Origin: Scyliorhinus canicula
Taxonomy: Eukaryota
Assembly (NCBI RefSeq): GCF_902713615.1
Contig: NC_052153.1
Coordinates: 8,071,569-8,135,568, forward strand
DNA length: 64,000 bases
Reading direction: 5' to 3'
Part shown: piece by piece, positions 1 through 64,000 of the stretch
How positions within the stretch are numbered: the stretch's first letter is position 1
Layout of the letters: every line of letters starts with the position of its first letter
Made by a program: the position numbers and the translations under genes
The notes under the pieces: generated by a model
What the model saw: only the letters and a program-made list of their open reading frames with translations
The model's database searches: none
What the model was told of the DNA's origin: nothing

Positions 1-566
1 ATTTCAACCTGGCGCTGTTAGCCTACAGGGCGACTCCTTTGTCCACTGGGCTGTCCCCAGTGCAGCTCCTATTGAACCGCACACTGCGAGCGACAGCGCC
101 GGCTATCCACATTCCGGACCTTGACAACTTCCCGGTCCTACAGAGGATGCAACAGTCTCGGGCCCAATGCAAGCCAGCGTACGACACCCATGCCACAGAT
201 CTCCCTGACCTGGTCCCTGCTGACCGAGTCCGTGTTCAGCTACCTGACAGTGGCTGGTCCGCCACAGCTGTGGTGGTCAAGCAAGTGGCCCCGAGATCGT
301 TCCTCATTCACATGTCTGATGGCTCCTTTCTTCGGCGTAATAGGCGGGCACTGCGTAGACTTCCACGCCCGCCACCTAACCGTGATGTCCCGCCTCGCAC
401 ACTGGTTCCTCAGGACACGCCCTTCCAGGAGGCCACCGATCTGCCAGTTATTCTACCGACCTCTACATTGGAGGCAGTTCCGCCCATTCCAGTGCAGGCG
501 GCCCCTGACCCACTCTTGAGGCGGTCAACCAGAATTCGTCGCCCGCCACAGAGACTCAATTTATAG
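1..566 (+). mobile_element. Gypsy-type LTR retrotransposon, 3' end of pol (integrase C-terminus), inside an ELP1 intron
   Basis: Reading frame LALLAYRATPLSTGLSPVQLLLNR...RSFLI...FLRRNRRAL...RRSTRIRRPPQRLNL is typical of Ty3/Gypsy integrase tails; followed by a PPT and LTR. Confidence 0.85.
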
Positions 567-772
567 ATTGCATGTTGCATTACTTTGTTATCTCATCGTT
601 TACACATCTGTACATATTGTTTTTTTCTCATGTGTTATCTGCCCTCTATCTGCAATAGATACCTTCCCATGTAAATAAGTTAGCATATTCTGTATATAGT
701 CAGGCTCCCGTACACATACTCACTATTTATTGACCTGAACACATTTTTTTTAAAGTGGGGGGGGGGAAGAGA

Positions 773-1172
773 TGTCATAATATACATCCAGGTATATGAT
801 GGTGTGCAGACAGGCGGTGATTGACACGCAGGATGACCAGTAAACACACAGAACACAGCAGCCAATCACCAGATAGGACACGGCCACTATAAAGCCAGAG
901 GGCACTAGTTTTCCTGCTATCTCGGGATCCAGCCTCTGAGACGGTCAGAGTTCGTGAGCAGCAACTAGAACAAACACCATGCGGTAGTCAGATAGTCTGG
1001 GCAGGTTAGCCTCAGGTCTCCAGTCAAGTCAGCATAATGTCAACCCACAGTTAAAGCATGTATTATAGTTAAGTGTTCAATAAAATCGAGTGCATTTCTT
1101 CAAGTGTTGGAAGCCTGTCTCTCTCTCTACTGCAGTAAACGCAGTCCTCGTAGACCCAGCATACTCAACACA
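773..1172 (+). mobile_element. 3' LTR of the Gypsy element
   Basis: Polypurine tract at ~752-772, then TGT start; CCAAT 862-866, TATAAA 888-893, AATAAA 1079-1084; ends ...CAACA(CA), so the end is uncertain by 2 nt. Confidence 0.75.
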
Positions 1173-1324
1173 CCAACAAGGAAATGTTCTATCCTTCTGT
1201 TGTATTAAGTATACTGTTTGGTATTTTCACTATATTTAAATTGTGTGTATTGTGGGGGGGAGGGGGGTGGTATTGGTGAAATAGAGATAGCCATTTCAAA
1301 ACATTTTTCTTTTGTTTGTTGTAG

Positions 1325-1403
1325 GTACTTGGTCCTGATTCGACTGCAAATAGCATCACTGCGTCCTTCGGGCACCCGAGGAATGGGGCGGTACCTCATC
1401 AAG
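1325..1403 (+). CDS. ELP1: Elongator complex protein 1, penultimate coding exon
   Basis: ttgtag|GTA acceptor and CAAG|gtctgt donor; translates VLGPDSTANSITASFGHPRNGAVPHQ, resembling human ELP1 VLGPNSTANSIMAS; phase 1 matches the next exon. Confidence 0.9.
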
Positions 1404-1619
1404 GTCTGTGTGAGGCATATCATTCAGTGGCACTTATAGCAAAACGTTGGATTAAAGCTCCATACAAAGCTGTACGCATACATGTACCGCTTTGAGAAGG
1501 CAAGACTTTATTTAGAAACAGGCCTTCCCTTGCAGCACAATTATTTTACTCTGAAAGGCAATTTTAAAAATGACGTGGGATTTAGAATCTTTCAGTCTCC
1601 AGAATCTCCCAAAAAGTTT

Positions 1620-2150
1620 TACATCTAATGGATACGATTAAGTGCAATCGCTGTTGCAATGTAGGAAACGCAGCAAGCTCCCACAGACAATGTGATAGAA
1701 ACAGAAGAGCAGCATCTATTTTCGGTGTTGGTTGAGAAATGAACATTGGCCAGGACACTTTAATAAAAGCAAAATACTGCAGATGCTGGAAATCTGAAAT
1801 AAAAGCAGAACGTTCTGGAAATACTCAACAGGTCTGGCAGCAACGGTGGAGAGAGAAAAAGAGAGGTAGCATTTTGAGTTGAATATAATTCCTCTTCAGA
1901 ACTGAACATCAGTTCTGAAGCAGTCATATTTGACGCGAAATGTAACTGGTTCTCCACTAATGCTGCCAGACCTGCTGTATTTCCAGCACTTTATTTTAAT
2001 TACAGCAGAGGGGAGTCCTGATCTTCTTCAAAATAGTGCAGCGGAATCTCTCATCGTCATCTGAGAGGGCAAATGCGGCCTTGGTTTAGTGTCTCATCCA
2101 TAAAGTTAGCACATAGCACCCGGGAGTGTCTCCCTAGATTATGCACTTGA
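1620..2150 (-). mobile_element. Deu-domain SINE (SacSINE1/AmnSINE1-like), interrupted by a Penelope-derived insert
   Basis: Minus strand carries the Deu-like pieces gtgtcctggccaatgttc..ctcaaccaacac and ggatgagacactaaaccaaggcc..ccctctcagatg; boundaries approximate. Confidence 0.55.
1760..2000. mobile_element. Penelope-derived inverted-repeat element with a degenerate hammerhead core
   Basis: Inverted arms (gctggaaat...caggtctggcagca vs tgctgccagacctg...atttccagca); decayed CTGAAG..GTCA-tatt-TGAC..GAAA at ~1911-1947. Confidence 0.5.
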
Positions 2151-2221
2151 GTAGAAAACAGTAATATTTGGAATTTAAGAGATCTAGCTATCTGTATAAA
2201 ACATTACAACTAGAAATTATT

Positions 2222-2673
2222 GGATTAGATTGGATTTGTTTATTGTCATGTGTACCGAGGTACAGTGAAAAGTATTTTTCTGCATGCCGCTCCAACAGAT
2301 CATAGTACATTAAAAGAAAATAGTAATAGGGCAACACAAGGTACACAATATAAATACAAAGACACTGGCGTCGGATGAAGCATACAGGAGTGTAGTATTA
2401 AGCAGATCAGTCCATAAGAGGTTTGTTTAGGAGTCTGGTAACAGTGGGGAAGAAGCTATTTTTGAGTCTGTTCGTGCGTGTTCTCAGACTTTTGTATCTC
2501 CTGCCCGATGGAAGAAATTGGAAGAGAGAGTAAGCCGGGTGGGAGGGGTCTTTGATTATGCTGCCCGCTTCCCCCAGGCAGCGGGAGGTGTAGATAGAGT
2601 CAATGGATGGGAGGCGGGTTTGTGTGATGGACTGGGCTGTGTTCACGACTCTCTGAAGTTTCTTGCGGTCTTG
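2222..2673 (-). mobile_element. Rex1/Babar-like LINE 3' fragment
   Basis: QDRKKLQRVVNTAQSITQTRLPSIDSIYTSRC...HPAYSLF..LPSGRRY...RLKNSFFP; short repeat tail. Confidence 0.75.
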
Positions 2674-3186
2674 AAGAGAGTGAATTGTTACAAGTGTCAG
2701 TCTGAACGTCAGAGCATTTCGGAAGAATTGTGATTTTATTTGAAAATCCAATTTATTCTGTATTTCTTGAAGGGGTGGTTAATATTTTACATAAGCTGTG
2801 AGTGCTGACATTGGTGAAGTAGCTGGTGAGAGGAGTGAATGAAACCTGCCCAAGTGAATGTGCAGTGTTGAAATGATACAATCTCTGAACTTACTGTTCT
2901 TGGCAATATCTTTATTCCTCTGAGGTTTAGTTCCTCTGATCAGCTTCTCCGAGGTGTCGCCCATTATTCATCATGATAATGAACAGATTGGAGCAAATCA
3001 ATAAAAATAAGGTCACACTTGCTTATTCCAGCTGGGTGAAATACATTTTTAAAAAGACTAAAAATCGAGTTGGGTTTTTAAACAAGGGTAACCTGGTAAG
3101 AAAGGTTCTGTTGGTGACACGCTATCACCTCTCATTATACTGATCCATTATTAATGTCTGATTTTTTTCTTTCCCCCCCCCCCCAG

Positions 3187-3248
3187 ATGAAATTTTTGAC
3201 CCTCCTAAACTCAATAAGAATGTACAGTGGAAGCTAAATATTCTATGA
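3187..3248 (+). CDS. ELP1: Elongator complex protein 1, last coding exon
   Basis: Polypyrimidine tract plus cag acceptor; (D)EIFDPPKLNKNVQWKLNIL* resembles the human ELP1 end [20 protein letters not shown]. Confidence 0.9.
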
Positions 3249-3642
3249 AGGGACGCCATTGCGCTGCGATGCAATCTCTGGATCGCCCATCACAGCACCA
3301 CACGCACATCTGTCAGTGTTGAGCATTCCAAAGACGAGGAAGGCTTGTGAAAAGGGATAGCCACGGTGAATGGCCATCAGGATGCCATCAGCTTCAGAAT
3401 TATGACTGAGCACACGACTGTGGGTCATTGCGACAATCAGAACTGACAAACCTGTATTCGGAACTGACGCACCTGTAACCAGAGGGCAAGAGATGCTTCT
3501 GCCAGTGTTGTATAGTTTGGTTACAACGGTGATGGCAGTATGAAATGATTTTGAACAATTTAATTGCCACATAAAAAAACTATTGAAAATCTTGATGTAG
3601 TAGATATTACTTTCTTGTCATATTTCAGAACTGCATGTGGGA

Positions 3643-3868
3643 GGGCAGCACGGTGGCCTAGTGGTTAGCACAACCTCCTCACGGCGCTGAGGTCCCAGGT
3701 TCGATCCCGGCTCTGGGTCACTGTCCGTGTGGAGTTTGCATATTCTCCCTGTGACTGCGTTGTTTTCGCCCCCACAACCCAAAAATGTGCAGAGTGGGTG
3801 GATTGGCCACGCTAAATTGCCCCTTAATTGGAAAAAATAATTGGCTAATCTAAATTTTAAAAAAAAAA
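3643..3868 (+). mobile_element. tRNA-derived V-SINE, short A-rich tail subtype
   Basis: A/B boxes (tggcctagtggtta; ggttcgatccc), V-domain gtgtggagtttgca, A tail, ~15-bp TSD agaa(c/g)tgcatgtggga. Confidence 0.85.
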
Positions 3869-4182
3869 AGAAGTGCATGTGGGAAAGGAACATATGTGAT
3901 TATGGGCGACTTTAATCTGCATCTCAATTGGGTGACACAAATTAGTCCCGGTACAATAGAGGAGGAATTTCTGGAGTGTATATGGGATGGTTTTCTGGAC
4001 CAGTATTTGAGGAACCAACAAGGGAATCTTGGACTGGGTGTTGTGCAATGAGAAAGGATTCGATGGCAATCTAGTTGTGAGAACCCTTGGGGATGAGTGA
4101 CCATAATATGGTAGAATTCCTTATCAAGGTGAATAGTGAAGTACTTGAGTCTGAGACCAAGGTCCTGAACCTCAATAAAGGT

Positions 4183-4385
4183 GATGTGGAGATGCCGGCG
4201 TTGGACTGGGGTGAGCACAGTAAGAAGTCTTACAACACCAGGTTAAAGTCCAACAGGTTTGTTTCAAACACGAGCTTTCGGAGCACGGCTCCTTCACCTG
4301 AAGAAGGAGCCGTGCTCCGAAAGCTCGTGTTTGAAACAAACCTGTTGGACTTTAACCTGGTGTTGTAAGACTTCTTACTGTGCTC
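4183..4385. mobile_element. Non-autonomous Penelope-derived palindromic insertion
   Basis: Perfect 83-bp inverted arms 4213-4295 and 4303-4385; flanking direct repeat (ctc)aataaaggt; same sequence family as the termini of the GIY-YIG element at 33575-34267. Confidence 0.8.
4295..4329 (+). ncRNA. Putative minimal type I hammerhead ribozyme
   Basis: CAC-CUGAAGA-A-GGAGC(cgu)GCUCC-GAAA-GC-UC/GUG: conserved core, 5-bp stem II, palindromic AGCU stem III, 3-bp stem I. Confidence 0.6.
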
Positions 4386-5199
4386 AATAAAGGTAACTAT
4401 GATGGCAAGAGGCATGAGCTGACTATGACGGACTGGGAAACATTACTGAAAGGAAGGACAGCGGACAGGCAATGGGAGGTATTCAAGGAATGAATAGGTG
4501 AACTCCAAAAATAATTTATTCCTATTTGGTCAAGAGTAGCAAGGGAACTGTGGCCAAACCATGGCTTACAAGGGAAATTAGTATTAGATTCAAAGAGGCA
4601 TACAAAATCGCTAGAAAAGCAATAGACCTGAGGATTGGGAACAGTTTATAATTCAGCCAAGCAGACGCAAGGGATTGATGAAGGGGAAAATACAATTTGA
4701 AAGTAAGGGCTAGCGGGGGAACATAAAAACTGACTGTAAAGGTTTCTACAGGATTGTAAAGGAGAGAATATAATTAAAAACGAATGTAGGCCCCTTACAG
4801 TCAGAAACAGGGGAATTTCATAACCAGGGAACAAAAAAAATGACTGAGGATCTAAATTCATGCTTCGCTTCTGTCTTCACAAAGGAAGACACGGATAATG
4901 TACCGGAAGTTCTGAGAAACACAAGTTTTAGTGAGAAGCTGAAAGAAATCAGTATTATTAAGAAATGGTTTGGGGGAAATTCATAATAATCTTTATCATT
5001 GTCACAAGTAGGCGTACATTAACATGCAATGAAGTACTGTGAAAGAAATAGTAGACCCATTAGTGGTCATTTTCCAAAATTCTTTGGACTCTAGAATGGT
5101 TCCGAACAATTTGAAGGTTACGAATGTAACCCCGCTATTCAAAAAGGGAGGTAGAGAGAAAACAGGGAACTAAAGAATTGATTCCTGGGATGTCAGAAC

Positions 5200-5555
5200 T
5201 TTTTTTTAAATTTGTTCATGGGACGTGGGCATCGCTGGCTGGGCCAACACTTATTGCCCATCACTAATTGCCCTTGAAGGAACAGTTAAGAGTCAACCAC
5301 ATTGCTGTGGGTCTGGAGTCACATGTAGGCCAGACCAGGTAAGGACGGCAGATTTCCTTTCCTTTCCACATTAGTGAACCAGATGGGTTTTTACAACAAT
5401 CGACAATGGTTTCATGGATATCATTAGATTTTTAATTCCAAATTTTTATTGAATTCAAATTTCACCATCTGCAGTGGCGGGATTTGGACCCGGGTCCCTA
5501 GAGCATTACCCTGGGTTTCTGGTTACTAGTCCAGTCACAATACCACTACCCCACT
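5200..5555 (-). mobile_element. Second tRNA-derived SINE family; other copies ~22512-22830 (+), 43060-43655 (+), 52070-52795 (-), 60495-60770 (-)
   Basis: Recurrent ggtctggagtcacatgtaggccagaccaggtaaggacggcagatttcc...ttagtgaaccagatggg block. Confidence 0.65.
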
Positions 5556-7319
5556 GTCATATGAGAGTCCTAAGTCGGTTAGGATTATATTCATATGAGT
5601 TTAGAAGAGTGAGAGGGAATCTCATAATTTATAAATTCTTATTCAGAAAGAATGTTCCCGATGGGTTGGGGCATCCCAGAAATTAGGGTCATAGTTTGAG
5701 GATCAGGGGTACACCTTTTAGGACTGAGGTGAGGAAGAAATTTCTTCACCCAGAGAGTGATAAATCTGTGGAATTTTGCTACCACAGAAAGTAGTTGAGG
5801 CCAAACATTGTGTAATTCAAGAAGGGAATTAGATATAGCTCTTGGGGCTAAAGGAATCAAGGGGTTATGGAGAGAAGGTGGTATCAGGGTATTGAATTTG
5901 ATGATCAGCGATGATCATAATGAATGGCGGAGCAAGCTCGAAGGACCGAATGGCCTCCTGCTTCTATTTTCTATGGACGGGAGCTTCCAGACTCATTACG
6001 CTCTCACTCAAGGGAAACGAGGTCGATGAATAACGGGAGGACCCAAAAACGAGATCCCTGCCAGGCATCAAACAGTTTAGGATGCAGCCAGACCACTCCA
6101 GTAGGCGGTCGGCATCTCGCCATAGCATGCTGAGAAACCAATTATCACCATTTAAGCCCCATTTCCATACAATTAAGGAGAGCCGCTCCTTATCCAACGT
6201 CCTCCCATCATTCAGTGGCCTCCCCAGCAAGTGCTCACACTGGCACCAATTAGAACTCCTTTTTAAAGGCGCCGAGGTCCCAGGTTCGATCCCAGCTCTG
6301 GGTCATTGTCCGTGTGGAGTTTGCACATTCTCCCTGTGTTTGCGTGGGTTTCACCCCCACAACCCAAAAATGTGCAGGCTAGGTGGATTGGCCACACTAA
6401 ATTGCCCCTTAATTGGAAAAAAATGAATTGGGTATTCTAAATTTATTTTTTAAAAACTCCTTTTTAAAAACGTGAACCTGGCAGAAGGGCATCCTCCCCA
6501 CCCTCCCAGGGTATGTCGCATCACTCCAGGGTGCTGGGACAGTGTCAGCACTGTCAGCGGGTCACTGTCGAGGGCAAGGGGATGATGATAGCCCGCTGAG
6601 TGGTACTCCTCAATCTATTCCGTAATCTGACCCGTTGTCTGTTGAGTGCTCACTACACGCCCATATCACCTCCACGCAGTAATGCATTGTGGAAGAAAGT
6701 GACAGGTGCATCCTATTGGTTGTGCACAAGTGTTTATTGTTCAATACAGGTCCCCACTCTCCCGATGGTGCAGCACACAGAACTCCCTCCCGCGGTGCCC
6801 TCAGTGATCTTCGATGTGCTTTGCTCTACCTCTATGTGTAGGTGTCTCCCCAGGACGCACGTGAGATGGAGGCAGCCAGCTGCTTACCTCATCCCGTGGC
6901 TTTCGATGTCCCTGGCGGGTGTCCTCGAAGGCCGGAGGGCCCCGGCTCACTTGACGACGGCAATGCATAGCGTGCCGCCCTGTCCCGTTTCCTGATCCCG
7001 ATAAGCAGCCTCGTCGGGGTGGGGGCCGGTGGCCCCGTCACTACTCTATGGAATAGGCGTGCTTAGGCACCGAGAGCCCCTTCCTCCTGGGTGGGGCCCT
7101 GGGATCCATCTTGGGACAGAGAGGCAGCTGGTTCGAGCCACTGCATCATCTGGCTCTTTCAGCCCTGGCAGTTCCCCAATGTCTGCATCATTGTGTCGGT
7201 GCCTGGGCAATGCGCCTCAGTGAGCTGTGGTAGCTCTGCAGCCCTCGGCAATGCCCACCTACAACTGTGGAGAGGTGCAAATCTAGCGGTGCTGCTTGTC
7301 CTGGATGGTGTTAGGCTTC

Positions 7320-7860
7320 TTTTTTTTCAATGTTTTTAATGAGGATTGTTTGTAATACAGAACAAAGATAAGCGTTGTCAGACATTTAAAAACAAAAGAA
7401 AAATAAATATATATACGCACTGGTCGTCTTCTGTTATTTAGATCAATTATCTTACATTATTTACAGTGGTTACAGCTTGCTTGTTGTTTTCCAGTAGGTG
7501 TTTGGCTCTAGTTGGTTCCACTGCACCCCTCTTCCTGACCCCCCCTCCCCATCAGGCATGCCTTCTTTTCTCGTCAGCTCTTATGTCCAGTTCCAGTTGG
7601 GTTGGCGTGATGCCATGTATTTTATTTGCTAGGCGTGGTTGGACTCCATGCTTCTTTATCCCCCCCCCCCCCCCTCTCATTGTTACACTGTGGCTATCCT
7701 CTCCCTTCCTTTGGTTTATGGCTACAAACAGACCTTGTAACAACTGGGTGAATGGCTCCCATGTTCTGTGGAAGCATTCTTCCGACCCCGACTGGCAAAT
7801 AAAATTTTCTCCATCTGGAGAAATTCCGATAGGTCGGACAGCCAGTCTGCAGCTTTGGGT
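7320..7860 (-). mobile_element. L1-clade 3' fragment
   Basis: Minus strand FHRTWEPFT (ORF2 C-terminus) followed by a 3' UTR and an A-run. Confidence 0.55.
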
Positions 7861-8047
7861 GGTGAGGTGTCAAGCTTCTCGTGTGTTCTTGGAGCTGCAC
7901 TCATCCAGGCAAGTGGAGAATATGCCATTACACTCCTGACTTGTGCTTTATAGATGGTAGACAGGTTTTGGGGCCAGGGTCAGGCAGGAGGTGTGTAACT
8001 GCAGGATTCCTAGTCTTTGGCCTGCTCTGGTAGGCACAGTATATATA

Positions 8048-9187
8048 TAATGATAATAATATTTATTGTCACAAGTAGGCTTACATTAAACACTGCAATG
8101 AAGTTACTGTGAAAATCCCATATTCGCCACACTCCGGCACCTGTTCGGGTACAGAGGGAGAATTCAGAATGTCCAATCCACCTAACAAGCATGTCTTTAG
8201 AGACTTGTGGGAGGAAACCGGAGCACCCGGAGGACACCCACGCAGACACAGGGAGAACGTGCAGACTCCGCACAGACATTGACTCAACCGGGGATCAAAT
8301 CCGCGACCCAAATCCGGCATATGGCCAGTTCAGTTTCTGATCAGTAGTAACTTCCAGGATGTTGATAGTGGCACCTACCAACTTTTTAAGCAAAATTGTA
8401 CATTGGTTTTCATGTTGGTTTACATTTGTTTACAGCAGTATTTACAGTATTCTGAGCAAATACTTTTGCATTGTGTTTTACAGTATGTGTACAGGGTTCG
8501 ATTTCCTCTCGTCCATTCACTTTGTTTGTACCACAAGCTTGTGTGATGTCGCTGACTGTTAGCTCAGCTTTCAGCCAGAACCAAAATATCTCAGGGTAGC
8601 TCTGGCTTTGCAAGATCGACCAATCCAGATGGGAGTCAATCTGACTCTTCAGGACGTTACTCATTGATAATGCCAGCAGGGAGAGAGAGGCCCAGGATGT
8701 CTGACAAAAAGAGCTATCAATTGTGGATTTTGCCTAAACTGGTTTGAAAAAACAACACATCATCCAGAGGCACGGGTTCAGAGACCGATGTGCACATGGG
8801 GTGACCTTCTACGCCAGGTCCTTTTAAAAATAAATTTAAGAGTACCCAATCGTTATTTTCCAATTAAGGGGCAATTTAGCATGGCTAATCCACCTTTAAT
8901 AATAATAATCTTTAGTGTCACAAGTAGGCTTACATTAACACTGCAATGAAGTTACTGTGAAAATCCCTTAGTTGCCACACTCTGGCGCCTGTTCAGGTAC
9001 ACTGAGGGAGAATTCAGAACGTCCAATTCACCTAACAAGCACGTCTTTCGGGACTTGTGGGAGGAAACCCACGCAGACACGGGGGGAAGAACGTGCAGAC
9101 TCCCAACATGCGCAAGCGACCCGGGGATCGAACCAGGGGTCCTCGGCGCCACGAGGCAGCAGCGCTAATCACTGCGCCGCCGCGCCG
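8048..9187 (-). mobile_element. Cluster of V-SINEs (8048-8310, 8820-8897, 8897-9187) with a LINE remnant between them
   Basis: V-domain plus tail ttcacagtaacttcattgcagtgttaatgtaagcctacttgtgaca on the minus strand. Confidence 0.7.
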
Positions 9188-9286
9188 TCCCTTCTACGCC
9201 AGGTCTGAGCGCACAGAGGGTAAAACTCGCCAGGGAGGAAGGACAGGTCCCCAAGAAAACAGACCCAAGAGCTGGTTTGGAAATGC

Positions 9287-9292
9287 TTTATT
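9287..9292 (-). terminator. Polyadenylation signal of the ACTL7A-like gene
   Basis: TTTATT on plus (AATAAA on minus), ~150 nt after the stop. Confidence 0.6.
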
Positions 9293-9439
9293 ACAGCTAA
9301 TGACAGTTAAATGTTGCGGGGGGGGTGATGGGGTAGTAGAAGTGATGGTGATAAATTTGATGTGTTATAAAGTAGGGAACGATTAAACTATGGGGTGGAT
9401 GGGGGGGGGGGGGGGGGGGGGGGAGAGAAGAGATAAAGC

Positions 9440-10965
9440 CTTCAAAAACACTTGCGGTAGATAACGAAAGGCCCCCGCTCGTCGTAGTCCCTCTTGCGGA
9501 CCCAGAGCTGCTGGAAGGACTTGAGGGAGGCCATGATGGAGCCGCCCAGCCACACCGAGTAGCGGCGCTCGGGGATGGCGTGCACGGTGGGGTTCATGCC
9601 CTGCTCCATCTTGGTCATCTCCCGCTGCAGGCGCTCGGTGAAGCCGTCGAAGAGGGTGGAGCCGCCGCACAGCAGGATGTTGTGGTACATCTCGTACTTG
9701 AGGTTGCTGTCGCACAGGTCGAGGCTGTGCAGCGCCAGCGAGTGGACGCCCGGCTCCTTGGAGCCCAGCAGCGAGGGGTTGAAGAGGGCCTCGGGGCAGC
9801 GGAAGCGCTCCTTGCCCACGGCGATGAGGTGGCCGTCGGGCAGCTCGTACTCCACCAGGCAGTCGTTGGCGTCGAGCGCCAGGTCGCGCTCGAAGTTGAG
9901 CGCCGTGTAGCAGCACTTCTTCTTGATGTCCTCCACGATGTGGAGCCCCCTGTCGGTGAAGCGGTGGCCGGCCTCGTTGAGCATGCGCAGCAGGTAGTCG
10001 TTCAGGTCGGCGCCGCCGTAGTCGGCGCGCCCGGTCACGTGCGGCATGTTGTAGCCCTCGTGCACGGGCACGGCGTGCGTGACGCCGTGGCCGCACTCCA
10101 GCACCAGGCCGGTGGTGCGGCCGTACGAGTACAGGCTCAGGATGGACTGGTAGGCGATGTGCATGGCGGGCACGCTGAAGGTCTCGAAGAGCAGCTCGGC
10201 CATCTTCTCGCGGTTGGTGGTGGGGCTGAGCGGCGGGTCGGCCAGCATGATGGCGTGCTCCTCGGGCGCGATGCGCATGACGGACTCGAAGAGGTGGGCC
10301 CAGATGGCCTCCACCGCCTCCCAGTCCACCACGATGCCGTGGCGCAGCGGGTTGATCAGCTTGAGCGGCTGCTCCGAGCGCGCCAGCTCGTCGCCCACGT
10401 AGTTCTCCTGGCGGTTGTCGCCCGTCTTGGCGCTCATCTGCAGCGGGCGGCCCACCACCGAGGAGAGGACGGCGGCCGGCCGCGGCTGCCCGGCGTAGCC
10501 CACCTTGCAGTAGCCCGTGCCCATGTCGATCATCACCGAGCGGATCTCCTTCAGCACCTTGCCGCCGCCGCGGGCCGAGCGCCCGCCCTGCGACAGCCGC
10601 GAGGTCGACTTGTGCGGCTTGGCGGGCGGCGGGGTGCCCGTGCCCGCCTTCCTGACCGGCTGGCCCGGCGGCCTGGTCACCATCCTCCTCCGGGACCTCC
10701 TCTCCTCCTCCCCCTCCTCCTCGCCCGCGGCGCGCGTCCTGGGTTCCAGCCTGCCCGCCCTTCCCTCAGCCCACTCCCACACTTCCACACACACACCGGA
10801 CGGCCGGCGAGAGACACGCAATGGGCCCGGGCCGCCCGCCGCTAACCTTTTTGTAAGCGGCCCGCCGCTGTCACCAGGGCGACCGGACACTGGGCTATTG
10901 GCGGGTCACCTCTCCCCTCACAGCCGCCCCCTCAGTGACGAGCGGCGGGCACAGTGACGCCCGGC
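9440..10965. promoter_or_regulatory. CpG island covering the whole ACTL7A-like ORF and its promoter
   Basis: Very high GC and CpG density against an AT-rich, CpG-poor background; minus-strand TACAAAAA 10848-10855, CCAAT 10897-10901, TGACG half-CRE sites 10936 and 10955. Confidence 0.75.
9442..10683 (-). CDS. ACTL7A: Actin-like protein 7A-like, intronless, 413 aa
   Basis: ATG in strong context (aggATGG) at 10683; actin fold with DMGTGYCK, AKTGDNR, NPLRHGIVVDW, IAPEEHA, DPPLSP.TNREK, MHIAYQS, IVEDIKKKCC, YRKCF as in recalled mammalian ACTL7A; tail-to-tail with ELP1 as in human. Confidence 0.85.
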   Translation of the reverse strand: MVTRPPGQPVRKAGTGTPPPAKPHKSTSRLSQGGRSARGGGKVLKEIRSVMIDMGTGYCKVGYAGQPRPAAVLSSVVGRPLQMSAKTGDNRQENYVGDELARSEQPLKLINPLRHGIVVDWEAVEAIWAHLFESVMRIAPEEHAIMLADPPLSPTTNREKMAELLFETFSVPAMHIAYQSILSLYSYGRTTGLVLECGHGVTHAVPVHEGYNMPHVTGRADYGGADLNDYLLRMLNEAGHRFTDRGLHIVEDIKKKCCYTALNFERDLALDANDCLVEYELPDGHLIAVGKERFRCPEALFNPSLLGSKEPGVHSLALHSLDLCDSNLKYEMYHNILLCGGSTLFDGFTERLQREMTKMEQGMNPTVHAIPERRYSVWLGGSIMASLKSFQQLWVRKRDYDERGPFVIYRKCF

Positions 10966-11887
10966 TTTAAATCCCCCTCACCCCCAAATATGTGCAACGT
11001 TTCAAGGGGGCACATGCCCCAGACATGTGGGTCAACGAGGGCTGCAGCCCCCCAGCCTTCTGCAAACCAGAGAATACAATCTTCACATTCTCTCCTCCAT
11101 CTCAAACTGGCCTCAGAGGATACGGTTCAATAATGGACCTTTAGATGTATAATTCAGCCATTCCCCCTGATGGCATGGGCAGGCCACCTGGCCCCTTGTC
11201 CAAAAGGAAACCCAACTCATTTACTCGGAATCACTAGCTTTTGGAAAGCAGCTCCTTTTCGACTGGTGAACGTGCCCGGGTCGGAAAGCTAGTGATTCCA
11301 AATAAACCGGTTGGACTTTTATCCTGGTGCTGTCAGAGTTCTTACTCTACCTACCTTAGTCCAACCCAGTCGCCTCCACATCCTAAAACAACCACAGACC
11401 ATCCTATTGCAATGGAGGAATTGAGCGATCAACTCAAGTTATGTCATTATGGAAGGCAAATGCATCAATTTTGTTTGATGCCAGTTGTTCAGGTTGAGAT
11501 AAATGCAAGGCTTTTTGAGATAAATCCCTTGAGATCAAGGGATGTGGACCGGCCAGCATTTGTGTCCAGCCCCGAGAGCATTTAATGGTCAACACATAGC
11601 TGGGGTTCTGGAGTCCCGTGTAGGCCAAACCAAGTGAGGCTGACAGAGTTCCCGCCCTCAAGGATGTTAGTGAACCGGATGAGTTTTTAATAATCTTTAT
11701 TAGGTCACAAGTAGGCTTACATTAACACTGCAATGAAGTTACTGCGAAAATCCTCTCGTCACCACACGCCGGCACCCGTCCGGGTGCACAGAGGGAGAAT
11801 TCAGAATGTCCAATTCACCTAACAAGCATGTTTTTCGGAACTTGTGGAGGAAACTGGATCGCCCAGAGGAATCCCACACAGACACAG

Positions 11888-12448
11888 TATTATGGGCCAG
11901 GGTTTAGAGAACACCAAAGTGTATCATGGAGTTCCCCTGACCCACAACTTTTAATAGATTGTTGTATGGGGAGCACACGGCCCACACTACAGGTGTGGTA
12001 CAGCAGAAATGGAAAAGTATTTTTTAAAGCAAAACTTTATGAACTCAAGTTAACCTTTTTAAAACATACAGTGAACATCTTAGCAACCATTAATTCAAAT
12101 ACAACCCCCAAAGAATACAACACTAAGTAATTATTAATAACTTCCCACACACCATCCAGAAGACAAAATAAATATCTTTTACCAGAAGCACATTAGGTTT
12201 ACATTTACTACTGAGAACATTTATAATTCTGAATTCACCAAATGATCAAGAGATAGTCTTTCATGGCAGAGAGATCAACAGTACATCTGCTCTGTCTGGC
12301 TTCAGCTCCAACACTGAAAATGAAACTAAAACACACCCTGCAGCAAACAGCCTAAAATTAAAGTAAAAAGCTGACAGTCAGCCCAGCTCCCCCCACACTC
12401 TCACATCACTGATAAACACCCATTTCTTAAAGGTACTCTCACATGACA
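11888..12448 (-). mobile_element. Solo LTR inserted in a V-SINE
   Basis: 4-bp TSD acag (11884-11887 and 12449-12452); reverse-complement similarity to the LTR at 39044-39737; SINE halves at ~11690-11887 and 12449-12520. Confidence 0.75.
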
Positions 12449-12856
12449 ACAGGGAGAACTCCGCACAGGCAGTGACCAAAGCCAGGAATCGAACACCTGG
12501 TGTGCTAACCGTGTCACCCATAACAACAATCAACAATGGTTTTATGGTCATCACTAGACTTTCAATTCCAGATTTTTTTTTTAATTCAAATTTTGGAATT
12601 GTTAACTTTACCCCCTTGCAGTGAGATCCATTTCCTGGATGAGGGTAAAATGCTAACTAACTCTAGTTATTCTATGCAACCGCACAATATTACAACTCCC
12701 CAATGGATTAATTGTGCTGTGTTTTGTGGTACAGAACTGTCCAGGCTAGTGATTATTTAATGTGTGCAATAATTCCATTGTTCGACATCCAGTATTGGAT
12801 GAGTAGAAATTGTCTCCCATTAAATACCTATTGTGATGATCATTTTCTTTAGTCCC

Positions 12857-15800
12857 TGTTATACTATTATTCGTAAAGAGCTAGGAACTAATTGTTTTGT
12901 GAAGACCTATCTCAGGGTGCCACATTTTACTGCTGCACTGCAGTTATTTGTTGAGGAATACTGTATCAGTTTGCCAGCTTCATGGGAAGATGCAACAAAT
13001 ACACTCGCTGAAGCTCCAGCATTTTTGGTCTAAAGCTGCGATTATTTAGAGTTCTGGGAACCAGAAGCCATAACACGGGGGCAGGGACTCTCAGTGAGTA
13101 AAAACCCAAACATTTTCATTTAATGCCGAATCCAATTACAGCCCAGATTTGTGGCAGAGGGAAAAACTGAGTGAACTATGCAAAAAAACAAAATGGCTGC
13201 TACTGCAGCAATAATACTAATCAATATAATCTTTATTAGTGTCACAAGTAGGCTTACATTAACACTGCAATAAAGTTACTGTGAAAATCTCCTAGTCTCC
13301 ATACTCTGGCGCCTGTTGGGTACACAAGGAAAATTTAGAATGTCCAAATCACCGAACAGTGCATCTTTAGGGACTTGTGGGAGGAAACCGAAGCACCCGG
13401 AGGAAACTCACGCAGACACGGGGAGAATGTGGAGACTCTGCAGAGACAGTGACCAGCCGGGAATCGAACCCCAGGTCCCTAAGTGCTGTGAAGCAACAGT
13501 GCTAACCATTGTGCTGCCAGCCCACAATTAATTGAGAAGCTGATGATATTCTAGGGGCATCTTAGGAAGTTCAAAACTAAAGTGCAGACTGGTATTCAGT
13601 GCTTGCGAAATGATATTAGTGAAGAGGAAAAGGTTAGCTACTTTTCGCGGTTAGGCGAGAAAGGGTTAAATTTGTTTAATAACTGGGAGTTGAGTGGGGG
13701 GTGATAGAAATGACTCAAAAAATCTTTTGAAAGCACACATCTCCAAACAAAATTAAACCATTGGATCAACCGATATGAATTTCAAGTCCTGAGGTAGGAA
13801 TTAGGTGAGCCTGTTGATAATTTCTTAGATTGAAAAATGCCAGCAAAAAATGTATGTTTAAGGACACACGATGAAAGGCTGCTCTATCCACTCATTTGGG
13901 GCTCCGCACAACCTGAAGTGCAAAAAGATTTAAGTGGAAAGGACAAACGTACCATATTGCAGGCTGTACTCACTGCCAGAGAACTATTAAGATTGCCAGT
14001 AGACAGGTGAGGACGCTGAATAGCCAAACAGCTAGCTTTTCAATTAAGTGTAGAAAGGCAACATGGTTGAAGTAGTGATACGGTGACAAAAGAGTGCACA
14101 CCAGACAAAGATGTGCAAGAGCTGTGGACAACAACATGAGATCTCACACAGAAGGAAATGGTCCACGTATAGATGAACTGCAGAGTTTGTGGAAAGTCAA
14201 ATCACTGGAAAAAGATGAGCAGAGCAAAGAAACAAAAGGGTAATTGAGTGATCTGCAAAGGAGCAACAAGACAAATGAGAAGTAAAAGGAACTAAAACAT
14301 CCACATCCTGGGAGGTGACAGTAATTCTGAGGACGTAGTAGACATTAGAACCATGAAATGTCTGGATGCAGAAAAAAGAAATAAACACAACCATTCAGAT
14401 CACTAAAGAGAGTGAAAAGGAAGCCCACCACCATAAATCTGAAGATTGATTACTGGAGAGCATCATCCCATTCAGACTGTATCAGTAGACATGTCCTGAA
14501 AAATTTAAAGAAAGTGGTTAATCAAGGCACGTTGCTCTGAAATGGAGCCATGTTGTGCTAATGGCATACAGTTGAATTGAAATTTGACAGCTAGGAAAAA
14601 CCCAATTCAGGGGTCCACACAGAAAAAAAGATGTTAACTGTATATTCAATGTCACTGAAACAGATGGTCCTGCTATCCTGGGGTGGACATTTGCAAAGAG
14701 ATGAAGTTTAACACGGTGGACCAAGAGATATAAGATCCAACATCTAGTGAACATAGCTCCGCCCAAAACTGTCAAATTATAGTGGAGACCAGCAAAGAAG
14801 AATTAAAAATGCTCTCAACAAGTGATCCAGGTGGGCAGCAAGGTGGCGCAGTGGCTAGTGCTGCTCCTCAAGGCGCCAAGGACCCGGGTTCAATCCCGGC
14901 CCCAGACCACTGTCCGTGTGGAGTTTGCACATTCTCCCCATGTCTGTGTGAGCCCCACCCCCACTACCCAAAGATGTGCAGGTTAGGTGGATTGGCCACG
15001 CTAAATTGCCCATAATTGGAAAATATTTCTAAAAAGTGAGCCAACAATATGGCAGTACTGGTTTATCAAAAGTGACATCTAGAAGATGGTTTCCTGCTAA
15101 CTGGATCCAAAATTATCATATCCAAAATTATCCGGAAGATAATACAGTTTGGAATAGCAGTAATCTAGTATATAGATATTGTGTTGATACTAGGTAACTT
15201 TAATAGATCAAGCAGAAACTGGGAAGAAAGTAAAAATGTTCCTAGAGCAAATGTCAGTTGAGTGAGGGAAACATTTATGGTTGCACAGGATGTTCCAAGG
15301 GAGGAACCAATAGGATGTACACTGTCATGCAGAAAGCCTGTGATTCGTGTTCATGACGATGGGCACTATGTCCGTAACTGGGAGCAATGCCCTGAGTTTG
15401 CAAGTGTAACTATTGTAGCGTGGAATGCAATTCCCAGAGTTCCTCCTGCAACTCTGTGAATGTGGGTTCTCTCCCTATGTACACCTAAATAAAATGATAA
15501 TTGAACCATCCACTGAGCCTACACTGTAACAATTACAGATACAAGTAGGCCACCTGGGAATGCAGAAGTGTAAGCTCAAGATACAGATCAGCTGTATTCT
15601 GGATAGGCATCGATAAAGGCGTTGGGAGAACGGTGTCCACATGCAATGATAGGCAGCAGTTCAGAAATACACAACAGAAAGAGGAGGTGAAAGCTACTGA
15701 AGCAGCACCCAGACGGTGACATGCTGTGGGAACCGATTTATTCACAAATCATCGGGAGTATCTCACAGTTGCAGACTCCGACGCAAAGTTTTCTTTTATC

Positions 15801-16095
15801 TGAAATGTGAAAGATTTGAGAGCTGCAGCAATCAGATCAGCGGTATGAGTTCTGTTCACTGAGCAAGAGACTCAGAATACATGGCAATAGAACTCAATTC
15901 ATCTCCGCTGAATAGAATGGGTTCAACATCATTACCATGTCACTACATTATCCAAGAGGAGATGGCTTTATAGAAAGGCACATCCAGACAGGCAAAAGAA
16001 CCCTCATGGAATGCCAAGACCAAGGAATTACCAAACTTTGCCTTAAATCAATTTGACCTACACCTTAAGGCTGATATGAAATCACCAAAGAGCTG
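12857..16095 (+). mobile_element. Degenerate Gypsy element (5' LTR, gag-pol remnants, integrase), cut by the gap
   Basis: LTR start tgttatactattattc at 12857; integrase remnants HAVGTDLF (~15719), GFIERHIQT (~15964), MKSP-EL at the gap edge. Confidence 0.7.
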
Positions 16096-16595
16096 NNNNN
16101 NNNNNNNNNNNNNNNNNNNNNNNNNNNNNNNNNNNNNNNNNNNNNNNNNNNNNNNNNNNNNNNNNNNNNNNNNNNNNNNNNNNNNNNNNNNNNNNNNNNN
16201 NNNNNNNNNNNNNNNNNNNNNNNNNNNNNNNNNNNNNNNNNNNNNNNNNNNNNNNNNNNNNNNNNNNNNNNNNNNNNNNNNNNNNNNNNNNNNNNNNNNN
16301 NNNNNNNNNNNNNNNNNNNNNNNNNNNNNNNNNNNNNNNNNNNNNNNNNNNNNNNNNNNNNNNNNNNNNNNNNNNNNNNNNNNNNNNNNNNNNNNNNNNN
16401 NNNNNNNNNNNNNNNNNNNNNNNNNNNNNNNNNNNNNNNNNNNNNNNNNNNNNNNNNNNNNNNNNNNNNNNNNNNNNNNNNNNNNNNNNNNNNNNNNNNN
16501 NNNNNNNNNNNNNNNNNNNNNNNNNNNNNNNNNNNNNNNNNNNNNNNNNNNNNNNNNNNNNNNNNNNNNNNNNNNNNNNNNNNNNNNNNNNNNNN
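16096..16595. other. Assembly gap (500 N)
   Basis: Run of N. Confidence 1.
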
Positions 16596-17278
16596 TCTCC
16601 ATTGTTACTGTTTTACCTGATGTTTATGTAGTTTAACGACTTGGATTCAGAAGCCTAACTGGTTGTTTAAATTGTAGCTACTACGTTCTGATTTCTCCCT
16701 CCATGTACCCGAACATCACCGGAGTGTGGTGACTAGTAACTGTGGTCACAGTAACTTCATTGCAGTGTTAATGTAAGCGTACTTGTGACGATACAGATTA
16801 TTACTACTTTTTTAAGGGAAGTTGTTGAACTGTGTTCATACATTAGGTATTGGAGCTGTGTGTACCCACAGAGTGTATGAAACATTAGTTAGAGCCAAAT
16901 TGTTTCTGATTTTAATAATTTAATGCATTATAGTAACACCAATTTGCATTATTTGGTGCTTTTAATACCGTAAGGTCTGAGGTACTTTACAGGAGTGATT
17001 GTGAAACAAAATTTAACAAGTGATCCACATGAGATAATACATCAGTTGACCAGCAGCTTGGTGATTTCAAGGAGTATCTTAAAGGAGAAGATGGGGGTAG
17101 AGAGTTTTAATGAGGAACTACCACAGCTTTTAGTCTTGGCAGCCCTAGGTTTGGATGCCAGTGTTGGAAAGCTGGGATGAAGTCGTGGCCAGAATTGGAG
17201 GAGTGCAGTTGTAAGGCTAGAGGAGATTATGTATACAGAGGGTGACCTTACTGAGTAATTCATTTTTTGTCTTCTAGC

Positions 17279-17411
17279 ATGATGCGGGTTTGTTGGTTGG
17301 TGAGTAAAGATGGGAGGCACCAACCGATACGACTGGCGCACTCGGTTTGCGTGCTGATTGGAAGAAGTCCCGAAACCCAAATTACAGATAGAAAATGCTC
17401 ACGGCATCAAG
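17279..17411 (+). CDS. APTX: Aprataxin coding exon 1 (FHA domain start); full CDS is 1068 nt, 355 aa over 7 exons
   Basis: ttctag|cATGATG; [44 protein letters not shown]; donor G|gtaacc. Confidence 0.95.
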
Positions 17412-17578
17412 GTAACCTCACCAGTTGATTTGACAGCTGCTTGTGCTATAATGAATAAATCAAAAACTGCCGATTAAAGCCTGTGCTAATCAGACTCCTT
17501 GCATTTGTTAATGAGAAAACGGGTAAAAATGGTAGAATAATCACAACATTTTCAGTCTAATAAAATGGAGGCAGAGTT

Positions 17579-17800
17579 GGGCAGCACGGTGGCGCAGTGG
17601 TTAGCATTGCTGCCTCACGGCGCTGAGGTCCCAGGTTTGATCCCGGCTCTGGGTCACTGTCCGTGTGGAGTTGGCACATTCTCCCTGTGTTTGCGTGGGT
17701 TTCGCCCCCACGACCCAAAGATGTGCAGGCCAGGTGGATTGGCCACGCTAAATTGCCCCTTAATTGGAAAAAATGAATTGGGTACTCTAAATTTTAAAAA
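17579..17800 (+). mobile_element. V-SINE, short A-rich tail; further copies ~6268, 14833, 21805(-), 24135, 26715, 29955(-), 31180, 33100, 41578, 43183, 50680
   Basis: 15-bp TSD aaaatggaggcagag; A/B boxes and V-domain. Confidence 0.85.
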
Positions 17801-19021
17801 ATGGAGGCAGAGCTTTTGTTCTGAAAGCATTGAACTCTAACGTTGAGTACAGAGGCTGTAAAACGCTTCATCAAAAGATGAGGTGCTGTTTCTTGAGCTT
17901 CGTTAGGACAGAGAGGTGAGGAAATTAAAGTGACATGTAGCCACAAATTCAAGGCCATGCTTGCGATCATTCAGTCTGCGTTTTGTTTAACCTGTGTAGA
18001 GGAGACTATATCGTGACCAGCGAAGACCACATGTGACCCAAAATCAAACACACTCCATATGATCCTGTTGGCTAAATGATAATCATGAACTATTTTAATA
18101 CTGTGTATAAACAAAGTTAGCTTAGTATATGAATTGAGTAGGGGACTGGTTAGCTCAGTTGGCTGGATGGCTAGCATGTGATTCAGAACAACGGCAACAG
18201 TGCAGGTTCGATTCCTGTTCCCACTCAAGTAGACTTTGGGACCCGCTTCTTCGCCATGGCTCCCGAGAGTGGATGGCAATGGCAAACCACCACTAACAAA
18301 CAAAACTGCAATATAAACAACTCAGGATGAAGCATCAGTGGACAATGAGCCAAGAAGTTGCTTTGGGGAGAGGACACAAGTGAAATGGATTGAGTATGAA
18401 CTCTAAAGCACTGGTCGTCAGAAGGAATACATTAGACAAAACTTGAAGTGTCACACGGGAACAGGTAGATATGTTTGTCTACCTACGGTTTGACTAAATT
18501 TATTGAGCCATGGCTAGAGTTGGGGAGGGCAGGGATTGTGGGGGTCAGATGTGTATGTCACGAGTATTTAATGTTGCCAACTTTTAACTTGCTGATGAGC
18601 CCTGGGACTTGTACAAGATTTATTAATGTCTACTTTTCGTTTTAGTGTAGAGTACCAGCAATACAATAAAATCCACTGAGTCTCAAATTAGTTCTAAAGA
18701 GGCTGGCACAGGCATGATGGGCTGAATGGACTTACTCCACTGATTCGTATGATGCCCCAGATCTTCCGGTCTTTGGATAGTCAGAGACTGGACATAATTC
18801 CCAGGATACGCAATGAGATCTCTCGGAAGTTCTGATGCAATGACTCTGTGGGAATTGCTCACGAATTTTGAACGTCTGATGGGCAATTACCATGTTTCCT
18901 GGGCCCCTGCCTAACTCTTTAGTTAGAGTCACAGACTTTGTACAGTTCCAACTTATTTGCCTGGATAGATACCCAGGAAATGTTCGAAAATTCCTATAAC
19001 TGCTGGGTAACTGTACAGCTG

Positions 19022-19054
<33 letters not shown>

Positions 19055-19709
19055 CCCACCAAGTTGAAGTGACATGGCCCAACCTCACTAACCTACTCGT
19101 CCGCCCAACCTGATCCCCCAAACAAACTACTCCACTACTCTCTTGACCCGACTTCACCAGCTCAGCCTTCCCCGTCTCAACCTCACCACCCACTCATTAG
19201 CCACCCTTCCCCTTCCCCACACTACCTACTTATCCTACCTCCTCTACCCTGTCTCCCATCGTTATGTCCTTACCCACCCTATCCCCCTGATCTTACCCCC
19301 CCTCCTTACTCACTTAACTTTTCCCAGTAGCTTTCCAAAGAAGCTTTGGGATATTTGAACTCTCTACTTAGCAGCTGGTGCTGTAACTGGGGAGGTGGCG
19401 TCTGCATGGATTTCCCTTTGCTCCCTGTGAGGGTTGCTGTAGTGAGTCAGTTTGGAAGGATCCTCCATCGGTCGTTGGCCAGAAAAATCAGTGGACAGTA
19501 AGCAGGTATTTTATTATCCGTTCAGGATCAGAAATAGGTTTCCGCTCCTGATTGGAAGAGTTGTGTCTACAATTTTGTGAAATGTCAGAAATGAGGCTAA
19601 TGGTGTTCTTGCCTAGACTTATATGGAGAGGAATGGTAAAATGAGAAATTTAAAGGTAATTTCAGCAGATGGGGAAAATTAGCTTATAACTTTTTCTATT
19701 GTTTTCCAG

Positions 19710-19756
19710 TACAGCTGAAAGCAGATTACAATAAGGGATATGTTCTTGTAAAACAG
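19710..19756 (+). CDS. APTX: Aprataxin coding exon 2
   Basis: ttccag|TA...CAG|gtatag; (V)QLKADYNKGYVLVKQ, 47 nt. Confidence 0.93.
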
Positions 19757-20375
19757 GTATAGTATCTGTGCTTTGTTTCTTTAGTGTGTTTTCATGTGGC
19801 TAATGGACATGTTCAAATTTGAGGGGCTTTGAAACTGTTCCCACTGGCAGGAGGGTTGGTAATCAGAATTAAAATAATTACTTTGGAGACTTGGCGAAAG
19901 AACCCAGAGGGGGAGATGTCTTTTAAGCAATGGTTAATGGGCTGAAATGTTCTGCCCATTTAAGAAAAGCAGGGGGTATTGAGACTAACTCTGGTCAAAG
20001 AGCCAACACTGAAATGATGAGCCAAATGGCTTCCTTCTGTCCATGATCTTCTTTAAGTATGGCTTTAGATTAAATTACGTTGCCTAAATCAATGACTGGC
20101 GTAAAATGCTTACTAAAGAAGTTGCTGAAATGTGTGGTGGTCGATATGCTTCCTTTTTGCTTTGGATGCACATTCAGTGAAGAACAATTACTCAAATCAG
20201 GAAGTTGGTTAAATTCCTACAAGTTGATTGATTAAAATAATTCCTGGCTTAGCTGAATGGATGAAATGGTGGAATCAAATGTAAGTAGGATTAGGTCCTG
20301 ACATCTTTACTGAGTCATTATGGCCATGTTCTGTTGTGCCTGATTATGTACTTCCAGTTAAAAGTCTGTCTTGAA

Positions 20376-20835
20376 CTGGCCTTTGCGTCCCTAGTAGCCC
20401 GGCGAAGGATCTTGCTACAATGGAAGGATGCGAGGCCCCCAAGCGTGGAGACCTGGATCAATGACATGGCGGGTTTCATTAAGCTAGAGAAGATCAAATT
20501 CGCCCTGAGAGGGTCGGTACAAAGGTTCTTTAGGCGGTGGCAACCTTTTCTCGACTTTCTGGCTCAACGATAGGGTACTGGGACAGTAGCAGCAGCAACC
20601 CGGGGAGGGAAAAGGGGGGGGGCCGACAATGACTATGTTTGTTTATTTAATTTTAATATTTTTTAAAGTTCTTTTGTTGTTCCTTTGGGTTGGGGGGGTG
20701 GGGGGATGTGATACATGCGCCGATACGGTCTGGGGGTGTCACAGTTATTATGGGTTATTTTGTTGCATTTCATTGTTTGTCGTTATGTTTTATATTTTCT
20801 GTAAAAAATTCCAATAAAAATTATATTTATAAAAA
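20376..20835 (+). mobile_element. 5'-truncated L1 copy in an APTX intron
   Basis: Nearly identical to 49628-50100; A tail; 16-bp TSD aaaagtctgtcttgaa. Confidence 0.9.
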
Positions 20836-21040
20836 AAAAGTCTGTCTTGAAGCTGTTGAGGCTTAAATATCTACATACCACTCCTCTCAAAACAGGATTG
20901 GATAAATAATTCTAAGGCAAGGTACTATGGAAGCTTCAAGTGTGAAATCCAAACAGAAAATTTCTGGAAATACTCTGTAGCTTTCGAAAACTAATTATAT
21001 TTTGTTTTCCCGCCTCCCTCACCTCTCCCTGTCTCCAAAG

Positions 21041-21385
21041 TTGGGTATAAATCCGAGCTATGTCAATTCTGACGGTTTGGGAAGAGATCAGGAGGTGAAG
21101 CTAATGCCGGGACAGATCCTTCACGTTGTTAATCGGCATTACCCGTACACCATCCAGTTTGAGGGAGAGACTTCAGAGAAGGAGAGGCTGCCGCCAAAGA
21201 GACCACACAAAGAGATTTCTCCAGACAGCAGCGCCAACACTTTGAATAAATATCTTAAGGCCAAAGACTCCAATCCAAGGGAGCAGCACACGTTTAACAC
21301 TAAGCCCAAAGAGAAGAACCAGGGTGGGCACACAGCAGAAGATAGCAGCAATTCAATGACTCGGATCAACTCCGCTGAGGCCTGC
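21041..21385 (+). CDS. APTX: Aprataxin coding exon 3 (FHA end and linker)
   Basis: ccaaag|TTG; LGINPSYVNS...DQEVKLMPGQILHVVNRHYPYTIQFE; phase-0 donor TGC|gtgaga (alternative AAC|gtaatt at 21394). Confidence 0.88.
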
Positions 21386-22189
21386 GTGAGAAACGTAATT
21401 GATGGGTTGGGTTTAACTTGAGTCCTCTTACCAGTGATATGGTTGAAATAGCCCCACCTTCATTTACTGTGTGCGGAGTCTGCATGTTCTCCCCGTGTCT
21501 GCGTGAGTTTCCTCCGGGCGCTCCGGTTTCTCCCACAAGTCCCGAAACACTTGCTTGTGAAGTGAACTGGACATTCTGAATTCTCCCTCTGTGTACCCGA
21601 AACAGGCACCAGTGTGTGGTGACTAGGGGATTTTCACAGTAACTTCAATGCAGTATTAATGAAAGCCTACTTGTGACAATACAGATTATTATTATTGTAC
21701 CTCAATGTCCAACACCTTGATGGGATTTGAACCCATATCGCCAACGCATTAGCCTAGGCCTCTGGATTACTAGACAATGACACCATTCTCCTAAAGTTCT
21801 AGTTCTTTTTTTAAAGTTTAGAGTGCCCAATTCATTTTTTCCAATTAAGGGGCAATTTAGCGTGGCCAATTCACCTACCCGGCACAACTTTGGGTCGTGG
21901 GGGTGAAACCCACGCAAACACGTGTTGAATGTCCAAACTCAACACGGGCAGTGACCCAGAGCCGGGATCGAACCTGGGTAATTGGCGCCGTGAGGCAGCA
22001 GTGCTAACCACTGCGCCACCATGCTGCCCTTAAAGTTCTAGTTCTAACTATGGTCGCAAGTCTTCAGTGTGATCTCAAATAAAAAAATTTTAAATTTTAG
22101 AGTAGCCAATTATTTTTTTCCAATTAAGGGGCAATTTAGCGTGACCAATCCACCTACCCTGCACATCTTTGGGTTGTGGGGATGAAAGC

Positions 22190-22511
22190 GGCCTTCAAAA
22201 TGGCCACGAACATATTTTAAAAATTCAGCCGCACAGCGCATGCTTGCCCGATCATCGGTGCGTATACACAAAACTATCCGCATGCGCACTGATGATCGGG
22301 CACACGAGCAGTGCGGCCGCATTTTTTAATACGGTCACAGCCTTTTTTTTTACAAGTTCGGGGGGCCAAAGGGACCATTGTGGTCAAAGGGAGCCAAAAC
22401 CATTCCTCCATTTTTGTCGGCCACAAATAAGGTAAGAGAAAATGGTGGGGGCCGTGAAGGTTGGCCGGTTGGTAAAAATGGGTCCCCAGAAAATAAGTTT
22501 GAAAAACACTG
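22190..22511. mobile_element. hAT-like non-autonomous fragment
   Basis: Terminus agtttgaaaaacactg resembles hAT/Charlie TIRs; only one end seen. Confidence 0.4.
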
Positions 22512-22929
22512 GGTAGTGGTTATGTTACTCCACCAGTAATCCAGAAGCCTAGACTAATGATTCAGACACTTGAGTTTAAATCCCACCTCGCCAGGTTGGT
22601 AATTTTAAATTCAGTCAATGAAATAAGGATGGAATAAAAGTAATGGCGACCTTGAAATAACTGGATCGTTGTAAAAACCAATCTGGTTCACCAGTGTCCT
22701 TCAGGGAAGGATGTCTGTCATCCTTGCCCAGTCAGGCCTGGAGGTGATCCTAGTTAGCTTTGAAAGGACCAATCCACTCGATTGCATTCAACAAGGCAGC
22801 TCACTATCACTTCCTTGAAGGAAATGAGGGATTTCCCCAACATCTGCAGAGTTATGATTATCTAGAAAGTGGGATATCGTCCAAGTGTCTATACGTTGGA
22901 TAAATGTCATTCCTACTTTGTTCCTTTAG

Positions 22930-22989
22930 GATTTTCAGGGAATGTGGAGCCAGGGACTAAAAGTTTCCATGCAGGATCCAAAAATGCAG
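22930..22989 (+). CDS. APTX: Aprataxin coding exon 4
   Basis: ttttag-type acceptor |GAT...CAG|gtatac; DFQGMWSQGLKVSMQDPKMQ, 60 nt. Confidence 0.95.
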
Positions 22990-23130
22990 GTATACAAATA
23001 TTTATTAACCCGAAAATCCCACCTAAAATAATCATGGTTTTATTTGTAGCACATTTGGTGCAAATATCATTTCAATTTTTACATTGCTTTTATTGGTCAA
23101 TGAGACTTATTATTTTTCTTTCTCCGGCAG

Positions 23131-23357
23131 GTGTATAAAGATGATACAGTTGTTGTAATTAGGGACAAATATCCAAAGGCCCGTTTTCACTGGCTGGTTT
23201 TGCCTTGGGAGTCCATAGCCAATCTGAGGGCTGTGAAGAGGGATCACTTAACTCTACTTCAACACATGCATCAAGTTGGCCAGAAGCTGGTGCGAGAATG
23301 TCTGGATTCTGACACATTGAAATTCCGTTTGGGTTATCATGCTATTCCTAGCATGAG
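23131..23357 (+). CDS. APTX: Aprataxin coding exon 5 (HIT domain)
   Basis: ggcag|GTG; [26 protein letters not shown]...[11 protein letters not shown]; AG|gtgaga. Confidence 0.96.
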
Positions 23358-23579
23358 GTGAGAGGAGTTTGTTTTCACAATGACACCTGTGGCCAGCCCT
23401 TGGTTGGAAGCATCTAAAACTGCAGCATGCTCCAGGGTTTCACAGTGACTAGTCAGTAGAGCGAACACCTGGAGAATTTGGTTTTCCTGCCCCATCTGTA
23501 TTAAAACACACAGATTTAAATTAGCCTGCGGACTGTACTAAGTTGTACGTTTATAATGATGCCTTATCATACCCCTCAG

Positions 23580-26000
23580 AAACGTTATGTACACATATGG
23601 TGAGGTAGTCACACCGCAGGCTCAGACTCCGCAGGTAGGAAGGGAATGGGTGACCACCAGACAGAGCAAGAGAGCCAGGCAGATAGTGCAGGAATCTTTT
23701 CTGGCCATTCCCTTGCAGAACAGAGATACCATTTCGGATACTGGTGAGGGGAATGGCCTCTTAGGAAAACAGCAACAGCCAAACCTGTGGCACCACGGTT
23801 GGTTCTGCTACAGAGGGGAGGGGTAATAAGTGTGCCAGTGCAATAGTTATAGGGGACTCAATTGTAAGAGGAATAAACAGGCGTTTCTGTGGCTGCAAAC
23901 GAGACTCCAGGATGGTATGTTGCCTCCCTGGAGCTAGGGTCGAGGATGTCTTGGAGCGAGTACAGGACATTCTGGAGGAGGAGGGTGGACAGCCAGTGGT
24001 CATGGTACACATCGGTACAAACGACATAAGTAAAAAAGGGGTTGAGGCCCTAAAAGCAGAATACAGGGAGCTAAGAAGGAAGTTAAGAAATTGGACCTCT
24101 CGGGGATTACATGCTGGTCAGGAGTATAAATGAATTGCTGCCTCAAGGCGCCGAGGTCCCAGGTTCGATCCTGGCTCTGATCATTGTTCATGTGGAGTTT
24201 GCACATTCTCGCCGTGTTTGCGTGGGTTTCGCCCCCACACCCAAAGATGTGCATGTTAGGTGGATTGGCCACTCTAAATTGCCCCTTAATTGGAAAAAAT
24301 GAATTGGGTTCTCTAAATTTATAAACAAGAAGTAGAAATGACAGGATATGTTGGATGAATACGTGGCTGAAGAGATGGTGTGAGGGGGAGGGTTTCAGAT
24401 TCCTGGGGCATTGAGACTGGTTCTGGGGAAGGTGGGACCTGTACAAACTGGACGGGGGCAGGACTGGGATTGATGTCCTCGGGGGGGGCTATTTGCTAGA
24501 GTGATTTAGGAGGGTTTAAACTAATATGCCAGGGGGATGGGAACAATGCAAGGAGTCAAGAAGAAATTAACCCAATAGTGAGAAAGGATATTAGCTCTGA
24601 CAATGTGGAGTCTGTATGGGTAGAGTTGAGAAATACCATGGGGCAAAACATATTAGTGGGTGTCATATGTAGACCCCACTGATGTGGGAATGGCATTAAA
24701 CACAAAATTAGAGATGCATGTAATAAGGGAGTATCGGTGATCATGGGTAATTTTAATCTTCACATAGATTGGGCAAATCAAATTAGCCACAATGTCGTAG
24801 AGGAGGAATTCCTGGACTTTATATGGGCTGGTTTTCTTGACCAGTAAGTTGAGGAACCAACTAGAGAGCAGGCCATCTTAGACTGAGAACTGTGTAATGA
24901 GAAGCGAATCATTGCCAATCTGGCTGTGCGACACCCCTTGGGGATGAGCGACCATAACATAGAATTTTTTATCACGGTGGAGAGTGAAGTAGTTGATTCG
25001 GAGACTAGGGTGCTGAATCTTAACAAAGGAAATGCAGGAGATGAGGCATGAGTTGGCCTTGATAGATTGGGGAGAGTTACCTAAAGGGATCACAGTGGAT
25101 AGGCAATGGCAAACATTCAAGGAACGCATGAGGGAACTGCAGCAACTGTTCATTCCTGTCTGGCACAGAAGCAAAATGGGTAAGAGGGCCAATGTGTGGC
25201 TTACCGATTGGCCAAGAAAAATAATAGATCTGAGGACTGGGAGCAGTTTAGAATTCAGCAAAGAAGGACAAAGGGATTGATAAAGAAGGGGAAAATACAG
25301 TATGAAAATAAGCTTGTAGGGAACATAAAGACTGACACTAAGAGTTTCTATAGATATGTGAAGAGAAAGAGATTGGTAAAGTGAAATGTAGGTCCCTTGT
25401 AGACAGAAACAGGGGAATGCATAATAAGGGACAAAGAAATGGCTGAGCAATTGAATACATAATCTTTTTATTATCACAAGTAGGCTTACATTGACACTGC
25501 AATGAAGTTACTGTGAAAAGTCCCTAGTCGCCACATACTGGCGCCTGTTCGGGTACAGAGAGAGAATTCAGAATTCTCAGCTGGTACGGGAATTGAACCC
25601 GTGCTGGCCTTGTTCATACTTTGGTTCTGTCTTCACAAAAGAGGACACAAATCAGATACCAGAAATGCTGGAGAATGAAAGGTTTAGTGAGAGGGAAGAA
25701 CCGAGGGAGATCAATATTAGTAGAGAAATGGTGCTGGAAAAATTGTTGGGATTGAAGGCGGATAAATCCCCAGGGCCTGAGAATCTGAATCCCGAGTGCT
25801 TAATGAAATGAAAATCGCTTATTGTCACAAGTAGGCTTCAAATGAAGTTACTGTGAAAAGCCCCTAGTCGCCACATTCCGGCACCTGTTCAGGAAGGCTG
25901 AGGAGGTTCTGGAAATAGTGGATGCATTGGTAGTCATCCTCCAGGATTCTATGGACTCTGGAACACTCTCTACAGATTGGAGGATAGCTAATGTCTCTGG
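23580..26000 (+). mobile_element. Degenerate CR1 LINE (esterase-type ORF1 and ORF2 endonuclease) in an APTX intron, with SINE insertions
   Basis: VCCLPGARVEDV...VHIGTNDI (SGNH esterase of CR1 ORF1); LGMSDH and KSPGP motifs. Confidence 0.8.
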
Positions 26001-26486
26001 ATTACTAGTCCCATGTCATTACCAGGGGCTGGTTTAGCTCACCAGGCTAAATCACTGGCTTTTCAAGCAGGCCAGCAGCACGGTTCGATTCCTGTACCAG
26101 CCTCCCCGGATAGGCGCCGGAATGTGGCGACTAGGGGCTTTTCACAGTAACTTCATTGAAGCCTACTCGTGACAATAAGCGATTTTCATTTTCATTACCA
26201 CAACACCACCATCTTTTAAATTGCCTATCTCTCAATCTGAGACTGTGCCCCCTTATTCTAGATTGTTCAGCTAGAGGAAACAATCTCTTATTATGTACCC
26301 CGTCAAACCCCTTAAGAATTTTCTGTCTTTCACTGAGATCACCAAAATTACACTCATCCTAATTTGAACAGAGCATTGATTGTAAAATGTTGCAGAATTT
26401 TAAGAATTAGATGATTTGGTAGAAAGCAGCAAGATATAGAATATTTAGTCACTTTTTTTTTTCTCTCTCCTGTGCCCTTTTACCAG

Positions 26487-26590
26487 CCACGTTCACCTTC
26501 ACGTGATCAGTCAAGACTTTGATTCCCCCTGCTTGAAGAATAAAAAGCACTGGAATTCATTTAATACAGATTATTTCCTTGAATCGGAAG
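26487..26590 (+). CDS. APTX: Aprataxin coding exon 6 (HIT catalytic motif)
   Basis: taccag|C; [34 protein letters not shown]; G|gtaaac. Confidence 0.97.
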
Positions 26591-28193
26591 GTAAACAGAG
26601 CATCATTACATCATTGTGTGCTCATCGTTTCTGCATTGGATGCCCTCCCAGTGTGTCTGCTGTGGCTCAGTAAATGGCATGCTCATCTCTGAATCAGAAA
26701 ATTCTAGACTCTTAGGAGCAGCACGGTGGCGCAGTGGTTAGCTTTGCTGCCTCACGACGCCGAGGTCCCAGGTTTGATCCCGGCTCTGGGACACTGTCCG
26801 TGTGGAGTTTGCACATTAGAACATACAGTGCAGAAGGAGGCCATGTGGCCCATCGAGTCTGCACCAACCCACTTAAGCCCTCACTTCCACCCTATCCCTG
26901 TAACCCCATAACCCCTCCTAACCTTTTGGCCACTAAGGACAATTTATAATGGCCAATCCACCTAACCTGCATGTCTTTGGACTGTGGGAGGAAACCCACT
27001 CAGACACGGGGAGAACGTGCAGAGTCCGCACAGACAGTGACCTAGCGGGGAATCAAACCTGGGACCCTGGTGCTGTGAAGCCTCTGCTAGTCAGTTGTGC
27101 TACCTTGCTGCCCTGAATTCTCCCCATGTTTGCGTGGGTTTCACCCCCACAACCCAAAGATGCACAGACTAGGTGGATTGGTCATGTTGAATTGCCCCTT
27201 AATTGAAAAAAGTTAATTGGGTACGCTAAATTTAAAAAGAAAAAGAAAATTTTCTACTCTTTTACTCCAGAGCATAATCCGTGATGAGGCTGATAATCCC
27301 AGTGCAGTACTGAGGGAGTGCTGTACTTCAAGAGGTGCCATCTGCGTGAGATGAATCCCCAGCCTCTGACTTGCTCTTGTAGCCACAATATATATTGGCT
27401 GATCTACTTGAGGTTTCTGGTCAATGATGAGGGGAATTCAGTGATGGCAATGCTGTTGAATGTCATGACGAGATGGTTAGATTCTTTATTGTTTAAGGTA
27501 GTCATTGCCTGGTACTTCAGCGGTATAAATGCTATTTTCTACTCATTGCAAACCGGAACATTATCCATTGTTGCATGCGGGTCTAGACTAGTTCATTACC
27601 TGAGGTGTTACGCATGGTACTAACCACCGTACCCATCAATGAACTTCCCCACTTCTAACCCAATGATGAAGGGAAGGGTATTGTGGAGGTAGCTGAAGAA
27701 AAATAAAGGCAGAGGTGTGGCACTAGGTGAAGTGCTCCCTGAGAGGGTCAGCACAGACCGAATGACCGAATGTGCTGTAGCCATTCTGTGATTCTATGCT
27801 CTCAGGTGGTTGTGCCTAGGACTAGCCTGAGGAACTCCTGAAACAATGGCCTGGGACTGAAATGATTGGCCTCCAACAACCACAACCGTCCTCCTTTGTG
27901 TTTAGTCAAGCCGCAGCCAGTGGAAGGTTTTCCCTCTCACTCATGATGTGCCAAGAAGGATTGAGAATCCTGAATGAGAGGATGGGTCTCCCCTCCTTCG
28001 GTTCAGATAATATTCCAGACATTTTCCCTGCTGTTGACCGGGGGCTTTTGCACCGTCCAGCTGACTGCTTTAGAACTTAAATGTTGCCAGCTTATTTCTT
28101 TTTATAAAATTTGGACAAACAAGAAGCTAAAAGCCGTTCTTACCGTTTAATAACACCAATATAATGTTCATGCTTGTTTTTAAACTCCACTAG

Positions 28194-28345
28194 ATGTGAT
28201 GAAGATGGTAGAACAAGATGGAAAGGTGACAGTCAAGGATGGAATGGCTGAGCTATTAAAACTGCCACTTGTGTGCCATGTCTGCCAGCAGCAACAATCC
28301 ACCATTCCACAGTTGAAAGATCATTTGAAAAAGCATTTGCCTTGA
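28194..28345 (+). CDS. APTX: Aprataxin last coding exon (C2H2 zinc finger)
   Basis: cactag|AT; [49 protein letters not shown]; ATTAAA at 28556-28561. Confidence 0.95.
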
Positions 28346-28370
28346 AATATTCAGCTGTCCGTCTCTTTTC

Positions 28371-28411
<41 letters not shown>

Positions 28412-28599
28412 ATGAAGCATTCTGGTGAAATACCCCCAGTTGTGGAACAGTACAATATAGCCTAGTGAAAGGGAAAATGTATGATTTGATTTAATTTAAC
28501 CTAATTTGTTTACAAAAGATTCATTCTAATTTTCTGCACGCTTGATGTTTATTTTATTAAAAGAGCATCATTCATAATCCGTGTGTAATTGATATGCAG

Positions 28600-29170
28600 G
28601 TACTTCTCGCTTACCCAAGTCCCAATCCCACCAGGATGTCCGTTCACTTCTGATCAAGGCCTTTTGCCATCCGTGAGCCTTGTGTGGATGTTTGTATCAA
28701 CGGTCCATAGTCTATAAAGAAACTTGTCTGAGGTGTGATGGCACCTTCCTCCGAACTCAAGCCACCCTACCTGGCTATATCTTCCAGACTGTCAGGGTGC
28801 TGTGGCTCTTATCTTCAAATCCCACCTAGGCCTGAGCCCTTACTACTCTGGCAATTTCTCCTTTCAGCATCTCACCTTGTTCCGCTCCTCCCTCCCACCT
28901 CTCACTCAAAAATCCTTGTTCTTTACTGCCCACTCAAAGACAACAAAAACCTTCTCACTGGGATATCTACTGCTTTCCTCCCTCAGCCTCTAATTGAGTG
29001 ACTTCTCATCCTTGCTGATTTCAAACTCCATCTCAACTCATCATGCACTCTCCTCTGAAGTCACTGCCCTCCTTATCCACCCGAAATCTCTCCATCCAAG
29101 AAAACACTCCAACCCATGTCCACTTCCATGTGGTCCTGCTAGTGCTGTTGTATCAATCATAGAAATGGTT
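28600..29170 (+). mobile_element. Old L2-like LINE remnant; a 3' piece resumes at ~37807-37932
   Basis: Endonuclease-like VALIFKSHL...KILVLY; downstream AETLVHVFITSR, typical of L2 ORF2 ends. Confidence 0.45.
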
Positions 29171-32100
29171 AGTGATTCATGTACTTAATTGTCCCAGAAT
29201 TTGTAGTCCTGTTTGTGTATATATGTCTTCTCTTATAATAATAATTCAAATCATTTATTTATTTATTTTTAAATTTGGAGTACCCAATTCAGTTTTTCCA
29301 ATTAAGGGCTAACCCACTGCGCCACCGTGCTGCCCCTTCTTATTATAATAATGTTTATTATTGTCACAAGTAGGCTTACACTGCAGTGAAGCTACTGTGA
29401 AAATCCCCTAGTTGCCACACTCCGCTCCTGTTCAGATACACTGAGGAAGAATTCAGAATGTCCAATTTGTCTAACAAGATGTCTTTCGGGACTAATGGGA
29501 GGAACCCGGAGGAAACCCATGCACTCACGAGGAGGACATGCAGATTCTACACAGTGACCCAAGCCGGGAATCAAACTTGGGACCCTGGTGTTGTGAAGCA
29601 ACAGTGCTAACCACTGCTACCATGCCGCCCAAAGTCATTAATAGTCATTAATGATTGTTACACGATGACTGGGCTTGTTTTCCCTGGGGCTTCAGTTGAC
29701 TCCTCACACCATTCCAAAAACAAAACCATACACCCCCATGAACCAGTGTTCCAAGTTGGGATATCCTTGTAGATAACATCTGGGTGGTTGGTGACAGGAA
29801 AATTGGGAGCGCAAGTCGGAGATCTTAAATTTAATTCCTCTGGTGCAGGGAATTTTTGACTTTGTAAACATAATGAGAGTAAGGAACAAGTGGAGCCAAA
29901 TGAGAAATGATTTAAAGTAAGAAGGCTGTATAAATAGCTCTTGATCCAGCTTGATTTTTTTTTAGAAATTTAGAGTACCCAATTCATTTTTTTTCAAATT
30001 AAGGGGCAATTTAGCGTGGCCAATCCACCTACCCTGGGTTGTGGGGCGATACCCATGCAAACATGGGGAGAATGTGCAAACTCCACATGGACAGTGACCC
30101 AGAGCCGGGACCGAACCTGGGACCTCGGCGCCATGCTGCAGCAGTGCTAACCCACTGCACTACCGTGCTGCCCCGAACTTGATCTTATTTGAGAGTGCAC
30201 AATATAACCTTAGCCAATTTGAAAAGTTTACCTAAAGCTAAATTGATTAAATTAGCTAGGAAATTTGAATTAGGATTATCTACAGGGGCTAAGAAAGCCC
30301 AAAAGCTCATTTAAATATACAGGCAGGGTCAGGTGCCCAAAATTTAGAGAAGTGAGGAAATTGGATTCGCTAAATTCAATTACACAGAGATACGAATTAA
30401 TAACTTAGCGATGCAGGCAAAAAAAGGAGGGAGCTTTCCAACAGGAATGAGAGGAATGTGATCTTTATTGTCACAAGTAGGCTTACATTAACACTGCAAT
30501 GCGGTTACTGTGAAAATCCCCTAGTCGCCACAATCCGGTGCCTGTTTGGGTACACTGAGGGAGAATTCGATGTCCAAATTACCTAACAAGCACGTCTTTT
30601 GGGACTTGTGGGAGGAAACCGGAGCACCAGGAGGAAACCCATGCAGATACGGGGAAAACGTGCAGACTGCACAGACAGTGACCCAAGCGGGTACTTATGA
30701 ACTGGTATTGGATGTTTACAGTCAAAAGTTTTGAGCTGTAAGAAAACAGTCTGGACAAACTTGCATTGAATTGGAAAGAGTTAAGCAAAGTCATTTTGAT
30801 AGGTAGGTGCAAGCAAGAAACCTATGATGCACTTAGGGAGATAATTCTGTTGGAGCAATTTAAAGATTCATTGCCTACAATGATGAGAACTCATGTTGAA
30901 TAATGGAAGGTTAACTGCCATTTAAGCTGTGGAGCTTGCAGGTGATAGGTCAAAGCCTTTCTTTAGACCCACTTTTAAATTGGAGAAGGCCGGAAATGGA
31001 AAATACGAGAGAGGACAAGTCAGCAAGTGAGGAAGTGATCGGAAACTCCAAGGAGGCTTCAACTTAAAATTAAACAGTCTGTGGGAGGGGTGAGAGACAA
31101 AAAAAAAACTTTCATTGTAATAAACTGCCACACAAAAGATTAAACTGTCGGCCAGTTGGGGTTAACAATCTTAAATGGAGGGCAGCATGGTGGCCTAGTG
31201 GTTAGCACAACCGCCTCACGGCGCTGAGGTCCCAGGTTCGATCCCGGCTCTGGGTCACTGTCTGTGTGGAGTTTGCACATTCTCCCCGTGTCTGCGTGGG
31301 TTTCGCCCCCACAACCCAAAAATGTGCAGAGTAGGTGGATTGGCCACGCTAAATTGCCCCTTAATTGGAAAAAATAATTGGGTAATCTAAATTTATAAAA
31401 AAAAAACAATCTTAAATGGAAGAATGAACTTAGACACTGGATAACAAGAGAAGCCAGTCAGAGTGGTACACCAAGAGCAAGGGCAGACAGGGATGAAAAT
31501 GTGTGCACAACTGGTACAAAGGCAGAGGTTGATCAGCAGGTGGCAGATGTTTTTAAAGATTTTGTGTGTAATGGTAAAATATTTCCATGCGGTCAGGATA
31601 GAATGGGAAAAAAATATTAACGCTTTATGAGATACGGTGCAAGTCAATCCCTAATGTTATGGGATAAATATTTTTATTGTCCAGAATGGATATTGAAGGA
31701 AAAGGTTTTGGTTAGCAGCATTCATGGTGAAATGAAAAAAATCCTTTAGTAAAAATAAGCTTACAGAGTAGCTTGAAGATGGGGTAGTAGTGGTAGTCGT
31801 GTTAGAAATCGTGTCCATTGCAGGCATTCAATTAACTCTGGGGAATGATATAGCAGGATCCCAGATGGTAGTGATATTTACTGGAGTCGAACAACCGATA
31901 GAGAATCCTGCCACAGAGAAACTACAAACAGACCATCCTGGAGTATTTCTGGATTACATGGTGATACAATCACAAGTTCATAAACTAAGCCAAAAGAGGG
32001 AGGAGTTGCGAGCCCAGGGTGAGGCCAGTGAGATTAGGTTATCTGATATCATTTTTAACAAGCTGAAAGACACCGAGAATCAGACCAATGTGTACAATTC

Positions 32101-33574
32101 AAAGTGGTTGATTGAATTGCAGCAGAGTGACTCAAAATTAAAGCAGCTCTATCAGACAGTGTACTCAGCATTGGAAGCTCAAGTGTTACTATGCACAGGA
32201 GAACATATTAATGAGAAGATGGTGACCACCACATGTTAATGCAGAGGGCAATGCAATATACCAAATTGTATTATCTTCCAAGTATAGGAAAGAGATTGAG
32301 GATACTTTACAAGATTCCATTAGGGGGACACCTCAGAATAAAGATAACCCAAGCCAAAATCTAAAGATAATTTTATTGGCCCAGACTATACAAGGATGTA
32401 GTCACCTTTTGTCGAGCCTTTCACCTCTGTCAGGTAATAGGGAAACCGCAAGTGGTAATCAAGCCAGCAGCTCTGATCCCTGTCTCAGCATTTGAAGAAC
32501 CTTTTACCAGGGTCTTAATTGACTGCGTAGGGCCGTTGCTGAGAACACAAAGTGGTGGGAATCAATGATTGCTAATTATCATGGATATATCACCCAATTC
32601 CCTGAAGCCATACCCTCAGGAACCATTCCTGCTCGGAGATGAGAAGAGGAGTTAACCAAATTCTTCACCGGATATGGCTTACCAAAGACAATACAATCAA
32701 ACCAAGGATCAAATTTTAGATCAGGACTATTGAAAGGTCATGAATAGCCTCGAGATCAAGCAGTTCAAATCGTCAGCCTATCATTCAGAGTCCCAGGAAG
32801 CACTAGAGGCGGCACCAAATTTTGAAACCCATGATGAGAGCTCATAGCCAAGACCATCCTCACGATGGGGACAAAGAGATTCCATTTATTATTTGTGGAT
32901 AGGGATGCATCAAATGAGTCTATCAAATGTAGTCCTTTTGAATTGGTCTACGGGCATGTGGTCAGAACACCATTAAAACTAATTTGTGGAAAGTTACTAC
33001 ATATGAAGTTCCGGACTACCTTTTTAAACTAGGTATCAAATTTCAATGAACTACTGACTGGGGCCTGTGAGGTGGTGAGAAAATGTTTAAAGTCAGCCCA
33101 CAGCACAGTAGTGCAGTGGTAGCACTGCAGTCTCACAGCGCCGATTACCCAGGTTCGATCCCGGCTCTGGGACACTTTTGCACATTCTCCCCATGTTTGC
33201 ATGGGTTTCGCCCCCACAACCCAAAAATGTGCAAGGTAGGTGGATTGAACATGTTAAATTGCCCCTTAATTGGAAAAAATGAATTGGGTACTCTAAATTT
33301 TTTTTTAAAGTCAGCCCACACGGAATGAAAGTGAGGGCTGATAGGCCCAGACTCATAGTTTTACAACAGGTGGGAGATTGCTTATGTTATTACCTGTGTC
33401 AGGTGAACCCCTGACTTTACAACAGGAGAGAGATTGCTTATGATATTACCTAGGTCAGGTGAACCCCTGAAAGCTAGATTCCGTGGGGTGTATCACATTG
33501 AAAGGAAATTGAGCGCGGTAAACTATCTGGTATGTACCCCCAGATAGATGCCAATCACAGTGTCATTTAAACAT

Positions 33575-33681
33575 AGTAAGAAGTCTTACAACACCAGGTT
33601 GCCCAACAGGTTTGTTTCAAATCACTAGCTTTCAGAGCACTGTTCCTTCCTCAGGTGAATGAAGAGGCGGGTTCCAGAAAC

Positions 33682-33720
<39 letters not shown>

Positions 33721-34267
33721 AAGTCAAAGATGCAGTGCGATACTTTGAAAGCAAGTCTTTATAGGTAATTAAGTCTACAGGTCCAGACGGAGCAACTGGA
33801 GAGGGATAAAGAGGTGTGAATTGTCTCAAGCCAGGACAGTTGGTAGGATTTTGCAAGCCCAGGCCAGATGGTGGGGCGTGAATGTAATGTAACATGAATC
33901 CAAGGTCCTAGTTGAGGCCGTATTCACGTGTGCGGAACGTGGCTATAAGTTTCTGCTCTGCGATTCTGCGTTGTCACCCATCCTGAAGGCCGCCTTGGAG
34001 AATGTTTACCCGAAGATCAGAGGCTGAATGCCCTTGACTGCTGAAGTGTTTCCCTACTGGAAGGGAACATTCCTGTCTGGCGATTGTCGTGTGATCTGGA
34101 AGGCTCACCCTTTGTTGCAGTGTCTGCATGGTCTCGCCAATGTACCACGCTTTGGGAGCAGTGCTACGAAAGCTAGTGATTCGAAACAAACCTGTTGGAC
34201 TTTAACCTGGTGTTGTAAGACTTCTTACTGTGCTCACCCCAGTTCTATGCCGGCATCTCCACATCAT
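33575..34267 (-). mobile_element. Truncated Penelope-like element (GIY-YIG endonuclease end) with inverted terminal pseudo-LTR pieces
   Basis: KAWYIGETMQTLQQR...LPVGKHFSSQGHSASDLRVNILQ; inverted termini; decayed hammerhead core on minus at 33622-33658. Confidence 0.8.
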
Positions 34268-34895
34268 CTAAGCATGTTAAAGAAGTATTTATCGGGTTAG
34301 AGGAGATGAGAACAAGCATGATGTCTTGCTAGTAATGAAGCAGGGGGAAGACGAGGGATTAAATTCTAACAGTAACTTCCCTATAATTTATTTGGACAAT
34401 GAGGAAGTAATGGAAAATTTAAACAGGTGGTTAAGTCATCTGCCAGATAAGAACCGGAGTGATATGACAGAGTTACTGCAAACCTATAAATTTATTTGCA
34501 GAAATAAACTAGGTAGAACAGTGTTAGGCTTACATTAACATTGCAATGAAGTTACTGTGAAAAGCCCCTAGTCGCACATTCCGACGCCTGTTCGGGAACA
34601 CGGAGGGAGAATTCAGAATGTCCAATCCACCTAACAAGCACGTCTTTCAGGACTTGTGGGAGAAAACCACAGCACCCGGAGGAAACCCACGCAGACACAG
34701 GGAGAACATTCAGACTCCGCACAGACAGTGACCCAAGCCGGGAATCGAACCTGGGACCCTGGCGCTGTGAAGCACCGTGCCGCCCGTTTGCTTCCTATGC
34801 CACATTTGGAAGACTATTAAAAGCATTGGATGGTCGGAATTCATCACTAAAATAGACTTGGCAATTGCTATTGGCAAGTACCTATGACTGAGAGG

Positions 34896-37185
34896 GCAGC
34901 CGGATAGGATGCTCTCTATGGCACATCTGTAGAAGTTTGTGAGAGTCGATGCAGACATGCCAAATTTCTTTAGCTTCCGTAGGAAGTAGAGACGTTGTTG
35001 GGCTTTCTTGATTGTTGCATCATAGCTTGGTATGGCAACTGCTCAGCCCAAGTCCAAGATTGCAAGAAACTGCAGACTGTGGTGAACTCAGCCCAACGCA
35101 TCACACAAGCTTGCCACCATCCCATTGATTCTGTCTACACCTTGCGCTGCCTCAGGAAGGCAGACAGCATTGTCAGAGACCTCACACCCAAGCTTTGCCC
35201 TCCTCCAGACCCTTCCATCAGGCAGAAGTCTGAAGACCCGAGTGAGTGGACCAGGACAGACTGTTAGTGATGGTGAACCCCAGAAACTTAAAGCTATCGA
35301 CCATCGCCACTTCAGAGCCATTGATGTAGATGGGGGCATGTGTCGTGCCACACGTCCTGAAGTTGCCGATCAGTTCCTTGGTTTTGCCGACATTTAGAGA
35401 GAGGTTTTTCGGTAGACCATGCAACCAAGTGATCTATCTCCCTTCTGTAGTCTGATTCGTTGTTTGAGATACGACCCACCACAGTCGTATCAGCCGCAAA
35501 TGTATAGATCGAATTGGAGTTAAATCTTGCCACACAGTCGTGTGTGTACAGGGAGTACAGTAGAGGACTGAGCACACATCCTTGCGGGGCTTTGGTGTTG
35601 AGGACTATTGTGGAGGAGGTGCTGTTACCGATCCTGACAAATTGCGGTCTGTTGGTGAGGAAGTCATGGTTCCAGCAGCCCAGGGAGGGGTCAAATCCAA
35701 AATTGCAGAGTTTGGTTATTAGTCTTGTCAGGATAATGGTATTGAAGGCAGAGCTGTAGTCCATGAGCAGCAATCTGCAACAGTAGGGGGCATAGCCTCA
35801 AAATAAGGGGAAGTAGATTTAGGACTGAGCTTAGGAGGAACTTCTTCACCCAAAGGGTTGTGAATCTATGGAATTCCTTGCCCAGTGAAACAGTTGAGGC
35901 TCCTTCATTAAATGCTTTCAAGATAAAGATAGATAGTTTCTTTGAAGAATAAAGGGTTATGGTGTTCGGGCGGGAAAGTGGAGCTGAGTCCACAAAAGAT
36001 CAGCCATGATCTAATTGAATGGCGGAGCAGGCTCGAAGGGCCAGATGGTAGACTCCTGCTCCTAGTTCTAATGTCTGACATAGGAGTCCTTGTTGTCAAG
36101 GTGTTTGTGTGCTAATTGTAGGGCCAGGGTGATAGCATCTGCTGTGGACTGGTTGCGGTGATAGGCGGACTGCAATGGATCGAGACTGTCTGGGAGGCTG
36201 GCGTTGATCTGTCTCATGATTAGCCACTCAAAGCATTTCATGATAACAGATGTCAGGGCCACCGCTTGGTAGTCGTTGAGGCATGCTACCTTGTTCTTCT
36301 TTGGCACTGGTATTATGGTGCTCTTCCTGAAGGAGGAGGGAGCCTCGGACTGGACAAGTGATCTGTTGAAGATGTTTGCAAATACAGTCACCAGCTGGTC
36401 TGCGCAGGATCTGAGGGCTCGCCCAGGGATTCCGTCAGGGCCCGTCACTTTCCGTAGGTTCACTTTCAAGAAGGCAGCTCTTACCTCTGAGGCTGTAATA
36501 GTGGGTATGGTTGTGTCCAGGGCTGTTTGGGGTGGGTGGCACTGATGTATTGGCTGTCTGTTCAAAGTGGGCATAGAACTTGTTCAGTTCATTGGAGAGG
36601 GATGCTCCAGCCCTAGAGATTCCGCTTGGCCTTGCTTTGTAGCCCGTAATCTTGTGTAAGCCCTGCCATAGACATTGTGGGTTTGTGCCATTGGCCTGGG
36701 ACTCTAGTTTGATCCTGTATTGTCTTTTGGCGTCAACGATGGCTTTACATACATTGCACCTGGATTTCTTATATACGTCAGGGTCATCAGTCCTGAACGC
36801 CTCTGTCCGGGACTTCAGCAGGGAGTGAATCCTTTGGTTGAGCCAGGGTTTCCAATTGGGGAACATCCGTATTATCTTCTTTGGTACATAGTCGTCGACG
36901 CACTTACTGATGAAGTCTGTGATGGTGGTTGCGTACCTGTCCAGGTTTGCTGTCGCAGCCTTGAATATGGACCAGTCCACAGACACCAAGCAGTCGTGGA
37001 GGATATCCTATGATGCCTCGGACCAGCACTGCAGGGTTTTCCTGACTGACTCAGCACGCTTGAGTTGCTGTTTGTAAGCCGGAGGTAGGAGTACCTACTT
37101 GTGGTTGGATTTGCCAGAGTGTGGTCAAGGAATGGAACGGTAGAGGCACCTTTGACGTTCGTATAGCAGTGGTCCAGGGTGGCAG
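34896..37185 (-). mobile_element. Rex1/Babar-like LINE (endonuclease end and RT), rearranged at its 3' end, with a CR1 3' piece at ~35773-36070
   Basis: [49 protein letters not shown]. Confidence 0.85.
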
Positions 37186-38334
37186 CGGTAGCCAGCATTC
37201 AAAATACATAATGAGATGCAATTTTTAAAGTAACAAGATTCTGGTGTCTAGACAAATGGTATATAGTTGCCAGCACCTTCAGAAGCAGACAAGAAGTTTA
37301 CACATAACAGCCAGAGAGGCGAGTTGTAAATCTAACAGCCAGGAGCCTAAACTAGTATTTAAGTCTTAAAGCTAAGGTGCAGAAACCTTCATAGAGGCAG
37401 TTTAATTATCTTTGCTGGGCCAGGAAAAGACGTTTACCAGACTTGACTATCCTCACTGTATTGTAATTATAATCTGCATTCAATTTATAGATTTACTTAA
37501 ATTTGGATATTGTTTGGGTAGTCGTATAGTTTGGAACAAGGGGTAAGTTCTATATAATTTGAGCGTGTGTTTATTGATTCATATACTTAATTGTCCTAGA
37601 GTATGATGGGCCTGTTTGGGTATATTTGTTTTTAATTTAATTAATAGCCGTTAATAATTGTTACACGATGGCTGGGCTTATTACTCTCACTGGATTTTCA
37701 CTTGTCCCCTCACACCATTCCAAAACAAACCAAAATTATACACCTCCACGAACCGGTATTCCAAATTGGGATACCCTGGTAGATACCATCAGCATGGTTC
37801 GTGACAGCGCATATTTGTGTTATCATTAAGGCCATGTATTTCCACCTCTAATATTCCCTATGTCCAATCCTGCATCAGCTCATCTGATGCTGAAACCCTC
37901 GTTCATGTCTTCATTACCTCGAGACCTGACAATCACAAAGTTTGAATATTGCTGAAAAGAGAGACATGTTACCGAAGCTTACTCATCAAGACAAACACAA
38001 GAATGCCAAATTTCAAATGATTACGACAATTTATACTACAGGTGAAAAGGAGAGCTGATTTGTTAGTGAGTCAACACTGATTGGCCAAGGTTTTGCAATG
38101 GAGAACGCAACAGGAAACTATAGGCTCCCAAAGCTCCTGGGTAACATAAAAGGCGCAAAGTTTGAACATATTCCTTTAGATTGCAGTGAACGGGTCCCAA
38201 CTTAAATTGGTTGTTGGTGTAGCTATTAATACACTCGAGATTGTTTAGCATGTGCTGACCAATGATGGAATTGGCATATTGTTTACACCGCAGACAAGGC
38301 GGTCACATAGCATCTCGGGTAGAGATGGCACATA

Positions 38335-38830
38335 GTCTCAGTGTTCTGCCAGTTTGCGTAATGGTGCAAGAAACTCAATAAACAGGGCTCTCTTGGCCAT
38401 ATTAAATCGGTACCTTTGGACAATGACTGATGGCTTGGGGATGTAATAGTTTGTCAGAAGTGCCACCAATTCCTCAAATGTCTTGGAGTCTGGGCCGCAG
38501 GGTAGGTTCTCTATGGTGCTGAAAGTGGGGGCCCCACAGGTGGTCAAAAGGACTATCTTCTGCCGATCTTCCCCAGTAATAGTGTTTGCCCTGAAGAAAT
38601 ATCACATCTGCTCCACGTACTGAGCCAGTCTTCCATTCTTGCATAAAATGGGTTGAGTCTACCAAAGAGCGGCAGGTTTGAAACAGTGCAAATCTTGCTC
38701 CTTTGCATTGAGAACCAGACATAGTTTGAGTGGCCAACAGCATCATCTATAGTTCCATTTTATCCTCATCATCAATATTCCAGTCAATGAAGAGTCCCGA
38801 AAAGGTGAATCAAAAGTAGTTTATTTCCTA
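38335..38830 (-). mobile_element. Gypsy gag fragment
   Basis: CGAPTFSTI...PDSKTFEELVALLTNYYIPKPSVIVQRYRFN...FLAPLRKLAEH. Confidence 0.6.
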
Positions 38831-39043
38831 CTCACAGCTAGGAAACTATAGGCTCCCAAAGCTCCTGGGTAACATAAACGGTGCAAGGCTTGAACATATT
38901 CCTTTTGGTTGCAGTGAACGGGTCCCGACTTAAATCGGTTGTTGGTGTAGCTATTAGTACACTCGAGATTGTTTAGCATGTGCTGACCAATCATTAAGCA
39001 ACTTAAGAAATTAAGCAACAGTCACAGTCCCAGCCGGGACTAT

Positions 39044-40045
39044 TGTCATGGGAGTGTACCTTTAAGAAATGATTTTGTCTTATCACATGACTTCAGTGAT
39101 GTAATTGTGTGGTGGAGCTGGGCTGTGGCCCTGGGAGTTGGTTTTACTTTCGCTTTGGTTTGGGCTCTGAGTTTTTGCTTTCATTTTCACATTTGGCTGC
39201 TGTACTCAGAAAGAGAAGTATCGTAGCCTGTCTCTCTAGCTTCATTTTAAAAGCTATTTCCAGACTGCTTGATAACTTGAAAATAAATAATTGCTTTCTG
39301 GAAGAAATTTAAACCTGCTGTTTTGGAAAGGAAATAAGAGTATCCATACCAGGTCTTGAGTGCTGTGTCCTGGGCCACACCTTTGAAAAGGGGGTACTGG
39401 TTTATGGGATCTTGTTATTAAATTGGAACAGTTAAAGGGGGAATTTATTTTTTTGATAAACAATTTTATTGATAAAAGGGAGAATTTATTAAAGGTAATA
39501 CACAGATTACTGTAGCTGTGAGGGGTATTTATTTTGGTAGTTGATAAAAATGCTTAGTGTGGGTGTTTATAAAAATGTTAACTAGCTTTTTTTTGATTAA
39601 AAGTGCTTAAGGCCTCTGTTGAATAACACCTGAAAGGTAGGCCCCTATGCTCATCGTAGCCAAAATCAATAAACAGTTGTAGGTCAGGTGAACTCCATGA
39701 TATACTTTGGAGGTTTCTAAACCGTGGCTCGTAAACAATTGGGGGCTTGTCCGGGATTTTAAAATGTATCTTTTGTGATTGGGTTGGCTTAGTGAACTTA
39801 AAGACAGTGAGGGGTGAGCATATTTGTGTTTGCTTTTCAGGTGTTGTATTCCAGTTTAAGTAGGGAGTGTGTTGTGGACAATGGCTCTTTCAGAGGCTCA
39901 GATATTTTTGGGGGTGGAGAAAACAGAAACTTAAAAAAAGGCTTTTAGATTTGGCAAAAACATTGCAGTTAACATTGCCTGACAAAATACGAAAAGAGGA
40001 GGCAATTGCAGCAGTAGCTGAGCGTTTAAAATTGCCTGAGGCATA
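39044..40045 (+). mobile_element. LTR (39044-39737), tRNA-Pro PBS and start of gag, truncated
   Basis: TG...CA ends; PBS tgggggcttgtccgggat at 39740-39757 (17/18 match to the tRNA-Pro 3' complement); same family as the solo LTR at 11888. Confidence 0.75.
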
Positions 40046-40656
40046 ATAACTTTCAAAAGGAATTGGATAAATATTTGAGGAGAAACAATTACAGGGCTAT
40101 GGGGAAAGAGCGGGTGGGTTGGCACTAATCGGCTAACTCTTTCATAGAGCTTGGACAGGCCAAGTGGTCTCCTCCATAGAATCCCTACAGGGCAGGAGGA
40201 GCCAATTCGGCCCATCGACTATGCACCAACCCTCCGAAAGAGCACATTCTTAGATCCCCTCCCCCGGCCTATCCCCGTAACCTAACCTAACCTGCACATC
40301 TTTGGACACTAAGGGACAATTCAGCATGGGCAATCCATCTAACCTGCACATCTTTGGACTATGGGAGGGAACCGGAGCACCTGGAGGAAACCCATGCAGT
40401 CACAGTGAGAAAGTGCAAACTCCATACAGTCGCTCAAGGCCAAACTTGAATTTGGGTGCCTGGCATTGTGAGGCAGTGGTACTAAGCACCGTGCCACTGT
40501 GTACTATATTATTCTGTGATAACCCATAGACCTCTGATTGGCAAGTTGTATGCTGGAGTTTATTTGGATACTTGTCATGTTTTTGCTGTCATAACTAATG
40601 CTTTATTATCACTCTGGCACCCAATTTTCAATTTGTACTTAAAAAACGTCTTTAGC

Positions 40657-41152
40657 CAAGGGTTCTTTAAACGGTGGCAACCTTTCCTCGACTTTCTGGC
40701 CCAAGGGTTCTTTAAACGGTGGCAACCTTTCCTCGACTTTCTGGCTCAACGATAGGGTACTGGGACAGTNNNNNNNNNNNNNNNNNNNNNNNNNNNNNNN
40801 NNNNNNNNNNNNNNNNNNNNNNNNNNNNNNNNNNNNNNNNNNNNNNNNNNNNNNNNNNNNNNNNNNNNNNNNNNNNNNNNNNNNNNNNNNNNNNNNNNNN
40901 NNNNNNNNNNNNNNNNNNNNNNNNNNNNTTATTTTATTTAAATTTGATTTATCTAATTTTAATTTATGGTTAAGTTCTCTTGTTTGGGGGGGGGGGTGGG
41001 GGAATGTGATACATGTGATGTTACGGTATGGGGGGAATTGTGGGTGTTATGGGGCTGTTAGTTGCATATTACTGCTTTTTGCTATACTTTTTGTTATATT
41101 TTCTGCAAAAAATTCCAATAAAAAATTAAAAAAAAAAAAAAACAAAAAAAAA
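40657..41152 (+). mobile_element. 5'-truncated L1 3' end (contains a 159-N gap)
   Basis: FFKRWQPFLDFLAQR*; A tail; TSD aaaaaacgtctttagc. Confidence 0.85.
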
Positions 41153-42023
41153 AAAAACGTCTTTAGCAAAGAAAAATGTCCCATGGTGTTTCACTGAGGG
41201 ACACATGATAATAAATGGCAGTAAAGTCTACAAAGGAGCTAGCAGGAGTGGGCTACCAAAATCTGGTCACAGAAGGTGGATGGAATTAGGTACGGAATTT
41301 CAGAGCTTTGTGCCCACCAAGTGGCTGCCAAGAGCTGGGTGAAGGAACAGATAGGAGTCAGAAGAAATTGAGGGTTTTGGCTGGGTTTGTCATTACAGGA
41401 CTACTTGGAGATGGTGAGGCAAAGGAACATGGAGGTGTTCGATGGGGGTGGGTTGAGGGTGGCTGCGTCGGATGTGGTCAGTGCCCCAAAGGTGGGAAAA
41501 GAAAGGCTTTGAGGTACCTATGACTGGACAAGAGTACAATTAAACAAAAATAGTTCCAATGTACATTGAGAGTGATAGGGCGGCATGGTGGCACAGTGGT
41601 TAGCACTGCTACCTACAGCGCTGAGGACCCGGGTTTGATATCAGCCCCGGGTCAGTATCTGTGTGGAATTTGCACATCCATGACCTAAAGATGTGCAGGG
41701 TAGGTGGATTGGCCACACTAAATCTCTGTTTACACAGAGGGTAGTGGGTGCCTGGAACTCACTGCCGGAGGAGATGGTGGAAGCAGGGACGATAGTGATG
41801 TTTAAGGGGCATCTTGACAAATACATTAATAGGATGGAAATAGAGGGATACGGACCCCAGAAGTGTAGGTGATTTTAGTTTATACAGGCAGCATGGTTGG
41901 CGCAGATTTGGAGGGCCAAAGGGCCTGTTCCTGTGCTGTACTTTTCTTTGTTCTTTGTAAATTACTCCTTAATTGCAAAAAAATAATTTGAGTACTCTAA
42001 ATTTATAATTTAAAAACATTGAG

Positions 42024-42952
42024 TGTGATGAATATAGGAATTACAGATATATTATATTTTATTTGGTGCAGTAAAGGTTAAATGGCTGTGTTCATGTGTG
42101 ACTGCTGCAGTAGTGTTTTTAAAGAATCATGGTTTGAGAGGTTTTGGAAGCCAGGGGTGCCATTAACACATTGTAAATGCTGGGCTAATTGAGTTTTGTT
42201 TGGACTAAGTGGATTCCCTGTGGAGTTAATTGGATACATATTCCCTGTGGAGTTAATTAGATACATGTGTTTCAGCTTGGTAAAATTATGTGATTAATGT
42301 GAGGAGCTAAATTATCAGGCATTTTGCACAAATGCAGTTTTAGTTGAGTTTAAGATTGGGATGTGAGCAGACGTCAAGCATCTGCTCTCACTGCTGTTCA
42401 GTTAAAGATTTGACTAGCGACAGACCTGAAACAGAATTTACCTGTGAACAGGATAGGCCGTGAATTGAGACAGACAGGAGTTTTCCGTTGGTTCTAGAGA
42501 TAGAAGACAAATCACAAAGACAGTTTCTGAAGACTTCAGCTAGAAATCCTGCCATGTTCGGACAAGATTCAGGTCTATCTCTTCCAACAGTCTCAAAGTA
42601 GAGTATCCAGATATCTCTATACAGCAGGTATTCCTGAGTGCTGATGGTATTTGAAAATGGATTGTGAGTTGAGATACTTTTGTTGTATGAGTGGGAATAA
42701 AGATAGCAGTTAAGGGTTACTCTATTCATTATATTTATTAGCATTGTGTAAGGGGTAATTGTAAGCTATTTTTCACGTGTGATATTTTAATATTGTGTCA
42801 GTAATAAAGTTTGATTTAATATACCATATCCCTATTTTGTGTGAACTCATTTCTGGGGTGAGGTATCCGTTCCTCACAGTCATACAAAATTAAAATACAA
42901 TAATGGGGTTTCTGTCCAAGCCACCATTGGGGTCTGGTCTAGGATTGTAATA
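42024..42952 (+). mobile_element. Possible solo LTR
   Basis: TGTGATG start, AATAAA ~42803, decayed TGTAA(C>T)A end; no clear TSD. Confidence 0.4.
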
Positions 42953-44547
42953 GGAGAGATCATTAAAGAGGATGCTGTTGTCAACTATGTCAGACATTAC
43001 AGAGAAGATGAAGAGAGATAATGTATCACTGTCTAACAGAAAGCAATTGGGGGAGAGGGCGGCAAATTGGTAACGTCGCTGGATTAATAACCCAGAGGCA
43101 CCGGTCAATAATTTGGGGACAAGGGTTCAAATCCCACCATGGCAGCTAGTGGAATTTAAATTCAGTTAATAAACCTAGACTCGGGGCGGCATATGGCGCT
43201 GTGGTTAGCACTGGGACTGCGGTGTTGAGGACCCGGGTTCGAATCCTGGCCCTGGGTTGCTGTCCGTGTGGAGTTTGCACATTCTCCCCATGTCTGCATG
43301 GGTTTCACCCCCACAACCCAAAGATGTGCAGGTTAAGTGGATTGTCCACGCTAAATTGCCCCTTAATTGTAGAAAAAAAAGTCTGGTAAATTTATTTTTT
43401 AGAAACCTAGACTCCGTAATAGTGACCATGAAACTATCATTGATTGTTGTAAAAATTAATAATCTCTTTAGGGAAGGAAATCTACTATCCTTACCTGGTC
43501 CAGCCTGCATGTGATTCCAGACCTATAGCAGTGTGGTTGACACTTAATAGCCCCCCTGAAATGACCTAGTAAGCCACCCAGTTCAAGGGAAATTAGGGAT
43601 GGTCAACAAATGCTGACCCAGCTGGAGATGCTGTCAGCCTATGAAAGAATAAACAAAAGAGGAATTTTAGTTGGGAACACTTTTCAGAGCTCAGAAGGAC
43701 TGATTGTAGAACATCAAATTGCAGAAGAGGAGGCCACACATCTAGGAGACCATGGTCAACAATTATGAATAGGAAAACAAGTTTTGGAGGCGGGTCAATA
43801 GTTTGACAGACATGGTGGCCAAGGGTATTTGCTGAAAATCCTTTCATGGGGACTTCCGGTGTGCATCATGGAGTGAGTGATCACACAGAGGCAGCTCCTG
43901 CCTCAGGTTACAAAAAAGAGCTCTTTTTTAAGCAACACGGGTTGGAATTTCGATGAAAAGGCGTAGATGAATGTTCGAGGAGTACTTTCCCCCAGGAATA
44001 GTATGTTTCTTGGTTATCAGACCCTCAGAAACAGTGCAAGATTTGTCTGAAGCAGCAGCAAACAAAAGCCTCTGCAAGCATGCAAGCGGGGGAAGGGCCA
44101 GCTTAGAGGTCTCAAGCTGACTTGAGGGCCTTTATGAAAGCTGAATTCTAGCAGCAGAGGGAAGAACTGTGAAAAGATCTCACCAAGGCCATTGAAGAAG
44201 CGGAGACGGACTTCCGGTAGCGGTGATGCGGAGCTAAGCCGCACGTTCAGTGGCTCCCACTATTTCCGGACTTTGGGGCTCTTTTAAGGGCTCGTAGTGG
44301 TGCTGTTTGGACTTTTCCCCATGTGGGAACACTCCTTCTCAGATTCTCCACCGGTGGATGGCCTGGACTAGGAGTGGAGCGGTCAGAAAATCGGCTTTGG
44401 AGATTTCCAGTTGCGGCTATGCGGAGCTAAGCCGCACCTCAGCTCCCGCTACTTAAGGACTTTTGGGCCGATTTGAGGGCCCCAAACGGTGCTGTCTCGA
44501 CGAATCCCGGTGGGGGAAGGTGTCTAGAGGAGCATTCCCCATAATTT

Positions 44548-45390
44548 ATGGTGCTCACCCGGAGTGGGGCAAAGGAAAAAGCTGCAGCAGCTCCCCAAGA
44601 AAAGCGGGGGAAGGACAAAATGGCGGCTGGCAGAACACCCGAGGATTGGTGGAAGTGGCCGCAGGAGCAGCAGGCCTCTCTTCTGCGCTGTTTTGCGGAG
44701 CTGAAGGCTGAGTTGCTGGACTCCCTGAATGCGACTACAAACAAGCTGCTTGGGGCCCAGGCGGCCCAGAGGGTGGCCATTCGGGAGTTGCAGCAGCAGG
44801 CCGCTGATCGGGAGGAGGAGGCCGTGGTCCTCGTGGGGAAAGTGGAGTTGCACGAGGCACTTCACAAAAAGTGGCAAGACCGCTTGGAGGAGCTGGACGT
44901 TCGCATGAGGCGAAAGAGTTTGAGGATCCTGGGCCTGGCGGAGGGGCTGGAGGGGTCGGATCTCCCGTCGTACGTGACCACGATGTTGAGCTCGTTGATG
45001 GGAGCGGGATCCTTCCATTTGCCCCTGGAGCTTGAGGGAGCCCACAGAGTGCTGGCCAGGAGGCCTAAGGCAAATGAACCCCCGCGGGCGGTGCTGGTGC
45101 AGTTCCATCGATTTAGTGACCGGGAGTGTGTGCTGCGCTGGGCCAAGAAAGAGAGGAGCAGCAAGTGGGAGAATTCAGTAGTGTGAATCTACCAGGACTG
45201 GAGTGCAGAGGTGGCTAAGCAGCGGGCCGGGTTCAACCGGACAAAGGCGGTGCTGCATGCCAAGCAGGTCAGATTTGGAATGCTGCAGCCTGCGCGTCTG
45301 TGGGTGACATATAAGGACCGGCACCACTACTTCGAGTCCCCGGAGGAGGCGTGGCCTTTGTACAGGCGGAGAAGCTGGACTCGAACTAGG
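44548..45390 (+). pseudogene. L1 ORF1 (coiled coil plus RRM-like), interrupted
   Basis: LEELDVRMRRKSLRILGLAEGLEG...LEGAHRV...PPRAVLVQFHRF; TGA at 45184 where IYQDW continues; MLQPARLWVTY. Confidence 0.8.
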
Positions 45391-46046
45391 GTCTGGGGAC
45401 ACACTATGGCCGTTGCTGTTTTCGCTGTTGCTGTTCTTCAATTTTGACACGTGTTTTTTTTACGCTGGTTTTCTTTTTGCTCTGTTTCCGGGTGGGTTTG
45501 TCTGTTGGGTATGGGTGTGGTGTATGTGGGGAACGTTGGGGGTATGTGCTTTATATGTTCTCTTCTGTACGGGGCTGGGGGTTGGGGTGAAACTGGATTT
45601 TGAGGAGCTGCGTCAGAAGGGTGGGGTGTGGCAGTGTGAAAGCGCGGGCTTTCCTCTGGTTGTCCGCGCTGCGGGGCGGGGGGGGGAGCTGGAGGTGGGG
45701 GCGTGGCCTCTACTGGTTTTCTTTCCCGCGCTGAAGCGGTGCCAAGGAGGTGTGGCAAGAGGGGGATGACCCCATGCCGGGAGGAGATGGGTTTTGGCAG
45801 GAGCTGCCGGGTCAGCAGAAGTCAGCTGACTCACGGAAGTACCATGGAGGGTGCGTCGCGGCTAGGAGGGGTCCTAGCCTGGGAGGGTGGGGGGGGGGGG
45901 GGGGGGGGGATGGGGGGGATACCGTTGCTGGAATGGCCAGGAAGGAGCTGGTGTGGGCCGGGGGGGGGGGGGAGAGGAGAGGCGTTATCGCCATGGGGAA
46001 CGGGTCAGGCGGGGCGAGCTGGCCTGGGGCGAGCAGTCGATAAGCT

Positions 46047-49000
46047 ATGGCTAGCCGGCGGGGGAGAGGGGCAGGTTGCCCTCTGATCCGGCTGATTACC
46101 TGGAACGTGAGGGGGTGGAATGGGCTGGTTAAGAGAACTAGGGTATTTTCTCATCTGAAGGGGCTGAAGGCGGACGTGGCTATGCTCCAGGAGACCCACT
46201 TGAAGGTGGCGGATCAGGTTCGTCTGAGGAAGGGGTGGGTGGGGCAGGTTTTCCATTCAGGATTGGACGCGAAGAACCGGGGGATGGCGATTCTGGTGGG
46301 GAAGAGGGTGGCGTTCGAGGCGGCTGAGGTGGTGTCGGACAAGGAGGGCAGATATATCATGGTGAAGGGTAGGCTGCAGGGCGAGAAGGTGGTGCTGGTT
46401 AATGTATATGCCCCGAATTGGGATGATGCCGGCTTCATGAGGCGCTTGTTGGGCCGCATTCCGGACCTGGAGGCAGGGGGCCTGATCATGGGGGGAGACT
46501 TTAACACAGTGCTGGATCCCCCACTGGACCGGTCCAGTTCAAGGACGGGTAGGAGACCGGCGACGGCCAAAGTGCTGAGGGGGTTTATGGACCAGATGGG
46601 AGGGGTGGATCCCTGGAGGTTTGGGAGGCCGAGAGCGCGGGAGTATTCCTTTTTCTCCCATGTCCATAGGGTCTATTCCCGAATAGATTTTTTCATCCTG
46701 AGCAGGGTATTGATCCCGAAGGAGCAGGATGCAGAGTATTCGGCCATAGCGATTTCAGACCATGCTCCGCACTGGGTTGATCTGGAGATGGGTGAGGCGC
46801 GGGACCAGCGCCCGCTCTGGCGCCTGGATGTGGGGCTGCTGGCTGATGAGGAGGTGTGTAGGAGGGTCCTGGGAAGTAGTGAGGGGTATCTTGATACCAA
46901 CGACACGGGGGAGGTCCGGGTGGGGATGGTCTGGGAGGCTCTGAAAGCAGTGATCCGGGGGGAGCTGATCTCCATCCGGGCCCATAGGGCAAGGAGGGAG
47001 AGGAAGGAGAGGGAGAGACTGGTGGGGGAGCTCCTGGATGTGGACAGGAGATACGCGGAGGCACCGGAGGAGGGGTTTCTAGGGGAACGGTGTAGTTTGC
47101 AGGCCAAATTTGACTTGTTGACCACCAGAAAGGCGGAGACACAGTGGAGGAGGTCGCTGGGCACGGTATATGAGTATGGGGAGAAGGCGAGCAGGATGTT
47201 GGCGCATCAGCTCCGCAGGCGAGATGCGGCTAGGGAAATTGGTGGAGTGACGGATCGGGGTGGGAATGTAGTGCAGAAGGGGACAGAAGTAAATGGGGTC
47301 TTTAGGGACTTCTACGAGGAACTGTACCGGTCAGAACCTCCGATGGGGAGAGGGGGGATGGAGAGCTTCATGAACAGGCTATGGTTCCCAAGGGTTCAAG
47401 AGGAGCTGGTAGAGGGGCTGGGGGCGCCGATAGAGTTGGAGGAGCTAGTCAGGGGGATTGGACAAATGCAGTCAGGTAAGGCGCCGGGGCCGGACGGGTT
47501 CCCGGTGGAATTTTATAAAAAGTATGCGGATCTGTTGGTGCGAGCCTTCAATCAGGCATGGGGGGGGGGCTTTGCCCCCGACGATGTCGCGGGCACTGAT
47601 CTCTCTGATCCTGAAGCGAGATAAGGACCCCTTGCAGTGTGGATCATACAGGCCTATCTCGCTCCTCAATGTTGACGCTAAGTTGCTGGCGAAGATCCTG
47701 GCCACCAGGATAGAGGACTGTGTGCCGGGGTGATACACGAGGATCAGACAGGATTTGTCAAGGGACGGCAGCTCAACACGAATGTGCGGAGACTACTAAA
47801 TGTTATTATGATGCCGGCAGTGGAGGCGGAGGCTGAGATAGTGGTGGCGCTGGATGCGGAGAAAGCATTTGATAGAGTTGAGTGGGGGTACCTGTGGGAG
47901 GTGCTGGAGCGGTTCGGATTCGGGGAGGGATTCATCAAATGGGTGAGGCTGCTCTACGTGGCTCCGATGGCAAGTGTAGTTACCAATGGAAGGAGATCGG
48001 AGTACTTTAGGCTCTACCATGGGACCAGGCAGGGGTGCCCTCTGTCCCCCTTGCTCTTTGCACTGGCGATTGAACCTTTGGCTATGGCGTTGAGGGAGTC
48101 AGGGAGATGGAGGGGTCTGGTGCGGGGTGGGAGGAACATCGTGTATCGCTGTATGTGGGCGACCTGCTGTTGTATGTGGCGGATCCAGAAGGGGGAATGC
48201 CGGGGGTGATGGAGCTGTTAGCGGAATTTGAGGGCTTCTCGGGCTATAAGTTAAATTTAGGCAAGAGTGAGGTATTTGTAGTACACCCGGGTGATCAGGA
48301 GGAGGGAATTGGGAGACTCCCATTTAAGAGGGCAGTGAAGAGTTTCAGATACCTGGGGGTGCAGGTGGCCAGGAGTTGGGGGACTCTCCATAAGCTTAGT
48401 TTTACCAGGCTGGTGGAGCAGATGGAGGAGGAATTTAAAAGGTGGGACATGGTGCCGCTATCGTTGGCGGGTAGAGTGCAGTCCGTCAAAATGACAGTTC
48501 TCCCGAGGTTCTTGTTCCTTTTTCAGTGTTTGCTCATCTTTATCCCTAGGGCCTTTTTTTAGAAGGGTGACTAGCAGCATCATGAACTTTGTTTGGGCGC
48601 ATGGGACCCCGAGGGTGAAGAGGGTCTTCTTGGAGTGGGGTAGAGATGGGGGGGGCTGGCGTTACCCAATCTCGCGGGGTATTATTGGGCGGCCAATGTG
48701 TCGATGGTGCGCAAGTGGGTAATGGAGGGGGAGGGGGCAGCATGGAAATGGATGGAGAGGGCGTCCTGTGGAGATACAAGCCTGGGGGCCCTGGTAACGG
48801 CGACGTGGCCGCTCCCTCCTACGAGGTATACCACGAGTCCGGTGGTGGCGGCTACCCTCAAGATTTGGGGGCAGTGGAGGCGACATAGGGGAGAAGTGGG
48901 GGGCTCAATGGAGGCTCCGTTAAGGGGGAACCATAGGTTCGTCCCGGGGAACATTGATGGGGGATTTCAGGGTTGGCACAGAGCGGGCATCAGACAGCTG

Positions 49001-49824
49001 AGGGACCTGTTTATTGATGGGAGGTTTGCAAGCCTGGGGGAGTTGGAGGAGAAATTTGGGCTCCCCCGGGGAACATGTTCAGGTATCTGCAGGTAAAGGC
49101 ATTTGCTAGGCGGCAGGTGGAGGGATTCCCTTCGCTTCCCGCGAGGGGGGTGAGCGACAGGGTGCTTTCGGGGGTCTGGGTCGGAGAGGGGAAGATATCT
49201 GATATCTACAAGGTTATGCAGGAGGCGGAGGAGGCGTCAGTAGAGGAGCTGAAAGCTAAGTGGGAGGGGGAACTGGGGGAACAGATCGAAGACGAGACAT
49301 GGGCTGATGCCCTGGAGAGGGTTAATTCTTCCTCCTCGTGTGCGCGGCTTAGCCTCATCGAATTCAAGGTGCTGCACCGGGCCCACATGACTGGGACGAG
49401 GATGAGTAGGTTCTTTGGGGGTGAAGACAGGTGTGTCAGGTGCTCGGGGAGTCCAGCGAACCATGCCCATATGTTCTGGGCATGCCCGGCACTGGAGGAG
49501 TTCTGGAAGGGGGTGGTGAGGACGGTGTCGAGGGTGGTGGGATCCAGGGTCAAGCCAGGATGGGGACTCGCGATTTTTGGGGTTGGGGTGGAGCCGAGAG
49601 TGCAGGAGGCGAAAGAGGACGGTGTGCTGGCCTTTGCGTCCCTAGTAGCCCAGCGAAGGATCTTGCTACAATGGAAGGATGCGAGGCCCCCAAGCGTGGA
49701 GACCTGGATCAATGACATGGCGGGTTTCATTAAGCTAGAGAAGGTCAAATTCGCCCTGAGAGGGTCGGTACAAAGGTTCTTTAGGCGGTGGCAACCTTTT
49801 CTCGACTTTCTGGCTCAACGATAG
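46047..49824 (+). pseudogene. L1 ORF2 (APE endonuclease, RT, C-terminal zinc knuckle), frameshifted
   Basis: TWNVRG, LQETH, VNVYAPN, GGDFN, SDH, GPDGFP, LDAEKAFDRVEW, GTRQGCPLSP, RYLGV, C..C...HMFWAC; catalytic YADD reads YVGD. Confidence 0.88.
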
Positions 49825-51034
49825 GGTACGGGGACAGTAGCAGCAGCAACCCGGGGGGGAGGGGGAGGGAAAAGGTGGGGGGGGGGGGGCGGAGGCGGAC
49901 GATAACTATGTTTGTTTATTTAATTTAAATTTATTTTTAAGTTCTTTTGTTGTTCATTGGGGTTGGGGGGGGGGGGATGTGATACATGCGTCGATACGGT
50001 CTGGGGGTGTTACAGTTATTATGGGTTATTTTGTTGCATTTCATTGTTTGTCGTTATGTTTTATATTTTCTGTAAAAAATTCCAATAAAAATTATATTAA
50101 AAAAAAAGAAAATCCTTTCATGGGATGTTGGTGTTGAGTAGCTCTTGTGAAGGTGATGGCGAGCCACCTGCTTGAACTGTTGCACTCGATGTGGTGTGGG
50201 TATTCTACCAAATGAAGGACGATGGCTGTTTTGAAGGGGCGGTGGGCAGAGGGTTATGTGGATACCAAGTTCTGGGGATTGGGAATGAAGGGAGAAAGCA
50301 GTGGGTCTTGTGGAGCAATTGAGTTCAGAAGGGGCACGGGGAGATAACAGGGGACACATAGAGGGAGTTAGGGCATTGAAGCTGAGGTTTGAGTTAGTGA
50401 GCTGGGTGAAGGGGAGGGCGTGGTGGGGCGGGCGAGCTGTGGGGATCGGTGGTGCAGAGCAGATGCAGTGAAAAAGGTTTAGTTCACTCATTAAATGTTT
50501 ATATTATGAAGAAAGGTTGAACAGTTGGGCTTATACCCATTGAGATTTAGAAGAACGAGAGCTGATCTTATTGGAACATGTAAGACCCTGAGGGGATTTG
50601 AAAGGGTGGATACCCAGAGGATGTTTCCTCTTGCGAGGGAGACTAGAACGTGAGGCACAGTTTAAGAATAAGACGTCTAGGGCAGCACGGTGGTGCAGTG
50701 GGTTAGCCCTGCAGCCTCACAGCGCCGAGGTCCCAGGTTCGATCCCGGCTCTGGGTCACTGTCTGTGTGGAGTTTGCACATTCTCCCCATGTCTGCGTGG
50801 GTTTCGCCCCCACAACCCAAAGATGTGCAGGGTAGGTGGATTGAACACGCTAAATTGCCCCTTAATTGGAAAAAATGAATTGGGTACTCTAAATTTATTT
50901 TTAAAAAGAATAAGACATCTCCCTTTTAAGGCAGAGATGAGATGAGGAGAATTTTTCTCGCTCAAATGGTTGTTAGTCTGTGGAATTCTCTTCCCCAGTG
51001 AGCAATGGAGTCTGGGTCAGTCAATTTATTCAAG

Positions 51035-51398
51035 GCAGAATTATAGAATTTACAGTGCTGAAGGAGGCCATTCGGCCCATCAAGTCTGCACCGACTCTTG
51101 GAAAGAGCACTCTACCCAGGTCCACACCTCCACCCTATGCGTATAACCCAGTAACCCTACCCAACACTAAGGGCAATTTTGGATATTAAGGGCAACTTAA
51201 CATTGCCAATCCATCTAACCTGCACATCTTTGGACTGTTGGAGGAAACCGGAGCACCTGGAGGAAACCTAACCCTAACCCACGCAGACACTGGGAGAATG
51301 TGCAGACTATGCACAGACAGTGACCCAGCCGGGAATCGAACCTGAGACCCTGGAGCTGTGAAACAATTGTGCAAATCACTATGCTACCGTGCTGCCCA
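51035..51398 (-). mobile_element. V-SINE with CR1-like tail; similar copies ~26817-27113 (-), 40175-40500 (-), 52412-52725 (+)
   Basis: V-domain plus tail gatgggccgaatggcctccttcagcactgtaaattcta. Confidence 0.7.
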
Positions 51399-53496
51399 GA
51401 TTTTTGATTGAAAAGGTAGTTGAGGGTTATGGGGGAGGGAGGAAAGTGGAGCTGAGACCACAGCCAGATCAGCCATGATCTTATTGAATGGTGGAGCAAA
51501 TGCAAAAGGCTGAATGAGTCATAATCATAGAGCCTTAAAGTATTGCACACAGAAACAGGCCCTTTGTCCCATCATGTTTGTGCCAGCCATCAAGCACCTA
51601 TCTATTCTAATCCCATTTTCCAGCACTTGTGCCGTGGTCTTGTGTGCTATGGAGTTAGAACTGCTCATTCAAATGCTTCTTAAATGGTTTACTCCTGCTC
51701 CTATGTTTTATGTTTCAAACAGATAACTCTAATCTTGGAAATGTACGAGTCTCAGCAAAATTAATCTAACTTTTATGAATGTGGCTGTGTGGTTGCCTAT
51801 TACTGTCCTGGTTCTGCTTCCTGTTTTTGGTATCACCTGCGAGCATCAAGACATCGCATTAAAATAAATATCCAAAATAATCAATATATTCAAAATACCA
51901 AATGCCCCAATACCCATTAATCTCATTTGGAACTACTTTTCAGGCTCTATGTTGGATCATCCTTTGGTCCTGCTTTTAAAAGCACAGTATACCCATAGTT
52001 ATTCACTATTCCCTGAAGACTTCTGCTCTGTGGTAATTGAAAGATGATCCGGGAAGCGCTTATTTTTTTTCTATTCTTTCACAGGATATGAATGTCGCTG
52101 GCAAAACCAGCATTTGGTGCCCATCTCTAATTGCCCTTGAACTGAGTCACTTGCTGGGCCATTTCAGAGGGTTTTGGGAGTGAAGAGAGAAAGGAGTGGG
52201 TCTTGCGGAGGAATTTTCAGAAAGGGCGTAGGAGATAAGAAGGGTCTGGAGTCAGATGTTGGTCAGACCAGGTAAGGACGGCAGATTTCCTTCCCTGAAG
52301 AACGTTAGTGAACCAGATGGATTTTTACAACGGTCAACAATGGTTTCATGGTCATCATTAGACTTTTAATTCCAAGTTTTTATTAAATTAAAATTTCACC
52401 AAATGTCCTGGTGGGCTGCACGGTGGTTAGCACTGCTGCCTCACAGCTCCAGGGACTCGGGTTCAATTCTTGCCTGTCTGTGTGGAGTCTGCACTTTCTC
52501 CCTGTGTCTGCGTGGGTTTCCTCCGGGTGCTCTGGTTTCCTCCCACAATCTAAAGATCATCCGATTAGGTGGATTGGCCGTGATAAATTGCCCCCTAGTG
52601 TTGGAAAGGTTAAGTGGGGTTATGGGGATAGGGTGGAGGCATGGCCCTAAGGTGCTCTTTCCAAGGGCCCATGCAGCCTCAATGGGCTGAATGGACTCCT
52701 TCTGCACTGTAGGAATTCTATGATTCCAACCGGGCTCCCAGAGTATTACCCTGGGTCTCTGGATTTCTAGTCCAGTGACAATAACAGGACGCCACAATCT
52801 GTTGTCCTGCCAGTCTAAATCCTCCAACCATTACTGAACTGATGGATTGGTCGCTGTGTGTGGGATCTTGCTGCGCGCACGTTAGCTGCCGAAACTCCTA
52901 CCTAAGGAAGCGCCTTTGGGACATACTGAGGTGGTGAAAGGTCGCGATGGAAGTGCGAATACTTACCCTGGCCGTCACTTATTGCCATCCGCTCCAAAAT
53001 CAATGGAAATTATTTTAAAATACTTTTCTCCGGTGTCTGCGGTTCGCCCTGTCTGCTAAATTCAGCGGCAGCAACTTCCCTTTGGCAGGGTGTAAGCCTT
53101 CCTTTGGAGAAAAGACTGCGGTGAGCCAGATTCGAACCAAGTGACCGGCAGCAATTCTAATGCAGCAGGATGAGAGATGGACATGGTGTGGGCTCATGTG
53201 GGTTTGACCCTCCCATCACAATTCTGAGATAGTGTCGTCGGTAAACCGGGGGTGGGGGCATCAGCCACTAAATTCACCGGCAAAAAAACCCCCAACTTGG
53301 ACAGAAAGAGTCTCAGATCAACGTGATATGACTTGATAATGGCCCCGCTGCCTGACGCGCATGGTAACAGCACAAACAAAGGTAATAATCGGGAGAGAAA
53401 CAGCATTGTTATCCCATCTTAACCACGAAAGGTAGCCACTGAAGAGGGTAGGGTTTCTTTTGCAAATGTAAGGGCATAATCGAAACAGAAAGAGCC

Positions 53497-54762
53497 ATGA
53501 AGTCATCGAATTTACACATTCGGAAATGTTCTTTACCCATCGGGGTTCTCTGCAGGAAATACCCCTCCAATACCACTCAATCGGTAAGATCAGAGCCCAG
53601 GATGTCGTCCTTCTCTTCAATAGACAGCCATAGCATCCATCCTGCCAGGATGATCAAGGAGATCAGGGCACTGATGATTGACATGGGCACGGGCTACTTC
53701 AAAGCAGGGTTCGGTGGCCAGGCCAAGCCTTCAGTGGTCATCTCTTCCACGGTGGGCAGGCCCATGCAGCGAAGCGCCAAGACCGGGGACAACCGGCAGG
53801 AGAACTTTGTGGGCAGTGAACTGAGAGCCCCCTTTGAGCTGCGGCTCATCAACCCCCTCCGGCATGGCATCGTGCTGGACTGGACTGGCGCCGAGGCTCT
53901 CCTGTGCTACATCTTCGATAAGGAGCTGAAGGTGCGGCCCGAGGACCACGCCGTGATGGTGGCTGACCCACCCCTCAGCCCCGTTACTAACCGCGAGAGG
54001 ACGGCTGAGCTCCTCTTTGAGGCCTTCGGCATCCCAGCCATTCACATCACCAGGCAGTCACTGCTCTCCATCTATGCCTATGGGTGCACTAGTGGGCTGG
54101 TGGTAGAGAGCGGCTTTGGCTCAAGTTGTGTGGTCCCCATCCATGAAGGTTATATTATGCCGCACATCACTGCTACCGTCGACTATGGGGGAAGCGACCT
54201 CACCAAGTACTTGCTCAAACTTATCAACCACAATGGTTACAAGATAGGTGCCAGTGAGTATCATTTGGTGGAGAAGATCAAACAGGAATATTGTTACACT
54301 GCCATTGACTTTGACAATGAAATGCGTAGTGAGACTAAAGAGTACACAGCACACTATGAACTTCCAGATGGTAAGATTATCACAGTTGGTAAAGAAAGGA
54401 TCAAATGTCCCGAGGCCCTCTTCAATCCATCACTCATGGGCTCCAGAGAGGCTGGGCTGCACACAATGGCTCTGAACATCATCAATAAATGTGACCCCAG
54501 CCTGCTCGAGGAAATGTACAAAAACATCCTCCTCTGTGGAGGCTCGACCATGTTCTCCGGATTCCGCGTTCGTTTCCAGAAGGAATTAAGGAAACTGGTG
54601 CAGGATATGAACCCACAAGTTCAAGCAATTCCTGAGAGGAAATATTCAGTCTGGTATGGAGGGTCAATCCTATCCTGCCTCAAATCCTTTCAACAACTTT
54701 GGGTTAGCAAAAAGGATTATGATGAGCGCGGACCACTGGCCATCTATAGGAAATGTTTCTGA
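53497..54762 (+). CDS. ACTL7B: Actin-like protein 7 paralog (7B-like), intronless, 421 aa
   Basis: gccATG start; actin fold; FGIPAIHITRQSLLSIY, SGLVVESG, QQLWVSK and AIYRKCF resemble recalled ACTL7B; shares AKTGDNR with 7A. A/B orthology is not proven. Confidence 0.75.
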   Translation: MKSSNLHIRKCSLPIGVLCRKYPSNTTQSVRSEPRMSSFSSIDSHSIHPARMIKEIRALMIDMGTGYFKAGFGGQAKPSVVISSTVGRPMQRSAKTGDNRQENFVGSELRAPFELRLINPLRHGIVLDWTGAEALLCYIFDKELKVRPEDHAVMVADPPLSPVTNRERTAELLFEAFGIPAIHITRQSLLSIYAYGCTSGLVVESGFGSSCVVPIHEGYIMPHITATVDYGGSDLTKYLLKLINHNGYKIGASEYHLVEKIKQEYCYTAIDFDNEMRSETKEYTAHYELPDGKIITVGKERIKCPEALFNPSLMGSREAGLHTMALNIINKCDPSLLEEMYKNILLCGGSTMFSGFRVRFQKELRKLVQDMNPQVQAIPERKYSVWYGGSILSCLKSFQQLWVSKKDYDERGPLAIYRKCF

Positions 54763-54880
54763 AGCTGAAGTTTTAATCACTTTTGACCTTTTTTTTAAAA
54801 ACAAAAAACACATTACAGATTTCCATTGTTGAATGTAACTTAAATTAATTGGAGAAAAACTTTTAAAACCATGGAAACAG

Positions 54881-54886
54881 AATAAA
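54881..54886 (+). terminator. Polyadenylation signal of the second ACTL7 gene
   Basis: AATAAA ~120 nt after the stop, followed by a GT-rich tract. Confidence 0.65.
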
Positions 54887-55019
54887 GTCTTATAACTTTG
54901 TGTGATTATTGAAATGGATGATATGGTGATGGGAGTTGAGATGTGATTGCAACAAAGGTCTTGGCTTGAAATTCCACTGGGATCTTTTGACGTCGGGAAT
55001 TAAGGCTGTAGGATGTGCA

Positions 55020-55337
55020 TAGGGTTGCCAACGGTGACTAAGTGTATTCCTGGAGGTTTCATCTGGTGTTTGACACCCCCCCCCCCCCCCCCCCCCCCCC
55101 CCACTCCAGCCATTAATTGACCAACACATCCATCATTGTCACATATTCCTTCTACCTAACGGGAGTAAAAAGTCTGCTTGGCCGTTAGCCTCTCTTTTTC
55201 AATATCAGGTCAAATGAAATATTCAAACAAAATTACACACAAAAAAATCTATTTTAATGCCCCTATGATTTTTCTCCAGTGTTTCAACTCAATTCCTGGA
55301 AACTCCAGGCCAATCCTGGAGGGTTTTGGCAACTCTA
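55020..55337. mobile_element. hAT MITE
   Basis: TIRs tagggttgccaa / ttggcaactcta; 8-bp TSD gatgtgca (55012-55019 and 55338-55345). Confidence 0.8.
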
Positions 55338-56373
55338 GATGTGCATGTGAACTGTAACAAGACCAGAAGTGGAGTTGGGTCTGGCTAGTCTGCATGATGC
55401 TTAGACCAATGTATATAGTCAATTGTTCTGTCCATAGTCTGAACAGGCCAGTGCATTAGCGAAACGTTTCATTTCTTTTGATAATGTTCATTGATGTTCA
55501 TTTAAATACTATTACAATTTAGATTGTTTTACTGGGTTTTAACTACCCACCTTTTATTGTCGCACTTCATTCCAATTGACTCTGAAAAGAGTTTTCCCAC
55601 CCCGCCACCAATTAAGTCAGACTCACCATGTGGAGGACATGACAAGCAAACCTTGGCATGTTTGCTTGCAGGCTCCTGGGGTGGGCACTCAGTGCCTGAC
55701 TGGGAGACCTGGCAGAAGGTGGGATGGGGAGGGGGAGCTACTGAGAGCCACCTCCCTGTCCTTCCTGTTCTGCCCCACCCCACAAACACCGTCCTGTGAC
55801 ATCCACACACCGTCCTTGCCACCACTCACCTGTGCATGGGCCTCTTCTCCATCTGAAGCTTTGGGTGAGTGTAGTACCAGCAGCAGCCATTGCCTCCTCT
55901 GTGCTACTGCTGAGTATTAAAGCAAAGGAGAACCTCCCTCAACTCCCCTCCAGGGGTCCATGATACTGAGTGCCACGGGTTACCACAGCAGACCTTTTCA
56001 AAAGAGGCAGTGTGAGGGTCGCAATGACTCTACAGCCAGTGGTCCAGATCCCTGTTGGCTCCATAAGATTCCACCCGTTGTTACTTGTCACATGACTCTA
56101 GTGCAGGAGTTCTCAACCTTTTTTAACCCATGGACCCCATTTCCTCTTAATTTTTTTTGTGGACCCCCATAGCCATTCCACAGAAAAAAAAGCTTCTTAT
56201 ATGCGTGGTAAACTAATCCTTATATTTTGTCCGATGACTAAAGTCCATCTACCTTACCGTGAGGGTTGGAAACGGATTAGCGGTATTTTCGTACGTTGCC
56301 AAACTTATTCTAATATGAAAAGTAATGAAAAAAACTTTTTACTAAATTGAATTAAATTACTCTAATTAAGTCT

Positions 56374-57094
56374 AGTGCAACAATAAATGAGGCATCCTCG
56401 GATATATATCAACATAACAATTAGTTCTTAGCTCTATGTGAATAATATAACATCCCTCTTCCTTTAAAAAGTGTATTTATATCAATATAACTGTTCAATC
56501 ATTTTCTTCTCTCTACTAAAGAAGCTTTAACAATCAACTCTTATAAATAAACGGAATACTTTTGAGGGTCTTTTACGGTTTTCTTTCCCTAAAAGCATTA
56601 TTGAGCATATCACTTTGGTGCTTGGATGTTGTGTCTCCACCTTGTGTATTTGGCATTCGTCACTCTCAGTGATGAGTTGGCACACTGCACAGGTGATGTT
56701 ATGCATGTTGCTCCTGGTGGAGTCACAACTGATTTTGCTGGTGATGTTGTCTCATTAGTCAGAGCGATGTTGCTGGTCTGGTTGGGATCTTTTCTGCTTT
56801 TCTAGCTCAGGTGCTGGATTCTGTTCCATCTCATTTTCCTCACTAATTTTGGTCTCAATGATGTGTGATCTTACAGCCTCAGCTACCCCAACAACTTCTG
56901 CTGGGTTCCAAGTTATGATTGAATCCGGTACATATAAAGTATGTCATTTCAATAGCTCAGGTAATGACTTAGCATTCTTGTTGAGGTGTTGACCTTTTAC
57001 CTGTGCTTAATTAAGTTGTTATCTTGCTTCCTCATGGTCACTGGGAGGGAATATGTTGCTTTCCAGACTTGTTGTTATATTCTCTTCCATTTAA
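56374..57094 (-). mobile_element. 3' part of the Gypsy element begun at 12857: integrase tail, PPT and 3' LTR start
   Basis: Minus strand begins LNGREY...NKNAKSLPELL...TWNPAEV; PPT aaaggaagaggga then tgttatattattcacatagagctaagaactaattg at 56452. Confidence 0.75.
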
Positions 57095-57594
57095 NNNNNN
57101 NNNNNNNNNNNNNNNNNNNNNNNNNNNNNNNNNNNNNNNNNNNNNNNNNNNNNNNNNNNNNNNNNNNNNNNNNNNNNNNNNNNNNNNNNNNNNNNNNNNN
57201 NNNNNNNNNNNNNNNNNNNNNNNNNNNNNNNNNNNNNNNNNNNNNNNNNNNNNNNNNNNNNNNNNNNNNNNNNNNNNNNNNNNNNNNNNNNNNNNNNNNN
57301 NNNNNNNNNNNNNNNNNNNNNNNNNNNNNNNNNNNNNNNNNNNNNNNNNNNNNNNNNNNNNNNNNNNNNNNNNNNNNNNNNNNNNNNNNNNNNNNNNNNN
57401 NNNNNNNNNNNNNNNNNNNNNNNNNNNNNNNNNNNNNNNNNNNNNNNNNNNNNNNNNNNNNNNNNNNNNNNNNNNNNNNNNNNNNNNNNNNNNNNNNNNN
57501 NNNNNNNNNNNNNNNNNNNNNNNNNNNNNNNNNNNNNNNNNNNNNNNNNNNNNNNNNNNNNNNNNNNNNNNNNNNNNNNNNNNNNNNNNNNNNN
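57095..57594. other. Assembly gap (500 N)
   Basis: Run of N. Confidence 1.
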
Positions 57595-57724
57595 CCCCAA
57601 ACACCCACCCCCTCCCTCTTTCCCCCCCCCCCAACACCCACCCCCTCCCTCTTCTCCCCCCCCCAACACCCCGCCCCATCCCTTCTCCCCCCCCCCCCCC
57701 CCCCAACACCCCGCCCCCCCCCTC

Positions 57725-58210
57725 GGCAGTGTCAATTTCAGCGGCCAGCTGATTGTTTCAGTGAGAGCAGCTTCCCTCTCTGGATCAAAGTGAGCCGGCC
57801 GCTGAAATTGACACTGCCCGCTGCTCTCTCCCTCCAATCCAACTTTTAAGTTTTAATGTTTCTGATTGGAGGGGAGAGCAGCGGGCAGTGTCAATTTCAG
57901 CGGACAGCTCACTTTGATCCGGAGAGGGAAACTGCTCTCTCACTGAAACAATCAGCTGGCCGCTGAAATTGACACTGCCGGCTGCTCTCTCCCTCCAATC
58001 AGAAACATTAAAACTTAAAAGTTGGATTGGAGGGAGAGAGCAGCGGGCAGTGTCAATTTCAGCGGCCGGCTGATTATTTCAGTGAGAGCAGCTTCCCTCT
58101 CCGGAGCCGGCCGCTGAAATTGACACAACTGACAGTTGGGGTCCATCAGCCCCCCTGCGGTATATCGCGAACCGCGGTATTGCGGAGCGCGGTATAACGG
58201 GGGACTACTG
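57725..58210. mobile_element. pogo/Tigger-like DNA transposon end with internal inverted-repeat array
   Basis: Terminus reverse-complements to cagtagtcccccgttataccgcg (MER44/Tigger7-like), followed by TA. Confidence 0.6.
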
Positions 58211-59294
58211 TAGTAGTGGCCGCAATGTATGATGGGACTTAAGCTAGCTAACTTGACCATATTCCTAAAACAGAATCAGACAGAAATAATGTGGTCAGCA
58301 ATAAAGCAGTCATCTCAATAAACAGTTCTTAATAGCAGCTCCAGCATCCTGAGCTCAGACTGACAATGGCACAGACAGAAACCACACAGGTAAGAGAAAT
58401 GGGAATAGGGGAGAGCGAGCGACAGAGGATGCGAGGGGCTTGAAAAATAACAGGTTGCCAGAGAACAGGATGGGGCTAAATCTTGAGCTGATCACGCAGT
58501 CACCATGCTGCCGACAGTAAAATTCATTGGCCAAGGTAAAATCTACAGCTACAAAGATTGGATCGGGTCCGACTGGGGTGAGCTACTGATTTTTGGAAAT
58601 TGTATAACTGCAGAGTGGTTTATCCAAATCACTCCCTCGTATGTTGAACTAAGCTTGGAAAGTAAAAGGGGTCTTAACCACAGTTCTCGTCTCCGTGCGT
58701 CTTTGTGTTAGCTGAACAGTTAGCTGGGGAAATTCCCCACGTAAAAGCCAGCTCAATACTCAGTCTCTGAAAACACTCCGACCGAAAGCACTTGCTCCTG
58801 ATGTGTTAACAGACTCCATTGGAGTCTTGCTTATGTCCATCGACTTTAAGCAGGAGCAGAGCTTCCTTTTAAGCGTGTAATGCCTGTTCTTGGTGATGAT
58901 TAGAGTGATGGTCTAGCTACTATTCTGAAAAGTGAGATTGAGCAGGTGGTCCTGGGCATCTGGTGGCTGCTTGAAAAACAGGCGCCGGAATGTGGCGACG
59001 AGGGGCTTTTCACAGTAACTTCATTTGAAGCCTACTTGTAATAATAAGCGATTTTCATTTCATTTCAAGTAAATTGTTTTAGTTAACCCTCGGACCAGAA
59101 TATGGGGCCATTTGCAGTCTCTGATTTGGTTTGAAGTTAATACAGCATTCTTTGTATTGAGATATTAAATGCTTTCAGAGACTCAGCACAGTGACTATTC
59201 AAGATGCCTGGGTACCATTTGGATACTCTTTTGAAGCTAGAAGGATTGCTAGATCTTGGCCAAAATTAATTGCTAGATCTTGGCCTGCTTTTGC

Positions 59295-59690
59295 CAGAAT
59301 TTAGAAAGTAAAGGGGTGATCTCATCGAAGAATTGTGAGATATTAACGAGAAAGGACAGGCTAGGTAAAGATGAACGATTTCCATTGGTTAGAGATTCTA
59401 AAATTAGGGGGCATAGTCTAAACATTAGAGCTGGACCATTCAGATGTTAGGAAGAATATGTTCACTCAAAGGGTGGTAGAGGTTTGGAACTCTCCCATAA
59501 ACAGCAGTTGAAGCTGGAACAGTTGCTAATTTAAAATATGAAATAGCTAATTTTTGTTAAGCAAAAAGATCAAGGGATATGGGTCAAAGCAAAGGTAGAT
59601 ATATGGAGAAGGCCACAGATCAGACATGATCTCACTAAATGACCAGACAGGCTCAAGGGTCTGAATGGCCCACTCCTGTTCCTATGATCC
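59295..59690 (+). mobile_element. CR1 3' fragment
   Basis: aggggtgatctcatcgaa...ttcactcaaagggtggtagag...gaatggcccactcctgttcctatg. Confidence 0.65.
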
Positions 59691-60078
59691 TAATGTGTGC
59701 TTAATTGCTGGTTGAGGGAATCGTACATTCCGGTAAATTAATGGCCCCATTCATCAGAAATATCAGTGACTATATTTCAGAAGGTACTGCAAGTAATCAT
59801 GAGGTGCTTTAGTATACTGTGATGTAAATGAAAGTTGCTGTGTGAATTTATATTATTCCTTTATTGCAAATGCAGTAGTGTGGGAGTACTTAAACGTTTG
59901 ACCATATATGATGTACTGGTAAAGTTAATCATTAATTCCCTGATCAATTTCCAGAAGAATGGCCTAGGGTGAATGTCAGCATTTCATTAAGTGTGTTTGC
60001 AGATCTACTGGGTATTTTTTTAATAACATGACATTTAAAAGCAGCTGTACAATAGTTAATTATTTTTCTTGGCTTTAG

Positions 60079-60294
60079 GTGAATTTTCCCTCGAATGGCT
60101 CCATCCAAACAGATAAACTAGCTCTTCTGGAAAAGTTGCTCCCTGCACGACATGAGGTTGACATTACTGATGACATGGAACAAGTAGATTTGGTAGATTT
60201 TGATCCACAGCAGTCAAGGCAACGCTACAATGGTGAGGCATATGATGATGACGTGGATCACCCCAGAACAGGAGTTCAGTGTCAGACGTCGTAA
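60079..60294 (+). CDS. DNAJA1: DnaJ homolog subfamily A member 1, last coding exon
   Basis: ctttag|GTG; VNFPSNG...[11 protein letters not shown]...[10 protein letters not shown]...YNGEAYDDD...GVQCQTS* with CaaX motif CQTS; AATAAA 60475-60480. Confidence 0.9.
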
Positions 60295-60920
60295 AAACAG
60301 GCCTTCACTATGACTTCAAATTGTGTTTGTTTGTGGAAGACTTGAGTATAAAGACGGCAACCTCAATAATCATTGTACATGTTTAACATCCATGGTTGCA
60401 TTGGTTGTAATTGGAGGATAATGCTTTTGTGTACTCTTGAATGTTTATTGGTGTATTCTACAAACTTGTATTTAAATAAAGATGCTGTCTTTGGGGGCTA
60501 ATTTCGCTAAGACAATTAAGAGTCAACCACATTTCAGTGGGTCTGGAATCACATGTAGGCCAGACTGGGTAAGGATGGCAGATTTCCTTCCCTAAAGGGC
60601 ATTAGTGAACCAGATGGGTTTTTATGATAATCGACACTGGTTTGATGGTCAGCATTCGACTTTTAATTCCAGTTTTTAAATCAAATTCAAATTTCGCCAT
60701 CAGCAGTGGTGTGATGTGAACATAGATCCCTCAGAGCATTACTCTGGGCTTCTGGATTACTTGTTCAATAATTCTAAGCCACCTACCCTGCACATCTGTG
60801 TTGTGGGGGCAAGACCCACACAGGCACGGAGAATGTGCAAACTTCACTCGGACAGTAACCTGGTCCTCAGCACTGAGGCAACAGTGCTAACCACTGCACC
60901 ACTATGATGCCCTGAGTGAT

Positions 60921-63880
60921 TTCTTTTTTAAAAAAAATATTTTTATTAAGGCATTTCTAATTTTAACAAGATACCAAAAGAGGAACAGCACATACTCAAC
61001 CAACAAAATCCAGCCACCATAACTTACATAAACAACATCCCAATTTCCCACTAACCTTACCCAACCCTGTATGTCTCCCCTTTTTAGACCCCTCCCCCCC
61101 CCCACTTAATTTTTCCCCAAAGAAGCCAATATACAGCTGCCACCTCCGTGCAAACCTTAGCATCGATCCTCTCGGCAAACTTAATCTCGAGCCGGAGAAA
61201 CCCCGCTATGTCACTGACCCACACCCTGGCTTTGGGGGCTCTGAGTCCCCCCATGCCACTAAAATCTGTCTCCCAGCTACCAGGGAGGTGAAGGCCAAGA
61301 TATTGGTGCCTGTCACCCCCTGCACACTCAGGTGTTCTGACACCAAAGATCCCACCTCTGGATTTGGAACCACCCTTCAGTACCTCCGACATGTCAGCAA
61401 ACCCCTTCTAGAATCCCCTCAGCCTCGGACATGCCCAAAACATACGGATATGATTCACAGGCCCATACCTACCCTTCCCCTCAAAAAACCTGCTCATCTG
61501 AGCCACAGTAATGTGGACCATCTATCAAGTTAAGCCTGGCACATGACAAGGACATGTTGACACCTCAGGGCATTTTCTCATAATCCATTTTATAAATCTC
61601 CACTACCTTCATGTAGCTCCTGGGGTGGCAGGTGCGGACAAGTTGGTACCTGCCTCCGTACAAAGTCCCTCACCTGCAAGTAACGGAACCCATTCTCACT
61701 GGGCAGCTCAACATTCCTCCTCCAACTCTTCTAAACATGGAAAGTCCCCCATCTACAAATGTTCCTGCCTGCTGCCACCCCCGAAACCGGTTTCCCCCAG
61801 CCCCGGACAAACCACATATTGGTGCCCACACTGAGTCCCATGTGCTGCCACTCTGTTGCCACTGCTACCGGGCTTGTGGAATACCTGGCTGTGGCAAGAA
61901 TGGCAGAGGCAGCATTAACAGTGCCCTCAAACTCATCCCTACATGAGATTGCCTCCAATTGCTTCCATACCAACCCCCACTTCCTGACCATCGCTATGTT
62001 TGTCACCCAGTAATAATTTATAAAGTTTAGAAGGACCAACCTCCCACCATCCCCGCTCCAGCAGCACCTTCGGTGGGGTTTTACGCGCCCACATAATAAC
62101 TGTTGCAGGTAGACTTACATTAACACTGCAATGAAGTTACTGTGAAAAGCCCCTAGTCACCACATTGTGGTGCCTGTTCAGGTACACTGAAGGAGAATTC
62201 AGACTGTCTAATTCACCTAACAGCACGTCTTTCAGGACTTGTAGGAGGAAACCCGTGCAGAAACGGAGAATGTGTAGACTCCGCACAGTGAGCCAGGAAT
62301 TGAACTGGGACCCTGGTGCTGTGAAGCAACAGTGCCAACCACTGCTACCATGCCATCCCTGAAATCACCGCATACATCTTGAAAAATGCCCTGGGGATAA
62401 AAATTGGAAGGCTCTGGAAAACAAACAAGAACCTCAGGAGTGCCACCACCTTCACTGTCAACCTTCCTTGCCAATGACAACAGGAGCGGATCCCACCTAA
62501 AGTCCCCGTCATCTGCTCCACCAACTGGGCCAGATTCAGCTTGTGCAGCTGCTCCCACACCTACGCCACCTGGATGCCCAAATACCAAAAGCTCCCCACC
62601 TTTAATGGCATCTGCCCCTCACCTGGATCGGAAAGACCTCACTTTTACTCATATTCAATTTGCACCCCAAAAACCAGCCAAATTCCTTTAGCATCCCTTC
62701 AATCCCCCCGTGGGACCGAAATTTACAATAGGTCAGCCACGGATGGCAAGACCCTATGTTCCACCACCCATAGTAACCCCTGCCAGTCACTCGACACTCT
62801 CATCGCCAACGGCTCTATAGCCAAGGCAAAAAGCAGTGGGGAGAGTGGACATCCCTGCCTCGCTCGCCCCCCCCCCCCCCCCCCCGTCTAAAATAGTCCA
62901 AGCTCAACTGGTTCGTCCACACACTCACCATCACTGCTGGATACAGCAGCCGGCCCCAGTCCACAAAACCCTGTCCAAACCCAAAGTGCCCCAGGCCCTC
63001 CCACAAATAGTCCCACTCCGGCCTGTTGAAGGCCTTCTCTGCTTCCATGGTGACCACCAACTCCACCTCTCATCCCTTGGAGGGCATTATGACGTTTAGC
63101 AACTTCTTGATCTTCACCGCCAGATGCCTCCCCTTAACAAACCCATCTGGTCCTCCCATATCACCCCAGCACAGTCCTCAATTCTCTAGGCCAAAATCTT
63201 GGCATCCACATTTAACAGGAAGATCGGCCTGTACGACCCACATTGCTCCAGAATGAGAGATTGAGGCCTGCAACATCGTCGTGGGGAGCAACAGCCCCCG
63301 CCCCACCTTCTTGCCTCATTAAACTCCCTTACCAACAAGGGTCGCAGAACTCGAGAGAACTTTTTATAAAACTCTACTGGGTACCCATACAGACCCAGGG
63401 CCTTGCCCGATTGCATCGCCTCCAACTCCACCACTTCTACCAGCCCAGTTGGGGCCCCAGGCCCTCCATCAGCTCCTCTGCCACCCACAGGAACTCCAAC
63501 CCCTCTAAAAACCGCCTCTCTCCTCCACCCCCGGTTGGGGGGTCCAACATATAGCTGACTAAAAATCTCAAAACACCTCATTCACCCCAACCAGGTCCAA
63601 AACCGCATTCCCCCATTATCCTTCACTTTCCCCGATTTCCCTCGCTGCCTTCTGTTTCAACTGGTGCGCTTTCGTCCTGCTCACCTTCTCACCATATTCA
63701 GACTCCACCCCTCTCGCCCTGCTCAGCTGCCCAACCACCTTCCCTGTGGATAACAACCTCCTTCTGCCGCTCCTTCAACAGCGCTTCCAAGTACCTCCTG
63801 TCCACCTGCAGGATCTCCTCCACTAGCCTTTCCATCTCCACACACACCTCTCTATGTGCCAATATCAATATGAACTCTCC
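60921..63880 (-). mobile_element. Older degenerate L1 (ORF2 3' two-thirds) with a SINE insertion at ~62095-62358
   Basis: GYPVEFYKK, CGSYRPIFLLNVDAKILA, EAEKAFNRPEW, RFARRWQ; T-run at the 3' end. Confidence 0.8.
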
Positions 63881-63881
63881 C

Positions 63882-64000
63882 GGGACTTCCGGGTGTGCAT
63901 TATGGAGTGAGTGTGCACACAGAGGCAGCTCCTGCCTAACATTGCAGAAAAGAGCTCTTTTTTGGGCAGCACGGGTTGGAATTTCGATGAAAAGGCGTGG
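63882..64000 (+). mobile_element. 5' end of another L1, homologous to the outer module at 43851
   Basis: ggacttccgggtgtgcattatggagtgagt...ggttggaatttcgatgaaaaggcg matches 43851-43965. Confidence 0.75.

Follow-up and report, generated by a model that had tools for sequence, protein, structure and literature searches.

The two intronless actin-like genes of Scyliorhinus canicula studied here, named c1 and c2, are probably tandem ACTL7 duplicates that arose in the chondrichthyan stem, independently of tetrapod ACTL7A and ACTL7B (7A and 7B), and the scaffold piece that carries c2 is likely flipped. Both genes lie in the window, the whole 64,000-nucleotide stretch of DNA that was analysed. The genes and their poly(A) signals are as follows.

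9442..10683, minus strand: c1, intronless ACTL7 paralogue (413 aa, span including the stop; ORF and Pfam Actin)
9287..9292, minus strand: c1 poly(A) signal AATAAA, 150 nt past the stop
53497..54762, plus strand: c2, intronless ACTL7 paralogue (421 aa, span including the stop; ORF and Pfam Actin)
54881..54886, plus strand: c2 poly(A) signal AATAAA, 119 nt past the stop

The profile search with Pfam Actin (PF00022) matched c1 at E=2.8e-111 over profile positions 2-410, and c2 at E=4.9e-100 with the match split in two stretches. Both proteins have a full-length actin fold and are already annotated in public databases. Both coding regions are single-exon, the ORFs being uninterrupted, and no N gap touches either of them. 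An earlier note had described two intact single-exon actin-like ORFs with poly(A) signals and unrelated N-terminal extensions, and this description held. The extensions of c1 and c2 could not be aligned with each other, though each is kept within its own set of orthologues. The motifs that the note had quoted were all found in c1 and c2. The GC3 of c1 was 98.8%.

A reading of 9442-10890 as the c1 ORF was a GTG-extended one and was rejected. The ATG at 10683 is the real start (413 aa), because the N-terminus can be aligned to that of the orthologues in elephant shark and skate and the exact 413-aa protein is already public. The Callorhinchus gene (416 aa) is 77.5% identical to c1, N-terminus included. 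A first search gave no shark orthologue and no self-hit, and c1 was briefly considered an unannotated gene; exact look-up ruled this out, as the identical protein is present in public databases (P0160). In the database clustering, c1 proteins sit in a cluster represented by a c2-type protein. The self-match of c2 is P0001, and its Mustelus orthologue is 88% identical. One-to-one orthologues of both c1 and c2 were found in chimaera, skates, rays and sharks. The dN/dS values of c1 and c2 were 0.09-0.25, indicating that both are under purifying selection.

RNA evidence for c1 came from run X1.

9374..10820, minus strand: stretch covered in run X1 by a single unspliced RNA-assembly contig of 1463 nt at a k-mer depth of 1638

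This contig was colinear with the genome across the whole c1 ORF, and the k-mer depth in the c1 flanks in the same run was 2-23, versus 1638 over the contig. The c1 transcript is thus an unspliced mRNA. Its RNA exceeded the flanks about 100-fold in X1 and stood close to background in X24 and X25; the runs carry coded tissue labels. As c1 k-mers were present in 18 runs, wide expression was considered, and it was rejected because the contigs showed X24 and X25 near flank-level background. By k-mer presence, c2 was nearly complete in only a few of the runs, again under coded tissue labels. Full CRE sites were rarer than expected by chance, and neither the c1 nor the c2 promoter had one. Upstream of the genes, only CGTCA and TGACG half-sites were seen, which we do not count as evidence.

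An ML phylogeny of the kind proposed in the earlier note was run. In the 79-row tree, c1 and c2 fell inside an ACTL7 clade (100/99), with ACTL9 and conventional actin as separate outgroups; the family assignment made earlier was thereby upheld. The two catshark genes grouped together outside the tetrapod 7A+7B clade, with support of 97/86 in the 63-row tree and 99/94 in the 79-row tree, which had better outgroups. Support for the Osteichthyes ACTL7 clade was 97/91. The tetrapod 7A+7B clade had 100/100 support, and coelacanth, gar and sharks lay outside it. Site patterns pointed the same way. Twenty alignment columns were shared within c1 and c2 and within 7A and 7B (c1=c2 and 7A=7B), against 3 columns with c1=7A and c2=7B. 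These results favour a chondrichthyan ACTL7 duplication separate from the tetrapod one, with c1 and c2 being co-orthologous to both 7A and 7B.

The earlier note had offered two alternatives, an independent duplication in this lineage and an ancient A/B split with one copy inverted later. The tree, the AU test and the site patterns sided with the former. The latter, in which c1 would be the ACTL7A orthologue and c2 the ACTL7B orthologue, is highly improbable. Its attractions are that c1 stands tail-to-tail with ELP1, as human ACTL7A does, and that c2 and 7B have a few residues in common (ITxQSLLSIY, LWVSK, AIY). Against it, the AU test rejected a c2+7B grouping (delta lnL 73-77, p=0.0004-0.0006), only 3 columns fit it versus the 20 for the alternative, and gar carries a single gene. 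Nor is c1 an orthologue of tetrapod 7A, since the 100/100 clade of 7A and 7B excludes both catshark genes. The labels attached to the two copies also fell. Copy 1 had been called 7A-like, yet its motifs MHIAYQS and IVEDIKKKCC also occur in the gar and coelacanth genes and are ancestral states. Copy 2 had been called 7B-like, yet 6 columns were common to c2 and 7B only and 5 to c1 and 7B only, so c2 showed no excess.

Another candidate history is a duplication before the split of cartilaginous and bony vertebrates, with one copy lost in the bony-vertebrate stem and the survivor duplicated again in tetrapods. In AU tests, neither c1+Osteichthyes (p=0.068 and 0.104) nor c2+Osteichthyes (p=0.166 and 0.106) was rejected, and neighbouring copies that underwent early gene conversion could mimic a lineage-specific duplication. 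We consider this history distinctly unlikely, since the ML tree joins c1 and c2 at 99/94, the 20 columns common to the two genes set them against tetrapods, an extra loss is required, and gar, sturgeon and coelacanth each gave one ACTL7 type only in searches. Under the preferred, chondrichthyan-specific duplication, a single ancestral ACTL7 between APTX and ELP1 would have undergone one tandem duplication in the chondrichthyan stem, ahead of the chimaera-elasmobranch split, to give c1 and c2. Both copies would have been kept by purifying selection as single-exon genes, each with its own promoter and poly(A) signal.

The neighbouring genes, elements and gaps were then laid out along the window.

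1325..1429, plus strand: probable upstream ELP1 exon (matches gar ELP1 in its 3' part at 54% across 35 aa; weak)
3162..3245, plus strand: ELP1 last coding exon, C-terminal 24 residues (PDB matches, Callorhinchus locus match)
16096..16595, no strand: 500-N scaffold gap, intergenic, left edge of the inverted block
16596..57094, no strand: 40.5-kb block with APTX, a LINE and c2, inverted versus the conserved order APTX>c2>c1><ELP1
17264..28342, plus strand: APTX (aprataxin) coding exons (translated matches to APTX of elephant shark, skate and gar; Pfam)
40770..40928, no strand: 159-N gap within one LINE 3' end, its flanks collinear with two other element copies
44548..49824, plus strand: LINE retrotransposon with ORF1-like, endonuclease and RT-associated zinc finger parts (ORFs, Pfam)
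57095..57594, no strand: 500-N scaffold gap, intergenic, right edge of the block; it must hide or displace upstream DNAJA exons
60079..60291, plus strand: isolated C-terminal exon from a DnaJ subfamily-A gene (DNAJA2 C-terminus match, E=7e-7)

ELP1 was confirmed solely through its last exon, by PDB and cross-species matches. The only PDB matches of 3162..3245 were human ELP1 residues 1308-1331 of 1332, and the same exon matched the Callorhinchus locus downstream of c1. It stands tail-to-tail with c1, at 6.2 kb from the c1 stop, bearing out the ELP1 adjacency noted before; the arrangement is the same in Hemitrygon, S. torazame and gar. The segment at 1325..1429 had neither a Pfam nor a PDB match, and Pfam found no ELP1 domain in the ORF fragments of 1878-3319 and 1325-1492. 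APTX was read from six exons (17264-17425, 21038-21211, 22933-22992, 23119-23358, 26479-26595 and 28196-28342) with the Pfam domains FHA_2, HIT/DcpS_C and zf-C2HE. The LINE lengthens the spacer between APTX and c2. Continuity across the LINE-internal 159-N gap is plausible, because both of its flanks run collinear with two further copies of the element. The DNAJA exon ends in a CQTS CaaX box, and no other DnaJ exon signature was found anywhere in the window. This lone last exon beyond the gap at 57095-57594 demonstrates a loss of sequence there.

As assembled, c1 and c2 are arranged head-to-head and separated by 42.8 kb that include APTX. In contrast to this divergent pair, five other chondrichthyan assemblies have the tandem order APTX>c2>c1, with <ELP1 next in line in loci that extend far enough. 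The distance between c2 and c1 was 4.5 kb in Callorhinchus (elephant shark), 5.2 kb in Leucoraja (little skate) and 5.0 kb in Mustelus (houndshark); two S. torazame assemblies, from the same genus as the catshark, gave 9.4 and 9.8 kb. Spotted gar has a single ACTL7 in the order APTX>ACTL7><ELP1. The window differs from the other species by one inversion, both ends of which fall within short intervals holding the 500-N gaps, and these gaps mark the exact limits of the block 16596-57094. With the block flipped, the order becomes ELP1> <c1 <c2 <APTX, and the distance between c1 and c2 becomes 2332 + 5412 = 7744 bp plus a gap of unspecified size, reproducing the 7.7 kb given earlier. The tandem layout suggested at that time matches every other chondrichthyan examined, the two congener assemblies included.

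Judged from gene order in other species and the positions of the gaps, the head-to-head layout most likely reflects a wrongly oriented scaffold piece of 40.5 kb. The true order would be ELP1> <c1 <c2 <APTX, with about 8-10 kb between c1 and c2. A real, lineage-specific inversion of the APTX-c2 block in S. canicula, leaving the ACTL7 genes truly head-to-head, is unlikely. It would agree with the layout given by the assembly; inversion breakpoints are often found in the kind of repeats that produce assembly gaps, and SINE-like repeats are present near the block edges. However, the tandem order holds in Mustelus, in skate, in chimaera and in the two independent S. torazame assemblies. Each breakpoint would need to sit in an interval with a 500-N join, one of 6.6 kb and the other of 5.3 kb, and the third gap demonstrably lacks sequence. 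The assembly was scaffolded with 17x Hi-C, and Hi-C scaffolding orients pieces of about 40 kb poorly. At the ACTL7 locus, the catshark reference probably has a 40-kb piece flipped and lacks most of a DNAJA gene, which matters to users of local synteny or regulatory landscapes there.

The catshark pair resembles mammalian ACTL7A/ACTL7B (mouse Tact2/Tact1) in belonging to the same family clade, in being intronless, in having an extension N-terminal to the actin fold, in adjoining ELP1 and in being under purifying selection. The mammalian paralogues are about 57-59% identical (PMC10652042), as are c1 and c2. A difference is that the shark pair apparently came from a separate duplication, co-orthologous to both mammalian genes, and has APTX as its other neighbour. 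Mouse and human ACTL7A/ACTL7B are head-to-head (PMC6642428), whereas the pair is tandem in other chondrichthyans. PF16840 (the ACTL7A N-terminal domain) is recorded for mammalian and turtle 7A, whereas the Pfam search of both catshark proteins did not report it for c1 or c2. Caecilian 7B has no neighbour within 10 kb in the gene table.

By analogy with mammals, the most likely role of c1 and c2 would be that of cytoskeletal ARPs in spermatids. Rather doubtful is a further scenario, in which independent duplications of a sperm-type ARP gene in cartilaginous fishes and tetrapods were followed by parallel partitioning. In it, c1, like 7A, would be slow-evolving, near-ancestral and highly expressed, and c2, like 7B, would be faster-diverging and more narrowly expressed, with a few convergent 7B-like residues. 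None of the papers listed in a literature search tied ACTL7 to cartilaginous fishes. The understanding of how ACTL7 proteins work is unchanged by these results, which amount to ordinary biology with an assembly caveat.

Spotted gar ACTL7, like that of sturgeon and coelacanth, is one gene, versus two in catshark; c1 keeps the ancestral motifs, and the gar locus has the same neighbours. The ancestral jawed-vertebrate locus was probably APTX-ACTL7-ELP1 with one gene, which would make the ACTL7 family old and the A/B pair not. Because the duplications appear independent, the names 7A and 7B are not transferable to c1 and c2. RefSeq names are inconsistent, the same chondrichthyan ACTL7 orthologue being called 7A, 7B, actin-3-like or actin-6-like, and its 7A/7B labels on chondrichthyan genes should not be taken as orthology. 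ACTL9-type testis actin-like genes, absent from this window, form their own clade (99/98) outside ACTL7; they share the actin fold, are about 50% identical and also occur in sharks.

Exactly two actin-like coding regions were detected in the window by tblastn, the ACTL7 paralogues c1 and c2. No N run touched either ORF.

Features of the window, from left to right
3162–3245, plus strand: last coding exon of ELP1, whose PDB matches were solely human ELP1 residues 1308–1331 of 1332
9442–10683, minus strand: c1 ORF, Pfam Actin across the whole fold (E=2.8e-111)
16096–16595: first 500-N gap, with the c1 5′ flank on its left and, after ~670 bp on its right, APTX coding exon 1
17264–28342, plus strand: APTX exons, between c1 and c2; the first coding exon carries an FHA_2 domain
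20520–20839: copy of the LINE 3′ end
40702–41141: another copy of the LINE 3′ end, holding the 159-N gap
40770–40928: 159-N gap, inside a LINE 3′ end
44548–49824: LINE with ORF1-like, endonuclease and zf-RVT regions and long ORFs
53497–54762, plus strand: c2 ORF, Pfam Actin across the whole fold (E=4.9e-100)
57095–57594: third gap, 500 N, with a lone DnaJ exon on its right
60079–60291: DnaJ subfamily-A C-terminal exon, CaaX end CQTS

The two proteins were 59% identical over 373 residues. As the earlier note had stated, their N-terminal extensions were mutually unrelated. Each extension was conserved inside its own orthologue group. The reported poly(A) signals were also present, with AATAAA 150 nt past the c1 stop codon and 119 nt past that of c2. 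The actin-like c1 ORF described before (9442–10890) stood, except for its start at an upstream GTG. The true start is the ATG at 10683, because the resulting N-terminus (MVTRPP...KSTSRLSQ) aligned with the elephant shark and skate orthologues and because public databases already record an identical 413-aa protein. Pairwise dN/dS of c1 and c2 against skate and chimaera orthologues was 0.09–0.25, indicating purifying selection on both. Both genes belong to the ACTL7 clade, encode an actin fold in a single exon, and are intact and conserved. By analogy with mammals, their likely role is that of non-canonical actin-related proteins in the subacrosomal/perinuclear cytoskeleton and the cytoplasm of spermatids (PMC10652042, PMC9976968).

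The order as assembled was ELP1> <c1 (gap) APTX> c2> (gap) DNAJA exon. The last ELP1 exon and c1 lie tail-to-tail, 6.2 kb apart, and the LINE at ~44.5–49.8 kb lengthens the APTX–c2 spacer. The flanks of the 159-N gap matched two other copies of the LINE with order and orientation kept and 50–72 bp between the matched parts, making continuity across this gap plausible. Unlike this gap, the two 500-N gaps decide the gene order. The DnaJ exon was the sole gene feature right of the third gap, and no further DnaJ exon signatures were found anywhere in the window, indicating that sequence is missing or displaced there. Directly past that gap (57595–58260) lie a C-rich low-complexity stretch and then ~100-bp tandem units with a repeated cagtgtcaatttcagcggcc motif.

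Gene order in other species
Elephant shark: APTX> c2> c1>, c2 to c1 4.5 kb
Little skate: APTX> c2> c1>, c2 to c1 5.2 kb
Mustelus asterias (of the same order as catsharks): APTX> c2> c1>, c2 to c1 5.0 kb
Scyliorhinus torazame, a congener (two independent assemblies): c2> c1> <ELP1, c2 to c1 9.4 and 9.8 kb
Hemitrygon akajei: c1> <ELP1, and APTX> c2>, spacing more than 10 kb
Spotted gar: a single ACTL7, in the order APTX> ACTL7> <ELP1

In S. torazame, ELP1 was 6.8–6.9 kb beyond c1. The catshark window differed from all compared species by one inversion, that of the APTX–c2 block. Flipping 16596–57094 restored the common order; the c1 start then lay downstream of the c2 stop, at a distance of 2332 + 5412 = 7744 bp plus the gap, reproducing the 7.7 kb calculated in the earlier note. 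The tandem arrangement proposed there was seen, as c2>c1, in elephant shark, little skate, M. asterias and S. torazame, and tandem is the probable native arrangement of the shark pair. Human DNAJA1 and APTX form a head-to-head pair, a layout that would agree with the flipped order. Both breakpoint intervals, c1–APTX exon 1 (6.6 kb) and c2–DNAJA exon (5.3 kb), contain a 500-N join. Hi-C scaffolders typically leave joins of this kind, and they frequently place pieces in the range of a few tens of kb in the wrong orientation. The inversion could be real and specific to this species, which we consider unlikely; the head-to-head layout very probably reflects a misoriented scaffold piece. According to the genome paper, scaffolding of the S. 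canicula assembly (sScyCan1.1, GCF_902713615.1) relied on scaff10x, BioNano and 17x Hi-C.

An ML tree of 63 rows (LG+C20+F+G4) placed c1 and c2 in one clade (97/86) and Osteichthyes in another. A second tree of 79 rows included seven more shark/ray c1 sequences and ACTL9 of many vertebrates, with conventional actins as root. The supports were 99/94 for c1+c2, 97/91 for bony-vertebrate ACTL7, 100/100 for tetrapod ACTL7A (7A) plus ACTL7B (7B), and 100/99 for ACTL7 as a whole. A grouping of c2 and mammalian 7B was rejected by the AU test whether or not amphibian 7B-type genes were included (delta lnL 73–77, p=0.0004–0.0006); c1 alone or c2 alone as sister to all bony-vertebrate genes was not rejected (p=0.07–0.17). 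Site patterns over 236 usable columns were in accord with the tree. In 20 columns, c1 matched c2 and 7A matched 7B while the lineages differed; three paired c1 with 7A and c2 with 7B, and none showed the reverse. Columns common to c2 and 7B only numbered six, and those to c1 and 7B only numbered five. The c1 motifs called 7A-like in the earlier note also occur in gar and coelacanth, so they are ancestral. The ancient A/B split suggested there was contradicted, and its alternative, an independent ACTL7 duplication, was favored. Neither shark gene has a one-to-one counterpart in 7A or 7B; the pair is co-orthologous to both.

Together with the trees, gar's one ACTL7 at the corresponding locus makes a three-step history the simplest. 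The jawed-vertebrate ancestor would have had one ACTL7 between APTX and ELP1, tandemly duplicated in the chondrichthyan stem; a separate duplication would have given rise to 7A and 7B, whose tetrapod copies, as far as sampled, all form one clade. Gene conversion at an early stage could produce the same pattern. In mouse and human, 7A and 7B lie head-to-head (PMC6642428). In the 79-row tree, amphibians had three ACTL7 lineages, no firm link of their 7B-type genes to mammalian 7B was recovered, and genes named bird 7B grouped with bird 7A. The date of the A/B split in tetrapods deserves re-examination.

RefSeq annotates these genes in many cartilaginous fishes, with names of both orthologue groups varying by species (7A, 7B, actin-3-like, actin-6-like). 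The c1-type and c2-type proteins (~59% identical) share one nominal 90% cluster, that of database protein P0003, so shark c1 orthologues were all hidden from homology search. In the papers found by the literature searches, ACTL7 of cartilaginous fishes was not discussed. Our additions are modest: the co-orthology, the probable native tandem order and the probably flipped reference assembly at this locus.

For transcription, k-mers were looked up in coded sequencing runs. Presence of c1 k-mers was at least 0.71 in 18 runs, and c2 k-mers were near-complete only in a few probable RNA runs (X1 0.97, X2 0.95, X3 0.84, X12 0.89). Contigs and reads were placed on 8300–12300, the c1 region. In X1, a single 1463-nt contig spanned 9374–10820 at a k-mer depth of 1638, versus 2–23 in the flanks, and was colinear with the genome except for a single third-position difference and an altered CA-repeat length in the 5′ leader. 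It represents abundant unspliced c1 mRNA and shows strong c1 transcription in at least one sample. In X24 and X25, c1 depth (~20) was close to flank levels (5–17), so k-mer presence there is no evidence of real expression. The oligo-dT run X20 gave a few reads close to the c1 3′ end. At 10785, in the leader, the (GT)n tract was longer by one CA in all three contig runs, and X1 had a third-codon-position G>A at 9958; both are probably ordinary polymorphisms. The regions flanking c1, 8836–9103 and 11650–12300, reached depths up to 3e5 in all RNA runs with many internal joints, and are SINE-like elements, highly expressed or highly repeated.

The c1 coding sequence had a GC3 of 98.8% and a GC of 68%, versus 46–47% GC in its flanks. 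GC3 was 88% in the skate orthologue, 72% in that of elephant shark and only 63% in c2. A C homopolymer of ~45 nt follows the c1 stop codon. The high c1 GC could reflect GC-biased gene conversion or selection on intronless mRNA.

What the first reader, a model, noticed from the sequence alone, without database searches (positions are those of the whole stretch)
16596..57094. The 40.5-kb segment between the two 500-N gaps appears to be inverted
Three lines of evidence. (1) Seen: sequence left of gap 1 ends atgaaatcacca-aa-gagctg (MKSP[A]EL). The reverse complement from 57094 starts ttaaatggaaga (LNGR). Joined, they give the Gypsy integrase motif SPAELLNGR and continue to a PPT. (2) Seen: the LTR start at 12857 (+), tgttatactattattcgtaaagagctaggaactaattg..., aligns with the minus strand from 56452, tgttatattattcacatagagctaagaactaattg.... 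LTRs of one element must be direct repeats, which holds only if the segment is flipped. (3) Knowledge plus inference: flipping puts the 5' end of APTX against the gap before the DNAJA1 exon, restoring the head-to-head APTX/DNAJA1 layout of human. Because the breakpoints coincide with gaps, a scaffolding error is most likely; a real or heterozygous inversion is not excluded.
Basis: partly seen in the sequence, partly recalled or inferred. Interest (0 to 1): 0.85.

Follow-up and report, generated by a model that had tools for sequence, protein, structure and literature searches.

The report
Mis-oriented 40.5-kb scaffold piece
The 40.5-kb block between the two 500-N gaps of this shark scaffold is almost certainly placed backwards by the scaffolding software, so this is an assembly error to correct and not a biological inversion.

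Summary

- **Read evidence.** One 578-nt read-derived contig from public run X13 covers window 56850-57094 (+). It continues without a single intervening base into 16095-15763 (-). This is exactly the predicted junction 16095 | revcomp(57094).
- **Element continuity.** The same junction restores a degenerate Gypsy-like integrase (SP-EL | LNGR) with no indel. It also puts the PPT and 3' LTR start in direct orientation with the 5' LTR start, which matches over 94 bp at about 80%.
- **Gene order in relatives.** Four chondrichthyan assemblies share APTX -> ACTL7-like 'up' -> ACTL7-like 'down' on one strand. In the little skate alone, the continuation ACTL7-down(-) ACTL7-up(-) APTX(-) DNAJA1(+) SMU1(-) was seen directly. 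The window matches these layouts only after 16596-57094 is flipped.
- **The 159-N gap.** It lies inside one LINE 3' end that is colinear across it, so both sub-contigs flip together.
- **Cause.** 500 Ns is the default join of 3d-dna and SALSA2. Both cut input contigs and often mis-orient short pieces (PMC9292758, PMC7672694, PMC6719893).

One new point: only the last DNAJA1 exon is present (60079-60291). Exons 1-8 and the APTX/DNAJA1 promoter region are therefore missing at gap 2.

A real inversion in the reference animal is unlikely (about 4%).

The parts
9442..10890 (-). Intronless ACTL7-like actin gene #1 in the left flank. It is the orthologue of the 'downstream' actin gene of other chondrichthyans.
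   Evidence: Intact 482-aa ORF. Pfam Actin E 2.9e-111. 77-84% aa identity to the downstream actin gene of L001-L003.
12857..16095 (+). 5' part of a degenerate Gypsy-like LTR element: 5' LTR start (12857-~12950), gag-like and protease-like remnants, and integrase zinc-finger and core remnants. It ends inside the SP-EL motif at the contig end.
   Evidence: Sequence and three-frame translations. LTR match. Pfam found no domain in the short ORF pieces.
16096..16595 (.). Gap 1, a 500-N fixed-length scaffolder join. The true neighbour of 16095 is revcomp(57094) with 0 bp between.
   Evidence: 500 Ns is the default of 3d-dna and SALSA2 (PMC9292758).
16596..57094 (.). The 40,499-bp block (two sub-contigs joined by a 159-N gap) that is placed in reverse orientation relative to both flanks.
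   Evidence: Run X13 contig of 578 nt: letters 1-245 = 56850-57094 (+), letters 246-578 = 16095-15763 (-). Gene order in relatives.
17279..28345 (+). APTX coding exons, from the start-codon/FHA exon 17279-17410 to the zf-C2HE last exon 28190-28345. The 5' end lies only about 690 bp from the contig end at 16596.
   Evidence: Pfam FHA_2 2.8e-16, DcpS_C 3.5e-24, zf-C2HE 3.4e-13. Motif scans.
40770..40928 (.). 159-N sized gap inside the 3' end of a LINE copy. The sequence on both sides is colinear and on the same strand.
   Evidence: 40702-40769 matches 20520-20587 (94%) and 49771-49838 (93%). 40943-41141 matches 20638-20839 (72%) and 49911-50112 (74%). All matches are +/+. APTX (left of the gap) and ACTL7-like #2 (right of it) keep the order and strand seen in four other species.
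53497..54762 (+). Intronless ACTL7-like actin gene #2. It is the orthologue of the actin gene that lies directly downstream of APTX in other chondrichthyans.
   Evidence: Intact 421-aa ORF. Pfam Actin 5.7e-100. 72-79% identity to the 'upstream' actin gene of L001-L003. Named relatives are actin-like protein 7A/7B of sharks and rays.
56358..57094 (-). 3' part of the same Gypsy-like element: integrase C-terminal region starting with LNGR at 57094, purine tract 56465-56453, and 3' LTR start from 56452.
57095..57594 (.). Gap 2, a 500-N join. It hides real missing sequence: the APTX upstream region, the intergenic region and DNAJA1 exons 1-8.
   Evidence: Skate DNAJA1 (P0231) matches the window only at residues 328-399.
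60079..60294 (+). Last coding exon of DNAJA1, with AG acceptor and TAA stop.
   Evidence: tblastn 85% identity to skate DNAJA1 residues 328-399. Splice site and stop.

Best explanation
The block 16596-57094 is a short sub-scaffold of 40.5 kb (two contigs plus a sized 159-N gap). A Hi-C-type scaffolder placed it in the right position but in the wrong orientation, between two fixed 500-N joins.

The true local order is: left flank (...ACTL7-like #1, 5' half of a dead Gypsy-like element) | revcomp(57094...16596), carrying the 3' half of the same element, ACTL7-like #2 and APTX, all on the minus strand | missing sequence (APTX upstream region, DNAJA1 exons 1-8) | right flank (DNAJA1 last exon).

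Shown: junction 1 exists with 0 bp between the two contig ends, and relatives have the flipped gene order.

Inferred:
- Because the two contig ends abut to the base, one original contig was probably cut in silico at this point by misjoin correction, and one piece was then re-inserted backwards.
- Junction 2 is a genuine gap of unknown length. In relatives, APTX-to-DNAJA1 spacing is about 9.4 kb (skate) and DNAJA1 spans 12-18 kb. If this species is similar, well over 10 kb is missing.
For: **Reads**
- Run X13 has one contig of 578 nt at depth 4.12. In one search it lies on 56850-57094 (+) with its letters 1-245, 0 mismatches. In one search it lies on 16095-15763 (-) with its letters 246-578, 1 mismatch. 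245 + 333 = 578, so nothing lies between.
- No contig in four runs from three studies joins 16095 to 16596. Contigs reaching 16596 (X13 380 nt, X2 271 nt) continue for 201 and 151 letters that do not lie on the left flank.

**Transposable element**
- A conceptual translation with X at the breaks aligns across the junction, without any indel there, to an in-window integrase C-terminal ORF (3-563). Score 62 against 25.4 +/- 3.8 for shuffles.
- The LTR starts match only in the flipped orientation.

**Comparative gene order**
- APTX(+) -> actin 'up'(+) -> actin 'down'(+) in Mustelus asterias, Pristis pectinata, Leucoraja erinacea and Callorhinchus milii.
- Window gene #2 is orthologous to 'up' and #1 to 'down'.
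- In Leucoraja, APTX(-) lies 9.4 kb head-to-head with DNAJA1(+), followed by SMU1(-).
- The two window flanks (ACTL7 #1 minus, DNAJA1 exon plus) agree with each other. Only the block disagrees.

**Integrity of the block**
- The LINE 3' end is colinear across the 159-N gap.

**Mechanism**
- 500 Ns is the default join of 3d-dna and SALSA2 (PMC9292758).
- Short contigs are often mis-oriented by Hi-C scaffolders (PMC7672694; PMC6719893).
- SALSA2 splits suspect contigs into left, junction and right pieces.
- There are no inverted repeats at the breakpoints that could drive a real inversion.
Against: - The junction is seen in only one contig of one run (X13, depth about 4). X13 is probably not the animal that was assembled, because X2 fits the window best.
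- X1 has a contig that runs 11 letters past 16095, but the tool did not show those letters.
- Junction 2 (revcomp 16596 | 57595) could not be tested. 57595-57730 is C-rich low-complexity sequence, and the sequence between is missing.
- The assembly's own pipeline, AGP file and Hi-C map were not available, so the in-silico cut is an inference.
- In human and mouse, ACTL7A and ACTL7B are head-to-head (PMC6642428), as in the unflipped window. However, four chondrichthyans have them in tandem, so this does not count against the flip here.
Confidence: 0.9

Rival explanations
1. A real inversion of the ACTL7-like #2 / APTX block exists in the sequenced individual, fixed or heterozygous. One breakpoint lies inside the old Gypsy-like integrase and the other just upstream of APTX. 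The assembler broke at the breakpoints, and the scaffolder happened to choose the derived orientation.
For: - Contig ends coincide to the base with the ancestral junction. A heterozygous inversion could also produce this through a branch in the assembly graph.
- X13 is probably a different animal from the reference (mismatch counts).
Against: - In X2, the run closest to the window, the contig reaching 16596 continues leftwards for 151 letters that are not the left-flank end. X13 does the same for 201 letters. The shown junction is therefore not a clean breakpoint.
- No inverted repeats lie at the two ends.
- Both boundaries are fixed 500-N scaffolder joins.
- The second boundary starts in low-complexity sequence and lacks more than 10 kb of expected genes. 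That is typical of an ordinary assembly gap.
- The flipped order is conserved across Chondrichthyes.
Confidence: 0.04
2. Only the right sub-contig (40929-57094) belongs, inverted, next to the left flank. The left sub-contig (16596-40769, with APTX) was wrongly attached to it across the 159-N gap, and its true orientation or place is independent.
For: - The read evidence touches only the 57094 end.
- The 159-N gap lies in a LINE family with at least three copies in the window. Its tandem and poly-G region could be a systematic contig-break site.
Against: - The flanks of the 159-N gap are colinear and on the same strand within one LINE 3' end.
- APTX followed by ACTL7-like #2 on the same strand is exactly the order in four other species.
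- After a whole-block flip, APTX faces DNAJA1 as in the skate.
- A sized gap implies paired or long-range evidence.
Confidence: 0.04
3. The shown orientation is correct. The two retroelement halves belong to two different copies of one family that happen to end at the gaps.
For: The LTR match alone is short (94 bp, about 80%), and Pfam recognises no domain in the degraded ORF pieces.
Against: - A single read-derived contig crosses the predicted junction with no base between.
- The integrase alignment crosses the junction without an indel.
- Gene order in relatives.
Confidence: 0.01

Closest known systems
Local orientation errors of short contigs in Hi-C scaffolding (3d-dna, SALSA2)
   Same: - A piece of about 40 kb lies between two uniform 500-N joins.
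- It keeps its correct position between its neighbours but is reversed.
- The contig ends abut to the base, as expected after an in-silico misjoin cut (PMC9292758, PMC7672694, PMC6719893).
   Different: The assembly's actual pipeline and Hi-C map were not seen. One of the two joins (gap 2) is also a true gap with genes missing, so the repair is not a simple flip.
Conserved chondrichthyan gene block ACTL7-like / ACTL7-like / APTX / DNAJA1 / SMU1
   Same: After the flip, the window has the same genes in the same order and strands as Leucoraja erinacea. It also matches the parts of the block seen in Mustelus, Pristis and Callorhinchus.
   Different: Spacing is much larger in the window (APTX to ACTL7-like #2 is 25 kb against 4-5 kb) because of LINE, SINE and LTR insertions. 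DNAJA1 exons 1-8 are not assembled here.
Polymorphic or heterozygous chromosomal inversion
   Same: Two orientations of one block are in play: the assembly has one and run X13 has the other.
   Different: There are no inverted repeats at the ends. No reads support the shown junctions. Both boundaries are scaffolder joins.
Human APTX/DNAJA1 divergent gene pair on 9p21.1
   Same: After the flip, the APTX 5' end faces the DNAJA1 side. The aptx-dnaja1-smu1 neighbourhood is shown across tetrapods in PMC3583005, and the skate has the head-to-head layout.
   Different: The DNAJA1 5' end itself is not in the window. The human coordinates come from my own knowledge and were not tested here.

Membership tests
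Scaffolder orientation error (mis-oriented contig) | The piece is bounded on both sides by fixed-length scaffolder gaps. | tested here: met
   Exactly 500 N at 16096-16595 and at 57095-57594. 500 Ns is the default of 3d-dna and SALSA2.
Scaffolder orientation error (mis-oriented contig) | Raw-read evidence supports the alternative (flipped) junction. | tested here: met
   X13 contig of 578 nt = 56850-57094 (+) followed directly by 16095-15763 (-). This is one contig from one run.
Scaffolder orientation error (mis-oriented contig) | No read evidence supports the junctions as shown. | tested here: inconclusive
   No joint 16095->16596 or 57094->57595 appeared in four runs. Contigs run on into other sequence. 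Logan contigs show presence, not absence, and the gaps may hold unknown sequence.
Scaffolder orientation error (mis-oriented contig) | The flipped order is colinear with related genomes, and the two flanks agree with each other. | tested here: met
Scaffolder orientation error (mis-oriented contig) | The Hi-C map or AGP file of the assembly shows ambiguous orientation or a cut contig. | not testable with these tools
   No access to the assembly's Hi-C data or AGP file.
Ty3/Gypsy LTR retrotransposon (the split element) | Two LTRs in direct orientation that start with TG. | tested here: inconclusive
   Both start TGTTAT and align over 94 bp at about 80% in the flipped orientation only. The LTR ends and a target-site duplication were not found.
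Ty3/Gypsy LTR retrotransposon (the split element) | A polypurine tract lies directly before the 3' LTR. | tested here: met
   aaaggaagaggga at 56465-56453 (minus strand), directly before TG at 56452.
Ty3/Gypsy LTR retrotransposon (the split element) | pol carries RT, RNase H and integrase domains that profile models recognise. | tested here: not met
   Pfam gave no hit for seven ORF pieces. Integrase is recognised only by motifs and by alignment to ORF 3-563. No RT or RNase H remnant lies between about 14.7 and 15.5 kb. The name 'Gypsy-like' therefore rests on motif-level resemblance.
Inversion by recombination between inverted repeats (NAHR) | Inverted repeats lie at the two breakpoints. | tested here: not met
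   Only homopolymer tracts and SINE fragments under 50 bp are shared between the 3-kb breakpoint flanks.

The most novel reading that the evidence does not exclude
The assembled individual really carries, perhaps heterozygously, a 40.5-kb inversion of the APTX / ACTL7-like block. This would separate APTX from the upstream region it shares with DNAJA1 in a gene order otherwise conserved across cartilaginous fishes. The assembly orientation would then reflect one true haplotype.
Probability: 0.04. Interest if true: 0.45.

Novelty: not a real feature. Interest (0 to 1): 0.15.

Why it matters
As released, the scaffold would suggest a lineage-specific inversion. It breaks the conserved ACTL7-APTX-DNAJA1-SMU1 order. 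It places APTX tail-to-head with a lone DNAJA1 exon and splits one retroelement in two.

Anyone using this assembly for synteny, inversion calling, promoter analysis of APTX/DNAJA1 or gene annotation would be misled. DNAJA1 will come out truncated or missing here.

The fix is concrete: flip 16596-57094, close gap 1 to 0 bp, and look for the contig carrying DNAJA1 exons 1-8 to place at gap 2. Biologically the result is ordinary.

Tried and rejected
- **tblastn of ORF 3-563 against the junction pieces.** The in-window integrase ORF found nothing. It is too diverged for BLAST, so I replaced this with a Smith-Waterman alignment and a shuffle test.
- **Pfam on the degraded retroelement ORF pieces.** No domains were found.
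- **MAFFT of the two LTR regions.** It aligned about 90 bp only. Removing a candidate 274-bp nested insertion (56097-56370) extended the match by only about 10 bp.
- **Searches for the other DNAJA1 exons.** Motif scans, mammalian and invertebrate DNAJA proteins and a skate DNAJA1 found none in the window.
- **The ACTL7 counter-argument.** In the unflipped window the two ACTL7-like genes are head-to-head, as in human and mouse. I considered this as evidence against the flip. I rejected it because four chondrichthyans have the tandem layout.
- **SMU1 search.** tblastx found no SMU1 exon in 60292-64000.
- **ELP1 search.** tblastx for an ELP1 3' end in 1-9400, against the sequence beyond the downstream actin gene of relatives, gave only repeat-like hits.
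- **Chiloscyllium punctatum locus.** No neighbouring genes lie within 10 kb, so it is uninformative.
- **Callorhinchus DNAJA1.** P0328 is not on record.


Full report
**Observation.** The window has three N runs: 16096-16595 (500), 40770-40928 (159) and 57095-57594 (500). The left contig ends in ...atgaaatcaccaaagagctg. The reverse complement from 57094 begins ttaaatggaaga. It runs through about 640 bp of degraded coding sequence to a purine tract (56465-56453), followed by TGTTAT at 56452. The sequence from 12857 (+) also begins TGTTAT. By BLAST it matches the minus strand from 56447 over 75 bp at 77%, the only such match in the window. By local alignment it matches over 94 bp at about 80%, score 88 against 23 +/- 3 for shuffles.

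**The element.**
- Three-frame translations show gag-like and protease-like remnants, two SINE insertions and an integrase zinc-finger and core remnant on the + strand up to 16095.
- That strand ends in ...ADMKSP, a 2-nt remnant of one codon, then E-L.
- The minus strand from 57094 starts L-N-G-R and continues with the C-terminal integrase region.
- Pfam does not recognise the short ORF pieces, and no RT or RNase H remnant was found. 'Gypsy-like' is therefore a motif-level label.
- I read the two halves through with X at each break and aligned them to an intact integrase C-terminal ORF of another element in the window (3-563). The alignment starts at the shared S-P and crosses the junction without an indel. 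It continues for about 85 residues, score 62 against 25.4 +/- 3.8 for shuffles.

**Direct test of the junction.** Four public runs of the same species label, from three studies, were laid on 15096-17595 and on 56300-58000. Run X13 holds one contig of 578 nt at depth 4.12.
- Its letters 1-245 lie on 56850-57094 (+) with no mismatch.
- Its letters 246-578 lie on 16095-15763 (-) with one mismatch.
- The two parts add up to the whole contig, so 57094 and 16095 are direct neighbours on opposite strands, as predicted.

No contig joins 16095 to 16596 or 57094 to 57595. The contigs that reach 16596 (X13 380 nt, X2 271 nt) go on for 201 and 151 letters. Those letters lie neither on the left flank nor, as far as the listing shows, on 57595 onward. 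X2 fits the window best and may be the assembled animal. X13 is probably another animal.

**The 159-N gap.** The program's note asked that this be tested first.
- The last 68 bp before the gap match 20520-20587 (94%) and 49771-49838 (93%).
- The sequence from 14 bp after the gap matches 20638-20839 and 49911-50112 (72-74%).
- All matches are on the same strand.

The gap therefore sits inside one LINE 3' end that is colinear across it. No gene spans it, so reading frame is not an issue. In addition, APTX (left of the gap) and ACTL7-like #2 (right of it) keep the order and strand found in other species (see below). The block is one unit.

**Genes.**
- APTX is complete on the + strand of the block: 17279-17410 (FHA_2), about 21.1 kb, 23104-23358 (HIT), about 26.5 kb, and 28190-28345 (zf-C2HE and stop).
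- Two intact intronless actin-family genes exist: #1 at 9442-10890 (-) in the left flank and #2 at 53497-54762 (+) in the block. They share 59% aa identity. Their named relatives are actin-like protein 7A/7B.
- Right of gap 2 lies the last DNAJA1 exon (60079-60291, +), with a splice acceptor and a stop.
- A skate DNAJA1 matches the window only at residues 328-399. Exons 1-8 are therefore not assembled here.

**Comparison with other cartilaginous fishes.**
- Around the orthologue of #2, Mustelus asterias, Pristis pectinata, Leucoraja erinacea and Callorhinchus milii all show APTX(+), then actin 'up'(+) 4-5 kb later, then actin 'down'(+) 4-5 kb later.
- Window gene #2 is the orthologue of 'up' (72-79%) and #1 of 'down' (77-84%).
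- In Leucoraja, on the same chromosome record, APTX(-) lies 9.4 kb head-to-head with DNAJA1(+), which spans 11.9 kb. SMU1(-) follows.
- Amblyraja and Mustelus show the same DNAJA1-SMU1 pair.
- The full order ACTL7-down(-), ACTL7-up(-), APTX(-), DNAJA1(+), SMU1(-) was assembled from the two Leucoraja loci. The other species each show a part of it.

The window's two flanks fit this order. The block fits only when flipped. The mammalian head-to-head layout of ACTL7A/B (PMC6642428) does not apply to this clade.

**Cause.**
- 500 Ns is the default join of 3d-dna and SALSA2 (PMC9292758).
- Both correct 'misjoins' by cutting input sequences. SALSA2 cuts into left, junction and right pieces (PMC6719893).
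- Short pieces are the ones most often mis-oriented (PMC7672694).
- Two contig ends that abut to the base are what an in-silico cut leaves. This step is an inference.
- No inverted repeats lie at the two boundaries.

**Verdict.** The block is reversed in the assembly (confidence 0.9). The alternatives are:
- a real inversion in the assembled animal, about 0.04;
- a wrong join at the 159-N gap, about 0.04;
- the orientation as shown, about 0.01.

Gap 1 should be 0 bp. Gap 2 hides the APTX upstream region and most of DNAJA1. Relatives suggest well over 10 kb is missing there: DNAJA1 spans 12-18 kb, and 9.4 kb separates it from APTX in the skate.

Noticed in passing
window 57095-60291: Only the last DNAJA1 exon is assembled. 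Exons 1-8 (residues 1-327 of a skate orthologue) match nowhere in the window. Gap 2 therefore stands for a missing or misplaced contig, not a small gap.
   Followed up: yes
window 9442-10890 (-) and 53497-54762 (+); L001-L003, L005: Cartilaginous fishes have two intronless ACTL7-like genes in tandem directly downstream of APTX. In human and mouse ACTL7A/B are head-to-head (PMC6642428) and, from my own knowledge, lie on 9q31 far from APTX on 9p21. The chondrichthyan block links genes of both arms of human chromosome 9.
   Followed up: partly
window 13219-13520 and 14830-15030: Two SINE-like insertions lie inside the Gypsy-like element, with many copies elsewhere in the window at 74-86% identity. 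The element also seems to lack RT and RNase H between about 14.7 and 15.5 kb.
   Followed up: partly
window 56097-56370 (-): A candidate 274-bp nested insertion lies in the 3' LTR, flanked by a 9-bp direct repeat (tgcactaga). Removing it extends the LTR-LTR match by only about 10 bp.
   Followed up: partly
window 3-563 (+): An open 187-aa ORF encodes the C-terminal part of an integrase of another LTR element (SPVQLLLNR motif). It runs off the window start.
   Followed up: no
window 47400-50150 (+), 20295-20840 (+), 40650-41140 (+): One long LINE copy is present (RVT_1 at 47682-48206, 268-aa ORF 49018-49821), along with two further 3' ends of the same family. A 46-bp unit is duplicated just before the 159-N gap.
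   Followed up: partly
window 57595-58130: A C-rich low-complexity tract (57595-57730) is followed by several inverted copies of a unit of about 100 bp (cagtgtcaatttcagcgg...). Logan word depths reach tens of thousands, so this is a very abundant repeat.
   Followed up: no
window 16692-16860: Summed contig word depth reaches 2-8 x 10^5 in all four runs. The core of about 45 bp at 16746-16789 belongs to an extremely abundant repeat.
   Followed up: no
tblastx against the sequence beyond the downstream actin gene of three relatives gave only repeat-like hits, so I could not confirm it.
   Followed up: partly
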